Origin: Macrostomum lignano
Taxonomy: Eukaryota
Direction of reading: 5' to 3'
DNA: 64,000 bases
NCBI GenBank assembly: GCA_002269645.1
Contig: NIVC01000860.1
Span: forward strand, 124,001-188,000
How positions within the stretch are numbered: position 1 is the stretch's first letter; each line of letters begins with the position of its first letter. Made by a program: the position numbers and the translations under genes. This document shows positions 1-64,000 of the stretch, piece by piece. The notes beneath the pieces were generated by a model that saw nothing but the letters and a program-made list of their open reading frames with translations, was not told where the DNA came from and made no database searches.

Positions 1-558
1 TTGCCGGATCAAGAAGAGGTCATAAGACAACAACCACAACAACCACAGCCACAACAGCAGCAACCACAACAGCAGCAACCAAAACAACAACTACAACAAC
101 CACAACAGCAGCAACCACAAACACAACCACAACCACAACAACCTCCACCGCCACAGCAACAAATCACACCCGAACAAGTACTAGAAGCACTTGAAAAAGC
201 AGGGCCAAATGAGATTTCCCAGTACAAAGATACAAACCCTGATACTTGGCGACAATTAGAGCGGCTCTCCCCAGAACGAATGAAGCGAATCAATGACAGA
301 GTATTCACACCTCAACAAAGACAAGCGCCACATGACAGTTCCTCCTCTGACCAATCATTCGAATCACCTCCAAGCTCTTCCGGAAAAGGCATGCCTGAAT
401 TCTACAAGCGGTTAGCTGTTCTTCTAGGAGCGGCAAAGACCGGAATGAAAGACGAGAATAGAAAAGAATTTGTCAACATCCTGGACAAAATGCTTGAGAG
501 AAAATATATCGATAAAAGAGCAAGAGAACTTTTGCTTTCACGGTTTAACAAAAAATAA
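1..558 (+). CDS. Polinton ORF with Q/P-rich N-part and conserved-looking C-terminal helical domain (5' end probably outside the window)
   Basis: The C-terminus EFYKRLAVLLGAAKTGMKDENRKEFVNILDKMLERKYI resembles the RLxLLx(A/G)xxxAGN...NEIxxIxxxL motif common in small Polinton proteins. Confidence 0.6.
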   Translation: MPDQEEVIRQQPQQPQPQQQQPQQQQPKQQLQQPQQQQPQTQPQPQQPPPPQQQITPEQVLEALEKAGPNEISQYKDTNPDTWRQLERLSPERMKRINDRVFTPQQRQAPHDSSSSDQSFESPPSSSGKGMPEFYKRLAVLLGAAKTGMKDENRKEFVNILDKMLERKYIDKRARELLLSRFNKK

Positions 559-574
559 ATTTCTATTTAAAAAG

Positions 575-953
575 ATGCCGATTATTTTTTGAGAAAGACG
601 TGGAAAAATACTATGACAAAGAGGAACTTAATCTTATTAAACGCGGATCTGGACTTTTCCCTGCAGGCCACTATCCAAGAAAAGAACGCTCAGGGAACGG
701 TCTTGCCGATTTGATCGCTCAGGGGGCCAAGATTTTTAAGGTCATTGGAGAGAACAAAGAGAACATCAAGAACGTTGCCGAAGCGGCTGGCAGTGTAGCC
801 ACAGCAGCCAAAAAGATAAAGGATACTGTAACACCTAAACAAGAGATTCAACCGCTGGCTCCGCTGGCCCCAAATCCAGACAATGTGGACCCTGCAGTCT
901 ATGAGAAGATGAGAGCTAGCATTAAAAAGGGAAGCGGTTTCAAATTTGACTAA
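575..953 (+). pseudogene. Small basic Polinton core-like (pVII-like) protein with one extra T near its start
   Basis: AAAAG-ATG at 575 gives MPIIF-stop. Removing one T from the T6 run at 585-590 joins it to ORF 600-953 (MPIIFEKDVEKYYDK...). The protein contains KRGSG, RSGNG and KKGSG motifs. Confidence 0.55.
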
Positions 954-996
954 AGGGTACTTTTCAAGGGTACAAGACATGTAAGAGTATAAGACT

Positions 997-1101
997 AGTC
1001 CTGAAATGACACATCTAAGTCCCAAAATGACACATCTAAGTCCCAAAATGACACATCTAAGTCCCAAAACGACACATTCAAGTCCCGAAATGACACATCT
1101 T
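997..1101. repeat. 21-bp tandem repeat (AGTCCCAAAATGACACATCTA) x ~5, intergenic in the Polinton
   Basis: Directly visible; explains the MTHLSPK ORF repeats. Confidence 0.9.
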
Positions 1102-1145
1102 CTAAATGATTTATTATTTAATTTTTTTTTCAATCATAGAAAAAA

Positions 1146-1946
1146 ATGGACTTCTCAAACGACTTCAATCCTCACTGGACGCGTAATCAGATTAAGTTTT
1201 CTCATCACGAGTCAATCCCGAGTCACTTCAGATGCATTGTTGTTGGTTCGTCAGGTTCAGGTAAAACATTCAGAGTCTTTAACATGCTTCTTAGACCTGG
1301 ATTTATCGACTATGACACTCTGCACATCTACTCTCCCACACTGTATAAAGATGAGTATAGAATGCTGATTGCAGGGCTTCAAAACAAGCTGAACAAAGAG
1401 GACATTATTGCATGTTTTAATAACCAAATGAGCCTTCCCAGTAACCCTGAAATTGTAGCTGCCGAATATGCAAAGCACCTCAAAGACAATGAAAAATGGC
1501 AGAACATTAAAGTGTTCACCTATGGAGATCCACAGGCTGATCCAAAGACCAAACTTCTACCCCAACCAGATGAGCTAGAAAAGGGGAGAAAGCATTTGAT
1601 CGTCTTTGATGATTGTATGACAGGCCCACAGAAGCAGATAGAAAACTATTTTACAAGAGGGCGACATAACAATTGCAATGTAATTTACATTGCACAGAAT
1701 TGGTTCGAGCTCCCGAACAAAACAATTCGCGGGAACTGCAATCTGATTCTCCTGTTTCCAACCATTCCACAGGACAGGTTAAAAAGATTTTACAATGAGG
1801 TCATTGCGCCTGCCTATTTCATAAATCCAACAAAAAACTCAAGCAGAAAGATTTCACAAGAGGAATTCGTTAATCTTTGCTATGACAAGTGGAATCAGCC
1901 TTACCAGTTTGTGATTATCAGCAAAGAAAAAAGAACTGTAATTTAA
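1146..1946 (+). CDS. A32/FtsK-like DNA packaging ATPase
   Basis: Walker A VVGSSGSGKT, Walker B LIVFDD, A32 motifs RGRHNN and IYIAQ. Confidence 0.92.
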   Translation: MDFSNDFNPHWTRNQIKFSHHESIPSHFRCIVVGSSGSGKTFRVFNMLLRPGFIDYDTLHIYSPTLYKDEYRMLIAGLQNKLNKEDIIACFNNQMSLPSNPEIVAAEYAKHLKDNEKWQNIKVFTYGDPQADPKTKLLPQPDELEKGRKHLIVFDDCMTGPQKQIENYFTRGRHNNCNVIYIAQNWFELPNKTIRGNCNLILLFPTIPQDRLKRFYNEVIAPAYFINPTKNSSRKISQEEFVNLCYDKWNQPYQFVIISKEKRTVI

Positions 1947-1962
1947 AATTTGCTATTAAAAG

Positions 1963-2781
1963 ATGTCGATAAACTTTGCAGGTGAATCCATTTCTGGCAA
2001 CAGCGCTCTTACATCAGCTCAGATATCCATCCTTGACAGGCGATATATCAACAGCGACGAAAAGATCCCAGAGATCAAACTGAATAAAAACAGACTGAAA
2101 GCCCTAGAGCGCTCCATGCACCAGTTGCAAATAAACATGGAAGATCTCAGGCTTAAAGTAGCTAGGCAGAAGTTTGAAAGTGATAAGCTTTATGCGCCGT
2201 TGTTAAACGCAACTAATGAACTAAGGTCAGAAATAACTTCGATAGTCTCGCTAATCAACGGCTTGAGATCATCAGTTAATCTTCTGGGAAATTCCACTGA
2301 TAGACGGATGCGTATTCTCGAAGGAGGAGTTTTCACAAACACAGCTAAAGTAAATAATTTAGAAGAGTTCATGAACCAGTCAACAGCGTTGCATGATAGA
2401 ATTAAAGAAAACGTCGCAACCAACACAGTTAAAGTCAATAATTTAGAAGAGTTCATGACTCAGTCAACATCGTTGCATGATCGAATCAAAGAAAGACTTG
2501 AAGCATTAAAGAGAAAGGATGTATCACACAGTAGCTATCTAAACGGAATGTATAGCTCCTGGGGTAAAATACTAAGGAGGCTTGATCGTCTGGAGAGAAC
2601 ACTCAATCTTCGTGACATTGCTATTGATGAAGCAGAATCTGCTGCTCGTCCGGTCATGTCTACAGATCGAGTAGAAGGAGCTCTGGACCCCGCCGGAGTA
2701 ATCCGGCACGCTCTCAAACGTCAGCCGCCCAGCCGCTGCCTGCTGGACTCGCGATCCTCCGGCGTCACGAGAGCCGCCTAG
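1963..2781 (+). CDS. Coiled-coil protein with an internal 28-aa duplication (possible fibre/structural protein)
   Basis: 272-aa ORF after AAAAG-ATG; heptad-rich; TNT(A/V)KVNNLEEFMxQSTxLHDRIKE occurs twice (84-bp period). Confidence 0.6.
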   Translation: MSINFAGESISGNSALTSAQISILDRRYINSDEKIPEIKLNKNRLKALERSMHQLQINMEDLRLKVARQKFESDKLYAPLLNATNELRSEITSIVSLINGLRSSVNLLGNSTDRRMRILEGGVFTNTAKVNNLEEFMNQSTALHDRIKENVATNTVKVNNLEEFMTQSTSLHDRIKERLEALKRKDVSHSSYLNGMYSSWGKILRRLDRLERTLNLRDIAIDEAESAARPVMSTDRVEGALDPAGVIRHALKRQPPSRCLLDSRSSGVTRAA

Positions 2782-2872
2782 ACAACCGGCGGTGCAGATG
2801 GAATTATCAAAAAGAAAACAGATCTTTCAACCGGGTAGTTTTGTAATTTTTTTATTTTTTCTAGAGAAAAAA

Positions 2873-3598
2873 ATGGCCCAACAAAATTCTCTATACGATC
2901 AGTCTCAATACGTTGAACCTAAAATACCGACAGCACCAAACCCAATGGCACCGAATTCGAACACACAAAGCCTGAATGCACCGAATCTGAATGCACCTCA
3001 ATATGAGCAACAAAAACTCTACCCCGTCATTACTTGTAACTCTCAGCAGTTTCGACTAGTGGAGATTCAAAAAATGCGAGATGATCTTGAAAAAAATATT
3101 TTCCACAACACAAAGAAAATTAAGCGCTATGACAGCCACTGTAAATTTTTCGACTACAGCAATATGATTCTAGGATCTGTGTGTGTTCTAACTGGGTCTG
3201 CTGCAGCTGTCTCAGTGTTGCCAGTCATCACAGCCCCAATCGCAATCCCGCTCGGCTCTGCTGGTGCTGCATGTGGACTTATTTCAGCAATTACTGGAGC
3301 ATTAGCACGAAACAGGCGAAAAAAACTAAAGCAGCTACAGGAGAAGCAAGTAAAAGAGAAAGGGGTGCACACTTCAATCATAGGGTACATTTCAAGGGCA
3401 ATCGAGGATAAGTTCATTTCAGAGGATGAGTTCAAAACCATTCAGGATCTTTATGAACAATCAATTCGAATGAACTTGAACATGGTCGGTACTGATGACA
3501 TGAGTCAGCTGAGAAATGAACTCGAGAAAGTTCTTCAACATTATGCGGAAAGAAGGACAACGAGAAATTCGGTAAGGACAACGAGAAATGCACAATGA
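2873..3598 (+). CDS. Polinton/adintovirus membrane-associated protein (LYP...FRL...helical hairpin...ISEDEF family)
   Basis: Start at the A6-ATG at 2873. Motifs KLYPV, QFRLVEI, a Gly/Ala-rich hydrophobic hairpin, a basic stretch and ISRAIEDKFISEDEF. Confidence 0.65.
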   Translation: MAQQNSLYDQSQYVEPKIPTAPNPMAPNSNTQSLNAPNLNAPQYEQQKLYPVITCNSQQFRLVEIQKMRDDLEKNIFHNTKKIKRYDSHCKFFDYSNMILGSVCVLTGSAAAVSVLPVITAPIAIPLGSAGAACGLISAITGALARNRRKKLKQLQEKQVKEKGVHTSIIGYISRAIEDKFISEDEFKTIQDLYEQSIRMNLNMVGTDDMSQLRNELEKVLQHYAERRTTRNSVRTTRNAQ

Positions 3599-3602
3599 AC
3601 CC

Positions 3603-4004
3603 CTATGAAACACAGGTACGAATAATTTCCTTGTAGGTCTTTCGTGTTTTGGTCATTGCATACAAAACAGTCATGCACAGCTCACCGCAAATATCACTGC
3701 TAAGACCTTGGAGAATAAAGTCTGAGCGATAAATTTTTTTATTCTTTTTTCCCTTCAAATAATTTCTTAGCTCTTCTGGTACTGCCGTCCCATAGCTATC
3801 GAAGTAATAACACTTGTGCTTGCGATCGGGATCAATCACCCAGCAAACCCAATGAGATCCTGGCTTATCGGTGGTGTCAAAGTTCATGATGCCGCATTCC
3901 TTTCTTAGAGGAAAATCAGGCAGAGTGTCCCTCATAAATATTCCTCTAAAGTTTGGGATTTCCAGTTCGTTAGCCAAATCTTCAAGAAAGTTATTTGTCG
4001 TCAT
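3603..4004 (-). CDS. Adenain-like cysteine (maturation) protease
   Basis: Catalytic residues in the expected order: GSHW (His), YFDS (Asp), LQG (oxyanion Gln), DICG (Cys). Confidence 0.9.
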   Translation of the reverse strand: MTTNNFLEDLANELEIPNFRGIFMRDTLPDFPLRKECGIMNFDTTDKPGSHWVCWVIDPDRKHKCYYFDSYGTAVPEELRNYLKGKKNKKIYRSDFILQGLSSDICGELCMTVLYAMTKTRKTYKEIIRTCVS

Positions 4005-4089
4005 TTTTATGTTATTTTTATGAGTTTTATTAAACTTTCTCTTAAACCTAAACCCAATCTCCTAATCTCCTAAACCCAACCTCAACCTC

Positions 4090-4925
4090 CTAAACCCAAT
4101 CTCCTAAGCCTAATCTCCAATGCCCGAACGGTAGACTGTTAATATTGTCATCAAAAATGAATCTCTTGTTATCTGCACCTGACAGACCAATCTTCTTTTG
4201 CTGAATTGTGTGAATAATATGGTTTTTAGATTGTAGCTTTGAGAACTCATGTGATGTCTTTTTGTTGCAATTCAAGGCGTCTCTGTATTAAGCTTCATTA
4301 ATTTCCTTCCTAACCACACGTTTCGGAATTCCCTTTGATTTTTTGATTGGGTCTGACGACTCACATTTTATAAAATAGGACTTTGCTCTCAACCCAATAA
4401 ATTCAGTGATTATGTCACCAGCAATCTCGTCCTTCATTTTCCCAATCACTTTCTTGTTAGTGGCGTCAAACACTTGATCGCCATTCAGTGTCCTGAAAGA
4501 TTCATCATACTCAGACAAGTCAAACAAATCTTTTTGCTGCAGCATGTCCTGATAAATGTCTTCTGTTTGAATGTCCATAATAAAACTGTCTGTGTCAGTG
4601 TACAAGAGTTTCATTTTATCCTTGTACTGCTGCTTCATGCCATAGAAGAACTGGTACATCAGACGTTTTGATTCGTCGAGAACAGTGACACCTGTATAGA
4701 TCGGCTTGCGCAGCGTCACCTTGGTTTTGTAAAATATGATCACACCTAAGTAGCTATTAAAGATATGGAGTTCTTTGAATGTTGGCTTTGACATATTTGC
4801 CTGAATAACAGCAGGCTCTGATGAGGTAACAAGTTTCAGGTTTGTTCTTTTCCGCTCATTCTCAAGAGTCTTGCCATAGACAGAGTTGTTGGCTAACTTA
4901 AAGAGGTTCTTGTCAAAGTCGTTGG
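4090..4925 (-). pseudogene. polB: Protein-primed PolB, C-terminal part (motifs B and C) with an in-frame TAA at 4290-4288
   Basis: Reading on from the TSD gives TN-DFDKNLFKLANNSVYGKTLEN (motif B), then YTDTDS (motif C) and KSKGI. After the TAA the same frame continues YRDALNCN...DNKRFIFDDNINSLPFGHW, a typical Polinton PolB tail. Confidence 0.92.
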
Positions 4926-5239
4926 TGTGACATTGTGGTGATATGCTAGTGTATTTTTATTATTGCAATATTATGCTTTGTGCATTCTTAGTTAGTTAGT
5001 ATTTGCGTGCGCGCTGATTGGCTAGTGTGTTTCAGTGCATGTGCACTGCGTCGGGTTGTTTGCGTTTTACGCGTGGCTAGCATGGTGGGGTCTGAGCAGT
5101 CAGGCTAACCACCCTCTTTAGTCCTAGGGTTGATGAATAAGAATAAACAAGTCATATAAGAGCCCAGTTGTGTGTACTGGCTCTCCACGTTCAACTTTCC
5201 TACGCATTCACTACAAGCCTTTAGCTTCAATATATTACA
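4926..5239 (+). repeat. 5' LTR (314 bp)
   Basis: Matches 9264-9577 except T4939 vs C9277 by eye comparison. Confidence 0.97.
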
Positions 5240-8200
5240 ATGGCGACGAGCTCCGCGCTGGGTGGAATTCCAATACTAACTGCCAATACTAACATTGAGG
5301 TCTGGCTGGAACGGCTCGACCATTACTTTACCTGCAAGGAGGTAAAGGAAGAAGCTAAAGTGGCCACACTCGTCACTGCCATCGGTGAGGAGGCATATAC
5401 CGTGTTGAGAAACTTGTGTCTACCTGCCAAGGTCTCCGACAAGTCTCTGGCCCAGTTGACCAAGATTCTGGAGGACCACTACGCTCCAAAGCCGTCCGAG
5501 TTGGCAGCCAGATTTCGGTTCCAAAGACGCCTGCAGCAGCCTGGCGAGAGCCTTGCCGAGTTCGTTGCCAGCCTGAAGGCCTTGTCAAGTCACTGCAATT
5601 TCAGTGCTTCCCCGTGTGAGCACTGTCACTTCGGCGGCACTCTAGACGAGCGACTGCGAGACCAGCTGGTTTTCGGCCTGCACAGCGATGCCTACCGAGC
5701 GAAGCTGCTGGAGGAGAAAAATCCCACCTTCAACTCGCTGCAGGAGAGAGTTCTATCCCTCGAGGCAGTGGAGCGGTCATCATCGGAGATGGCGCAGAAG
5801 TCAGCAGCACAAGTAGCCCAGCTGCGCGCTCACCAGCTGAATAAGCGCCAAGGACCCAAGCCAGCGCTCGAAGGTTCGCAGCAGCGCAAGGGCGGTGGCA
5901 ACAACAGCAGAAGCGGAGTCGGCAGCAGCGGCAACACCGGCAGTGGCACCTGTGCAAGCTGCGGCGGTGCTCACAGTCGCCAGCAGTGTAAGCTGCGAGA
6001 CGCTAAATGCCACGCGTGCGGAAAGACGGGCCATATTCGCAAGGTCTGTCGCTCAGCCAAGCTGCATTTTCTACAAGAAGCGACACCGACACCACCACCG
6101 GAAGCCTCCGCGCAGCTGCCGATTTTTGCCGTGCAGCCGGCTGGTGGCAACGCGGGTCCGACGGTGCAGCTGCAAGTCAATGGCCAGCCATGCCGGTTCG
6201 TCATCGATACGGGCTCCGCCGTCACTCTGATGCCCGAGTTTCTGCAGCTCATGCTTCTACCGCGGCTCTCCATGTCACCGTCCGTTGCTGTCCTACGCAC
6301 CTTCACCGACGAGCAGTTCCGCCCTCTCGGCCAAGCGTTGGTCTCCGTTCAGCAAGATGGTCAGCAGCTGCAGTTGCCCCTGCTGATCGTCAAGCACGGC
6401 GACACGGCCCTGCTCGGTCGCGACTGGCTGGCCAAGCTGCGGCTAGACTGGCCGAGCATCATGGCGCAGGTTCACGCCGTCCACGACTCCGAAGACATCG
6501 GCAGCATCGTCAAGGAGTTCGCACCAGTCTTCGAGGACGGCCTAGGCGAGTTCCGGCACGGCCAGGTGCGGCTTCAAGTCTCCGAGGACGCTCAGCCCAG
6601 GTTCTTCAAGCCGCGGCCGGTCCCCTACGCGCTGCGCGAGCGCGTCGACGCCGAACTGCAGCGCATGGAGTCCAGTGGCATCATAACCGCCGTGAAGCAC
6701 AGCGACTGGGCTGCGCCGATCGTGCCGGTCGTCAAGAAGGACGGCAGCGTTCGGATTTGCGGAGACTACAAGCTGACATACAACGCGGCGAGCAAGCCGG
6801 AGCACTACCCGCTGCCCCGCATCGAGGACCTCTTCGCCAAGCTCGGCGGCGGCTGCAAGTGGACCAAGCTCGATCTGTCCAACGCCTTCTTGCAGCTTCC
6901 TCTGGCCGACGACAGCAAGGCGTTTCTCACTATCAACACGCCCAGAGGCCTCTTCCAGGTCAATCGCCTCCCATTCGGCATAACGAGCGCCAGCGCGATC
7001 TTTCAACGCACCCTGGACACCCTGCTGGGAGACCTGGATGCCGTCCAAGTCTTCGTCGATGACATTCTGGTCACCGGCAGCACCCTGCAACAGCACAAGA
7101 GGAACCTGGCGCTGGTCCTGCGGCGCTTGAAGGACGCCGGCCTGCGGCTCAACAAAGAGAAATGCAAATTCTTCGAAGACTCTGTTGAGTACCTCGGCCA
7201 TCGGATCGACGCCAGCGGACTCAAGCCGCTGCCGGACCGGGTCGCCGCCGTCCAGGACGCGCCAGCACCCAAGGACGTCAGCCAGCTGCGCTCGTTTCTG
7301 GGCATGCTAGCGCAGTACTGCAAGTTCCTGCCCAACTTGTCTACCGTCCTGGCGCCGCTCCACCAGCTCTTGGCCAAGAACACCCGCTGGTCATGGGGGC
7401 CACCGCAGCAACAGGCATTTGCAGAGGCCAAGCGGCTGCTGCTCGAGTCACCAATTCTCGTGCACTACAATCCGAATCTGCCGCTGCGATTAGAGTGCGA
7501 CGCCTCTCCCTACGGCCTGGGGGTCGTCTTGACGCACCGCATCGACGACAAGGACTGCGCGGTCGCCTTCGCTAGCCGCAGCCTAACAGCAGCGCAGCGC
7601 GGCTACTCCCAGCTGGACAAGGAGGCGCTGGCCATCATGTTTGGTCTGCACCGGTTTCACCAGTTCCTCTATGGCCGGCGGTTCACCATCGTCACCGACC
7701 ATCTGCCGCTGCTGGGTCTGCTGGGCGAGCGCAAGGGCATTCCGGCACACGCGGCCGCCCGGATGCAGCGCTGGGCCATTCGGCTGTCGAGCTACGACTA
7801 CACGCTGGAGTTCCGGCCGACCGAAAAGCATGCCAACTGCGACTCGCTCTCGCGGCTGCCGCTGCCGCACCTGTTCGAGGAGGAGCCGGCCGTCAACTCG
7901 CTGCTGCTCGACGAGGGCTCCGGATCGGCCATCACGGCGCTGGCGGTGGCGCGGCACACTAGGACAGACGTCTCACTCGGTCGGGTGCTTCGCTGCTTGC
8001 AGACCGGCGCGCCCATCGGCGACGACCTGAGCGACTTCGCCCGGCGGCAGTCGGAGCTGTCAGTCGACCAAGACTGTGTCCTGTGGGGCGCAAGGGTCGT
8101 TGTGCCTACAGCGCTGCGTCAACGCGTGATCCAAGAGCTACATCAGGCGCATCCCGGCATCAGCAGAATGCGCGCCCTGGCTCGCAGCTACGTGTGGTGG

Positions 8201-9202
8201 CCCGGCCTCGACGGCGACCTGGAAGCTGCGGCCAAGTCCTGCCGCACCTGTCAGCTCAACCAGCCCGACCCGCCCAAGGCGCCGGTGCAACCGTGGCCTC
8301 TGCCATCCGAACCGTGGGAGCGCCTGCACATCGACTTTGCCGGTCCGGTCGACGGTCATACGTACCTGGTGGTAGTCGATGCTCATAGCAAGTGGCCGGA
8401 GGTCCAGCGGATGCGCGGTACAACGTCGGCGGCCACCATCGCGGCTCTGCGGGAGATGTTCGCGCGCCAAGGCATTCCGCGCACCCTGGTGTCCGACAAC
8501 GGGCCGCAGTTCGCCTCCGCCGAGTTCGCCGAGTTTACCCGGGCCAACGGCATTCGTCACGTGTTCTCGGCGCCGTTTCATCCCGCCACCAACGGCCAGG
8601 CCGAGAGGTTTGTGCAAGTCCTGAAGCGACATCTGCTCAAGAGCGGCCACTCTGACGTCGAGCTTCAGCGACTGCTGCTCAGCTACCGCAACACCCCACA
8701 CAGCATCAGCGGCGCAGCCCCGAGTCAGCTGCTCATCGGCCGTCGGCTTCGCTGCCGTCTGGACCTCCTGGCACCGTCGCTGGCTGACGACGTCCAACGG
8801 CGGCAAGAGCGGCAGCTGCAGGGACGCAGACCAGCGCGCGAGTTTCAGCCGGGTGATCACGTCCTCCTCCGCGACTACAGCGCCGGCGCGAGAGCCGGCG
8901 ACACGCCACGCTGGGCTGAGGGTGTCGTCACGGGCGCCGGCAGCCGCAACTACACGGTTGACTCGGAGCGAGGCCAGCACTTCCGGCACGCTGATCAGCT
9001 GGTGGCAGCCCGCGCTGACTCCGCCGACACCGTCCATTCGCCGCCTGCTACGGATGACGGCGCCGCCCGAGTGACAGCGGCGTGCAAAGCGCTGACGCCG
9101 CAGCCGTCGCCGACACGGCCTGCGGGGCGTCATCCGGCACTGACGACGAGCATGCGAGCGGCGTGCGACACGAGCCGGGCACTACACGGCGGTACCCACT
9201 GA
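5240..9202 (+). CDS. Gag-Pol polyprotein (Gag with two Zn knuckles, PR, RT, RNase H, IN)
   Basis: CASCGGAHSRQQC and CHACGKTGHIRKVC; IDTGS protease; FVDD RT; DAS...DKEAL...TDH RNase H; HHCC and HIDF...SDNG...QAER integrase; Gypsy domain order. Confidence 0.97.
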   Translation: MATSSALGGIPILTANTNIEVWLERLDHYFTCKEVKEEAKVATLVTAIGEEAYTVLRNLCLPAKVSDKSLAQLTKILEDHYAPKPSELAARFRFQRRLQQPGESLAEFVASLKALSSHCNFSASPCEHCHFGGTLDERLRDQLVFGLHSDAYRAKLLEEKNPTFNSLQERVLSLEAVERSSSEMAQKSAAQVAQLRAHQLNKRQGPKPALEGSQQRKGGGNNSRSGVGSSGNTGSGTCASCGGAHSRQQCKLRDAKCHACGKTGHIRKVCRSAKLHFLQEATPTPPPEASAQLPIFAVQPAGGNAGPTVQLQVNGQPCRFVIDTGSAVTLMPEFLQLMLLPRLSMSPSVAVLRTFTDEQFRPLGQALVSVQQDGQQLQLPLLIVKHGDTALLGRDWLAKLRLDWPSIMAQVHAVHDSEDIGSIVKEFAPVFEDGLGEFRHGQVRLQVSEDAQPRFFKPRPVPYALRERVDAELQRMESSGIITAVKHSDWAAPIVPVVKKDGSVRICGDYKLTYNAASKPEHYPLPRIEDLFAKLGGGCKWTKLDLSNAFLQLPLADDSKAFLTINTPRGLFQVNRLPFGITSASAIFQRTLDTLLGDLDAVQVFVDDILVTGSTLQQHKRNLALVLRRLKDAGLRLNKEKCKFFEDSVEYLGHRIDASGLKPLPDRVAAVQDAPAPKDVSQLRSFLGMLAQYCKFLPNLSTVLAPLHQLLAKNTRWSWGPPQQQAFAEAKRLLLESPILVHYNPNLPLRLECDASPYGLGVVLTHRIDDKDCAVAFASRSLTAAQRGYSQLDKEALAIMFGLHRFHQFLYGRRFTIVTDHLPLLGLLGERKGIPAHAAARMQRWAIRLSSYDYTLEFRPTEKHANCDSLSRLPLPHLFEEEPAVNSLLLDEGSGSAITALAVARHTRTDVSLGRVLRCLQTGAPIGDDLSDFARRQSELSVDQDCVLWGARVVVPTALRQRVIQELHQAHPGISRMRALARSYVWWPGLDGDLEAAAKSCRTCQLNQPDPPKAPVQPWPLPSEPWERLHIDFAGPVDGHTYLVVVDAHSKWPEVQRMRGTTSAATIAALREMFARQGIPRTLVSDNGPQFASAEFAEFTRANGIRHVFSAPFHPATNGQAERFVQVLKRHLLKSGHSDVELQRLLLSYRNTPHSISGAAPSQLLIGRRLRCRLDLLAPSLADDVQRRQERQLQGRRPAREFQPGDHVLLRDYSAGARAGDTPRWAEGVVTGAGSRNYTVDSERGQHFRHADQLVAARADSADTVHSPPATDDGAARVTAACKALTPQPSPTRPAGRHPALTTSMRAACDTSRALHGGTH
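5241..5250 (+). promoter_or_regulatory. Primer-binding site TGGCGACGAG, complementary to the 3' end of tRNA-Ser(GCU)-type tRNAs
   Basis: One base after the LTR; its reverse complement is CTCGTCGCCA; it overlaps the gag ATG. Confidence 0.8.
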
Positions 9203-9250
9203 GGGTTCGAGGCCCACCTCAGAGACTTCAGCTGTGAAGGGGAGAACTGA

Positions 9251-9263
9251 CTCAGGGGGGAAG
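9251..9263 (+). promoter_or_regulatory. Polypurine tract
   Basis: CTCAGGGGGGAAG immediately before the 3' LTR. Confidence 0.85.
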
Positions 9264-9577
9264 TGTGACATTGTGGCGATATGCTAGTGTATTTTTATTA
9301 TTGCAATATTATGCTTTGTGCATTCTTAGTTAGTTAGTATTTGCGTGCGCGCTGATTGGCTAGTGTGTTTCAGTGCATGTGCACTGCGTCGGGTTGTTTG
9401 CGTTTTACGCGTGGCTAGCATGGTGGGGTCTGAGCAGTCAGGCTAACCACCCTCTTTAGTCCTAGGGTTGATGAATAAGAATAAACAAGTCATATAAGAG
9501 CCCAGTTGTGTGTACTGGCTCTCCACGTTCAACTTTCCTACGCATTCACTACAAGCCTTTAGCTTCAATATATTACA
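9264..9577 (+). repeat. 3' LTR (314 bp)
   Basis: Direct repeat of 4926-5239, followed by the TSD GTTGG. Confidence 0.97.
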
Positions 9578-12500
9578 GTTGGTTGCTTTGGTCCTAAACT
9601 GGGTATTCTTATCAATGTAGGGTTTCATCCACGCTTCCTCTGTAAATGTAAGAGCCCGGTGAACTTTAGTGACCCTGCAACCAAGTGAGATAAAATACTG
9701 AAGCAGTTTGTAATGGATTTTGTAACGTGTCTTGTTGTTTAGATTCTGTGTTAGCTTCTCTGTATGTTCTTTTTCTGTTCCTGACAGGTGCCAAGTTCCA
9801 TTATTATCATTGGGAGTTTCGATTATTTTCGGGCACTTGATGTTCTCTGGGAAGGGTGGAAAGTCAGAGAAATAGTCGTGAAGCTCTGGTGGAATGTAAA
9901 CATCAACCTCATAAATGGCAGCCAATGAAAAGTCCCACTTTAGTTCTGATGAGGGTAGCCATCGAAAATCTCTAACTGGAAGATCTTGACTCATCGCCCA
10001 CCCGTAGAGATTATTAGCGTCCAAGTAAGTAATGTAGTTTGAGGGCTGCTCCTTATTGTAAGATTCAATGTAGGGATTGTTTGCTTTTGCATACCTGTTA
10101 ACGCAAATTGAGATCCCCCCTCGTTTTGACGATTCGACAAAATTGTACATGTCAATGTCTGTAAGAAGTTCAATGTACCAATCTGGATCTTGATCCCATT
10201 TCATTTTAAGCAAAGATTCCCAGCTAGTGGCAGGCAGAGACACATAATGTGCTGGATCGAGGCCATATGCTGTGTACCAGGTGTATCTGAAGGTTTCAAA
10301 CACATCAGCCAGCAGAAACACATCTGTGTAGAGGTAAAGCAGGTGATACTGGAAGAAGTTTTGACAATTAAAGTAATTATAGACATGCTTCGCGTGCTCA
10401 TAGTCTTTGTCAGAGATTCCAGAGTCTGTTAGCTTTGAAAAGAACTTCTCCTGTGGTGGTAAACCTTCTTCAAATACGTGATACCCAGTAATATTTTCAT
10501 AGGGATATAAGCCTTTGGTTCTCAGGAGTTTAAATGATTCATCACTGTTGTAAATTTTACTTGCAAACATCTTTGTATATGTACATTGTTCATCTTTTAG
10601 ATTCTTGCTTAGTTCGTTTAGACTGGCAGCTAGAAATTGATATGAATCCTTCAGTCTTATTTTACCTGTACCCGAATTATCCTGTTTAATATCAACACAC
10701 TTAAACTTCTCCTTGTTCTCTGCGATGCAATCAAGGTGTATGTCTGGAATCATGCCGATTTTTTCAACTATTAAATGCATGTCATAGTTCTTTGCGTTGT
10801 GACAAAATATCGTTAGATCATGAATGTTCGATTTTAGCTTTAGATTACAGGTGTTATGCGCTGCACCTCTAAATTTCCCAGTAAAGTGGCAGTGGTCCCT
10901 AACGGTCGGGTTTTTAATATTAGTGCAAGTTAAATGTTTCCTGCAGATGTGGCAATGAGTTGCTGATAGGAAATTGCTTTCATCCTCCTCAGACATACTT
11001 ATTGGAACAGGTTGAAGGGTGCTAATTACTCTTTGCAACTCTAACATTCTGGCAATAAACTGCTCCACACACTGCTCTCCAAAGAAATAATTATACTCAA
11101 CAAGTCCTTTTGTAGTAATAAAGGCATATGCTACTGAGTTGGGGACATGTTTTTGAGTTTGAGTTTGTTTTTGAGTATGAGTTTGTTTTTGAGTTAATTT
11201 TTGAGTTCCTGGCATGATTGAGCATTCGAAATCAGCATATACAACAAATGGGAGCTTCTCCATCTTGTGATAGTTCTTAAACCGGAGATACTTCTCTTCA
11301 GCTGAAGGAAGAGAGCAGTTTGTTGGGTGATCCTCGCATGATAATTCATGCTCTGTTAGTTTTTCAAAGCGCTCAGGCCCACTGTAATGCTTAAGGCACA
11401 AGCGGCAGATGGCAACAGCCTCGTGATGATTATTCAACTGCTTGTGAATGAGTCTTGAAAGATCTTTAATCCAAACATAGTGAGCCTCCTCTAGTAAATT
11501 ACCAATCACTAGAAGATCCACTTCAGTCCGCCTTTTCCCCTCAGGATCTGAAACGTCTTTGCTACATCTGACCGGTTGAACTTTCTCAGTTTTTTCACTC
11601 CATTCAAAGACTGTGATTCTAATTTTGTTATTAAACACTTCTTCTAGCTTTGGGATCTGAGAGATCGCCAAGCCTCCTTTGTCAAACCTGATTCCCTTCT
11701 TTTCGCATTCGATGAGATAGTACTTGAAATAATTTTGATAATTTGAGGTTCTTTCGGGGTGGTGAGGGACACTATCATAAAGAAGTGCAGAAAGAACTGC
11801 CCATAGAGCACAGCAATTGTCTTTATTTTTAACATTTATGCAAGCTTTTTTGCCGGCTAGCTTATGCGGGAGCTCTATATAAGAGGAGGCTTTAAGTGGG
11901 TCATATTTCATGACCATGACAGTCGCTCTTTGAATCCCTCCCACGACCCATCCAGAACCTCTGGATGTAAACGCTTCAATTTTCTTAGTGACATCTTGAA
12001 GGAAAGGATCTAGTGTGTCTGTAGGGGTGAATGGCTTTGCCTTTGTTGTCATGTAATACTCGAGATGCTCAGTGGGTTTTGCAGGCATATAAAACGCAAT
12101 CTTTAATGATATCTGTAGTTTAAAGGTCTTGCGTGTTTTGAGTGTGTGATCAACAACTGATTGGATGCTGTCTTTATAGTCGTAGATGTTTGCGGTGGTA
12201 CCGTTGGTGTCGTTAATTGGGATTGTGTACTCGATGTAATGTTCTGTAAACTTCCTCTGTGCAAAATTAATCTCTTCAGTGGCAAGCTCCGACTCTTTTA
12301 AATGGATTAATTGCTCTAATTTCTCTTGTTCCTGCTTATTTTGTGGGTACTTTGCTTTTTCACCAGTAAGAGTTTCATATTTGTTAACTAAGTTGCGACT
12401 CCTCTCTTGGTGTTCCTTTGCAGGATTTTGCATAGGCGCATATTGGTTGGATTCTAATTGATTGATGATTTCCAACTGTTTTTCATAGCTTCCCAGGTGA

Positions 12501-12622
12501 CCAGGGTCGGTGTTAAACTTTTGTTTACATGCTTCTCTTAGTAAATTACTTTTGTCTTGAAATGAGACGCCTTTTGAAAAATGTTTGTTGACTAAATCTT
12601 TTGCTGGATTAGCTTTTGGCAT
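9578..12622 (-). pseudogene. polB: Protein-primed PolB, N-terminal part (terminal-protein-like region, exonuclease, endonuclease VII-like insert, motif A), interrupted by the Gypsy element
   Basis: YADFE (Exo I), HNAKNYD (Exo II), YLYTD (Exo III), YLDANNLYG (motif A); the frame is open for about 1015 codons up to the TSD. Confidence 0.95.
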
Positions 12623-12746
12623 TTTTTTCTCTAAAATAAAAAAAATTTTTGAGGGTGACCACCCTGATAGAAAAGTTGAACTGTTTCTACATCCTATAAG
12701 TAGCGCTAGGTTTATGAAGCTGGATAAAGTGGGGTTTTAAACCTCA

Positions 12747-13202
12747 TCACATCCGCATTATTGTAAACCCAGCATTGTGCAGTGTCATGATAGCTTTGAC
12801 AATGTCAGACTTGCTTATAGAATTTTCATGCTCACAATCATCACGATCATAACAATCGGGGCAGCCCTCTCCTGCCTTAATTGTTATACCTTTGTCTCTT
12901 GCAATCTTTTGCAATTCAAGCTGGTGGGCTCTATCATTACCAGCTTTAACAGCAGTTGCTACACCTCCAGCTACACCACCTGCGGCACTTACAGCGCCTG
13001 CAATAGTCGGGATAAGAGCTGCTAATGGTAGGATTCCTCCTAACTTTTCATCTGTGATGCTGTGTCTTTGCTCATTACACTGAACTATTTGCTGCACGGG
13101 ATCGACTTTTACTTTGGCACCTTTTATTGATATAAGACCTGGTCTCTTTGATTCAATGATTTTATTGAGTTTATTGATGGTTCTGGTTTCAATCTTTGTC
13201 AT
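12747..13202 (-). CDS. Adenovirus pX/mu-like core protein precursor
   Basis: KLGG-ILPLAALIPTIAGAVSAAGGVAGG closely recalls adenovirus pX MRGG-ILPLLIPLIAAAIGAVPGIA. Confidence 0.7.
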   Translation of the reverse strand: MTKIETRTINKLNKIIESKRPGLISIKGAKVKVDPVQQIVQCNEQRHSITDEKLGGILPLAALIPTIAGAVSAAGGVAGGVATAVKAGNDRAHQLELQKIARDKGITIKAGEGCPDCYDRDDCEHENSISKSDIVKAIMTLHNAGFTIMRM

Positions 13203-13219
13203 TTTTTTATTTTAATATT

Positions 13220-14257
13220 TTAATTAATTTCTGTGTCAGCTGGTATCACTAGGAGTTCAGCTCTAGTGAATGACCGCGTGGGGGATTTAGGGTTAAAGGC
13301 TTGAGATAAAAAGTAATAGTCACCGGAGTCGGAGGTAAAATGTCTGTCTATTTTATGTACATCAAGGCTGAAGTATGGATCTGTAGCTCTTCTTTTGGTG
13401 TCTTTCTCTAGCTCTCCAGGTAGATATAAAAAGCGTAGAAACTCAGAGTTTGTCAGTATGTATGGTGATTCAACTCCTGGAAGCTTAGGGTAGTTCGAGG
13501 TGTGTTTTGTGTTGTGTGTGTTGTGTGGGGTTGTAGTGTTGTTGTCTGTTCTTTGAGTTGCCTTAAGTTCGACAGTGTCTTGTTTAATTGCATGGGATGG
13601 TTTCAATCCAGTCATGCGCGTGACTTCATTGTTCAGTTGCTCTATAACAGTGGGGAGTCTTTCTGTCCACTTGGTATAGTACTGCCCCGCACTCAGTTTG
13701 AGTTCTTGCGCTGTCTGCTTAGTGAATAGTCTCTTGGCTAGAGTTAGATTGAATCTTTCCACAAAAGCCTGGTCTCTGTGCAAGTTTGTTCTGCCATAGC
13801 GAATCTCTGTGTTTTTCTTTTCCATAAGGGATTTCACTACACCCATGAATTCCTTACCCGGGTCGGTCATAAAGATTTGGGGGTATGTGAGCGGAGAGTT
13901 TTTATAAATATCTTGCAGTGCGCTGGCAACAACCTCTGACTTCTTCGTCTTGAGTGGGCGAGCTTCCTTATATCTGGAAGCAATGTCAATAATTGTAAGA
14001 GCATACTTGTAGCCTGAGTCATTGGGGAGAAACAAAAGATCTGCTTGGTGCGCTTCATTAGGTTTATAGATGCTAAAGTGAGGTCTTGTAAATTTTACTG
14101 GTGGGAAATAGACTTGAAAGACAGCCTGCTTAGAGAGCCACTTTTCTACTGTAGCTTTTGGTTCCTTACTCAGCTCCATGAGTTTACTAACGGCATTTTT
14201 GCCTACAAAGAATCCTTTGTCGCTGTAGTAGAGTTTTTTAAGTTTCTGATCTGTCAT
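13220..14257 (-). CDS. Polinton retroviral-like (rve, DDE) integrase
   Basis: HQADL...IIDIASR...TDPGKEF...QAFVERFN; intact 345-aa ORF. Confidence 0.93.
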   Translation of the reverse strand: MTDQKLKKLYYSDKGFFVGKNAVSKLMELSKEPKATVEKWLSKQAVFQVYFPPVKFTRPHFSIYKPNEAHQADLLFLPNDSGYKYALTIIDIASRYKEARPLKTKKSEVVASALQDIYKNSPLTYPQIFMTDPGKEFMGVVKSLMEKKNTEIRYGRTNLHRDQAFVERFNLTLAKRLFTKQTAQELKLSAGQYYTKWTERLPTVIEQLNNEVTRMTGLKPSHAIKQDTVELKATQRTDNNTTTPHNTHNTKHTSNYPKLPGVESPYILTNSEFLRFLYLPGELEKDTKRRATDPYFSLDVHKIDRHFTSDSGDYYFLSQAFNPKSPTRSFTRAELLVIPADTEIN

Positions 14258-14287
14258 TTATTTAAAAAGAAAATTTTAAATAAAATA

Positions 14288-14788
14288 ATGCAGCGCTCTG
14301 GTGGTAAGTTAGATTCACATGGACTGATAGAAAAGCTTCCTCATCCGAACAAAGGCTGGACACTTCCCGGCTATAAATATTGCGGGCCTTTGAATCCACT
14401 TGAAATACAGCTAGATAAAAACAATAATCCACATCCTGGGCATGAGCCTGTGAATGAGCTAGACTCTGTCTGCATGTGGCATGACGTTAAATATAGAGAT
14501 TTTCCTGAGGAGAAGAATCGTTGGGACAAAGAAATGCTTAAGAGACTAGACAATATAGGGGCTTCAAGCGGATTTCGCGAGTCTATTGCTAGGAAATTAG
14601 TCAATGCGGTTATTTTTGGTAAGTCTAAGTTGGGGTTGGGGGTGTACGCCGAGGGCGGGTGTTTGGGGAGAGAGGGCGGGTGTGCGGAAGGAGAGGGCGG
14701 AGGCTTGGGAGTAGGGTTTATTTTGTGCGCTCCTAACAAGAAATTGGGAAGACTGCTGAAAGAGCTGGGGGTAGAGAGGGGCGCTTGA
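14288..14788 (+). CDS. Parvovirus VP1u-type phospholipase A2 protein
   Basis: Start at AAAATA-ATG 14288. Ca-binding loop LPGYKYCGPLN and catalytic segment PVNELDSVCMWHDVKY (His-Asp). Confidence 0.85.
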   Translation: MQRSGGKLDSHGLIEKLPHPNKGWTLPGYKYCGPLNPLEIQLDKNNNPHPGHEPVNELDSVCMWHDVKYRDFPEEKNRWDKEMLKRLDNIGASSGFRESIARKLVNAVIFGKSKLGLGVYAEGGCLGREGGCAEGEGGGLGVGFILCAPNKKLGRLLKELGVERGA

Positions 14789-15393
14789 ATCGGGAAGGGC
14801 ATGAGCAAGTGTGGATTTGAGTAAGTACAGTTTTTTATTCCCTAAAGAGTTGCGCACAAGAGAGATTCTCATTCTCCAGAGAGCTAAGAGCAGAAAATAA
14901 AAAGTCAACCGCTTCGCCGCCATTAGCATGCATGGACTGTGTATGTTGAGATTCCCTCCTTGATTGATATTGATTATTGGCCAAATTGCGAGGCCAGTTG
15001 GCCCGCCGAGTTGGCCTCGGCCCGCCGATTTGGCCTCGGAATGTGGCCCGCCCACAGACCATGGGCCCGCCTAGTTGGTCTATACGGTATGAAAATATGG
15101 GGGGGGGTAGAGAGGGGCGCTTGAGTCGGGAAGGGCTTAACTATTATTCTCAGCCCTAGCCAAACGCAACAGCTGCATTTTGAAAAGGGGTGGGGTAACT
15201 GCTATTTGCTGAGGGAGCGCAGCCCTGTTCCACGCGTGCATTCCTTTCCGCTTTGACAACTGGAGGGAAGGAAGCGGGTGGAGGGAATCGATCGCTCGGT
15301 AGCTAGTTAAAGCAAGCAAGAAAATTCAGCTCCTTTTGCTCGCTCACGTTCTTCGTCACGCAATTCTGCACCGTTGTGACTGCTGATTTCATT

Positions 15394-15736
15394 ATGTTGT
15401 AAGTTTATTCATTTTTTACTTACTGAAATTCTATCCTGTGTGAGGAATTGAAAAATCTCTTATTTTAATTAAATCTTTATTTTTAGTTCACAAAAAATTA
15501 CGTTCTACTAGACCGACCTAGAAAATCTCCAAGGTCGCCTTATTGAAGGATTAGATGCCGACGAACAGGCATCAGAGCGAATTCAAGAAGTTCTCCACAA
15601 TTTCTTCAATGAAAAAGTTGAGAACCAGCGAATTCGTTCAAGAGCGGCCGAGGAGACCCAGGTTCGCAACTATGCCATGAGAACCGAAATGGTGTTTGAC
15701 GAACGTCGCCGATCATTTGTTGCTGATGAAGATTGA
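15394..15736 (+). pseudogene. Possible two-exon micro-gene (ATG TT|GTAAGT, 88-nt intron, TTTTAG) with an in-frame TAG at 15509
   Basis: Consensus donor and acceptor; the spliced frame stays open for 74 codons after the TAG (TDLENLQGRLIEG...FVADED). Confidence 0.3.
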
Positions 15737-15774
15737 CTTCTAAGTTATCAACAATTTTTTTTCCAGGATTTTAT

Positions 15775-16160
15775 CAATGTAAGCTACTCATAGTAGTCTT
15801 CTCAACACTTTCGTGGATTTAAAGGATTTTTTTCCAGGATTTTTTAAACTCGTGCCAATTCCTGACAATACAGGAATTCCTGACAATACAGGAAAGTCTT
15901 TTTACTGGATTTTTTCAGGATTTTATCAATGTAACCTACTCATAGTAGTCTTCTAAACACTTTTCTGGATCTCCAGGATTTTTTTAAACTCGTGCCAATT
16001 CCTGACAATACAGGAAAGTCTTTTTACTGGATTTTTTCAGGATTTTATTAATGTAAGCTACTCATAGTAGTCTTCTAAGCACTTTCCTGGATCTCCAGGA
16101 TTTTTTTAAACTCGTGCCAATTCCTGACAATACAGGAATTCCTGACAATACAGGAAAGTG
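15775..16160. repeat. Three ~120-140-bp tandem units with an internal AATTCCTGACAATACAGG subrepeat
   Basis: Directly visible. Confidence 0.85.
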
Positions 16161-16415
16161 CTGTTCACAAAATGACTGGGAGGAAAATCAATATTATTCT
16201 GGATCCGAAGAATATCGATTTTGGATTGTGCGAGGATCTACAATATCTTGTTCTTTCTCTACCTTCATTCATTTCCAACCTTGCAACTAGCTTGCACGTC
16301 GCGGAAGAAAATTCTCAGCCGGATAGCTCTGCACACTCAGTGTCTGCTCTTTCCTCCTTATTTCCTCCTGTTTTATGTAAATATACTTGCGAATAAATGA
16401 ACTCAGTATGTTTTT

Positions 16416-16658
16416 TTAACACAATTGCCTAATTATTTCTGCAAAGTTATAATAGCTGTCGTAATATTTTACATAGGTTACTCCATACTTATGAAACCAG
16501 TGTCTTTGGAGAGCTAGATTAATATTAGGGACATTGATATCAATGCCGGGCCAATATTTTCTCATGTATTCGCTGCATTCAAGTTTGCATTGGTACTTGG
16601 ATTTGTACAATGGATTAGGCTGAGTATAATAAGAACCTGGAGAGACAACTGGAAACAT
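16416..16658 (-). CDS. Small aromatic-rich orphan ORF (80 aa) of the Polinton
   Basis: Preceded by AATAAAA-ATG like the other element genes; ordinary amino-acid composition. Confidence 0.5.
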   Translation of the reverse strand: MFPVVSPGSYYTQPNPLYKSKYQCKLECSEYMRKYWPGIDINVPNINLALQRHWFHKYGVTYVKYYDSYYNFAEIIRQLC

Positions 16659-16862
16659 TTTTATTGAGAATTTATTATTTTTCGGAGGATGAGCACCCTG
16701 GGTTAGGGGATTTAAAGTCTTAGGGATCTGGTTTCGCGTTGCGGATTGAATGTGGGGAGAAGAATACAGATTATTTTCTGATTGTTTCGAAGATGCTATG
16801 GGTGGATGTCAGTGGATTATGTCTGTGTCAGTGAGCATAACAGGTATCAGTGGACACCTGCT

Positions 16863-17245
16863 CTGATTCTGTCAGGGATAATATGGATGGATTTAATGGG
16901 ATTATGGAGGACGTTTTGTGAGCGAGTGCGACCCCCCTTTTTTTTCTGATTCTGTCGGGGATAATATGGATGTATTTAATGGGATTATGGAGGACGTTTT
17001 GTGAGCGAGTGCGACCCCCCTTTTTTTTCTGATTCTGTCGGGGATAATATGGATGTATTTAATGGGATTATGGAGGACGTTTTGTGAGCGAGTGCGACCC
17101 CCCCCCTTTTTTCTGATTCTGTCAGGGATAATATGGAGGGATTTAGGTGGATTATGGAGGAGGTTTTGTGAGCGAGTGCGACCCCCCTTTTTTTCTGATT
17201 CTGTCGGGGATAATATGGATGGATTTAGGTGGATTATGGAGGACG
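16863..17245. repeat. ~83-bp tandem repeat x ~4.6, subterminal
   Basis: Unit starts at 16863, 16946, 17029, 17113 and 17195. Confidence 0.9.
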
Positions 17246-17779
17246 TGAAAAATTTTGTCCCAGAAGCCCCCTCATGCCTTCTACTGTCGTCACTAAGTTG
17301 ACGGGGGAGCTCAGCGCTTTGCACAAGGGCCGGGGCAGAGGGATAGCGCCCAAGACCACGGGTGAGGATCTAGCCCCCAAACCTTGACCTAGGGCCCACG
17401 CAGGAGGGGGCTGGAGCTAACCCTGGCAGGGTTAGAACTATAAGGGGAGGGGGGACGAGAAACGCACTTTAGAGGGAGAGGGGTGTGCCACGCGCGTGCC
17501 AAGAAAGTACATCAGTAGCAACTTTGGCGGCATGTGAGTTAAACTCTGTTACTCACTCTTAAGTCTTAAGCTCTTGGTTTCCTACAGACAGACAGACAAA
17601 CTTTACTGTGTCTGTGTCTTTACTGTGTCCTTACTACTTTACTGTGGCTTTACTGTGTTTTTGTAGACATTTTAGGGAAAACCACGAGTCCCATCTGAAT
17701 TATTAATTCGCAAGACGAAAAATTAAGGCAAAAATTTTTATGGAGACTAATATAAAATAATCAAACGCCCTTCTAATCA

Positions 17780-20526
17780 AATCTAATCTTCTCGAAACAA
17801 GAGAAAAAGTTCCGGGCTTAAATCGTCGTCTAAAGAAAGCAAAGCTTCTAACAGCCTGTGCATCAGGCTGCCAAAAGCTAACATCCATTTTAAAGGTTGT
17901 CAGCAAAACTTCTGACTCTGGTCTTGCGTCTGGCGCTGGTGACGGCGCCCATTCTGCCGGTGATGGCGCCCATTCGTCCGGTGACGGCGCCCACCAAGCC
18001 GCCGGTTCTACTTCTACATGCTCACTCTTGTCATCAAGCTGTCATTCAGCATCTGCTGTGAGAGATATCGGCCTTGCGGTGCAGAAGTCGGAGGTCCTTT
18101 CAAGTGAGGAACGAAGTTATTTTTGGCAGCACTGGAGTTACGCAATAATCTAACATCCAATTTTTCTCACAGCGTGCATGTTAATGTATAAATACAGGCC
18201 GTGGTCCGGCGAGACTCACTAAGTTTTTTTTTAACAACCAAACCTACGCGTTCAATACACAACAAAGAGGATTACCCATTTTCTCTTCACCATGTTCAAG
18301 GGCGTTCACGTAAAAGAAAGCTGCTTCCTGTACACCTTGAGCGCTTTCCGTGGTTGTCGGTGAGCAAAATTTCTGAATTAGAAGGTGCATTCTGTACACC
18401 TTGTGTTCCTTTTTCCTTGGGCACTGGAGTTGGTGGCCGCAGCAACGGTTGTGGACAGAAAGCTCGTGCACCTGTTTTGATGCCTCTAGAGAGGTTTGAT
18501 GATTCAACAGGAAAACAAGGTGTACTCTCACTGCATGAAAAAAGCGCATACCATATTGCAAACTATGAAAAAATGAAGGAGTATGACAGGCGCGTTCACA
18601 ATGGAGAAAAAGACCAGGACATCCGTTCGCAGCTTTTGACCGCAAGGCAGCAGGAGATCACAAAAAATCATGCAGGTCTAATACCAATTATTGACTTCAT
18701 CCTGACATGTGCTCGACAGAACATCGCTCTCCGAGGTCATCGCGGGGAGAATCAGCCACTTCTGTTAGATGGTTGCAAGCCTGAAATGAACGATGGGAAC
18801 TTTCGCGCGCTGTTGCGTTACCGAGCTCGAGGTGGGGATGCTGCTATTGTAAACCATGTGAGTCACGCAGCTGCCAATGCTTCTTATCTTTCTCCACAGA
18901 TCCAAAATGAAGTCCTCGATGTAGCCTTGAAGTTGCTGAGAGAGATCATCCATTCATCCTGCGAGTTCAGAATGCTGAATGCTGGGCTATGATAGTTGAT
19001 GAGACCATGGATTTTCAGAAGAGAGAGCAGCTTGTGATCGTTGCCCGCTACCTGTTCGTCGCCGCTGACGGCTCTGTGCAGCAGAATGAGGACCCTGTGT
19101 CAATGCTAGAGCTTGTGTCTGACATTGGCAGCACCGACTCATGGGAAGATGTTCGGCTTAGTGGTGAGAAGATTGCCGCTGCAATTTTTCGTCGGCTGGA
19201 GGCGATTGGACTTGACCTTACGCGATGCGTGGCTCAGTGCTATGATGACGCCTCTGCGATGGCCAGTGAGAGGGTTGGAGTCACAGCACACATCCAGAGA
19301 CAAGCTCCTCAGACCGATTACTTCTACTGCTTGGCTCATTGGCTAAATCTGAGCGCAGTACGTGCCGTTAAAATTCCGACTGTCAGAAACTCGCTAGGCG
19401 TGATTCAAGAAGTTGTAGCTGCATTTCGGTCCAGTGGGAAAAGAACTTTCCTACTCAAAGCAGATAATCCAAGAGTCAGATGAGACTGTCGGATCAAAGC
19501 GCCAGCTTGCGAGCCTGTGCGAGACGCGATTTTTGGAGCGTCACACTGCAGTTGTTACGTTTCGTCAGCTTTTCAGTCATGTTGTAGATGCTCTGGAAGA
19601 AATGAAGACCTGGCGTGGATCGGGGGCAGCTCGATCGGCAAAAACTTTGCATGCTGCTGTTCACAACTTTGATTTTATCGTCGGTATGATAGTCCTGGAA
19701 AATCTTGCTGGATTGCTTCTGCCTGTGTCTCGAAGGCTTCAAGCTGCAGACAGTGAGCTTGTCGAGTCCGTCCATGAGGTAAATGAAGTACTGTCATTGC
19801 TGAAGGTTCAGCGAAGTGTGAAGCAGCTTCACGATTTATTTAGAGAGGCGCGGGCTCTCGCACCCAAGCTTGACATAGATCAGAAAATACCTCGACAGGG
19901 ACGCCCTGTGGCTCGTTTCAGAATGCGCACGTGAAGCAGATGCAGTCGCAGGTTGTTGTTAGTAGTGTAGAAGACTACTACAGAACTGCTGTGTATTTTC
20001 CGGCGGTAGATGTTATTAAAGACGACATCAAGCTGTGATTTGGAGTCCACAGCAGCGTGCCTTTAATCTAGGTTGTCTTCTACCAGCAAATTTTAATGAC
20101 ACAAAATTAGACGCGCAACTTGCTCTTGTCCAGGAAGCAGCAAAGAAGTACAGCAGTTTGTTAGCAGATCCGTTTGCTGTGCTTAAGCAAGAGTACCTGC
20201 TGTGGCGTCAGCAGTGGTCAACAGCGGCTTCTGAAGAGCGTCCAGGCACTGCGGTACTATCTTTGCGAGCCTGCAGGAACGTGAAGTTTCCTATCATTTA
20301 TCGCCTACTGTCTATCTATGACACTCTGCCTGTGTAAACCTGCGAGCCAGAGATGGTATTCTCTAAGCTGAAGCAAACACTCATTTCAAGTTGTCGCAGC
20401 ATGATGGGTGAAGAGCGCTTGGAATCACTACTTCTGCTTCAGTGCCATCGTAGTGACTGCCCCACTCCGACGGAGGTTCTGGACTCTTTCGCTACGTCGG
20501 CTCGTCGATTAAAATTGCTCCTGTAA
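17780..20526 (+). pseudogene. Decayed hAT transposase (ZMYM1/P52rIPK-like: TTF-type Zn finger, DUF4371 region, C-terminal dimerisation domain)
   Basis: Fragments AFCTPC...H, NIALRGH...GNFRALL...YLSPQIQNE, IVDET...EQL, QCYDDAS, YCLAHWLNL, ETRFLERH and TLPV*TCEPEMVFSKLK...RSMMGEERL, separated by several frameshifts and stops. Confidence 0.88.
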
Positions 20527-22335
20527 GAGGCACCTGATACGAGCAGCCAACAAATGCTCGTATAGTTTTCGGTACGAGATATAACTATGACTAAAATGTT
20601 AGGTTGATTAATTAAAATTTTACTGCTATGCTTTTGTCTAGTGTGTAGTCATTTCGTAATCACACTTTTACTGTTATTGATTTGATCTAATCGAAAGGCT
20701 TACAAAATGCCTTTGAGGATATCACTACGTGGCCTACCGTACATGACCTTTTGTGCTTAATTATTGGTAGTTTTATTTGCGCATTTCAATTCGTAAGTAC
20801 ACATTTATATAGCTAGCTTTAGACTATTTCTCATTTGTTTTTGACAGCTGTAATCACATTTTTTAGGTCTGAAGAGTTGTTTCGGGAGGTGATCAGTCTC
20901 CCGAAAACTCCCACTTCCAGACACTTTAGCCTGGGAACAAATTTAACGTGTTCACTTACTGTGGCGGGCTCTTCTTCTGTGTCGGGCAGGTTCTCCGAGC
21001 TCGTTCCTTGTTTCTTCCTTGTGGCGCGCGTTTATAGAGTTCGCTTCTACCAATCTTCTTCTTCTCCGGAGGAATCTTCTTGAAGTCTTCGAAGTCCAAA
21101 GTCGGCCGAGAGTGAGAGCAGAACAGTGAAGTCGACGTCGAAATATCTCCTCGAGTGGCAAATCAATATCAACAGTGCGCCCTAATGAACTCAAAATTCT
21201 AACGCGAGGTCCTCCAAAGGGGGCGTCTTCTTCTAGATCTAACGGAATCGGAGTCGTGTTCTCCTATCGGTTAATCTAGGATAATCCAAATCAACAGTCA
21301 GTAATCCTCTAAGGGTATCGGAATCGGTCCGCAGATCCTATCCAATCCCTTAGGAAAATGGGAGGCATCTAATAGTCTCAGTAAAGTCAGTGGATCAACA
21401 ACGGCTGGCCGGCAATAAAATCGCTCTCAATTAATCAAAATAACGAAGACTTGAACAACGCTTCTCAATTGATACGCTTCTCTCCCAGAGATATAGCCTC
21501 GATTAGTTGCTCTAACTAACCACAAGATCTTTTGAGGCTGCTCCGAGTCTGAGGTTTCAGCTCGGATTTTACGCTTATATTTATAGTCGAAATTTTAGCA
21601 TATATTTAGTAGCGCGACTCATATTTCATCAGATTTCAACTTATTTCATCATATTTCACCATGTTGCAATGTATTTCACCATCGTTGCAACTTGTCTCAT
21701 GCTTCGTGGTACGTTGTATTCACTGTCTTAAAGTAGAGTATGACAATTTGAAATTTTTATAACATTCAAGTTTTTCGCATTATTATGTTACTACTTACAG
21801 TAGTTTACTTGTATTGTTTCTGGAGATCTCTACAGGTCCTTTAGAAGTTTAAAATATTTTGAGTAATCCTCAATCATCTGTAACTGTCAACAATAAATAT
21901 AAATAAATGATACTGTTGAATATGATCTGCTGTGGTCAAAAACAAATTCTTTATTTGATGAGAAAAATGCAAAAAGTGGCAAAGTTTAAACACCTCGTCA
22001 GTGTGGTACCTTTTCGAGAGAATTGTCCATTATGTTTCGCTTCTTTTTTGTCTGTCGGTGGCCTCTTACCATTTCCATGGTGGAGCACCCAATGGGGTGA
22101 TCTATCCAATATCCAATAAACGTTAAAACTTTATTTGCTCCAACTGTTACTTTCCTTTTTTCTCTTTTCTTGATGCACATATTTTTGTTATCGCGACAGT
22201 AGAATCGTTTATTTTCGGATTTGACATGCGTCTTGCGATACTTTTGATGATGGGCTAAACACTCGGATGTTTTAGAAGCGTTCCATAGCTTTCTGCCAAG
22301 GAAAATAAATAAAAATAGCAAGTTTATCCCTTTTT

Positions 22336-23009
22336 TCAATTTGCACTAATCACTGAATTATTTGCAGCAGTTAGCTTGACTTGGCTTTTATTTTTATTCA
22401 CCGGAGAAACTACATTGAGCAGACGCATGCTATCGGTATGCAACTGATTCATGGACCGAGCTCCACTGAGAACAAAGAAGCCGCTGTGAAAAAAGCAGGA
22501 CATTTACAAAACTTTAAATTGAAAATTAAAACAGAAAAGGCTTCTGGTTCACATTCAACGTTTGGAATAATTGATTTCAACATCAATAATGAAAGTTCGG
22601 GAACGAAATGGGAGCTGTCCATGAGCAGTAATAGTTTTAATTCGAACACAAATTATTTGATGAGGCAGCAGTTGAGCCAGGCACTTTTCGATGCAGCATA
22701 GACACGAAGCGACGGGCAGCCCTTTTGGCGTCTGCGTGGTTCTTGGCACCGCAGATGATCAGTTTTCCAGTAGGGTAGAGTAGCAGAGCGACTCTGGGAC
22801 TCCGCATCCGCTTGATGAGCACCCGGGGCCAGACGGGCCGGTAGATCACATGAGCCATGCTGAGAGCCAGTTCCCGTAGAGGCAGCTGGGCACCCCTGTC
22901 TCCATCCAGCCTCAGATCCATGCAATCCGCCAACAAGATTGGTCACTTTTAGGGCTGTAGCTGGTGGGCTCATTGCCGTTGACTTCTTCACCAAATCTGC
23001 TTTCACCAT
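22336..23009 (-). pseudogene. Intronless, highly divergent TATA-binding-protein-like (TBP/TRF) pseudogene with about 4 frameshifts
   Basis: Both TBP repeats are recoverable across frames: LKVTNLV / YRPVWPRVLIKRMRSPRVALLLYPTGKLIICGAKNHADAKRAARRF / VRIKTITAHGQLPF / ECEPEAFSVLIF / FHSGFFVLSGARS. Confidence 0.75.
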
Positions 23010-23449
23010 ACTCACTGCTCTAGTGCCATGCACACTGCTCGATTCTTAATTTGGTGCAAAACTTTGGCTTAAGCCAATTCTGTAGTGCAGCAATGAATTT
23101 CTCACTGCACAGCCAGTGTCTGAATCTGCTCGACTCGAGCAGCCAGCTCAAGTTCGGATTCTGCAGCTGCTGAAGACCCGCTGGGCCTTGTCCTTTCCAA
23201 TGCAGTGTCATAACTTGACTCAGGTAAGCTGATAGCAGACTCCTTGCAGTTGCCGAGGCACTCTACAGTATGTGTTTTTAGTATCTGTTGGCGTAGACTG
23301 AGCTACCCTTGTTTCCTCTAATGGTAGACTGGGCAGGCGAGAGGAGAGGACAGGAGAGGAGAGGAGATAAGAAGAGACAGGTGAGAGAAAAGAGCTGAGA
23401 AAAGACAAAAACCTTGAGCGGGCTGGATTGCTATTGTGAAGTTTCAAAG

Positions 23450-23520
23450 GACCCGAGGGCCGGATAGAGAGGCTTTGGAGGCCACATGCGGCTCGGGGGC
23501 CGGTAGCTTGCCGACCCCTG
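23450..23520. mobile_element. Right end of a Charlie/SPIN-type hAT MITE
   Basis: Ends GGGCCGGTAGCTTGCCGACCCCTG (TIR of the CAGGGGTCGGCAA type); no left end found. Confidence 0.5.
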
Positions 23521-24547
23521 CTATAGACAGTGCTTTCTGCATACGGCTATATCAAGTTAATTGTCTGTCAGCTATACCAAACATTCGACCGCACCCAGAG
23601 TACTTCAAATAGACCCAGAAGCGCTGCGAGACACTTGGCCCACTCACTACATTCGTGCAAAAAGTACAGTAGAAAAACGAAAAACAAGTTTCGGACAAAT
23701 TGAGTCCCCTCTGCTAGCTTGAGCATAGCTATTCATACAGATTGTGTACAGCTCCTGCACACGTACGTTTTTTAAACTCAACAGGGCTTTTATTTAAGAT
23801 ATGCTTTTCTTGAATAATGGCTCGTGTACTGGCTTCTTGTCTCTGTTATACGAGTATATCACTGCTGTCACAGATGCACTTTCGTTAACCCTCCGTCTGT
23901 TTTTTCTATTATTATTTTACCGTCCCTATGGGCACAGGGAGATCATTATAAAGCAGCTTATGCGCAAGTTACCCTGATAAAACGAGAGTCTCCTATAGTC
24001 AGCAGCCGAGAAACATCTGCGAACAAAAGTGATAGAAATGGCAGCAGCTGGTCGACAGAGCAGCTACGAAAATAACCAGGTAATTAACTATATAACCACC
24101 TCGTTTCTAACTGACTTTGTACAACTTAGCTCTATAGAGGTCAGCAAAATCCACATACGGGCCCACAAAGCCTCTCTCTATCGGGCCGTCGGGTCCTTCG
24201 AAACTTCACAATTAGCAATCTGAACCCTCAAAGGCTTCTCTCTTTTCTTAGCTCACATATCTCTAATCTCTCCCTTCTCCCTTCTCTCCTTTCTTTCCCT
24301 TCTCTCCTCCTCTCTCCTCTCCTACGCTATCTCTCATCTCATCCTTTATCTCCCCACCTCTCATTTCTACTATTTTCTTTTCTCTATTTTCGTTTTTAAA
24401 AGTCTACGAGTAGTCGTAAGTGTTCAACTGACTTGGCTCGAACTTATAAAATACCCGAGAAAGATAGATGAAAATGGTCTGTACGAGTACAAAGCTTTAT
24501 CTCTGTATCCTACAAGTAGTTTCTGTGGTCGTTCGCAATTAAAAGAA

Positions 24548-26179
24548 ATGGTTTTCTTCATATCTTCGCAGGAAACCGCTAGGCTGCTGGACTCAGAGAG
24601 TTCGGAGTCAGCTGAAGATCAGCCAGTCGAGGTCAGTCCTATTTGCAAGCTAAAATGCCTCGTCCTTGGCCTGGTCATTGTCGTCATCGGGGTCGTTGCA
24701 TCACTTAACGAAGGCACGGTGACCTACCAGGAGAAACACAATAAAAGTAGGCTCAACAAAAGTAGCTGGCGATGGTACAACAGGGACAACCCAAACCTTT
24801 GGGTCTGCTGGGCCATCAAGTGCATTCAGTTGTTGATGGGGATCATCTCAGTTGTCTTCTTGCTTAAAGAAGTAATGAAAAAAGGATACTTATCAAATTT
24901 GCCTCGATTTCAAGAACTACCAAAGAAATTTTCCAACTATCCAACCACAATGTTTATTTCAATATTCATCATATTTGCCATCCTTGGCGTAGTCTGTGCC
25001 ATTGCTGAGACAATTAGCGAGCTTATCAATTCAATTGATCCTAATGTATACGAGATGCTCCCGTATGCGGATGTGCTGCGCTGTGTCCTGCTGTTTGCAT
25101 TCATACTACTGCAGGCTTGGTTCTTTACTAAAAACAATCGGATGTGTCTAAATTGGAAGCTGGACGGAGCCTGGGTAGCCATGACAATTATACTGGCTAC
25201 CAATGTGTCATTGTGGTTCTTTTACATCTCCTATGAAATTTCCAAGATAGCCGGGGAAAACCACGCTTGCGATACCAATGAAACAACGAGGAAGAAACTT
25301 CACGAGAGCTTTGATATGATAGTCGAGATCATGTTCCCGTTTCTGATTGAATTCTTTCTCATGGGAGCCATACTGGCTGCCAGTTTCTTGTCTAACATTG
25401 GGCGGCTGAGCTGTATTTTAAACTAGCTGCAGCAGAGTGTCCCCTACCTGACTAACGGCGCTGAAATGAATTTCAAAGACCATCTTCGTAAACACCTGCA
25501 CAGCCTGCTCTTAGGAATGGCGTTGGCCGGTTCAGCTATCCTCATCTCCTTGATGATGAAACTGTTCACATGCGAGAGAGAACCGTGGCACCTCCTGACA
25601 CTCTACATTCTGGCCGTACTATTCGTGGCCGGATCGGTATGCTGCGTTGTGCTGCTGCGCGCCTTCAGGGTAGACGGGGAGGCTAAAGTTGAGACAAAGA
25701 CTCGAACTGCGGCAGACAGGCTGATGCTCTGGTGCTGTGTTGTGGCCCTAGTAGTAGATGAACTGAACCGGTTATGGGGCTTGTTTCAGAGTGACAAGCC
25801 GCTGTACAATGCTATTGGCACCGGTTTGGTTATTGTGTTTGACATCGTACAGAGCGTGCTGCAAGTGTACGTGCTTGAGTGCATCCTGCTGAGGCTGGAA
25901 GTGCGGGTAGGCGGCAGTCCCCGTTCTCAGGGCGGCAGTATTGGCGCTCGCTTACTCACCGTTCTCATGGTGATCAATGCGCTTGAGTGGCTGGTCAGCG
26001 CCGTAGCCTTCAGTCTGTTTTTCTTCAACAGCAACAGCCAAAGAAGTGCAGCCACTATGGCTCTGGTAGTGATTAGCGCACCTCTGCAGGTGTTCTTCCG
26101 GTTTCATTCGGTTGGCTGCATCCATGAATTTCGGGAGCACTGTCGCGAGGTCGACTCGACGATCCCAGCATCCCGATAG
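24548..26179 (+). CDS. Otopetrin-like proton channel, intronless, interrupted by a single in-frame TAG (25424-25426)
   Basis: LLQAW, LATNVSLW, FPFLIEFFL...SNIG, HSLLLG, QSVLQ, VINALEW and PLQVFFRFHS match otopetrin motifs; the two ORFs are in frame and 13 codons apart. Confidence 0.8.
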
Positions 26180-27124
26180 CACCTGGGTATGGAGATGTGG
26201 TATGATCTGCTGTCAAAGCTGAAAAATCGCATCAATCGGACGCCATGTTGCCATGTTATGCAAGACTTTCTGCAGTTTTACTTGTAATACATACCACTAT
26301 AACTATATCTAACTATAACTATACTTAAACTTTCGGTGAAGAGCTGAAAACAATCTTTAACTTAACTAAACTTACTGTAAATGTGTTTAACAGATAACTG
26401 TTAGAATTTTTTATTTATACGCTGGCTAAGTACGAAGCGGTTATTCGACCATCCCTTCAGTTCATCAGGCCTTGCCTCTGTTTATCGGTTTTTCTCTTTC
26501 ACCGTATAGTTTAGGGCTGTTCTTCTTATTTCTCTTTCCCTCGCTGCCCTCTGATTGGCTCTTCAATCTCGCCTCTCTTCAGCCGCGCACTCCACCCCTA
26601 CTTTTTTCTTATTACGAGTGCGTGTACACTCAAGTCCACCTACTTATTTGAATGTCTTATAGATATAATCGTTTTGCACCTTCAACCCCACGTAGCGATT
26701 AATTTTATTCCTAAAATATATTGTTATCTTTTTTGTGTAGTCTTTACCAGTAGAAGTATCAACGGTAGAAACGTTGATACAGAGCCACTTAAAACAGTAG
26801 ACAATTTCCTCTGTTGCGCCGGAATGGAGCAACGCAAGCACACGGAATTTCTGAAAACGGGCTAACTTTTTTCTTTTCTCTGCAACTTCTCAAAACAGGA
26901 ATCTAGTCGCCAACCCTCCAGACTGTCGAGATTTTCAACGATTCTGCCAGCAGGTTGGATTTTCCTCTCAGATTCCCCTGGTGCCATCGGTTAAAAAGGC
27001 CGACGGCGTCAGGGTGATGACGAAATGCTCAAGAGACCTGCTTTGGATGTCCAGCAGTTGAGGTTTGCTCACTGTCGAGGCTTGGTGAGCGAAACTAGAA
27101 AAATATGAATCAGGGTGTCAATAG

Positions 27125-27236
27125 TAGGGTTGTTCGTGTTTCCATTTTTACGGGTTCAGGGTTTACCCAAAAGGACACCCAACCCGAAACCCGACCCGGA
27201 CTGAAACCGACCCGACCCGAACCCGAACATTCCCTG
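27125..27236. mobile_element. Short hAT-like MITE with CCCGA subterminal repeats
   Basis: TAGGGTTGTTCG...CCCGAACATTCCCTG imperfect TIRs; no TSD seen. A related right end lies at ~27820-27966 (CCCGAACACCCCTAG). Confidence 0.45.
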
Positions 27237-28997
27237 AAGGGTGAACGCTTAATCTCAGGCTTTCTGTGATGATCTTTTTTCCAAGATTGACGACTGAAGG
27301 GATTTAATCGTCCTGAGGTACCTCTAGTAGTCTACTTCTCGTTCTCATTTGCACGAGAATTCTCATCTCCTTGCTCCTTAACTCCTATTTCTAGTCATCA
27401 GCTGGCAATCTCAAGTCTTCACTCGTCTACTCCCTATAATTTGACTCCTCATTCTTAAGATCTTAGCATTGAGTTTAACATCTACTTATCCAAATGTTTA
27501 CCAACTTGGCTTCAAGTTGTCATTGTTAGCGCAACATTCGAGTGTAGCTTAATGAAGAATTGGAAAATAAAGGTTGAACACCCTTTAATTTTTTATTTAA
27601 AACTTTTGAATCTACCGCGAAAAAAACAAACAATGGCTTTTATTTACTACTATAATAATTTATAACAATTGCATAGCATACATGTAGGTTCGAACTTTAA
27701 TACAAGCATTAAATCGTTTTTCAAAGTTTAAATATTCGCCTTTTAATACTTAAAAAGCGTTGCATAACGACATTAGGAGAAATTTATTTTAAAATAGCTA
27801 AAGTTTTTTCCTTTAAACCCGAAAACCTCGAAAACTCGAACCCGAACACTTAACCCCGACCCGAAAACCCAAACCCGAACACCCGACCCGATCGACCCCG
27901 AACCCGGTACCAAAACCCGACCGGAAACCCGACCCGACCCCGAACCCCGAACCCCGAACACCCCTAGTCCATAGTCACCTGGTGCCACCTGTTGAAGGTC
28001 CAGAAGCTCCACCTATGTGAAGGCCAGTAACCAACAAAGTCAGAGTTGATGCGGACACATGTGGTCGATGTGCTGATGAAATTTGGAAGCTTGGAAAGAC
28101 TGCACTGAGGCGCAGTGCTGTTTGGCGAACAGTTGTATATTGAATACACTATAGCGCTTATGGAAAAAAACTGACCTTCTGACAGAATTATTGAACGTCT
28201 CAATCGTCCGGAGAGCTGGCGACTTGATTCTTGTTTGAGAAGGTGCGCAGCAAAACTTTAGCCCGTGCTCTGGAATTTCGTGTGCTGCCCAGCTTCGTTT
28301 CGGCACAGCAAAAAAAGTTCAGGTGTATTTTCCATGGTAGTTTGACTAAAAATGGCTTTGTGTTCCTGTTGTTAATGACGGATGACAAAGGCTTCAAGGC
28401 AGTAAGCGCCGCAGTGAGTGCTAAGCGCTTGAACTTGGGTGCTTGAAAAGCCAGGCATCGACCAACCAGAGTTGCGTGCAGAGCTGTCGTCGTCGGAAAA
28501 CAAAAAATTATCGACTTTTCCGTGACTATGCAGCTCCAACATCAGTAGCTTGATTTCCCAAGACTCTCTTGCAATTAATTTTCTAGCCAGGCGAATGCCG
28601 AAGAAGCTTCTTCTCGTAAATCAATCAGAGCTGTTCTGTTTAGGCATTCGTGCGGGGTCTGCTGTCACCTAATGAAGATGTGATGTGACTAGGATGATGA
28701 TACAAGCTACCATGAGGGTTTGGTTCGTCTAGAATCAGGGACGTTATTAGAGATGTCTATTTCAGAATTGGAGTTAAATTTACATACAGTCAACAACAAT
28801 ATGGAGTGCATTAGTTTGCTTTTAATAACCAAAAATACCGGCTGCACGCATCGAGCAAGCATTGGAAGCATCCTTAGCTACTCGAGTTTGCAACCACTTC
28901 CTTTCTTTAAAACTCTGCTATCAATTCGGCATGCTCGTATAGATAAGAACACGGACAACTAAAACAACGCATTTACAGGACGCGACACTCAAGTTTC

Positions 28998-29575
28998 ATG
29001 GAAAAGCTTTTGAAGGCCACTTTTCGCCGAAAAATACACTACGGAGATACGCTCGTAGGAGGTTTTCATGTTTCAGCAAAAAAATTGTTATTGCTTTCGA
29101 TAGGAGGCAGACCCAATGTTTATCTTTTGATATGCTGTGCCTTTCTTATAGAAAGTTATATTTTATGTTAGTTACATGCATGTACCTAAAAATCATAAAA
29201 ATGCATGGCACAGCTCGAATCCTTGGTTTTATGAGTCTATTTTATCAATTCTGTTACAAATATTGTTATACAATCAGCTAAGAATGACAAAATAGATTTA
29301 AAAATCAATGAGCTGAGCCGTGCCATTTCAATGGTTTTTAGGCACAGGACAAGCAATTATACGTAAAATGAGAAAGTAACATAGAATCCTAATTTTCAAA
29401 ACGAAAAACTTTATGAATATCAATAGACCTACAAAAGAGGCACAACATATCAAAAGATGAACATTGGTTTTGGCCTCCTATCAAAGGCAATAACAAATTT
29501 TGGGCTGAAAAATGAAAACTTCTCATCTTCGTAGTGTATTTTTTGACGAAAAGTGGCCTTCAAAACATTTTCCAT
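28998..29575. mobile_element. Fold-back MITE with long (~170 bp) imperfect inverted arms
   Basis: ATGGAAAAGCTTTTGAAGGCCACTTTTCG... pairs with ...CGAAAAGTGGCCTTCAAAACATTTTCCAT; an internally deleted relative lies at ~48920-49150. Confidence 0.75.
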
Positions 29576-30021
29576 AGATTTGGAATGTTACGTCATTCTA
29601 CTTTAGTAGTCCTTGGATACGAATAGATGGATGAAAGTGTCGGCACTTGCAGCGAGGGGTTGCGCATCGGGTAATGATTTCTGGGTGTGCTTTCTGCTTT
29701 GTGCGATCACATCGGCGATTCCATTTTCGGTGACGTTGTTTTCTTGGAAAGAAGCCTGCAGGAAAAAGTCCAGATTCGAGCTCAATGAGATTGCGATAAG
29801 TTCCTTTTTTGTCGTAGTATTTATCGATCTCCTTTTCGGAGAAAATTGAATTTCTAATTGAAATGGATTCTTTGTTAAACCGTGGGGAGCCAAAAGTTCA
29901 TTCGTCCTCTAATCGATGTAGCTAATTCTTCTCTAGCATTTTGTCAAGGATGTGAACAAAACTCAAGGCTTCTTATCTACGAACAAGGCTCTGCTTTCAT
30001 CCTTCATCCTGGCCGGGATAG

Positions 30022-31577
30022 CGAAGTTTGCCTGCAGGACGCTTGCCAGCCGACGTTTGCCAGCCGACGTTTGCCAGCCAACATCAAGTCAGTGAGTGAA
30101 AAATTTGATACTAAAATATACGCAGTTTAGCGGTTTGAAAAAACGTGTTTTTTACCGGTTATTTGCAAATATAAAAGTTCGAAAACAAAGTCTACACAAA
30201 TTATGCAGTTCATCAATGAAAAATCCAGTTCAACAACAATTCCTTTGAATGTGAAAATATTATAAAGTTTACTTTTGACAGTTTTGTATCGCTTTTCCCA
30301 CTTTGAGATGTTTGATTTTTGATTTGCGAATGAATTGACACGCAAATTTAAACGGGTCCAGCGAGCAAAGTTTTGAGCAAATAAAAGAACTGCTAGCTTA
30401 TATATTTCCCAGTTCATCGAGAGATCCAAACGTAAGCGAATTAATTCCAATGCAGCTTGTCAAGTGCACGCTGTCATGGCCAAACTCCGTTAAGCAGAGT
30501 TCGGCTTTTGAGTTAAGTATAGGCGAGACTAAGCCAATACCATTATTGATGTCTCAGTCTTTTCCCATTTAGCTTGTAAACACTTAGCTTGTTAGGCCAC
30601 TGAGATGGAAAGGGCCATTCATAGACATACATAGACATCAACTGTGACAATGGAAACTCCTATTTTGTGTTTTTTACCTTCCTGTTTAGGCAGACAAGAG
30701 CAATGAATTCAATAAGCCTGAACAGTAGTTTGTTAGTAACCTGTATATTTAATAGCAGTAGTAGGGAGCAAGGTGGAATTAGATTAGTGCTATGTCCACA
30801 GTTTTCATATGCAAGTACATGTAAGCTTAGAGAGGGCATAATTCTTTAACCCACTACCGCATGCAAATGTCCGGCTGGCAAACGTCGGCTGGCAAACGTC
30901 GGCTGGCAAACGTCGGCTGGCAAACGTCGGCTGGAAAACGTCGGCTGGCAAACGTCGGCTGGCAAACGTCGGCTGGCAAACGTCGGCTGGAAAACGTCGG
31001 CTGGCAAACGTCGGCTGGCAAACGTCGGCTGGCAAACGTCGGCTGGAAAACGTCGGCTGGCAAACGTCGGCTGGAAAACGTCGGCTGGCAAACGTCGGCT
31101 GGCAAACGTCCGGCAGGCAAACGTCGGCTGGCAAACGTCGGCTGGCAAACGTCGGCTGGCAAACGTCGGCTGGAAAACGTCGGCTGGCAAACGTCGGCTG
31201 GCAAACGTCGGCTGGAAAACTTCGGCTGGCAAACGTCGGCTGGCAAACGTCGGCTGGCAAACGTCGGCTGGCAAACGTCGGCTGGCAAACGTCGGCTGGC
31301 AAACGTCGGCTGGAAAACGTCGGCTGGCAAACGTCGGCTGGCAAACGTCGGCTGGCAAACGTCGGCTGGCAAACGTCGGCTGGCAAACGTCGGCTGGCAA
31401 ACGTCGGCTGGCAAACGTCGGCTGGCAAACGTCGGCTGGCAAACGTCCGGCAGGCAAACATCGGCTGGCAAACGTCGGCTGGCAAACGTCGGCTGGAAAA
31501 CGTCGGCTGGCAAACGTCGGCTGGCAAACGTCCGGCAGGCAAACGTCGGCTGGCAAACGTCCGGCAGGCAAACTTCG
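30022..31577. mobile_element. Inverted-repeat element whose arms are arrays of a 14-bp unit (GGCAAACGTCGGCT): ~4 units left, ~50 units right
   Basis: CGAAGTTTGCCTGC at 30022 is the reverse complement of GCAGGCAAACTTCG ending at 31577; the large array spans 30866-31577. Confidence 0.65.
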
Positions 31578-32455
31578 TAGACCCGCCCTAATTAGGATCC
31601 TGCCAGCCTTCTGGTAGTTGCTCTGACGCTCCTCCTGGGTGTTTGGCTGTTGTCTGGTCAGCAGCTCGACGACATGGTTGTCTCGGCCACGTATGCAGCG
31701 AATGGCTGCTTCTCGACCGCCTAGACGACATACAGCTTGAGTCTCCCTGATCGCCTTCACATACAAGTCGATTGCTTGGATGCCGTTTCCGGAAACGCGG
31801 AAACCGTGGAAGTTCACTGTAAAGTTGGGCGAAGACGCACTTATCGTTGAGCACGATGCTGTTCTCTCGAATTGAATGAGGTGTGAAGAAAGCGTATCGA
31901 AAATTGATAACAGGGGCATTGAGCAAGAAGCAAGTAAAAACAGTATGTTAGCAAGTTTTAGGGATAAGATGACATTGTCAAATGCGATTTCTTCGTAATA
32001 ATGAACATGGAATTAATGCGTTTATGAAGGCAGGGAAAACTTTTGTCCTGAAAGCCCCCTTCATGACAACTAGCTCGTACTCTCCAATGTTTCCACAGAC
32101 AATGCTGATTCGAACTCCTATTTAAAGAGGATTAACTAGAGCCAAATTGCGGCTGTTAAAGTACAGTTCAAGAGGGGTTTTACTCGGTGAGAAAGTGAAA
32201 TTGTCTTCGAAGAGAAATGGGAAATAATCTTATTGTAAGCACTGATTAGACCACTCGTGCTTTTTTACGGCTTCTTAAAGAAATAATTGTGACGTAGAAA
32301 ACAGCTAATCTAACGGGAATTTAAAAAAATAATTTTCAATCTTGGAAGTGTTTAAGAAATGTTTCTATTTTGCTTTACTTGTCAAGAAGTAAATTGTCTT
32401 CGTAAGGTTGCAAAGGTTTGGGGTTGGATGCTGTTCTTACTCGGTCTCCACTGAA

Positions 32456-32768
32456 CAAGGACGTCGCCATGGATTTTATGGTAGGGGGGGGGGACAAAGC
32501 CGAGAATTCTACATGTACATGTACATGACTAAATTTCTATATGTAAATTATTTCCGAATCGGCGTTTTCATCAATAATTTTGGCGCCGCATGCAGGCACT
32601 CATTTTAGCGTCGCAGGCACTCATTTTGGCGCTGCAGGCACTCATTTTAGCGCCGCAGGCACTCATTTTGGTGTTGCAGGCGCTATGTTATGTCGCCCTG
32701 AACCAAAATTATTGACTTTCCATAACGGGTCAACAAGGTGTGGTTGGGGGACAAAGCATTGGCATCGC
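32456..32768 (+). mobile_element. Truncated copy of the hAT MITE at 42625-43383 (about 5 internal 21-bp units)
   Basis: Shares CGTCGCCATGGATTTTATGG, the GCAGGCACTCATTTTAGCGCC units and GGGGACAAAGCATTGGCAT; right TIR missing. Confidence 0.8.
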
Positions 32769-33132
32769 GGTGCATTGTGTACTCTTTCTGGGCTAACATT
32801 GAGGTCTTAGGAGCCTTCTGAATAAAATAAGATGGTCCACCATGTCAAACTCACTTTTTGGCAGACTAAAAGAAAACATCGTGTGGAACTAGCGGCATAA
32901 AATAGAGCTGGAATTCAATTTTTCTGTCTGGCAACCAATAAAAAACCGCGGCAGCCTCACTAGTTTTGGATTGGCTGACAATTTTTGTATATTTGCCCAT
33001 AAATCTGATGCGCGGTGAAGAGCGCAACACTTGGACCTGGTTCTGTAGGTGAACTGCAGCCGTTAGTGGATTACCAACTCTTTGAGGTAAGACCGAGCAT
33101 TTGGGTGGTTTGAAAACACAGAATTAAAGCTA

Positions 33133-34126
33133 AAGTCTGTGCCAGTCTGTGCTAGTCAGTGCCAGTCAGTGCCAGTAAGTGCCAGTCAGTGCCAGTCAGT
33201 GTGTCTCAGTGCCAGTAAGTGCCAGTCAGTGCCAGTCAGTGTGTCTCAGTGCCAGTAAGTGCCAGTCAGTGCCAGTCAGTGTGTCTCAGTGCCAGTAAGT
33301 GCCAGTCAGTGCCAGTAAGTGCCAGTCAGTGCCAGTAAGTGCCAGTCAGTGCCAGTCAGTGTGTCTCAGCTCCAGTCAGTGTGTCTCAGTGCCAGTCAGT
33401 GTGTCTCAGTGCCAGTCAGTGTGTCTCAGCTCCAGTCAGTGTGTCTCAGCTCCAGTCAGTGTGTCTCAGCTCCAGTCAGTGTGTCTCAGGGCCAGTCAGT
33501 GTGTCTCAGCTCCAGTCAGTGTGTCTCAGCTCCAGTCAGTGTGTCTCAGCTCCAGTCAGTGTGTCTCAGCTCCAGTCAGTGTGTCTCAGCTCCAGTCAGT
33601 GTGTCTCAGCTCCAGTAAGTGTGTCTCAGCTCCAGTCAGTGTGTCTCAGCTCCAGTCAGTGTGTCTCAGTGCCAGTCAGTGTGTCTCAGCTCCAGTCAGT
33701 GTGTCTCAGCTCCAGTCAGTGTGTCTCAGTGCCAGTCAGTGTGTCTCAGTGCCAGTCAGTGTGTCTCAGTGCCAGTCAGTGTGTCTCAGTGCCAGTCAGT
33801 GTGTCTCAGCTCCAGTCAGTGTGTCTCAGTGCCAGTCAGTGTGTCTCAGCTCCAGTCAGTGTGTCTCAGTGCCAGTCAGTGTGTCTCAGCTCCAGTCAGT
33901 GTGTCTCAGTGCCAGTCAGTGTGTCTCAGCTCCAGTCAGTGTGTCTCAGTGCCAGTCAGTGTGTCTCAGCTCCAGTCAGTGTGTCTCAGCTCCAGTCAGT
34001 GTGTCTCAGCTCCAGTCAGTATGTCTCAGCTCCAGTCAGTGTGTCTCAGCTCCAGTCAGTGTGTCTCAGCTCCAGTCAGTGTGTCTCAGCTCCAGTCAGT
34101 GTGTCTCAGTGCCAGTCAGTGTGTCA
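33133..34126. repeat. 10/20-bp minisatellite (CAGTCAGTGTGTCTCAGCTC)
   Basis: Directly visible. Confidence 0.95.
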
Positions 34127-34756
34127 TTATGCATAACAAAGCGCTCGTCTGTCTTGGTTGGCATGGGGGGGGCAAGTTTAACTCAATGTGAAGATGGAGA
34201 GGAGATGGGGGGCTGCACCCAATGGCTGCCATAAAAGCAGGTAGCCAAGCAATTAACACCTGACCAACAGAAGCGTCTCGCACGCAAAATAACTCCGAAA
34301 AATTTTATTGTCAGCACCTTATTAGCATAACAAAAGTTTTATAATTATTGGGACAGTCTCTGCCGCTCCGGGGCCGGTTGGAAGAATCACATTTTATTAC
34401 CTTGGGCTCCTTATGGCGTACTTCAGAAGCACCTTTTCTTTATGGGAGCCACGCTAGGGAGTGAAAAACTTCTCGAGTGGGTACGGCCACGATTTACTGC
34501 CTAAAAAACCCATTTTCTTAGCAAAATACAAGCACTGCACACAACTAAGGCGTGACTTTGTCTTTGTGTAAGCTGGAAGTATTCAAAAAGATTTTAAATT
34601 TTGTCAGAAAAGCAGCAAACCCCGTGAGTACAGTGATTTAGGTGAGCGAAACTTACCAGTTGAGTGCTTTTGAAATCTAAGACTCTTTCTTATACCTGAC
34701 AGCTTCCGTGTACCTTTTCAGGACTGCCTGATATAAGTGTGCAGGTTTTTTACCGG

Positions 34757-35600
<844 letters not shown>

Positions 35601-35786
35601 CATTGTTTAGATAGTCCGATATCCACTAAACAACCGCGTCTTTTAGCTACGACAAATGGTTCACCAATACGTAGGGATTTTGGCACGTCATAACAAGATT
35701 CTGTTATTCTTTCCCCAAACCTCCTAACATTTCCTCGCAAACCCTATTGATACACTGCAGCCGTAAGCTGGATTTTGGTTGTCAAG

Positions 35787-37425
35787 ATGATTTTCGAAGT
35801 CGCGAATCTCCGCAGCCTGCTGCTAACTGCTGCTTTGTTGGCCACTCTTGGCAACTGCACGCTGCTTGACGATGAGTACCGACTGGAGCGTCACCTGAAG
35901 TCTCTGGAGTATAGCACCAACATTGTGCCCATCCGGGATAAGACAAAGACGAGACAGGTGAAACGTTTTGCACGCACGCGTAGCATTCCGAGAGTACAGT
36001 TTAATATTATGAGCTAGAGTGACAAGTGGATGCGGGTAGTCATTGGTCTGCTCACCTATCTAAGTAAGGGTGTCTTTGGCAGGATGATAGCTAACCGTGA
36101 GAGATTAAAGGTGAAAGATTCGATAAATATCGCAAGTTTTTTATTCAGTTACAAATAAAAGACTTCTCTGCAGCAAGTCAACATTAATTTAATCAATTCA
36201 CTGTATGGGCTCAGATTTTTAATTGATTGATTTCTAACCAGAACAATAATTATATCTTTAAGTAATAGCTCGTACCGCACCAATGCAGGTTATATTTATG
36301 GCCTTCCATCCGGTGAGCCTCGTTGAGCTGAACGGCGCTAGCCAGGTCATCAAAGTGATGGGGATGCTCAGCATTCGCTGGTTCGATGAAGTGCTGGTGT
36401 GGAACAAGACCCACTTTAACGTGTCCTTCTTGCGCCGGACTCCTGAGGAGATCTGGTACCCCAGCGTCTACGTGTTCAATGGCAACAGCATTCTGAAGCC
36501 CGAGCTGCCGATCGGCCTGTACCACCTCAACAGCTCCGTCACAATGGCCTACGCAGTCTTCAAGCAGACCTTCGAGGTCAACTGCCAGATGAACATGAGC
36601 AAGTTTCCCTACGACACGCAGGCTTGCCAAATCATTCTGGTCGTGGACTACGACACGGATATACCTCCGGTACTGAGCCTGCAGGACCGCAAACGCAACT
36701 ACAGAGCTGCCTACTTTGAGCACAGCGAGTGGCGCCTCGCAGACCTGCGCAGCCAGCCAGAGAACCTGTGGTTCAATTTTTCCCAGGTCGACCAGACTAA
36801 AAACACGCTGCAAGCCTTTGTTGTCAGGATGGAGTTCCAGCGCCTCGGACTGTACTACACTCGCAACATCGTCATTCCGGTTACTATGCTCACTATACTG
36901 CAGATGCTCGTGTTTGTCATTCCGATCGAGAGCAACGAGAAAATTACGTTCGGAGTGACGCTACTACTGGCCTTCACCATCTATATGCTGCTGTTTGAGA
37001 AGCTCATTCCCAAGGCTCCGACTGTGCCTGCAATCTTCTCCTTCATCACGAGCGCTGTTGTGCTGTCGGCCGTGTCAGTGCTACTCAGCTGCTGCGTGCT
37101 GGTTGTGTACTACATGCACGAAGAGCTGCCTATGCCGCAGTCCGTGCACTGGCTGCTGTTTGACATTCTGGCCCGTCTGCTTCGCGTCCACCTGCCCGCC
37201 CAGTACCGTCGCCGCCCACAACATGCGGGAGTCGCGACTGCCGTTCTGGAGCTCAATGGCCAGGAACTGCTGCCCAACCAGCAGCCGCAGCCGTCAACAA
37301 CTCTGAAGCCGCAGCTCCGACACCGTTGGCGCCTCGCTGCTCAGGTTCTGGAGCGATTGCTGACGCTGCTGAGCATCCTGTGCGTGTGCGGGCTGTTGGG
37401 AAATTATTACAGGACCTTGCTGTGA
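35787..37425 (+). CDS. Cys-loop ligand-gated ion channel subunit (nAChR-like, non-alpha); exons 35787-35957 and 36289-37425
   Basis: Signal peptide; phase-0 GT-AG intron; WYP loop A; Cys loop CQMNMSKFPYDTQAC; M1-M4 with ESNEKITFGVTLLL; no vicinal Cys pair. Confidence 0.9.
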
Positions 37426-37884
37426 ACAGGCTGAGCTTTGATCATGCGACTAAAAGACACTTTTAGCGGAACGTTGATCGAGCCGTGCATGAAGTTCGTT
37501 GGAACTTGTCAAGTGCGCGCCCGATTCTTCAAGAGATCCAATGATAACTGAGAGTTTCATAGCCATGAAGTGATAAGTTTTCACAATTTGTGACACAGTC
37601 AGTGACCTTTTCTAGTTGGTCTCGTTGTATTGACACTAGAATCGAAATCGACATTAGCACACTTTATTGCCCACTATACCATCTGAACTATTTGCTTGTT
37701 CCACTTCCATGACGACTTTTTATCAATTTGGAAATGTGAAACCAAGCAATCAATAATCTCTGTTGAACTCTTGCTGATCGTCTTGCCCTGATCGTATGTT
37801 TAATCTGCTTGATGGTCGACGCCATTGTATATATTCCATAATTTCTAGACCAGGAGCTACCCTACTTCACTAGTGACAATGTTA

Positions 37885-38130
37885 GCTGATCAAGTTCCAA
37901 AAACATTAGCTGATCAAGTCCCAAAACATTAGCTGATGAAGTCCCAAAACATTAGCTGATCAAGTTCCAAAAACATTAGCTGATCAAGTTCCCAAAACAT
38001 TAGCTGATCAAGTTCCAAAAACATTAGCTGATCAAGTCCCAAAAACATTAGCTTTAGCTGATCAAGTCCCAAAAACATTAGCTGATCAAGTCCCAAAACA
38101 TTAGCTGATCAAGTCCCAAAAACATTAGCG
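37885..38130. repeat. 24-25-bp tandem repeat (TTAGCTGATCAAGTCCCAAAAACA) x ~10
   Basis: Directly visible. Confidence 0.9.
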
Positions 38131-38657
38131 TATTATGCGAGCGTATTTCGGAGAGATTTTGGTTTGGTTTTAGCCCGTAATACAAAAATTTTTGTCGGTA
38201 TTAATCTTAATCCTTGCCTGTTTTTCCATCGTAAAAAATTCTCGTGAACAAACTTATTTATCATATCGCTGGACCTCGTCACTACGTCTGTTTTAAAAGT
38301 CAGCTTCGAGCTATCAGTGACATTTAAAATGACTCTAATTGTGTTATGCCACAATCAATTTTAAATATTTGACGTATTTTTATCAACTCACTGATGTCAC
38401 CTGGTGTTGGTTTGTTTTGCCGCATTCTTCCATTGCTACTGTGTGTTGAAGTATAGCTCGTAGGTTGCATATTGACGCTCATACAATTTTTGAAAAAGGC
38501 CACTAGAGAGTAAAAAAACAGTGACTGACTTCTTGTAATTTTTTTCTAGCTCGTACTTAGATTTGAGTAGCTGTGCTTTCGTAATATTTTGTTTGGTTTC
38601 AAAGAATTTAAAACGCACTTTGAAATCATCACACTCTTCCAGCAGCTGAGACAAATC

Positions 38658-39859
38658 ATAGCGACTCGTCGACAGCAACAGCTCCCGCTGCTGCTGCTGC
38701 TGCTGCTACTGCTACTGACTGCTTCAGCGGTTCTCGCCGACTCCAAAGAACTGGCACTTCAACGGTATCTTGACAGTCGCGCCGTCAGCCGAAACATCTG
38801 GCCTCTGAAAGTTGACAGTCCTGAGGCCGCGTGGTCCCTGGTCGTCGACTTCGCGCCCCTAGCCCTGGTGCAGTTGGACTCCACATCCCAGTCGCTCAAA
38901 CTGCTCGCCTCTCTGCAAATCGACTGGCCCGATGAGGTCAACGTGTGGGACGTCGGCCGCCATCCGCTACGACTGACGCATCGACGACCATCGGAGCTCT
39001 GGCACCCGACGGTGTTGCTGCAGAATGCTCTGGACAGTTCGAGCGGCCTGCTGAAACCGCAGGGCTCGATCTTGCTGCGTCACCAGGCTAACAATAAAAC
39101 CCTAGGAAGCATGAAAATCCGTCAGGTCTTCGATGTTGGCTGTTTGGCCGATATTCGAAAGTTCCCTCACGACACTCTGTACTGCGATCTGGTCTTCGTG
39201 GTGATGGAGCGCCGCCCAACGCCGAAGCTATTGCACTTCGCCCGGTGCCAACATCTGGTTACGTTGCTCACAGCGAGTGGCAGCTCATGAATGTCAGCAC
39301 GCGAACAAAGGTTGAGCTGTTTCCGGGTTACCTGGAGCAGGTCCCAGCCCTCACTGTTGCACTGCAGTTTCAGCGGAACGGAGATTTCTATCAGCGAAAC
39401 CTGGTGCTGCCAGTCTGCGTACTGACGGTCCTGCACGTCGTGGTGTTCGCGGTGCCCGCCCAGCCAAGCCGCAAGCTGACGCTGGGAAGCAGCATCCTGC
39501 TCGGCTTCATTCTCTACCTGTTGCTGTTTGAGCAGATCATACCAAAGTCGCAGCAGCTACCATCGATTTTCTTTGCCTTCCACGCCGCTTTGATTTTCTC
39601 TGTCGCGACCATCGTGTTGGCGGCCGGGGTGCTGATCATGTACCACAAGAGGGGCCGGGGACCGCCGAGGTGCCTGCAGATGCTGCTGGTTCGCCTGCTT
39701 GGCAGCTGCGTGTTGCTGCCGGCTGAGCGGACGCTGAGCAGCTCGTCGCGACCGCGGCAGCTGTGGCGGGGGGCCGCCAAGGTCGCCGACCGAGCCCTGA
39801 CCATCGTTGCAGTTGTGGTGGCAGCCATCTGCGTTGCGAGTTTCTCGCGATATTCCTAG
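38658..39859 (+). pseudogene. Second Cys-loop channel subunit, intronless in view, with a 1-nt frameshift near 39240 and no in-frame ATG
   Basis: Poly-Leu signal peptide, LWHP loop A, Cys loop CLADIRKFPHDTLYC and M1-M4. One extra C in GCCCGG (~39240) joins ORFs 38589 and 39245. ATA at 38658 sits where a start codon is expected. Confidence 0.8.
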
Positions 39860-40817
39860 ACATGGAATTCATGGAAGTTGCACAATTAAGTGAACAATCG
39901 ATTTTGCAGTCGTGGACCCTGCGGTTGAGGCTACTGGTTTATAATTATTCTTAAGTGGATTTAACTGGTTTGAATGGGTAGAGTGCGGTCACCAGGTCCC
40001 TGATTTTCTCTAATCCTTCAGCGATCCTTCAGCGATCCTTCAGCGATTCCTTTAGTGATCAAAGAATAAAGGCAGGAAACCAAAAGATTTATTTACCTGA
40101 AGGTTTACCTGAAACTGAGTAACGTAGAAATGAGCATGCAATAGGTATTACAGTTACTTGTCCTAAAATTAGTGCAGATTTAGTTAGGCATTGACTACCT
40201 TGGTGTACTGTTATGGGCATCGACTACCTGTAACAGTTTTACGTATTCCCCCAATTTCTATTATTCTTGATCTTACCTCTATATTTACCTTGAAGTTAGA
40301 ATAAGCTTCAACACTGACACCCAACTTAAAAACCCTTTTGTCTCCCCGAGCTTCAAATGCCCGATACTTATAAGGAACTCCTAAATTCGCGATCTAATCT
40401 AATCCTAAGCTGAAACTATTGGTAGTAGTGCAAAAGCATTTCTGCACTAATACAATATTTTGCCACATCTTTTAACATCGCTGAAAACTTTGTAACGATT
40501 AAAAGTACGTAATTGTGCATAAAGATGCTGGTTTTAAGCACTGAAAAAGTAGGAAATCTTCGTAGACAGGTTTATTTGAATGCAAAGTAATAAAATACAG
40601 CTATGGCGGCCTGCCTTTTGTAATTTTTGTCAATTTCAACTACAATAAACATGTTAATCGTAATTCAGTGTCTCGGACCTGCGACCAAAAATGAGACCAA
40701 AAAATCCATTTCCGCCGTCAAACGCTACCGTTACGATTATTTGAATGGTTTATTCCTATCGGGAATTGAAGTGGGGGCTCAACTGTCTCACCCCGACTGT
40801 CTCACTGAGACACTTGA

Positions 40818-41265
40818 GAGAGGAGACACAGGGAGAGGAGACGCAGGGAGAGGAGACACCGGGAGAGGAGACACTGGGAGAGGAGACACATGGAGAGGAT
40901 ACACAGGGAGAGGAGACACTGGGAGAGGAGACACAGGGAGAGGAGACACAGGGAGAGGAGACACAGGGAGAGGAGACACAGGGAGAGGAGACACAGGGAG
41001 AGGAGACACAGGGAGAGGAGACACAGGGAGAGGAGACACAGGGAGAGGAGACACAGGGAGAGGAGACACAGGGAGAGGAGACACAGGGAGAGGAGACACA
41101 GGGAGAGGAGACACAGGGAGAGGAGACACAGGGAGAGGAGACACAGGGAGAGGAGACACAGGGAGAGAAGACACAGGCAGAAACGGGGAGAGGAGACACA
41201 GAAAGAGAAGACACAGGCAGAAACGGGGAGAGGAGACACCGGGAGAGTAGACACATGTAGAGGAG
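40818..41265. repeat. 15-bp minisatellite (GAGAGGAGACACAGG)
   Basis: Directly visible. Confidence 0.95.
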
Positions 41266-41760
41266 ACAAGGAGAGAGGTAGCAGCAAGGGATTTGAAGTC
41301 CTCGTACAATGGATTGGCGTCATGTGCAAAAAAGGTCGTCATAAACTTTTATCAACAGTCGCGGGACATCATGACGTGTTTCAATCCTTTTCATCCCCAC
41401 AGCATTTGACCAGACAGAAAAATGTGGCACTGGATTTATTTGCTACAGTGGGAAAAGTTCGGGGAAAGCAAAGTATTCTCTGCCCCAAAATCCAACAAGC
41501 ATAAATGGAAAATTACAGTCATTATTAGTCAGGAATGCGACCCTCCCTCCGTCGCAAAGGGGCTGGTTTAGGGTTCGATTCTTTGTCAAATAAAAATACG
41601 TTTTTTGGGAGCGGCCTTAGAAACTCTTGAGTGGTCGAAAAAGACGAACATCGCCCTGATTCAACCCTCAGAAAGCAAAAAGATGTCTACTGTGGAAACT
41701 TCCTGTAGTGTGCCATCTCCACTATTCAATTCATATTCCCTAACTTTAACTCCCTACTGT

Positions 41761-42121
41761 AAGGGGGGCCGTAGCCCAGCGGTAGCGCAGCTGCTCTGGT
41801 GTGCCAGCGACCCAGGCTCGATTCCAAGTGCAGTCACATTAATTTGGGGCTGAATTGGAATCTCGGCTTGGCTCTGCTCGTGCAATTAACGGCCTTGAGA
41901 GCCAACCCCCCAAGGCGCAGTGAAATGTACATGCCTAACGATAATATAAAGTTAGGGCCGCTGTACACTCCTGTGTGAGTGTGTGCCTGCGTACGTATCC
42001 GCGCGCTTGTATGCCTGCTCTGGGGAGTCGGCGAAATGGGCAGTAATGCCTCTCGCCGGTTGTGTGCCTATGTCGCTTAAAGTGCGCCAGGGTGCACACA
42101 ACCCCCTGCCTCTAAAAAAAA
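41761..42121 (+). mobile_element. Full-length tRNA-derived SINE (family B) with A-tail and 13-bp TSD
   Basis: A box TAGCCCAGCGG (41772), B box GGCTCGATTCC (41815), A-tail, TSD AACTCCCTACTGT at 41748-41760 and 42122-42134. Related fragments at ~46975-47050 (+), ~60710-60790 (-) and ~63565-63720 (-). Confidence 0.85.
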
Positions 42122-42624
42122 AACTCCCTACTGTTGATGACTACTACACTGCAGCATTGAACTGGACAAGCGTGAAATATTTATATTTGGCCAAGGAAAG
42201 TGCGCTAAAAATTTTGAAATGTCTAACAGTTTAATTGTGTCCTATCTGTAGTAACCTCTATTTGAATGCAGTTTCAAGCGCAGGACATTTTTAGGGCACA
42301 ATCAAAGTTCATGACGAACATGCATTTTTCAACACTACCTACTAGCTTTAGATAATACGAAGTTATATAATGGCAATCTAGAAATGTCGTACAATCAGGC
42401 ATGTACACTCTGCACTTTGGGGTTGGCCCTCAAAGCTGTGAATCGCACGGGACCACCCTCAGGAAATTTTTTCTGATCGAACCAAGAAGCTGTTGAAATA
42501 AGCAAAGACACATTTGACAGAAAAACTTCAGGCCACGGTTTCATTTTATTTGTTGACTACCAGAACCACACGGTGATGATTGAATTTATAGTTTTAAAGA
42601 TCGGTGTCCGAAGAGGTGCATAGA

Positions 42625-43383
42625 CCGGGGCGTCGCCATGGATTTTATGGTGGGGGACAAAGCCGAAAATCCTACATGTAGCTCGTACATGACTAAATTT
42701 CTACATGTAAATTATTTCCGAATCAGCGTTGTCATCGATCATTCTAGCGCAGGTGCCATTTTGGCGCCGCAGGCACTCATTTTAGTGCCCCAGGCACTCA
42801 TTTTGGCGCCGCAGGCTCTCATTTTAGCAATGCAGGCACTTATTTTAGCGCCGCAGGCACTCATTTTAGCACCGCAGGCACTCATTTTAGCACCGCAGGC
42901 ACTCATTTTAGCGTCGCAGGCACTCAATTTAGCGTCGCAGGCACTCATTTTAGCGCCACTGGCACTCATTTTGGCGCCACAGGCACTCATTTTAGCGCCA
43001 CGGGCACTCATTTTAGCGCCACAGGCACTCATTTTGGCGCCACAGGCACTCATTTCAGCGCCACAGGCACTCATTTTAGCGCCGCGGGCACTCATTTTAG
43101 CGCCACAGGCACTCATTTTGGCGCCGCGGGCACTCATTTTAGCACCGCGGGCACTCATTTTAGCGCCGCAGGCAGTCATTTTAGCGCCGCAGGCAGTAAT
43201 TTTAGCGCCGCAAGCACTATGTTTTGTCGATCTAAAGCAAAAATTTTGATTTCCATAACGGGTTAATCAGGTGGGGTTGGGGGGGGGACGGGACAAAGCA
43301 TTGGCATGTCCCCCACATAGCTTTTACTGGGGGGGGGGGGGGTATGTCCCCACTGCCCCCCCCACCCGGTGGCGACGCCCCTG
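42625..43383 (+). mobile_element. hAT MITE with 14-bp TIRs, 8-bp TSD and an internal 21-bp array (~22 units)
   Basis: CCGGGGCGTCGCCA...TGGCGACGCCCCTG; TSD TGCATAGA at 42617-42624 and 43384-43391. Confidence 0.92.
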
Positions 43384-43573
43384 TGCATAGAGGATGAAAA
43401 AGACAATTAAAAGAAGGTTATTGCTAAAACACTATTTTAACACTTTGTGGTGCATTCTGTGCATGCATTCGTGGCGCATCCATTAGGGCAAACCACCGAG
43501 CTATTGTTTCCTGACGCGTGATAGAGAAATAATCAATAAAACAGAGCGCTGAGCATCACCAGCTGTTCACAGA

Positions 43574-46500
43574 TCACTTCGCCTTCTTTCCTTTCTTCTT
43601 TCCCTTTCGCTTGCCCTTCTGCTTTCCCTTGCCCTTGCCGGCCTGGCCTTTGCCAGCTTTGCCGGAACCGCCTCCGCCGCCTCCGCCGCCCAGCTGGGCC
43701 GCCTCCGCCTCTGCCGCCATCGCCTTGGCCCGCCGGCGTCCCATCGGGGTTCGCTCGTACCAACGCTTGAAGGCCTCCTCTTCGTCCGAGTGCACGAACT
43801 CTCGCCTGCAAGGAGGGGAGGGGGGGGGTTGCCATGCAGTTTATAGTCGTTTGAATACAATGCAACATTGCGTATTGCCGATACTTTCCACGTAGATATA
43901 GCGTAGAATTAGAATTAGCATTCTAAGTCCAACCAGTCCAGATTTATGAGTATTTAAAGTTTAGTTGCAATGCCAAACATGCAAGGACCACTGGACCATG
44001 CAGCAGTCCTTGGCCTCACATTTGTCTCAGCCAGTTGGAGTCCACTGAACAAAGTAAGGGTAGCCCGATGCCATGGCCCTGCTCACCTGGCGATGGCCGG
44101 GATGAACTCCTGGGTGGTCAGCGGCCGATGCTGCAGCGCGGCCAGCCGCCTAGGTGTAAGAACCTCCTCGCAGCACAGCTTGATGTGCCCGATGGTGTTG
44201 CCGTCCGTGGCTTTTGCCAGGGCGCTGATGTCCAGCAGCTGCCCGCCGGGGCCTCCATGACGAGCCAGAGCTCTGCGCCAAACCACTGCGAAGGAATTTT
44301 AAAGATTGATAAAACGAATAAATCAATTTGTGCCATCTTTAAGATTTTTAGACACATCAAATGTACGCAAGATACAAAATAATAGAATCATCTACTCGTA
44401 TCTACATATAAAAATGAAAACTGTGTGTGTGTGCGTGTACAAATTACTTCGCTATGGACTCCCAAACCGCTCAACCAAATTACACCAAATTTTGCACCCA
44501 CCCTAAATTCACTACAGAAAGTGTCATAGGCTACCTTAAAATTTCCTATACTCAAGTTTTCCTACCTAAAAGTGCAAAAAACTGCTCAAAATGCGCGATT
44601 TGTTTTCACTAAATCCTCCATAGCGCCGCTCCACTTTTATTAATTGTCTTCAAATTTGACACAATAAATTTTCAACTATTTTGACACAATCGTGTAAAAT
44701 TTTGAGTCTTAAAGTTAATCCTGAACAGCGCTGTGCACTTTTAAATTTAGTCTGCTTTTTGTCAGCGTATCAACCACCCGACCCCTGCTTGATACGAGAC
44801 TCGCCCTTGGTAAATAAGCTGCCCAGACTCGCTCCAATCTTAATTAAAGCCAGTTCCGTAGACTTCGGGTTTTTCCGCTCTCGGACCTCTTTCCAAAAAT
44901 GTTCTAAAATCTAGAATCCAATCGTAAAGCTTTTTCCGTAGACTAGGGGACTCTAGATCTTGTCGGCTGGGGTCTCCCTCAGAAGTTTCACACAGACAAG
45001 CCAACCGCAGATAGCCATAGACAACAGAATTTACTTTGGTTTCAAGTGCAAGCAATTTGGGCCAAGACCGACCCAAATGTGCATAAATTTCCCTCCTTTG
45101 GAATTCGTTTACTCGTACCGCATCAATTGCCATTTTTATAAACCCTCAAAGCGGATTGTAGAACCGCCGTTACAACATGGATAAATTGTCGGGCTTACAG
45201 CAGCTGCTTTGTCTTTACAGAATTGAGAGTTTGAAAAGGAATGTCACAATTTGAGAACATGATAGATGCTCAGATACATACGAGTAGAGAAGTTTGTGGT
45301 TAGAATTTTTCTGCATCCTGACTAAAGAAGGCAGGATCCGCGTAGAGCATGACAGGTCCTATTATTATTTAGGATTTTCCGACAAGATTAACCAGCTAGC
45401 TATAAGATCAGCACTAACTCTAAATTAGAACAGAAAATTGCTACTTCTCCGGCTGTCATTTCGGAGAATCGATGACCGATCGCGGGTGCACACAATTCAT
45501 CGCGTTTTTTACTCACAATGTCTGGACGCGTAGTCCGGTCTGGGGATTAGCAGGATGCGCTGGTAGAGAGCGCAGAACGGCTTCTGTTCCGCCTCCCAGG
45601 GAGTTCGAGACGTCCCTATTAGAAGAATTCGATCTTCGGCCTTGATGTTTTTCATTGCCTTGGGCAGCTCCTTCTTCAGGCGCTTCGGGTCCGGCTGGCG
45701 GGTGAAAGTGTAAGGAATGTAATCAGTGAGGGAATGTAATCAGTGAGGGAATGTAATCAGTGAGGGAATGTAATGTGTAAGGTAATGTAATGTGTGAGGG
45801 AATGTAATCAGTGAGGAAATGTAATCGGTGAGGGAATGTAATCAGTTAGGGAATGTAATCAGTGAGGGAATGTAATCAGTGAGGGAAGGTAATGTGTGGG
45901 GGAATGCAATTAATGAGTGAATGTAATCAGTGAGGGTGTAATGTGTGAGGGAATGTAATGTGTGAGGGAATGTAATCAGTGAGGGAATGTAATGTGTGAG
46001 GGAATGTAATCAGTGAGGGAATGTAATGTGTGAGGGAATGTAATCAGTGAGGGTATGTAAAATCAGATAATGTAAATTGAACAGAATATAAACTGTAAGG
46101 AAAATACATAGCGGGGAATAATGAAGATTACTACTACATGAAACATCAGATTTGCTGCCGATAAAAGAAGAGAAAAATGTTGCAGACAGCGTGGTTACCG
46201 CTTCAGAGAAGAGAGCCGACCCAGATCTTCTTTCCGAAGTTCGTCGGTACTGCGGCGATAGGGAGGAGTTTCTTAGACATATCGCAGCAGGACAAATGCT
46301 TCATTGCTGGCCTGCCAGACACCGCAAGTTAAGCTAAATAAGAAGGCTGCTGCCATGACACTCACCGCTTCTCCCTTAGGTGCCTTCTTACGGAACATCA
46401 TGTCGCAGTCTTCGATGAACAGCACACTCGGCTGAAGCGCCTTGCCGACCTTCACGAGAAGTTTGGAGGGACCAATTTGTAGCGAGACTTTAGTCAAGTC

Positions 46501-49500
46501 TGTAGCGGCACAGGTGACTGAGAAGCATCATAATTGAGCAATTAGTAATTTTGTGGGGAGGGTGGTTGTAGTCTAGTGGTTAGAGCGTCTGACTCACAAC
46601 TGGGAGGCCGGGGGTTCGATTCCGATACTACTGGAGCAATTTGTGTCCTTGAGAAAGACACTTAACTCTGAATTTCTTCAGCTCACCCAGCTGTAAAATG
46701 GGTGCCAGCATTAGCTGGGGTGATTGAGGGTGCGTATGGCGACCCCCCAGTCCTTGGACTGAACAGCCGTACGCAGCCTTCAGATGCGCCGCGCAATAGC
46801 TGCGGCTGAGCTGTCGGTCGCACATCAGAACTGCCCAAGACATCTACTTTAGCTCCTATCCTTGGGCTCCTTGAGGTCTCTTGTCGGTTTTTCCCATTAA
46901 TTTACCTCGAGCTCCGTTCGGAACATTTTGAAGCAAGTTACCAGTCTCCAATCAAAGACACCAGCCACAACCTGTACACCCTGTGGGAGCGTGTGTACGA
47001 GTGCGCGCCTGCGTACAGTATTTGCGCGCTTGCATGTGCTCAGGAGTCAACGGAATGAGCAGAATCGCCTCAGCACTGATTGCTTCAGAGTCGCACCGCA
47101 ACCCACCTTGAACACCAGGTGCATGAGCCGCCTCAGGCCGTCCTTGCCCGGATACCGCCCGGCCAGATTCTCCGCCGAAAGGTCAATCAGGTTCGCTCCG
47201 GTCTCCGTGCACACCGCGTCAACCAGCATCCGCTTGCCGACACCGCCAGGTCCGGCCAGCAGCAGGCTCTTCACTAGCGGCGCGCTCCGGTGCACCACCT
47301 CGGAGCCGAGTGGCAGGCAGGCCAGTTCCGTGACGGTTCGACGAACGTCGGCCAGTGACGGCATCGGCTCAATGTTGGCCTGCTTAAGCGTGGTGCCCAG
47401 GTAGTTGTACTCGCCCTCGTAGTCGCTGATTAGTACTCGAGGCACCTGTCAGTTTTGTTTGTTGCAGAGGAAGTTGGTGCGACTCCAAACTTGTGACACT
47501 GACGCTTCATGTTCAAATTGACGATTTGACTTTTAAATTTTAGTGAATCACTACTGTAATTGTTGAATTCCTTCTGACAGTTGTGAATCACTTCTGACAT
47601 TTGTGAATCCCTTTTGACAGTTGTGAATAACTACTGAAATTTTTGAATCAGTTTTTGACATTTGTAACTCACTAATCTCAGACAGTTTGGTTTTAATCTA
47701 GTTATTTTATACTATAGTGGAGAAATTTCACTACACATTTGCATCATACTACTTATTTTAGCATGTCAGTAGTTAAAAAAGCACAAAACTGCACCTTTTT
47801 AATAATTCCATTAGAAACGAGCTCCTCGTACAGCGACTCGATGGTTGCTTCCGGCGTCAGGTCCTTCTCTTTCTTGCCCTTGCGGCCCTTTTTGCCTGCA
47901 GATTTCTTGCCTGGGAATTTCGGCGATTTAAAGGGTGTTACAGCGTGTGTTACAGCGCGTGTTGCAGCGTGTGTTACAGCGTGTGATACAGCGTGTGTTA
48001 CAGCGTGTGTTGCAGCGTGTGTTACAGCGTGTGTTACAGCGTGTGTTACAGCGTGTGTTACAGCGTGTGTTACAGCGTGTGTTACAGCGTGTGTTACAGC
48101 GTGTGTTACAGCGTGTGTTACAGCGTGTGTTACAGCGTGTGTTACAGCGTGTGTTACAGCGTGTGTTGCAGCGTGTGTTACAGCGTGTGTTACAGCGTGT
48201 GTTGCAGCGTGTGTTACAGCGTGTGTTACAGCGTGTGTTACAGCGTATGTTACAGCGTGTGTTACAGCGTGTGTTACAGCGTGTGTTACAGCGTGTGTTA
48301 CCGCGTGTGTTACAGCGTGTGTTACAGCGTGTGTTACAGCGTGTGTTACAGCGCGTGTTGCAGCGTGTGTTACAGCGTGTGTTACAGCGTGTGTTACAGC
48401 GCGTGTTGCAGCGTGTGTTACAGCGTGTGTTACAGCGTGTGTTACAGCGGCCCTAATTTCACCATAACTCGAAATCTGACACCTCAGCTGGATGTCGAAC
48501 TCACCCTTCTTAGTCTTCTTCTTTTTCTTCCCCGACTTTTTGATCTTCTTTCTCACTTTCTCTTTGTCGATGGCCATTTTTAGTCCGCGCAGCTCCTGCC
48601 GCATCAGCTCGTCGACCTGGACTCGAACCTCGCGCTCAACTTCGATGCGCTTCTCCTCCTTGATTAGCTCGGGGTCGAAGCGCTGCTGGAAGTTGTCCGT
48701 CTCGTCTCGGTGTCTCCAGATTCCTGAGAAGTCGAAGTTGTTTTTGAGCTTTCTCGCCCCTAACTACTCGCTCACAATGGAGCTTAGAGTAGAGGCTGAG
48801 CACAGCATCCTCATAGATGCAGCATAGTTAAAGCACTGTTGCTGCAGACACGACAGAGCCAAGGACTACTCCAGTAGAAGGATTGGAAGCCTCACTTCTT
48901 GAAAATTTTTAGGAGGCTGGGTTTTTTTCGAAGAAAATACACTACGGAGATAGGAGGTTTCATTCATTTCAGCACAAATATTGTTATTGCTTTCGAAAGC
49001 TCTATGAATATCAATAGAGCAATAAGAAAGGCACAACATATCAAAATATGAACACTGGATCTGCCTCCTATCAAAAGCAATAACAGTTTTTGTGCTGAAA
49101 AAATGCAAAGCTCCTATCTCCGTAGCGTATATACGAGTATTTCGGTAAAACCTGCCTCCAAGTATTTCTACTTGAGTAGTCCTTGGACAGAGCGTGGCAT
49201 ACACTTTCAATGCACTTTTAGTTTAAGTATTTGACCACATTAGTTAGCTGCTGAGCGCTCACGTTCGTACTCCTGAGAAGCCTTGCCAATGTCCGCGGTG
49301 AACTTTGACTCTTTAAGCTTCAATCCTTCGTCGCCATCCTGAAGTCAGGCAAAAGAAAGTTTTCCATTCGAAGAATTCTTTGACAGCGGCGTCAATTGAC
49401 ATACAATACTCATTTATATGGGAAGTTTATGGTTTACAATCGGTCAAACAGTGCATTTAAAACCGGGCTGCACACCTGTCCCAAAGATACTAGAATAACT

Positions 49501-52500
49501 AGATGGGCCACTCAGCACATTTGCGTGTAAACTACTTTCAGTTCAGTAGTAAGTTAAACAGAAGCATTTTAATGTATTTTTAAAGCCAAGGCTCATTTAT
49601 TGGCTCTTCCCCCAAGCCTAAACCCTCCAACCGCGCCTTTCCACACTACCCACCGCCCCAGTGGCGCATCAAGTGACGTCATACGATGGAGATTTCAAGT
49701 GACGTCATGTAATGGCGATATATAGCGATACCATTCATAGCAAGTGACGTCATTCCATAGCAATATGAAGTTACGTCATGCCATAGTGGTGTTAAGTGAT
49801 TTCATGCGACAGCAGTAACTAACGACGTTATTTTTGGTAATATAGTGCTTAAAAGCAACTTAGCGAATAAAGTTAAGCAATAAAGTATTTAAGTGAGAGT
49901 TTTTTAAACAAAAACTTCACCGGTGTTAAGAGCAGTTAAAACAGATTCTCTCACGTCGTCTCCTTTGCCTCGCTTCCCGCCCTTGGCCGCTCCGCCGCTT
50001 TTCTTCGCGCCTTTGCCGCCGCCTTTCCTGGCGCCTTCGCGGCCTCCGCCACTGCCGACGGAAGCTTCGCCCAACCTGCTCTCTTTGTTGTCGTCCTGGA
50101 TTTGTTAAAATGAAATATGAGCCGCGTGTTAATTAGGTCACTACAACTATTGATATTCGCAGTTCATTGACTGAGAACGACAAGATTCACAGCAAACTTT
50201 GGCTTTCACATTTAGTAGTCCTAAGTTGACTTGAAGCCACATTTTTATCCTCAATATCCCACGGGACTTATTTAAAACAAACCTTCTTGTTGATCTCATT
50301 TTCCAGGTCAGCCAGGGATTTCTGCTTGAACAGCTCGGCGCTTCCTTGCTCCCCTTCCGGGTAGTCGGGAAATTTCCCCGTAGCGTCTCGGCACTCGATG
50401 AACCACTGGCGAATCTGGGCCTGCATCGTCTCCTGCATGTCGGGGCCCTCCGTCTCCATTAGCTGGTTGCGGATGCTGACCAGAGCCTGTTCGAATTCCT
50501 GCCGATGAGCCGCTTGAGTCGCTCGCCTCTCCTCCTGCGCCTTCGCGTGAGCAACTTGAGCTGCGGACTTCTGGCTGGTGAGGAACTGCGCTGGCGGAGT
50601 CTGAGGAGGGGCGGTGGCTGCTGCTCAAGTGGGTCTGCTACTAAAAGTCTCCTGGGAGTGATCGAACTGTGAAACATGATCAAGCTGAGACACTTCAGAG
50701 TTGATCAAACTCTTCTGAATTGATGAAACTGAGACACTCTGATCAAACTCTTCTGAATTGATCAAACTGAGACACTCTGATCAAACTCTTCTGAATTGAT
50801 CAAACTGAGACACTCTGACCAAACTCTTCTGAATTGATCAAACTGAGACACTCTGATCAAACTCTTCTGAATTGATCAAACTGAGACACTCTGACCAAAC
50901 TCTTCTGAATTGATCAAACTGAGACACTCTGACCAAACTCTTCTGAATTGATCAAACTGAGACACTCTGACCAAACTCTTCTGAATTGATCAAACTGAGA
51001 CACTCTGACCAAACTCTTCTGAATTGATCAAACCGAGGCACTCTGATCAAACTCTTCTGAATTGATCAGACTGAGGCACTCTGATCAAACCTTTCTGAAT
51101 TGATCAAACTGAGACACTCTGACCAAACTCTTCTGAATTGATCAGACTGAGGCACTTCAGAGTTGATCAAACTCTTCTGAATTGATCAAACTGAGGTGCT
51201 CTGATCAAACTCTTCTGAACTTATTTATAGCAAATCGTCAAATATAATTAAATAAATTATGGTGATCACTTGCCTAAAACAGGCACATTATTATCCATCA
51301 TAGAAATATGCTTCCGTGCAAATCAGTGATCAGTGATTTTTGCGGTAAGTATCAATTGTAAAGTAGAGAAAAAACTTCTGACTCAGTGAACGCATTGAGG
51401 CAGTTCAGCTCTCAATAAAAGCAATTGACTCAAGATAAAGTTACGCTCGAAACTACAGTGAACCGTGACAATTATTTTGAATTTGAAGTAAAAAGTGAAG
51501 CTTCATTTCCCGTTTTTATTGAATTATTGTCGCATTAAAAACAAGCAAATGTGCTCAGTAAAACAACAGCGAGAACTTTAAAATAGTATAAAAAGTATAG
51601 CTACCATGCCAACAAAGGTCATTTCTTCTTCGCATTCTCGTTGAGAAAATTTCCTGGTGCAGAAACCTTTCCAGTACTGCAGTAGCGGACAGATTGCACA
51701 ATTGACGATTGGTTGAAAGATGCAGAATAATTTTTTATAAAAAAGTTCAAATAAAAATTAAATCTCAAATCTGGTAAATAAACGTTAGTAAGTTAGTGCC
51801 AAAAGGGCCTTAAAATTGTTTGAACCGACTGGCTTAAATGCTTTTGATTAGGCCGAAATTTAGGCCCAAAAATGCTAGTTTCGGTCCAATCCGAATGCAC
51901 CTTCTGAATTCGCACGGCCGCGTCGTGCTCGGAGATCTCCGGCGCCTCCCTGGCCGCTCGCATCCTGGACTTCAATTCTCTCAGTCGAATTTCTCGCATA
52001 AATTTGGCCCTCAACCGGCCTTGCCGGGCACGCTCGTGCACCCTGATGAGGCGTACAGCCTCTTCCACTGTCATTCCGGACTCTGAAGACAGCTTAGCGG
52101 GATCGCTCTGGCCGATTCTTTCTAGAACGCGGGCCATCAGGTCCTGGCGGGAGCGAAGCGTTTTCTCCTGCTCCAGGACGAAGTACTTTGGGATCGGCAT
52201 CTCTACGTCGTTCTGCGAGGTAGTTGTTTGGTAAATTTGAGCATTTAATAAGGAGTTAAGTTGAGGTGTGAAAGAGCTAGGCTTGTCGAGGGGAGTGAGA
52301 GACTATACATTGGGGTTAGAGAGACTGCATATTGGGCTTTGAAAGAATGTACAATGGGGTTAGAGAGACTCTACATTAGGGCTAGAGAGACTGTACATTG
52401 GGGTTAGAGAGACTGTACATTAGGGTTAGAGAGACTGTACATATGGGTTAGAGAGACTGTACATCGGGGTTAGAGAGACTGAACAGTGGGGTTAGAGACA

Positions 52501-53724
52501 CTGTACATTAGGGCTAGAAAGACTGTACATAGGGGTTAGAGAGACTGAACATTAGGGTTAGAAAGATTGTACATATGGGTTAGAGAGACTGTACATCGGG
52601 GTTAGAGAGACTGAACATTGGGGTTCGAGAGACTGTACATTGAGATTAGAGAGACTGAACATTGGGGTCAGAGAGACTGAACATTGGGGTTAGAGAGACT
52701 GTACATTGGGGTTAAATAGACTGTACATTTGGGTTAGAGAGGGGCTAGGTCAAAGTGGAAAGTTTCTGCAGATTTTTTTCAAGGCCAATTAGTGAACACA
52801 CAAATCTTACTGGTGTGAGCTTCAAATCCGATAGAATGTCGTCAAAAAAGTGGTACTCCAAGCATTCGAGGTCCACCATTTCCTGTTTGAGCTCCAGAAG
52901 CCGACCAAGGACTCCATCCAGAACATTTCTTAGAACGATTCGCTTTTGCGGATGGACAATCTGGTCGTAGCACGTCTCCAGCTTGCGCAAGATCTGAATG
53001 TACTTTATGTACATGGATGCTATCAGCTGAAAGAAGGCTACCTTGTCCTGAAAGTTATATTGAATTGCATTAAATTTATCTGGATCGTATGAAAATTTGA
53101 CAGTTGTTTTACTTTAATTAAGAGTTAACCTTTTCTGGCTTCTGATTTGTTGATGGCTTCTCACTCTCGAGAAGATCCACCAACCCATTCTGAGCTTCCT
53201 GCCATTCTCTGTTGTAGGTTCTGTAACAGTGTCAGTAGAAAATTTTAAATCAGTACGCTCGTATCTTTAAAAATGCAATTTAATGTGGTAAAAAATAACT
53301 GGCATAAACAATAAATCAAAACAAAAAAATCTTTACATGTTTGCAACAGAATAATAATTTATTATCATGCTCAGAAAATAAGAAATTTCGACACTTTACT
53401 AAATTAAACTTATTTAAATACCAGGAAAATATGTGGTAGTTGGTAAATACTTGACTGATATAAATTAAATGCATATTTTATAAGTGCAATAAATAACTTG
53501 AGAAATCAAAATTTACTACTGTAAAAAATATTAATTCAAGAAAATTATTGATATTTTTATCCAAAAAATTACTGACTTTTTTATCAAATAGGCCAAAAGA
53601 AAAAAATTCCCAGCCCAGCGCATATATTTTGAATAATTGTAAATCACAATAAAAATAAAATAATTAATAGAAGTATAGTTTAAAGCTATTTGCCATTAAA
53701 CAGCAAAACTTACATGTGAGACAT
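43574..53724 (-). CDS. IQCA1: IQ motif and AAA domain protein (dynein regulatory complex subunit 11); 15 exons: 53714-53724, 53130-53220, 52811-53047, 51901-52212, 51605-51676, 50283-50600, 49955-50095, 49263-49338, 48505-48723, 47795-47895, 47107-47445, 46366-46449, 45517-45694, 44087-44285, 43574-43805
   Basis: All introns are GT-AG with compatible phases; 2610 nt = 869 aa + stop. [22 protein letters not shown] motif [29 protein letters not shown] and Walker A GPGGVGK match IQCA1/DRC11. Confidence 0.93.
44395..44640 (+). mobile_element. Probable 5' end of a non-autonomous Helitron-like element
   Basis: TC-TACATATAAAAATGAAAAC(TG)n...AAACCGCTCAACCAAATT...AAATTTTG pattern typical of such elements; the 3' hairpin/CTAG was not confidently located. 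Confidence 0.35.
45715..46075. repeat. 17-bp minisatellite (GAGGGAATGTAATCAGT) in an IQCA1 intron
   Basis: Directly visible. Confidence 0.9.
46556..46850 (+). mobile_element. tRNA-derived SINE (family A) with a CORE/MIR-like central domain
   Basis: A box TAGTCTAGTGG (46569), B box GGTTCGATTCC (46613), then GTGTCCTTGAGAAAGACACTTAAC...CTGTAAAATGGG. Confidence 0.8.
47935..48450. repeat. 12-bp minisatellite (CAGCGTGTGTTA) in an IQCA1 intron
   Basis: Directly visible. Confidence 0.95.
50690..51220. repeat. 38-bp minisatellite (CTGATCAAACTCTTCTGAATTGATCAAACTGAGACACT) in an IQCA1 intron
   Basis: Directly visible. Confidence 0.92.
52300..52740. repeat. 22-bp minisatellite (GAGAGACTGTACATTGGGGTTA) in an IQCA1 intron
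   Basis: Directly visible. Confidence 0.92.
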
Positions 53725-55454
53725 GCGGATGGAGACAATATTCTGTACGCTTCGTCGTCGTCAATTCAAAACAATTAATAGATAAATGGGAAATCAAATC
53801 CAATTTAACGATTGGTTTATCGCGGACCCGACAATAAACTATACAAGTATCCTATTTTGAAAATTCACATGCATCACTATTTATTTACCTAGATACGTTT
53901 AGTAAAGTTTGACAAGTAATTTTTTACTAACTGGAAATAAAAAGAAAACATTTTAATAATGCTAAACTTATACTTTTTTCAAAATTATTGTTGTAAATAT
54001 ACATCAAGAAAAAACTTTTTGTTTTATTGCATACATAAAAGTATATTCATGCGCAATTTTAGGGGAATCATAGGCGAATGACAAAGACAGAACTTAGAGG
54101 ACAGTGAGCACAAAGCAACGAGCAGTGGAGCAACCCCTGGCTTGTACGACGAATTTTTTTGAAATTAGGTAGTTAGACACGAGAACCTCAGAAAGTACGA
54201 GCTAGAATACATCATTTAAAAAATTGAGCTGCTGGTGTGCAACACCGCAAACAGACAAAGCACAAGTTTGAAGGGGGGGTAAATAGCTAGCAGGCTTGGC
54301 CGTCTCATTTTTTCAGAAAATTTACATGTAACACAGTTGTACTTGTACAGCTTTTTGCTGCATACAGTACGTACGTACGTAAACTACATGTACGTAGTAG
54401 ACCTTGAATTCTGTAAAGCTTTCGCTGCATGGTCTCACTACTTTTTCAAGCGTTTTTATGGATTGTTGTCCGGGGGTACATACGGCTGCTCCGTTTTATT
54501 GTAATAAAACACTCAATTGCAATCAAAAACAGAAGATGCCATTATGCAAACTGTACAATTTTGCAGAAGCTCGCAAATTAAAAAAAATGTAAAATAGCTA
54601 GAAGATTTAGCAGATTTTTATTTTCACATCAAGCGCACCTTCTGCAAAAATCGTTAATAGCAAATACAAAAGCTATAATTTTCTGTCATTATCTCACACT
54701 TGAACAAAAGTAACTAATATAGTACGTGCTGACTGTCAGCCAGTTGAGATTGGCAAGAGCAGCCCCTGGTCAGTTAGAACGAGTTTCCTTCTCAGCGCAG
54801 CATCGCCTTTTTAAGAGCCTCAAATAAGTGTTCCTGACGTGAGTACCTTTTATAGGCAAACATCGCTTGAGACTCTTTGTCTGTAGATAAAATTTCATTC
54901 TCTTCTGTGCAGAAGATTTCCAAATGGACTCGGGAGAAGAGAGGTGCATTCCACTAGCCATTATCTAACTTCTGTTGGAGCAGAAGATATATGCTTGCTT
55001 GAGCTCTCCTGCCCCCCCCCCACCCTGCCACTCACTTTAGCCAGAGTTTTGTCTCGCCCAAGAGCGTTCTTCCAACGTCTCTTGACTACATGTAGTTTGC
55101 ACGCAAGAATCGTCGTCTACACAACTGTACGCACGAGACAAGAGTGCCTATGGCCACACAAGCGAGCACTCAGTTATAGTGTCGGAGTTTTATACCGCAT
55201 TTGCGCCATGCAATCTGGTCCTGCAAGCAATGCACATTCGATTCGCCACCGTACATTTGCGAGTGCATTCGTACAATAAAACGAAAAACAAAAGGCGACG
55301 CGAATTGGCAGGCGACGGTAACGCATCAAAAAAATTTTTTCCACCTTCCTGAGCAAAGTAAATAAGTTTCTCTAAAACAGCTCTGCTTTCTTCTGGTGCA
55401 AAGTTGAGGAGGATCTTCCAAACACGATTGAACTACGGTCATTGGTAGCTACTA

Positions 55455-57292
55455 ATGGCGACTGGGGCTAATCGTCCTACCGGACAGGTGAAAGCCCAGC
55501 TATCGCCCAGCGACAGCGCATTCAGCAGCATTGAAAGCCTAGCTGAGATGGCCATCTGCCCGGTGCACTGCGGTCGGCTAAGCTGTCCGAAGCTACTGCC
55601 CTGCGGCCACGTGTTCTGCCTGTCATGCCTGGACAAGTGGTCGCAGAGGCAGAGCGCCGGTCACACGATCGAGTGTCCGATGTGCCGTCGGACAGTGGCC
55701 CGACCGCAGGCCGGCGCTGCAGGCCTGCCGACCGCTCGCGCTCATCAGGCCATCCTGGACTATCTGGTGAGCCACGCCGCGCTGCACCAGCAGTCGCTGT
55801 CGCGCAAGCCTCAAACGACGCAGACGCAGCAGAACATTAATAAGCGAAAGCGAAGTCTGGAGATGCGGCAGGACTTGATGACGCAGCTCAGTGAGGACTT
55901 TCTACGCTTATCAGAAGAGGCTGGACCAGAAAGCGCGCCGGCATTTGATTTCGCTGAGCTAGCCAACGTCCGAGACAACATTAACCGGCTACTTCGCCGG
56001 CTGGAAGAGACTCACAGTTGTGAAACTGTTGTTACTGAGGAAATTGAAAGCGACATTGACAGTGAGAGCGCCGATGAAGAGAACGAAGATGAGGAAGAGG
56101 ACGCCGCAGGGGCGCCAACAGCCGAAACAGCAGCAGCAGCGGACACTTTCTCGGCCACTCAGCGGGAGATGCACCGGCTAAGCCGATACCGAATGCGCGA
56201 GATGTCCTTGGCAAATCCCGCCGAGCTGGTAGCCGAAGGATTCGCCTGTGCAGGTCAAATTCGTCAGGAGCCCAACGGTCGAGGTCGTCGAGCGGCTCCG
56301 CTGGTTGTCCTGCTCACAGAGGCGTCGCGACAGTTGCTTGTAGCTCGTCGGCCAGACAGCCGAGGTCGGATAATGCCGCTTCCATTGAACATCGATTGGC
56401 AAATGAGGGACTCAACGGCCTGGAATCCGAGACAGATTCGATTAGTCAGCATGCAGGTGACCAGAGGTGCAATTTACCTTTCTGGCTGGAGTGGCTGCAG
56501 GTGAGAATGCTGAAAACAATACGGGGTCTTTCTGCAATAGCTTTGGCGCTCGAGCCGAGTCAAACAAAATGGCGCATCCCCAAAATGCCCCTTCAATGTA
56601 AAATTCTGACATTGCCCCTGTGGGATTAACTTCTTACACATCCTCTTTTTTTCAGATGTTTTCTGGCTATCGTCAATCCTGAGACAGGCGACGTTCTGCG
56701 CTGTTACGCCCGCGACGAGCCAACCGAAACGGCCGCCGCGGAAAGCTTCGGCGGCTTTCACGTTGAGCCGGCGGAGGCCGGAGGCGGCGTTGTAGCAGCT
56801 CAGCCCGGCAAACGGCGCGTGGAATTTTTTGGCGACGACCTGCAACCCACCGGGCACTGGCTGGTGTTCGACCGGCTCAAGCCGCGCTTCGTAGCCTGGG
56901 CCAGACAGGCAGGCACCCTGTGGGTGTCCTGCCCAGATGAGTGCCTTGTCCTGGCGGTCAACGACAGAACCGGCGTGTTCAGGAAGCTGTCCACGGGAGA
57001 CATCTTTCAGTCACCACCGAGTCAACTCGTCGCCGCCGCGGCCTCGAACGGCGAGTGTCGCGTTGTCTTGACTGACTCTGAGCAGGGCCGGCTGTTCTGG
57101 ATACGCAAGCGTCGCAAGTACATCTTCCTGCAGAGGCTGCAGCTGTCCAGAGACCTGCCGACGATCACTGGCTTGTCGGCTGCTGAAGACGGCCGGCTGC
57201 TGGTCACCGCCCGGGATCGAGTGTTCTGCATGAAGCCGAGCAGATCCGCCACCGCCTCGCGGCAGAGGAATCTTCGATGCGAGCTGCTCTGA
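55455..57292 (+). CDS. RING-finger (C3HC4) protein with coiled coil, acidic linker and NHL/beta-propeller-like C-terminus; exons 55455-56500 and 56656-57292 (560 aa)
   Basis: CPVHC...LPCGHVFCLSC...CPMCR; the GTGAGA...TTTTTTTCAG intron joins the two ORFs in frame; C-terminal repeats such as GRLFW and GRLLVT. Confidence 0.8.
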
Positions 57293-57599
57293 TGAACATC
57301 CCTACTGTACATTAGCATGAGGCAGCACGCTGATCCATGAGCACGTATATTGAGATCAGGGCACTCAATTCCATGTACATAAACAAGACGCATCCGACTA
57401 GGCGGACTTCACTGCAATTCGTGTAAAACATTCACCTTTAGGGTAACAGATATTCAAGCGCATTCATGAGATGCCAACTACTTGCGATTCGTGAACAGGT
57501 ATTTTTGTATTTGCAGCATTCACAGCGTAAATTTTTTTTAAAAAACTTTTCTCTCAAAGATAATAATATTAGTTGATTACCCCTGTCTTAATGGCCACA

Positions 57600-57870
57600 T
57601 GTACAACCGACAGCTCAGCCGCAGCTATTGCGTGGCGCAACTGAAGGCTGCGTACGGCTGTTCAGTCCAAGGACTGGGGGGTCGCCACACACAGCCTCAA
57701 TTACCCCAGCTAATGCTGGTACCCATTTTACAGCTGGGTAAACTGAAACAATTCAAAGTTAAGTGTCTTGCTCAATGATACAAATTATTCCGAGTGGGTC
57801 GAAAATCAACCCCCCCCCCCAACTTTTAGTCGTGAGTCCGACGCTCTAACCAATAGGTTGAAACCCCTCT
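57600..57870 (-). mobile_element. Second copy of the CORE-like SINE (family A)
   Basis: Reverse complement of 46556-46850 (CCCATTTTACAGCTGGG, GTTAAGTGTCTTGCTCAA, GTCCAAGGACTGGGGG). Confidence 0.85.
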
Positions 57871-57937
57871 TTCGACTGTACTAGAAGTTAGAAAGTCAAG
57901 AAAGTCAGGGCCTTAAAAAAATTAATGAATGATTGTA

Positions 57938-58178
57938 CAGGGTGTCCCATAAGTGACTTTACAACTTGTTTCGTGAATAACTTTGTGATTAATGCTTGGA
58001 TCCCCACCAGATTTTAGCATACTTTTATTTAGCATACTGGTGGGGTGGGGAACATGCTTTTGGTATCAAAAAATCCCTTTTCTATATATTTTCTTATGCT
58101 AAAATCTGGTGGGGATCCAAGCATTAATCACAAAGTTATTCACGAAACAAGTTGTGGAGTTACTTATGGGACACCCTG
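57938..58178. mobile_element. Tc1/mariner-type palindromic MITE with TA target duplication
   Basis: TA-CAGGGTGTCCCATAAGT...ACTTATGGGACACCCTG-TA with ~85-bp inverted arms. Confidence 0.92.
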
Positions 58179-58953
58179 TACATATAGTGATATAGTGATG
58201 CAAAATGCCTTAATACGTCTGTACCTGCTCACAAAATACGATATTGGCAAAGCTGCAATGCATGTAAAAGCTGATGTGTGAAGTGTCTTATTTGCGTATC
58301 TTCCCCTCAAGCCCGCACCGAATACGTGAAGTATAGTAGGATTTCGCATGTTGTGTCAAATTCATGCGAATGCGTGCACCCACGTGTGCACGCGACGTGG
58401 GAACTATGGAAGCTATTCGAACAGTTGAGGATGGATCATAATTTAGCCGTGCGAGAATGGCTATAGGATCTGACCCAGAACGAGGGTAAGAGCGGGGCTG
58501 TGTATGGAGCTTAGTCAAAAAATTTGCCGGCACATGGACACGCTTGAACTTCGAGCACAATTCAGAAAAGCGTTCAATCAAGCATGCGAAACTAAACTAT
58601 AAATTTACTGATGTTTCTTATACACAAGCGCAAAAATTGTGTTTTCATAGCCAGCAATGTCGAAAAAAATTGAGAATTATGCAGTTGAAAGCACTCGGAC
58701 TGAAGACCCTGACAAAAAGCATTATTTATGCTACAATTAAGGCTAGAAAAACCTAACATGTTACAGACATCGACTACAAAAATCTTAGTAGACCTTGGTG
58801 ACAAACAATAGTCCCACATTTCGCAGCAATCTAAATATACTAAATCCATATACTAAAAATGGTCTGTCGGTAGGTATCTATCTAGTCTATACTAAAAACG
58901 ATTAAGGCAGAGCCATAAATACAAGCTCCTAGAACAAAAAAGGTCATGGCCTA

Positions 58954-60183
58954 TTACAGCGTCCTCTTCACGATGTGCACATAGTCCCACCTGACCCAGA
59001 TTGTGTCCCAGTCTCTGAAGTCTTCCGGATTGAGTCGCTTTAACGTAATCGGCGACATCAGTACAAAGAACCTGCTAGTAAAAAAGTTCACCAGGCGCCC
59101 ATAGTTTGGCGACATGGCCGCGCTGTCGTAGAAGTAGGAGCGCCGCCACTCCATCAGTACGACAACAACCTGTCGCTCGTCGATCAGCTTTGCGCTGCTT
59201 TCGAAGAAGTCGCGCTCTCTGGTCTCGAAGTGAATTTTCATCACAACGAACCGAGTCCTCAGGTGCGGAATGAGGTCATCTCCGAGTCCGGTAGCCACTG
59301 GAACCGTGTCGCGAACGACTGCAGACTTCGGGCTGCCTGAGCCGTCTCGGGCTCCAACGAGCTTGCAGGACTCGGCGTCGTACTGCAGGTACCGGATGCC
59401 GACCCGGGTATGGAAGAAGGCCCAGAAAAGCCGCAGCAGACCCGGCCGAGCCCGCAGCTTCCTGGCTGACAGCCGCAGTCGGACAAGGTTTCGAATGTTC
59501 CAGTCCACCGCGACTGTCGCGATTCCGGCGTCCACCGCTTGCAGGCTGTACACGCCGATGTCGCTGCCGACGTCAAGGAAGGTGACCTCGGACTTGGACA
59601 GAGCCCGCATGATGTCGATGAGCCGCGACACCAGCTGGAGCTCCCAGGACTGCGACCGGAAACTCGTCCGAGAAACAAGGCCGCGACCTCGGTACTTGAA
59701 GATGGTTATGTTCCGGTCAGCGACTCTGCTCGTCAGGTGGTCCACAGCGGCCGCTCGTCTCACTTCGTGCTCGATGCTGAGCGGCAGTCTGTCAGGCAGC
59801 TGACACAGCGGGAACTTGCCGCCAATGATGGTGAAGGCTGTGATGTTCTGGCACAGTCGTCTTCTCATGCCGTCATGGAGAAAGTTGACGCTGCTGAGCT
59901 CGGAGAAGCCGGCACAGCGGGTTGCAGAAAGCGTGTCCGATCGCAGGTGCGAAATAAGCCAGCAAAGCACTGAGGCCGTACAGACTGCCCCAAGCAAGAA
60001 TACGGGCCGCTTCCTAACACTGCAACACCTCACCCTTTTTCGATGCATTGCTGAAGACACAAATGATTTCGGCTGAATGCCCGCAGGCCGAAATCTGTTT
60101 GTGACCCTTGCAGTCGACTTTTCTGTCAGATGCCTCACGTGTTTTATCAAAGCGAATTTAGCTTTCCATTGGACTGAATCCAT
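58954..60183 (-). CDS. FkbM-family (class I SAM-dependent) methyltransferase-like type II membrane protein, single exon
   Basis: N-terminal basic segment plus TM helix (likely start Met at 60048); motif I TFLDVGSDIGVYSLQA; VAVD; VVMKIHFETRE; VVLMEW. Confidence 0.75.
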   Translation of the reverse strand: MDSVQWKAKFALIKHVRHLTEKSTARVTNRFRPAGIQPKSFVSSAMHRKRVRCCSVRKRPVFLLGAVCTASVLCWLISHLRSDTLSATRCAGFSELSSVNFLHDGMRRRLCQNITAFTIIGGKFPLCQLPDRLPLSIEHEVRRAAAVDHLTSRVADRNITIFKYRGRGLVSRTSFRSQSWELQLVSRLIDIMRALSKSEVTFLDVGSDIGVYSLQAVDAGIATVAVDWNIRNLVRLRLSARKLRARPGLLRLFWAFFHTRVGIRYLQYDAESCKLVGARDGSGSPKSAVVRDTVPVATGLGDDLIPHLRTRFVVMKIHFETRERDFFESSAKLIDERQVVVVLMEWRRSYFYDSAAMSPNYGRLVNFFTSRFFVLMSPITLKRLNPEDFRDWDTIWVRWDYVHIVKRTL

Positions 60184-61435
60184 ACACCAGAGCAGACCCT
60201 TTTTCGCAAGCTGCTCCGCAATTGCTTCCAGTCTTAGTGCTTCGTTCAGAGGCTGCTCAGCCTGAGAATGCGCTGTGCGTTGCCGCCAACCCCGCGCTTA
60301 AACCGTCAGCCACCCGACGAAAATCTTATTCTTTAGCTAGTAAGAAAGAAAGACAGAAATAAAGTCAGCCAAGCGAGCTCTGTGACATTAAAATAATAGA
60401 AACTGGCGCTTGCACGATCACGGCTGGACAACTGGGCAAGACATTCAAATAAATAAATTTACAGCAAACATACTCTTCCATGCATAGCTAGAGTTAATGC
60501 GCAGATCGTGCCTATATCAAAACATCGGGTGGCATTTCGTTGTCTTGACACCTTACTGTAATTCTTTGAACTGTCTAGCTACATGTAGTTATATACATAT
60601 CTAGCCTGAGACATGGGAGGCTGAAAATTTCTGAGATGCTAAGCCTCTCGGGGAATTACTTCAGCGACATTGTCCCACAACCAGTGCTGAGCCAATTCTG
60701 CCAATTCCACTGACTCCTGAACACATACAATCGCGCCCAGACTGTACGCAGGCACACACTCATGCACACGCGCTCACACAGGGTGCACAGGGAAACGAAC
60801 TTTCTAACCGTCGGGCATGTGAATATTTCGAAGCAGGGGTCGCATTGCGTGAGTCATTCCTATACTAGCAGCAAACGCTATAGCTGGTGTGCAAAGGAAG
60901 GGACAAAATAATTCGTACGGCTTCATTTGATGCCTCTTTGAATAAGCTTAAAAAGTTTTATTGAGATATTAAGTAGTGAATCAGAATCATATTGTTTACT
61001 TTGACTCTAACTTAATAGTATAGATAATCATTTCAGTAGCGCTGGATAGGGTATATAGTAGTACGACTCGTACACGCAAGAAGAATATAGAATTGAGGCA
61101 AATTTTAATCTTATATATACGAGTGGTTTTGCATTACAAGACAGTATAGAGGTGGTAGAGGTTACACATGCGATGTTGCATGCATAAGGTAACACTCAAC
61201 AAAGATAATTTATAGCACAAAGGTCAAGACGAAAAGGAACTATAGCTATACTATAAGTTTACTGGTAATAGATATCCACAGGCAGACTGCTAGGAGCTAT
61301 AGTGTGTCAATCAACTCAAAAATAAGTTGAACAAGGTTCTCAATTGTCACAGTGCATCGTCCAAGTTGTATCATGTCGAATTTGTAACATCGCATGAATA
61401 ACACGATGAGTAAATATCACTTTGCGAGGGATAAT

Positions 61436-62345
61436 ATATCACTTCACGAGAGAGGAAATGTCACTTCACGAGAAAGGAAATGTCACTTCACGAGAGAGGA
61501 AATGTCACTTCACGAGAGAGGAAATGTCACTTTAACAGAGAGAGGAAATGTCACTTCACGAGAGAGGAAATGTCACTTTAACAGAGAGAGGAAATGTCAC
61601 TTCACGAGAGAGGAAATGTCACTTTAACAGAGAGAGCAAATGTCACTTCACGAGAGAGGAAATGTCACTTCGCGAGAGAAGAGATGTCACTTCAAGAGAG
61701 AGAAAATGTCACTTCACGAGAGAGCAAATTTCACTTCAAGAGATAAAGGAAATGTCTTCCAAGAGAGAGCAAATGTCACTTCACGAGAGAGGAAATGTCA
61801 CTGCACGAGAGAGGAAATGTCACTTCACGAGAGAGGAAATGTCACTGCACGAGAGAGGAAATGTCACTTCACGAGAAAGGAAATGTCACTGCACGAGAAA
61901 GGAAATGTCACTGCACGAGAGAGGAAATGTCACTGCACGAGAGAGGAAATGTCACTTCACGAGAGAGGAAATGTCACTTTAACAGAGAGAGGAAATGTCA
62001 CTTCACCAGAGAGGAAATGTCACTTTAACAGAGAGAGGAAATGTCACTTCACGAGAGAGGAAATGTCACTTCACGAGAGAGGAAATGTCACTTTAACAGA
62101 GAGAGCAAATGTCACTTCACGAGAGAGGAAATGTCACTTCGCGAGAGAAGAGATGTCACTTCAAGAGAGAGGAAATGTCACTTCACGAGAGAGCAAATTT
62201 CACTTCAAGAGATAAAGGAAATGTCTTCCAAGAGAGAGCAAATGTCACTTCACGAGAGAGGAAATGTCACTTCACGAGAGAGGAAATGTCACTTCACGAG
62301 AGAGAAAATGTCACTTTACGTGAGAGGAAATGTCACTTCTCGAGA
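61436..62345. repeat. 22-bp minisatellite (GTCACTTCACGAGAGAGGAAAT) with a ~490-bp higher-order duplication
   Basis: Directly visible; the variant block AAGAGATAAAGGAAATGTCTTCC recurs at ~61738 and ~62208. Confidence 0.92.
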
Positions 62346-62488
62346 GAGTGACCGTGTTAACTGGGTTTATTTTTGTGTCATACTGTGACATGGCTGAATC
62401 ATATTTTTCGACAATAACAAGTAAATTGTACCTGCGACTGTGTAGTTCTAAGTTAGCTGTCCATGGAACGCCTGCAACGGGCAGCAAT

Positions 62489-63508
62489 TTAGCCGCAGTC
62501 AACAGAGAAAATGCGGACCTCCCCGTTAATCCCAGAATTTTCCTCCCGATGCGGCGCTGCAGGCCGTGCCGTTGCAGGCAGAGCCGCCGCCTCCTCCGGC
62601 GCATTCCGAGATGGCGCCGGCGCCGCCGCCGCTGTAGCCGCCGCCGCCGCCGCTGCCGCCGAAATAGCCGCTAGGAGCATAATTGGTCATTGTGCCCCTG
62701 GCGCCACCGCCGCCTCCGCCGAAGCCGCCGTCTCCGGTAGTGATCGTGTCGCCGCGGACGCCGCCCAGCCAGCCGCCGACGCGGCTGAAGCCCCCGGTGC
62801 CGTCGGTGGAGTAGACGACGGTGTTGGAGACCGTGTTGCCGTTCCAGCCGGCTCCAGGGCCACCTGGGCTGTGCCGGTTGTCCGGGTTGCCATGGAAACG
62901 CGACGGGCCCACCCTGCCCGGCTCGCCTCCGGCGCCTCCGATACCCGTGTATTCGACTGCTATGTGATATGAAGAGTCCAGTCCGTTGCCAAGCGAGTTG
63001 CCGTTCCTACCTGAAAGGTTTTTGCTCGCTTATTAGCACGAATAAAAGACGAGCCTTAGCGGTTGGCAATTCTGGGCTTGAGTCGCAATACACCATGCGA
63101 ATAAGAACAAACCTCAAATTAAAGTGAGCTCGCACTGCATGAACTACCCAAAAACTCATCGCAAAACAACAGCTCCATTAGCTGCAGTTCTTACCATCCG
63201 CATAGTAGGATGCTCCGCCGCCTCCGCCAGCTGCGATGAGCAGCTGGTTGTTGCTGCTCATGTACACGAAGCTGCCGCCGCCGCCGCCTGAGCCGACAAA
63301 CCTCAAATTGGAGTCTTGGCCCGCCTGGCCAACAACAATGGCTAGATCCGTTCCGGCAGTAGGCTGAAGGTGCCAGCGACGGAAGCGCCTCTGCCGGGCT
63401 GCTTGGCCTTGATGTAGTCGTAGCCGCCTCTGGCTCCAAGGACTTCGATGCGGTAGCAGACGGTTGCCGTAATGTGCAAGGCTTGAACGGAGCCGTCCTT
63501 TCCCGAGC
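62489..63508 (-). pseudogene. ALK/LTK-type glycine-rich-domain protein; exons 63195-63508 and 62489-63010, two apparent 1-nt frameshifts; 5' exon not identified
   Basis: YRIEVLGARGG...GRGASVAGTFSL / DLAIVVGQAG...GGGGGSFVY...LLIAAGGGGG, then [17 protein letters not shown] and NSGINGEVRI; GT-AG intron in phase. Confidence 0.75.
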
Positions 63509-63761
63509 CTGTGGCTGCATTTACAATTTTACACGACTATTTGAACGAGGCTTGCATCGTCCGACAACCAACCTTTGCCCATTCCGCTGACTCCAGACCA
63601 GATACAAGCGCGCACTCGTACACACGCTCACACAGGGTGTGTCAGCGGCCCTGACTCTCTAATCAATAGACATGTACACTCTCTTTGTGCCCTGGGGGGT
63701 TTGGCCCAAAATTTCTGTGCAAGAGTCAGAGACGCATTTACCATTTAAGGCTAAATGACAG

Positions 63762-63860
63762 AAGTACGGCTCAGTGGTAGCGCGTCTGACTCATGCCAGT
63801 TGTGCCTAAGTTTGATACGCTCGTAGAATACGTGGCCAAATTAATTTGGGGCTCGTGTGC
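63762..63860 (+). mobile_element. Decayed tRNA-like SINE head
   Basis: GTACGGCTCAGTGGTAGCGCGTCTGACTC followed by TTAATTTGGGGGCT as in family B. Confidence 0.4.
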
Positions 63861-64000
63861 AAAAATTCCTCAATTACGACATTCTTAAGTTCTTATTGAA
63901 TTTCTTCAATGGACGTGCGATGGACGCTAATGAGGGCCGATCTCCCATGGCGCAGAGTGTGCACACTGTAAGTACGCGAATGCCTTGAGTAAACAGCCTA

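Follow-up and report, generated by a model that had tools for sequence, protein, structure and literature searches.

Extent of the element and its nested retrotransposon

The locus studied here raises the question of whether an integrated Polinton that carries virion-maturation genes is a capsid-less transposon or a copy from a family that forms particles. A preliminary description of the 64,000-nucleotide stretch analyzed (the window) had proposed a single adintovirus-like Polinton over positions 1 to 17640, derived from a particle-forming virus, with capsid genes upstream of base 1. The adjoining contig stretch (G000:C860:114001-124000, here L001), whose final base lies immediately before window base 1, was therefore included. 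The element extends from 3.66 kb left of window base 1 to 17285, with the 6-bp target site duplication (TSD) GTCGTC on both sides (Table 1). The right terminal inverted repeat (TIR) terminates ..CCTTCTACT at 17285, where the TSD follows, and this moves the right end from the earlier 17640; the left TIR and 6-bp TSD, proposed as a check, were both found directly within 3.7 kb of base 1. The termini, AGTAGA...TCTACT, are a variation on the usual AGT repeat. Two other candidate ends were rejected: ACTACT at 17633-17638 has no TSD and lies in host repeat DNA also present at empty sites, and AGTAGT at L001:6091 has no TSD in DNA that also occurs at empty sites. The empty site is present on two homologous contigs (L004 and L006), each with a single GTCGTC, and the window copy is freshly inserted.

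The description as one Polinton holds up to 17285, except that it overlooked an unrelated gypsy retrotransposon nested in the polymerase gene. The gypsy LTRs (314 bp) show one difference, its TSD is 5 bp, its gag-pol is open (1320 aa, 5240-9202), and its junction with pPolB was found once in the genome; the insertion is young. Because it lies in pPolB, the window copy is unable to supply its own polymerase. Two virion genes of this copy are also frameshifted.

Table 1. Features of the window and of the adjoining stretch L001
Feature	Position	Strand	Remarks
Left TSD	L001:6338-6343		GTCGTC
Left TIR	L001:6344-7131		~790 bp; begins AGTAGAAGG; 83-bp tandem repeats
Small ORF in left TIR region	L001:6894-7133		79 aa
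Likely penton (minor capsid) gene	L001:7142-8004	-	Split in window copy: ORFs of 157 and 105 aa
Major capsid protein (MCP)	L001:8027-9313	-	428 aa; double jelly-roll by predicted fold
Q-rich protein, 3' part	1-558	+	404 aa in full, start L001:9344; no named family
Small basic protein	575-953	+	Three G-x-G motifs; start out of frame with body in window copy
Packaging ATPase, A32/FtsK-type	1146-1946	+	PF04665, E 4e-6
Coiled-coil protein	1963-2781	+	Conserved ORF, no named family; length varies between copies
Hydrophobic helical hairpin protein	2873-3598	+	241 aa; conserved ORF, no named family
Adenain-like maturation protease	3603-4004	-	PF00770, E 2e-4
pPolB C-terminal piece	4288-4920	-	Severed by gypsy insertion
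Nested gypsy LTR retrotransposon	4926-9577	+	LTRs 4926-5239 and 9264-9577; TSD GTTGG
pPolB N-terminal piece	9583-12622	-	1013 aa; vOTU-type motifs, endonuclease VII domain
pX/mu-like protein	12747-13202	-	PF05829, E 1e-5
Retroviral-type (rve) integrase	13220-14257	-	PF00665, E 2e-8, above cut-off
Parvovirus-type PLA2	14288-14788	+	PF08398, E 8e-14
Variable region	14800-16400	.	122-bp repeats; mostly absent from sister copies (0-30% aligned)
Small ORF, second copy, right TIR	16416-16658
Right TIR	16421-17285	-	~865 bp
Right TSD	17286-17291	.	GTCGTC

Gene content

The ATPase, protease, integrase, PLA2, and pX-like genes named in the preliminary description are borne out by the Pfam matches in Table 1, and the coiled-coil and hairpin proteins are real conserved ORFs; the spacers measure 4-283 bp rather than 4-200 bp. 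Each of three ATPase motifs is retained in all 18 open copies and the YCGP motif of PLA2 in 23 of 23. The protease matches adenovirus proteinase 1AVP (E 0.003) and has His, Asp, and Cys motifs, while the pX-like protein carries G-G motifs ahead of a hydrophobic stretch. The suggested membrane-entry genes hold in that PLA2 and pX have family matches; their function in entry is putative. A membrane role may also be ascribed to the hairpin protein, which has no gasdermin match in Pfam or PDB, gave nothing useful as a profile against PDB sequences, and falls only into unnamed Atlas clusters (0.92; the recognition score is low).

The proposed basic core-like gene (575-953) is indeed an ORF, open in 22 of 29 copies (dN/dS 0.14-0.21), with the start displaced in the window copy. 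It has no family match, and its amphipathicity is not above shuffles (69/500); among seven proteins given an amphipathic-helix test, none was clearly above shuffles (best 30/500). It is likely to be a protease-processed virion protein. The Q-rich protein has one G-x-G motif near its C-terminus (dN/dS 0.18-0.28).

The assignment of pPolB, a protein-primed family B DNA polymerase, stands, although in two pieces, on its motifs and on 4710 homologues that score E<=1e-50, many of which carry the PF03175 annotation. Across both pieces there are motifs that we take to be of exonuclease, polymerase, and vOTU type, with the vOTU-type Cys and His motifs placed, by motif reading alone, at residues 268 and 381 of the N-terminal piece. 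An OTU-type domain in pPolB is described in the available part of PMC11071308. A PDB sequence search with the N-terminal piece gave nothing useful. PF03175 was absent at E<=1 from both pieces, scanned one by one with reduced sensitivity, and from two close full-length homologues (P0118 and P0120), so that the pfam03175-type pPolB of Alpha adintoviruses was not found in the separately scanned pieces. The enzyme appears Beta-like, but many other close homologues do carry PF03175.

Capsid genes

Capsid genes do lie upstream of base 1, within 3.7 kb. The candidate MCP matches PF21738 at E 2e-5, under that profile's curated cut-off, and its profile gave nothing useful against PDB sequences. Its structure, predicted with a 73-sequence alignment, reaches pLDDT 91.7 (single-sequence folding gave only 30), and the best Foldseek match is the Sputnik MCP (E 2.9e-17, TM 0.66). 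The model confirms this protein as a double jelly-roll capsid protein. The adjoining gene forms an unbroken ORF of 287 aa in a sister copy, reads as one uninterrupted frame in 20 of the 29 copies, and is strongly conserved (dN/dS 0.05-0.18). Its product has no sequence match in Pfam or PDB, and its Atlas neighbors are unnamed viral proteins at 0.98; from position, size, and these neighbors, it is likely the penton.

A young family with selected virion genes

Exact 24-mers match 233 times for MCP and 242 times for pPolB, and exact termini number 346; an MCP 29-mer (35 matches) captured only a sub-variant. The family comprises about 170-240 young copies in the host genome. An exact 6-bp TSD flanks 24 of 31 two-ended copies, a 7-bp TSD none, and five have no TSD. 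A capsid-less transposon is ruled out, with 96 of 98 scored MCP copies full length and free of stops at 97-100% identity. Intact sister copies, which the preliminary description had suggested seeking, exist for MCP. In the assembly, a single copy out of 29 has all six core genes open, and 25 of the 29 have a fragmented pPolB. Breaks over approximately 198 kb comprise 247 one-base deletions, 21 insertions, and 10 stops, at 0-50 per copy, and we read most of them as probable sequencing errors. One palindromic element, described below, appears on two contigs as a single insertion; both contigs enter the totals of 29 and 31 copies, and one was omitted from the dN/dS, end-comparison, private-variant, and distance-matrix analyses.

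Among open copies, compared as non-independent pairs, dN/dS is 0.07-0.09 for MCP, 0.03-0.14 for the ATPase, 0.21-0.25 for pX, and 0.20-0.33 for PLA2. Variants private to one copy amount to 0.13-0.28% per site, with pN/pS of 0.17-0.47 across nine gene pieces; MCP is lowest (20 synonymous and 13 non-synonymous, 0.17), and integrase and pPolB lie at 0.21-0.30. These ratios indicate purifying selection on the capsid, ATPase, protease, pX, and PLA2 genes, private variants included, which supports the proposed origin from a particle-forming virus.

In run X10, labeled organism B, every one of the 30 bins into which the virion-gene stretch was divided is covered, for the most part at 95-100% identity. 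Three presumed RNA runs also cover all 30 bins; since they cover non-coding spacers too and were seen as contigs only, they say nothing on transcription.

Matched ends, inverted repeats, and mosaics

The outer 200 bp of left and right ends differ by a median of 0.5% within a copy (n=27) versus 6.5% between copies (n=702), and by at least 5% in 6 of the 27. Inverted repeats range across the family from 240 bp to 4.7 kb, with long examples of 1618 bp at 99.8% and 1124 bp at 99.6% identity. The longest, at 99.85%, lies in a palindromic element that is without pPolB and integrase yet has a TSD; its middle lies in opposite orientations on two homologous contigs. The same copy-back junction occurs at seven loci, of which the three inspected differ in their TSDs. 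Neighboring genes have concordant distance matrices (penton-MCP 0.78), and those of distant genes show little agreement (MCP-pPolB 0.13-0.16). Modules have been shuffled between copies, the capsid, ATPase, and accessory modules being approximately 20% divergent, and mosaics of 20%-divergent capsid types have themselves been copied into new sites. Taken together, matched ends, varied inverted repeats, copy-back forms, and shuffled modules fit linear replication of the panhandle type. The element without pPolB and integrase, sitting between TSDs, indicates that help in trans may exist, and such help would weaken the argument from selection to reinfection.

Comparison with known systems

The element is an adintovirus-like Polinton, with an apparently Beta-like pPolB, and so belongs to a type already known. 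The family appears to be a distinct lineage, because its nearest MCPs are unnamed (70-77%, then approximately 44%) and its nearest pPolBs are 33-43% identical. In the available part of PMC8502044 (Starrett et al. 2021), adintoviruses and animal Polintons share with it a pPolB, of OTU type there and putatively so here, together with an rve integrase, an FtsK-type ATPase, adenain, a double jelly-roll MCP, a gene in the penton position, PLA2 and pX-like genes, ITRs, and integration in animal genomes. That part ties PLA2 to Alpha virion modules, whereas here it accompanies a Beta-like pPolB; pX is a separate gene in the present family, with no PLA2 fusion seen; and GasderminX and Cupiennin are given there as Beta accessory genes, whereas the present hairpin protein has no gasdermin match in Pfam or PDB. 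Virions were inferred from insect cell cultures in the same part of PMC8502044.

Vertebrate Mavericks, as portrayed in excerpts of PMC8097293 (Barreat and Katzourakis 2021), are alike in that they span approximately 16 kb, create a 6-bp TSD, have termini beginning with AGT and TIRs that vary in length, and keep their virion genes under purifying selection; particles had not been observed according to those excerpts. Their TIRs measure 46-1447 bp, against up to 4.7 kb within the present single family. Their median is 8 copies, and hosts with 172-287 copies have defective ones only, whereas the present family, of similar count, is young with open MCPs; its dN/dS (0.03-0.5) is far above the 0.001-0.0001 given there. 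Coral polintoviruses, in the accessible part of PMC11131425, likewise occur in an invertebrate genome as endogenous copies that number in the hundreds and carry capsid genes; with approximately 1,700 regions and 2,700-2,800 MCPs in some corals (not per family), the present count is high and no record. Nematode Polintons, from the portion of bioRxiv 10.1101/2023.08.22.554363 at hand, also exchange genes and have a nuclease domain inserted in pPolB, but swapped a whole pPolB class, while the present family reassorts approximately 20%-divergent modules internally. No nematode-type fusogen was recognized in the present element, without a targeted search. Short-pattern scans of viral and metagenome contigs gave no related locus, which does not imply absence.

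Interpretation

Placed into this context, the window holds a recently integrated, disabled copy of a capsid-encoding family that probably spreads by way of particles, at least in part, or did so until very recently; from the sequence evidence we put this at roughly two in three. In such a cycle, an element copy would be released as linear DNA and copied by pPolB, which would start from a protein primer and displace one strand. The two ends of that strand would pair with each other into a panhandle, making the ends identical and occasionally letting one end be copied far into the other to give copy-back forms, and co-replicating genomes would recombine. DNA would be packaged by the ATPase into a capsid of MCP and penton, proteins with G-G and G-x-G motifs would be cleaved by the protease, entry could be assisted by PLA2 together with the hydrophobic proteins, and the integrase would insert the DNA with a 6-bp duplication.

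It could instead be argued that the family is now a purely intracellular, self-synthesizing transposon, its selection signal being variation from before integration in a recent invasion by free virus. We consider this unlikely. It would suit a family known here from contigs alone, private variation so small that there was little time for visible decay, and copies that sit between TSDs without MCP or pPolB; however, private pN/pS is lower in MCP than in any other of the nine pieces, MCP and pPolB occur at approximately 1:1 by exact 24-mers, and the mosaic capsid types reached new sites. For the replication step alone, chromosomal gene conversion or assembly error could have produced matched ends, palindromes, and mosaics, and the many likely sequencing errors in repeat interiors, the flipped middle of the palindromic element, and the five copies lacking a TSD point that way. 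Read cross-mapping, however, has no reason to prefer a copy's own other end over approximately 340 near-identical ends, and an identical junction at seven loci, with differing TSDs at those examined, makes this account quite improbable.

That the family is a helper-dependent, mavirus-type endogenous virophage, forming particles only under infection by a large DNA virus and possibly protecting the host, seems very unlikely. Virophage MCPs are its best fold matches, though at approximately 10% identity, and the available part of PMC12220804 describes such a role for protist PLVs; yet rankings in a fold library depend on which structures are solved, the named pPolB relatives come from animals (coral, molluscs, and spider), and the data, gathered without a dedicated helper search, hold no pointer to a helper virus.

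Returning to spread as particles, Polintons that encode capsids are common among animal genomes, and their gene set is described, so that the element type is unsurprising; what makes it valuable is its use as a test case. One young family with approximately 230 capsid genes under selection, present at some homologous sites and absent from others, is well suited to a particle search. The replication by-products (ends matched per copy, the seven-locus copy-back lineage, and the palindrome without pPolB and integrase) are relevant to the panhandle model of how Polintons replicate; in titles and abstract starts, with most subscription journals outside this scope, we found none on such copy-back or palindromic Polinton forms. 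It can be speculated, tentatively and as a somewhat improbable extension, that this is a live endogenous DNA virus, with particles in the host, germ-line reinfection, free recombination, copy-back integrants helped in trans, and a second organism reached. If true, this host would allow direct observation both of naturally occurring virions of an animal Polinton and of the panhandle intermediate.

Structure and insertion site of the element

The Polinton insertion is real and complete, and it is disabled in this copy. The preliminary description had placed it at 1..17640; the right end lies instead at 17285, and the left end falls in L001, the 10 kb directly left of base 1 (G000:C860:114001-124000). 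The window itself spans G000:C860:124001-188000. Both the left TIR, present in L001 as an inverted copy of the right one, and the 6-bp TSD anticipated for the element were found, with GTCGTC flanking both ends. Four loci were fetched by flank similarity. In two of them, on homologous contigs, the left flank runs into the right one with one GTCGTC between, which is the empty site; no junction was found in the remaining two, which are more distant relatives (about 81% near the site). Over 9,419 bp, the right flank and one empty site share 99.57% identity, so the insertion is young.

All ORFs named in the preliminary description were recovered in the window, and for five genes (ATPase, protease, integrase, PLA2, and pX) the Pfam match reaches or exceeds the cut-off. 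The genes are closely packed as described, with spacers ranging from 4 to 283 bp rather than 4 to 200. pPolB is in two pieces because a gypsy retrotransposon lies between them. The gypsy has 314-bp LTRs with a single difference between them, an open gag-pol of 1320 aa, and the 5-bp duplication GTTGG. The gypsy/Polinton junction occurs once genome-wide, and the gypsy is the younger insertion; without it, the element measures about 16.3 kb. The small TIR ORF, with no Pfam match in the profile scan, is open in 28 of 29 copies with a dN/dS of about 0.3.

Features of the element, its surroundings, and sister copies
Feature	Location	Description
Element start	L001:6344	AGTAGAAGG
Element end	window 17285	CCTTCTACT
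Right TIR	window 16421-17285	
pPolB	window 9583-12622 and 4288-4920	two pieces
Small TIR ORF	window 16416-16658; L001:6894-7133	79-80 aa, within TIR, often at both ends
Surrounding repeat	window 17286-19934; L001:6090-6343	another repeat, into which the Polinton inserted
Otopetrin-like ORF	L001:3920-5392	left of element; intronless, 490 aa, E 1.5e-13
Paralogous stretch	window about 24500-26500	right of element; 81-85% identical to otopetrin-like ORF region
Polinton-like fragment	window 29700-29960, reverse strand	71% identical to Q-rich/G-x-G gene region
Satellites	window 30800-62400	numerous, tandem, units 4-38 bp
Palindromic element	G000:C1652 28.6-39.9 kb (L061-L062); G000:C276 289.4-300.6 kb (L063-L064)	11.3 kb
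Insertions in sister copies	L058-L060, L052-L054, L065-L067, L076-L078, L082-L085	multi-kb; in pPolB, integrase, or spacers
Partial left ends	L070-L072, L073-L075	directly beside or inside full copies, tandem or inverted

The right part of the surrounding repeat carries transposase-like remnants (weak DUF4371 match, E 0.06), and we presume that it may be a hAT-type element. The otopetrin-like stretches on both sides suggest a local duplication, and the Polinton-like fragment is probably what is left of a more distantly related Polinton.

Capsid genes and selection

Capsid genes had been predicted upstream of base 1. In L001, where the Q-rich ORF starts, there is indeed an ORF of 428 aa, along with a gene broken into two ORFs of 157 and 105 aa. 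The product of the 428-aa ORF matches PF21738 slightly below cut-off (E 2e-5). Its fold, predicted from a 73-sequence alignment (pLDDT 91.7), has double jelly-roll capsids as top structural matches, Sputnik first (E 2.9e-17, TM 0.66), followed by iridovirus, PBCV-1, mavirus, MELD, and adomavirus proteins, which identifies it as the MCP. The split gene, a single 287-aa ORF in a sister copy, is the candidate for the expected minor capsid gene and is likely the penton, judging from where it lies, its size and conservation, and its Atlas neighbours, which are unnamed viral proteins.

Pairwise dN/dS among open copies, from non-independent pairs, is 0.07-0.09 for MCP, 0.05-0.18 for penton, 0.03-0.14 for ATPase, 0.14-0.21 for the G-x-G protein, 0.20-0.36 for protease, 0.21-0.25 for pX, 0.20-0.33 for PLA2, 0.32 for the hairpin protein, 0.29-0.33 for the small TIR ORF, and 0.30-0.51 for the coiled-coil protein. 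A column-by-column count over all aligned copies belonging to one and the same type yields 0.06-0.17 for shared and 0.17-0.47 for private variants, and MCP has the lowest of the private values. As the private values are well under the approximately 1 expected of decay in place, most variation arose in a replicating pool where virion genes mattered. Equivalent logic is used in PMC8097293 to argue for reinfection.

The PLA2 and protease motifs are conserved, as is the hydrophobic segment of the hairpin protein, for which profile and sequence searches gave no gasdermin match. The membrane-entry label of the preliminary description is therefore graded here: likely for PLA2, and no more than plausible for the remaining proteins. 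Besides three in the small basic protein, G-G/G-x-G motifs are present in pX, PLA2, and the Q-rich protein, but also in MCP and other proteins; from adenain specificity, we take them to be putative protease sites.

Family size, replication traces, and broken frames

Exact assembly matches number 233 and 242 for MCP and pPolB 24-mers and 346 for a terminal 22-mer (reversed controls, 0); these are lower bounds as to sequence variants, and distinct insertions are fewer because some loci sit on more than one contig. Among 663 candidates, 98 MCP copies were scored, all 97-100% identical and 96 without stops. We examined 34 element regions, this copy included. They were picked either for paired terminal matches within the first 100 of 188 listed or because the locus has two MCPs, which biases the sample toward complete elements. 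Of the 31 two-ended regions, 24 have an exact 6-bp TSD and 2 a TSD with one mismatch; 5 lack one. One of the insertions in sister copies is another gypsy, 42% identical to that of the window, and the partial left ends could be mutual insertions, concatemers, or assembly joins. Run X10, labelled organism B, holds the same family, mostly at 95-100% identity (65% of sampled words, all 30 bins covered), which may reflect a close relative, a matter of labelling, or transfer.

The outer 200 bp at the two ends of one copy differ by a median of 0.5% (n=27; at least 5% in six copies), versus 6.5% between ends of different copies. The TIRs of this copy are 91% identical overall, with near-identity across the outer 285 bp and greater divergence further in. 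Most copies have inverted repeats of between a few hundred and about 800 bp, with longer forms of 1124 bp, 1618 bp with penton sequence at both ends, and 4.7 kb. The last form is the palindromic element, which is flanked by a TSD (CATCTA) although pPolB, protease, and integrase are missing from it; it is one insertion on two homologous contigs, and the orientation of its 1.8-kb unique middle relative to the flanks is opposite in the two, through either flip-flop recombination or assembly ambiguity. The junction of the 1618-bp form was found at 7 loci; three fetched copies share it exactly while their TSDs differ, so this copy-back product likely continued to transpose. Furthermore, capsid, Q-rich, and ATPase genes fall into types about 20% apart that are combined differently among copies, and the nearest sister of this copy differs from gene to gene. 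Panhandle formation is part of adenovirus replication and of the Polinton model. Strand displacement leading to a panhandle and then to repair of the ends would best explain the matched ends, repeat lengths, copy-back forms, and mosaics together, with chromosomal gene conversion and assembly error remaining as rivals.

All six core genes are present in 21 of 29 tabulated copies and all open in only 1, with pPolB in pieces in 25. Across about 198 kb we counted 247 deletions, 21 insertions, and 10 stops, at 0-50 per copy, and most breaks are one-base deletions private to a single copy. This pattern is suggestive of sequencing error inside repeats, with real decay a possible alternative; the two frameshifts private to this copy may be either.

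Comparison with known elements

The element type is familiar: gene set, size, TSD, and termini are those of animal Polintons and adintoviruses described in PMC8502044, PMC8097293, and PMC11071308. The two-piece pPolB gave no PF03175 match in the profile scan and on that basis appears Beta-like, whereas PLA2 is described as an Alpha-module gene in PMC8502044, so that any Alpha or Beta assignment of the element is tentative. The family exceeds the median of 8 copies given for vertebrate Mavericks in PMC8097293 and is itself exceeded in copy number by some corals in PMC11131425. Because this family is young and high-copy, with capsid genes under selection and with copy-back forms, questions of particle formation and replication in animal Polintons become testable.

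Follow-up and report, generated by a model that had tools for sequence, protein, structure and literature searches.

The otopetrin gene that we study here, from the flatworm Macrostomum lignano, is interrupted by one in-frame TAG codon, which lies in the linker between its two six-helix domains. The stop occurs in this copy alone among the four copies that we compared; the sister copy is intact; and the substitutions that have accumulated in the interrupted copy bear the signature of purifying selection. We conclude that the TAG is probably a very recent nonsense allele, that is, that the gene, one of a set of redundant homeologues, has just begun to turn into a pseudogene. A preliminary description of this DNA had offered three readings of the interruption: a naturally split two-subunit channel, regulated readthrough of the stop codon, or a very young null allele. 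Only the last of these fits, given that TAG stands against CAG in all three of the other copies.

The event would be an ordinary one in a known gene family: either a redundant copy gaining a nonsense mutation in a recent polyploid, or a residual error in an assembly that is hard to polish. In the former case, the interrupted copy would record, as a dated snapshot, how the M. lignano subgenomes begin to lose genes, with the lesion in place before any relaxation of constraint can be seen.

Structure and copies of the gene

Throughout this paper, the window denotes the whole stretch of DNA that was analysed, 64,000 nucleotides in length, which corresponds to positions 124001-188000 of NIVC01000860.1 in assembly GCA_002269645.1 (Mlig_3_7) of the inbred line DV1. 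The gene appears in the window as two open reading frames that share a frame, one of 292 amino acids (24548-25426), ending in TAG, and one of 237 amino acids (25466-26179). The preliminary description had noted this pair of frames, the sequence TAG-CTG-CAG at the break, an ATG 13 codons further on, and the lack of any other lesion. All of this we confirm: CTG-CAG stands directly 3' of the premature TAG, there is no stop elsewhere in 544 codons, and exon 2 aligns without indels to its counterpart on the scaffold of the sister copy.

Two details of that description must be corrected, and both concern methionine codons. The start given for the 292-aa frame, at 24548, is an ATG inside an intron, and the first eight codons of the frame (MVFFISSQ) are intron sequence. 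The protein of the uninterrupted sister copy, which we call P0001, starts MAAAGRRSSYENNQ|ETARLL; in the window the ETARLL codons run from 24572, after ...cgcag, and the N-terminus of P0001 identifies the ATG at 24038 as the real start, with a splice donor GTAATT from 24080 (Table 1). Since the ATG at 24548 is intronic and the true start lies at 24038, the N-terminal product would be 298 residues long. The ATG at 25466, which had been called fresh, is the same methionine as M313 in the uninterrupted P0001.

The normal terminator of the window gene is a TAG at 26177-26179, and the sister copy ends at the same position. Because the normal terminator is also TAG, we take this codon to be read as a stop in M. 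lignano, and we therefore reject an alternative genetic code as an explanation for the break. No exact match to the 292-aa or the 237-aa product, or to the 298-aa product of the spliced gene, was found in public assemblies or in the public protein collection; the window copy is thus without a deposited protein.

Table 1. Features of the interrupted otopetrin gene, in window coordinates
Feature	Positions	Strand	Basis or remark
Exon 1, with the true start; encodes MAAAGRQSSYENNQ	24038-24079	+	Matches the N-terminus of P0001, MAAAGRRSSYENNQ; 14 codons
Intron, 492 nt, GT...AG	24080-24571	+	P0001 joins ...ENNQ straight to ETARLL; acceptor ...cgcag
Exon 2, N domain (TM1-TM6) and first linker residues	24572-25423	+	Pfam Otopetrin profile positions 7-110; model TM1-TM6 residues 37-289
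Adjacent two-base difference, CT here and AC in the other three copies	25423-25424	+	Alignment to L001, four-copy codon table, 17-mer searches
Premature TAG within the TM6-TM7 linker, in the short helix that follows TM6; codon 299 once the exons are joined	25424-25426	+	
Linker stretch, 13 codons, separating the stop from the following in-frame ATG	25427-25465	+	Low-confidence model segment 303-313
Rest of exon 2, open frame of 237 codons, C domain (TM7-TM12)	25466-26179	+	Pfam profile positions 248-434; model residues 315-543

The line DV1 is a neopolyploid whose three subgenomes (S, L1 and L2) show an SNP divergence of 1.9-2.4% and appear in Mlig_3_7 as separate scaffolds (PMC10733133). In a protein search, the read-through protein was matched by two clusters only, both of them from M. 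lignano. The first is P0001 (PAA65414.1, BOX15_Mlig010166g1, UniRef100_A0A267EWP5), an uninterrupted protein of 549 residues with 98% identity to the window copy. The second, P0002 (PAA75826.1, BOX15_Mlig015311g2), has 82% identity to the read-through sequence and represents a tandem paralogue, which we refer to as A; it sits some 5-8 kb upstream of where the window begins, and window positions 1-5392 are 100% identical to the 3' part of its locus on NIVC01000860.1 (L002). P0001 is encoded on scaffold NIVC01001655.1 (L001), which is collinear with window positions 17286-38203 at about 98% identity, a figure that agrees with the published divergence of the subgenomes. The gene order on L001 is the same as on the window scaffold: otopetrin A (P0003), a TBP-like gene, otopetrin B (P0001) and Cys-loop receptor-like genes.

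Judging from sequence and gene order, the window gene belongs to a tandem A-B pair as its B member and is the sister of BOX15_Mlig010166g1; the two are thus homeologues, or else divergent haplotypes of the large chromosome. The sister gene, whose product is annotated as a 'hypothetical protein', has the same two-exon structure and the same neighbours, namely a tandem otopetrin A, the TBP-like gene and two Cys-loop receptor-like genes. It differs from the window copy in being uninterrupted over its 549 residues, and in reading AAA-CAG where the window has AAC-TAG. The L001 scaffold also lacks about 20 kb of mobile-element insertions that the window scaffold has between the A and B genes. A neighbouring mobile element contains an open reading frame of 1058 amino acids, for which a PDB sequence search returned no match.

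Four copies of the gene were compared: window B, L001-B, L001-A and L002-A. Over exon 2 the two B copies differ by 26 substitutions (1.62%) and by no indels. At codons 298-299 the window reads AAC-TAG (Asn-stop), whereas each of the other three copies reads AAA-CAG (Lys-Gln). The 17-mer TTTTAAAACAGCTGCAG, which contains the CAG, is present in all three of these copies, and the 17-mer TTTTAAACTAGCTGCAG, which contains the TAG, in the window alone. Conservation of the stop in paralogues, put forward as a check in the preliminary description, is absent, as the three sister copies carry the sense codons and the relatives are continuous: a split at the linker was seen in none of the 15 aligned relatives, which are all single polypeptides there except for one short fragment. 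The presence of both domains on one polypeptide, a feature of otopetrins, fails in the window copy on account of the TAG and holds in the three sister copies.

An otopetrin interrupted between its two domains

Taken alone, each of the two open reading frames falls below the cut-off of 27.8 bits for the Pfam family Otopetrin (PF03189), with 22.9 bits for the 292-aa frame and 25.1 bits for the 237-aa frame. The two matches fall on consecutive parts of the profile (Table 1), and so the pairing of the frames is not due to chance. The intact P0001 passes the same cut-off with 44.5 bits, and the A copy P0003 scores 50.1 bits.

We examined the position of the stop in an AlphaFold2 model of P0001, built on an alignment of 16 sequences, drawn from the few relatives that could be detected (pLDDT 74.7, pTM 0.76). 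The model has 12 long helices. TM6 spans residues 253-289 and is followed by a short helix (292-301), a low-confidence segment (303-313), and TM7 from residue 315. In this numbering the stop corresponds to residue 299, and the downstream methionine to residue 313, two residues before TM7. The model thus bears out the earlier claim, which placed the stop in the N-domain/C-domain linker.

In a Foldseek search with the model, the best 12 PDB matches are all OTOP1, OTOP2, OTOP3 or CeOTOP8, with E-values between 6.5e-8 and 1.9e-3 and target-normalised TM-scores of 0.61-0.78; the next matches, MFS transporters, have scores near 0.2. These 12 matches, together with a Pfam score above the cut-off for P0001, establish that the gene is an otopetrin, as had been proposed. 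Like vertebrate OTOP1-3 and C. elegans OTOP8 (PF03189; 6NF4, 6NF6, 6O84, 8UG4-8UGA), the M. lignano protein has 12 transmembrane helices in two domains of six; its identity to the solved otopetrins, on the other hand, is just 10-15%. Literature searches for flatworm otopetrins, and for the identifiers of these genes, gave nothing relevant.

Zebrafish Otop1 contains two Q-N-Y triads, Q174/N204/Y268 and Q433/N528/Y571, as well as the conserved residues E267 and H574 (bioRxiv 10.1101/542308). In the M. lignano protein, the TM6 motif MFPFLIEFFL aligns to MFPFNIEYSL of OTOP3, and the TM12 motif VFFRFHSVG to VFYRMHSVG. The conserved glutamate of TM6 and histidine of TM12 are present, as LIE(274)F and FFRFH(526)S, and in the aligned relatives each of the two columns shows conservation of 90% or more. 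The glutamine and asparagine of both triads are kept as well. The tyrosine of both triads, by contrast, is phenylalanine (LIEF, FFRFH) in all four M. lignano copies; among 15 aligned sequences, phenylalanine occupies the TM6 triad position in 6 and the TM12 position in 13.

The preliminary description had observed phenylalanine in both halves, which is correct, and took it as a hint of altered gating. As a sign connected with the stop we reject this hint, because all four copies and many invertebrate relatives share the phenylalanines. From the comparison of these sequences, the change from tyrosine to phenylalanine is a lineage trait, unconnected with the stop, and gives no ground for excluding the protein from the otopetrins. 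The intact homeologue, now a 'hypothetical protein', would be a divergent otopetrin with phenylalanine at both triad tyrosines and a putative proton conductance.

The lesion and the assembly

A lone stop in an otherwise open frame could be an artefact of assembly or polishing, such that the animals carry AAA-CAG or some other sense sequence and the TAG is found only in the consensus of Mlig_3_7. We consider this unlikely, although several properties of the assembly speak for it. PacBio RS reads were assembled with Canu to give Mlig_3_7, which was polished by Pilon with Illumina and RNA-seq reads (PMC5730564). The genome contains several copies of the gene at 98% identity, and 93% of short-read pairs map to multiple loci (PMC10733133), so that polishing by Pilon is hampered, or unreliable, in copies as similar as these. 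Moreover, the two-base difference, CT against AC, may also be written as A4 -> A3 plus an inserted T beside the homopolymer, which resembles the noise of a long-read consensus; the lesion of a neighbouring gene is a homopolymer deletion, GGG->GG; and the substitution pattern of the window copy is like that of a functional gene.

Against an artefact, errors in a long-read consensus are mainly single indels, not paired changes that preserve the frame. The polishing drew on both Illumina and RNA-seq reads, and mis-polishing with reads of a paralogue would bring in CAG, not a TAG that is absent from the other copies. In addition, a gene model of this haplotype from another source, P0006 (UniParc UPI0007A2EB49), avoids exactly the stretch with the TAG. 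P0006 is a chimeric model of 3027 residues, which presumably originates from the older ML2 assembly. Its B part agrees with the window copy at 5 of 5 diagnostic residues in the C half, and it jumps from 24718 to 25433, thereby omitting window positions 24719-25432, up to just after TAG-CTG-CAG. The resulting 714-nt 'intron' is rejected as a real splice: it would delete TM2-TM6, and we regard it as a detour of the gene predictor. As a bypass of the frame break, the jump lends indirect support to a lesion outside Mlig_3_7, even though P0006 probably goes back to the same PacBio reads and is to that extent not fully independent. Haplotype states are mixed along the length of P0006, which points either to a third haplotype or to a consensus in which haplotypes were collapsed; an exact look-up of this model in public assemblies gave no match. 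The TAG is presumably carried by the animals themselves and does not exist in their assembly alone.

The otopetrin is one of two genes, out of five shared between the scaffolds, that carry a disabling lesion on the window scaffold; L001 has none. The second is a Cys-loop receptor-like gene (38646-39856, the second of its kind), which has lost 1 nt after 39205 in comparison with its homeologue, and whose product on the window scaffold is annotated as truncated (P0005, 211 aa, versus P0004, 405 aa). The TBP-like gene is 100% identical between the scaffolds, and the first Cys-loop gene differs at 1 of 380 residues, both genes being intact. The two lesioned genes fit a degenerating haplotype and residual consensus errors alike.

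Selection, age of the stop and possible function

The A copies were used as the outgroup for polarising the changes in the B copies. The A copies differ from the B copies at 102 sites; 19 sites are private to the window copy and 4 to L001-B, which makes the branch to the window copy some five times as long as that to its sister (P about 0.003). Among the private SNPs of the window copy are a T at 25378 and a G at 25519, on either side of the stop. In the codon table, the 18 changes derived in the window copy consist of 13 synonymous and 5 non-synonymous ones, the latter including Lys->Asn and Gln->stop. The count of private non-synonymous changes is 5-6, one extra being possible from the nucleotide site-pattern total of 19. 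Given 370 synonymous and 1235 non-synonymous sites, omega on the window branch is about 0.12-0.14, and a binomial test of neutrality yields P about 1e-5 to 3e-5.

These counts indicate that the window copy was under purifying selection over essentially its whole separate history, until very recently. Signs of relaxed constraint, such as a dN/dS ratio near 1 or further lesions, are not seen in the window copy. From the low omega and the lack of indels it follows that the stop is very recent, or is tolerated, or is not real; the preponderance of synonymous changes, with neither an indel nor a second stop, argues that the lesion is young. It should be noted that the absence of relaxation also counts the other way, in that a functional gene with an error in its assembly would leave an equal signature.

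Synonymous divergence (4.1%) exceeds the divergence of flanking non-coding sequence (1.0-1.5%), and in the interval 25032-25446 L001-B differs from the A copies at 2 sites, as compared with 10 for the window copy. Along with the long window branch, this excess and the closeness of L001-B to the A copies hint at gene conversion between the A and B genes. The polarisation by outgroup is therefore not fully secure, but the uniqueness of the TAG to the window copy is unaffected.

The same three observations (the 2 versus 10 sites, the excess of window-private changes, and a synonymous divergence about three times that of the flanks) could also favour another history, in which the ancestral B gene already bore the TAG and L001-B regained the sense codons through gene conversion by the A paralogue next to it. 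We regard this history as highly improbable. The window-private sites are interleaved with the sites that separate B from A, so that many short conversion patches would be needed. Furthermore, a long-standing pseudogene should not show 13 synonymous versus 5-6 non-synonymous changes and an absence of indels.

If the TAG is instead a young nonsense allele, as we think probable, then an adjacent two-base change in the window copy alone would have turned AAA-CAG into AAC-TAG at codons 298-299, in the TM6-TM7 linker. Translation would stop after 298 residues and leave a fragment with the N domain only. Such a fragment presumably does not function, since OTOP structures suggest that TM12 is needed for the conserved intrasubunit interface; the truncated product is thus likely to be inactive, and the C half is likely not to be translated. 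An intact B copy and intact A paralogues elsewhere in the three-subgenome genome would buffer the loss. This situation resembles the pseudogenisation of homeologues after whole-genome duplication, where one lesion likewise affects one of several copies diverged by ~2% while the others remain intact; the resemblance extends to a neighbouring gene on the window scaffold that is also frameshifted. It differs in that the window copy shows no relaxed constraint yet, and in that the TAG may be an allele private to DV1 rather than a fixed loss.

Conversely, the window copy might still give channel activity, whether by readthrough of the stop, by the assembly of two halves (298 and 237 amino acids), or by means of a cryptic in-frame intron. 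The stop is located exactly in an interdomain linker that is predicted to be disordered, with an in-frame methionine two residues before TM7 in the model, and both halves are free of other lesions and apparently constrained. Engineered split channels of other families can reportedly work (PMC6013512). We nevertheless hold retained activity to be very doubtful. The stop is conserved in none of the three sister copies, nor in any relative, and the methionine at 25466 pre-exists in the intact P0001 and so was not acquired with the stop. With a linker that is continuous in relatives and a methionine that is not new, the natural two-subunit channel of the preliminary description does not hold up. 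Uninterrupted counterparts are what that description had itself named as refuting evidence, and here they speak against both this channel and regulated readthrough.

With regard to readthrough, the C that follows the TAG is a comparatively leaky base at the +4 position. Known readthrough motifs include UAG-CARYYA and UGA-CUAG, and the window sequence fits neither of these. Nor did folding against shuffled controls reveal a stabilising RNA structure in the 100 nt after the stop: this segment folds at -17.2 kcal/mol, compared with a shuffle mean of -22.1 (z = +1.52), that is, it is less stable than its controls. Regulated readthrough, which had also been suggested, is thus disfavoured, the stop being unique to the window copy and no downstream structure being found.

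Ten in-frame GT...AG pairs span the stop, for example 25413-25478 (66 nt) and 25390-25437 (48 nt); we reject an intron that removes the stop, since the candidate donors, GTATTT and GTCTAA, are weak and the identical sites are retained unspliced in P0001, whose annotation derives from a transcriptome assembly (PMC5730564). Overall, nothing favours a split, readthrough or a rescue by splicing, and it is extremely improbable that the TAG copy represents either two half-channels (a 298-aa N half and a 237-aa C half from Met 25466) or regulated readthrough.

A search of the literature for split otopetrins found no paper. Among engineered channels, split Kv11.1 was likewise cut in a flexible linker between modules, and its function can reportedly be reconstituted (PMC6013512). 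Engineered split channels, however, are laboratory constructs with two expression units, whereas the split in the window is neither conserved nor accompanied by any sign of a second translation unit. The split would bear on the mechanism of otopetrins only if it were conserved or expressed. If it were functional, this would be the first otopetrin seen to be split or read through in nature, and would offer a direct means of testing whether the two six-helix domains must be covalently linked for protons to be conducted.

Divergence among the otopetrin copies

We compared the otopetrin copy at window positions 24572-26179 with the copies at L001 (the homeologous scaffold NIVC01001655.1) and L002 (a locus on NIVC01000860.1 that overlaps the start of the window). 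Synonymous divergence over this stretch is 4.1%, versus 1.0-1.5% in its flanks, and the branch lengths are asymmetric: the window's B copy has 19 private changes, its homeologue 4. The two copies of the tandem paralogue, otopetrin A, differ from each other by just 0.29%, and over 25032-25446 hardly any difference separates the B copy of L001 from the A copies. Taken together, these sequence patterns suggest that gene conversion may have occurred among tandem or homeologous otopetrin copies.

The chimeric model P0006 and the Cys-loop gene

The 3027-aa gene model P0006 (UniParc UPI0007A2EB49), which derives from another source, maps to about 17244-39835 and is a chimera in which otopetrin A is joined to transposon-like ORFs, to an otopetrin B that skips TM2-TM6, and to two Cys-loop genes. 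Its segments match haplotypes of different scaffolds, the B part being of the window type and the second Cys-loop gene of the L001 type, and its otopetrin A part is an exact match to neither haplotype. P0006 reflects either a third subgenome copy or an older assembly that was collapsed.

Relative to its homeologue, the Cys-loop gene at 38646-39856 carries a 1-nt deletion after 39205 (GATGGGAGC to GATGGAGC). The homeologue's product (P0004) comprises 405 aa, and the product deposited for the window scaffold (P0005) is truncated, at 211 aa. This deletion is a second disabling lesion on the window scaffold, and it lies less than 15 kb from the premature stop of otopetrin B.

Mobile elements, repeats and other features

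A Maverick/Polinton-like DNA element appears to be located within window positions 1-14300, and the homeologous scaffold lacks this block between its otopetrin A and B genes. A Ty3/gypsy pol ORF, with a GC content of about 0.6, sits nested inside this block.

Features located in the window
Feature	Position	Strand	Remarks
Pox_A32-like packaging ATPase ORF	1146-1943	+	Maverick/Polinton-like block
Ty3/gypsy pol ORF, complete-looking	5240-9199	+	protease, RT, RNase H, integrase
1058-aa ORF	9443-12619	-	Maverick/Polinton-like block; weak Endonuclease VII-like match, no other
Adeno_PX-like small ORF	12747-13199	-	Maverick/Polinton-like block
rve integrase	13220-14254	-	Maverick/Polinton-like block
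Short tandem-repeat array	32587-32690		compared with homeologous scaffold
Short tandem-repeat array	37882-38129		compared with homeologous scaffold
Cys-loop (neurotransmitter-gated channel-like) gene	38646-39856	+	compared with homeologue on NIVC01001655.1
Short tandem-repeat array	42628-43218		compared with homeologous scaffold
349-aa ORF, N-terminal RING finger	55455-56501	+	matched by several Pfam RING models (E near 1e-6)

When the window is matched to the homeologous scaffold, the three tandem-repeat arrays show as ladders of staggered, overlapping matches; such arrays are typical of M. lignano, whose genome is repeat-rich. The RING-finger ORF appears to be an E3 ligase-like gene with a single exon.
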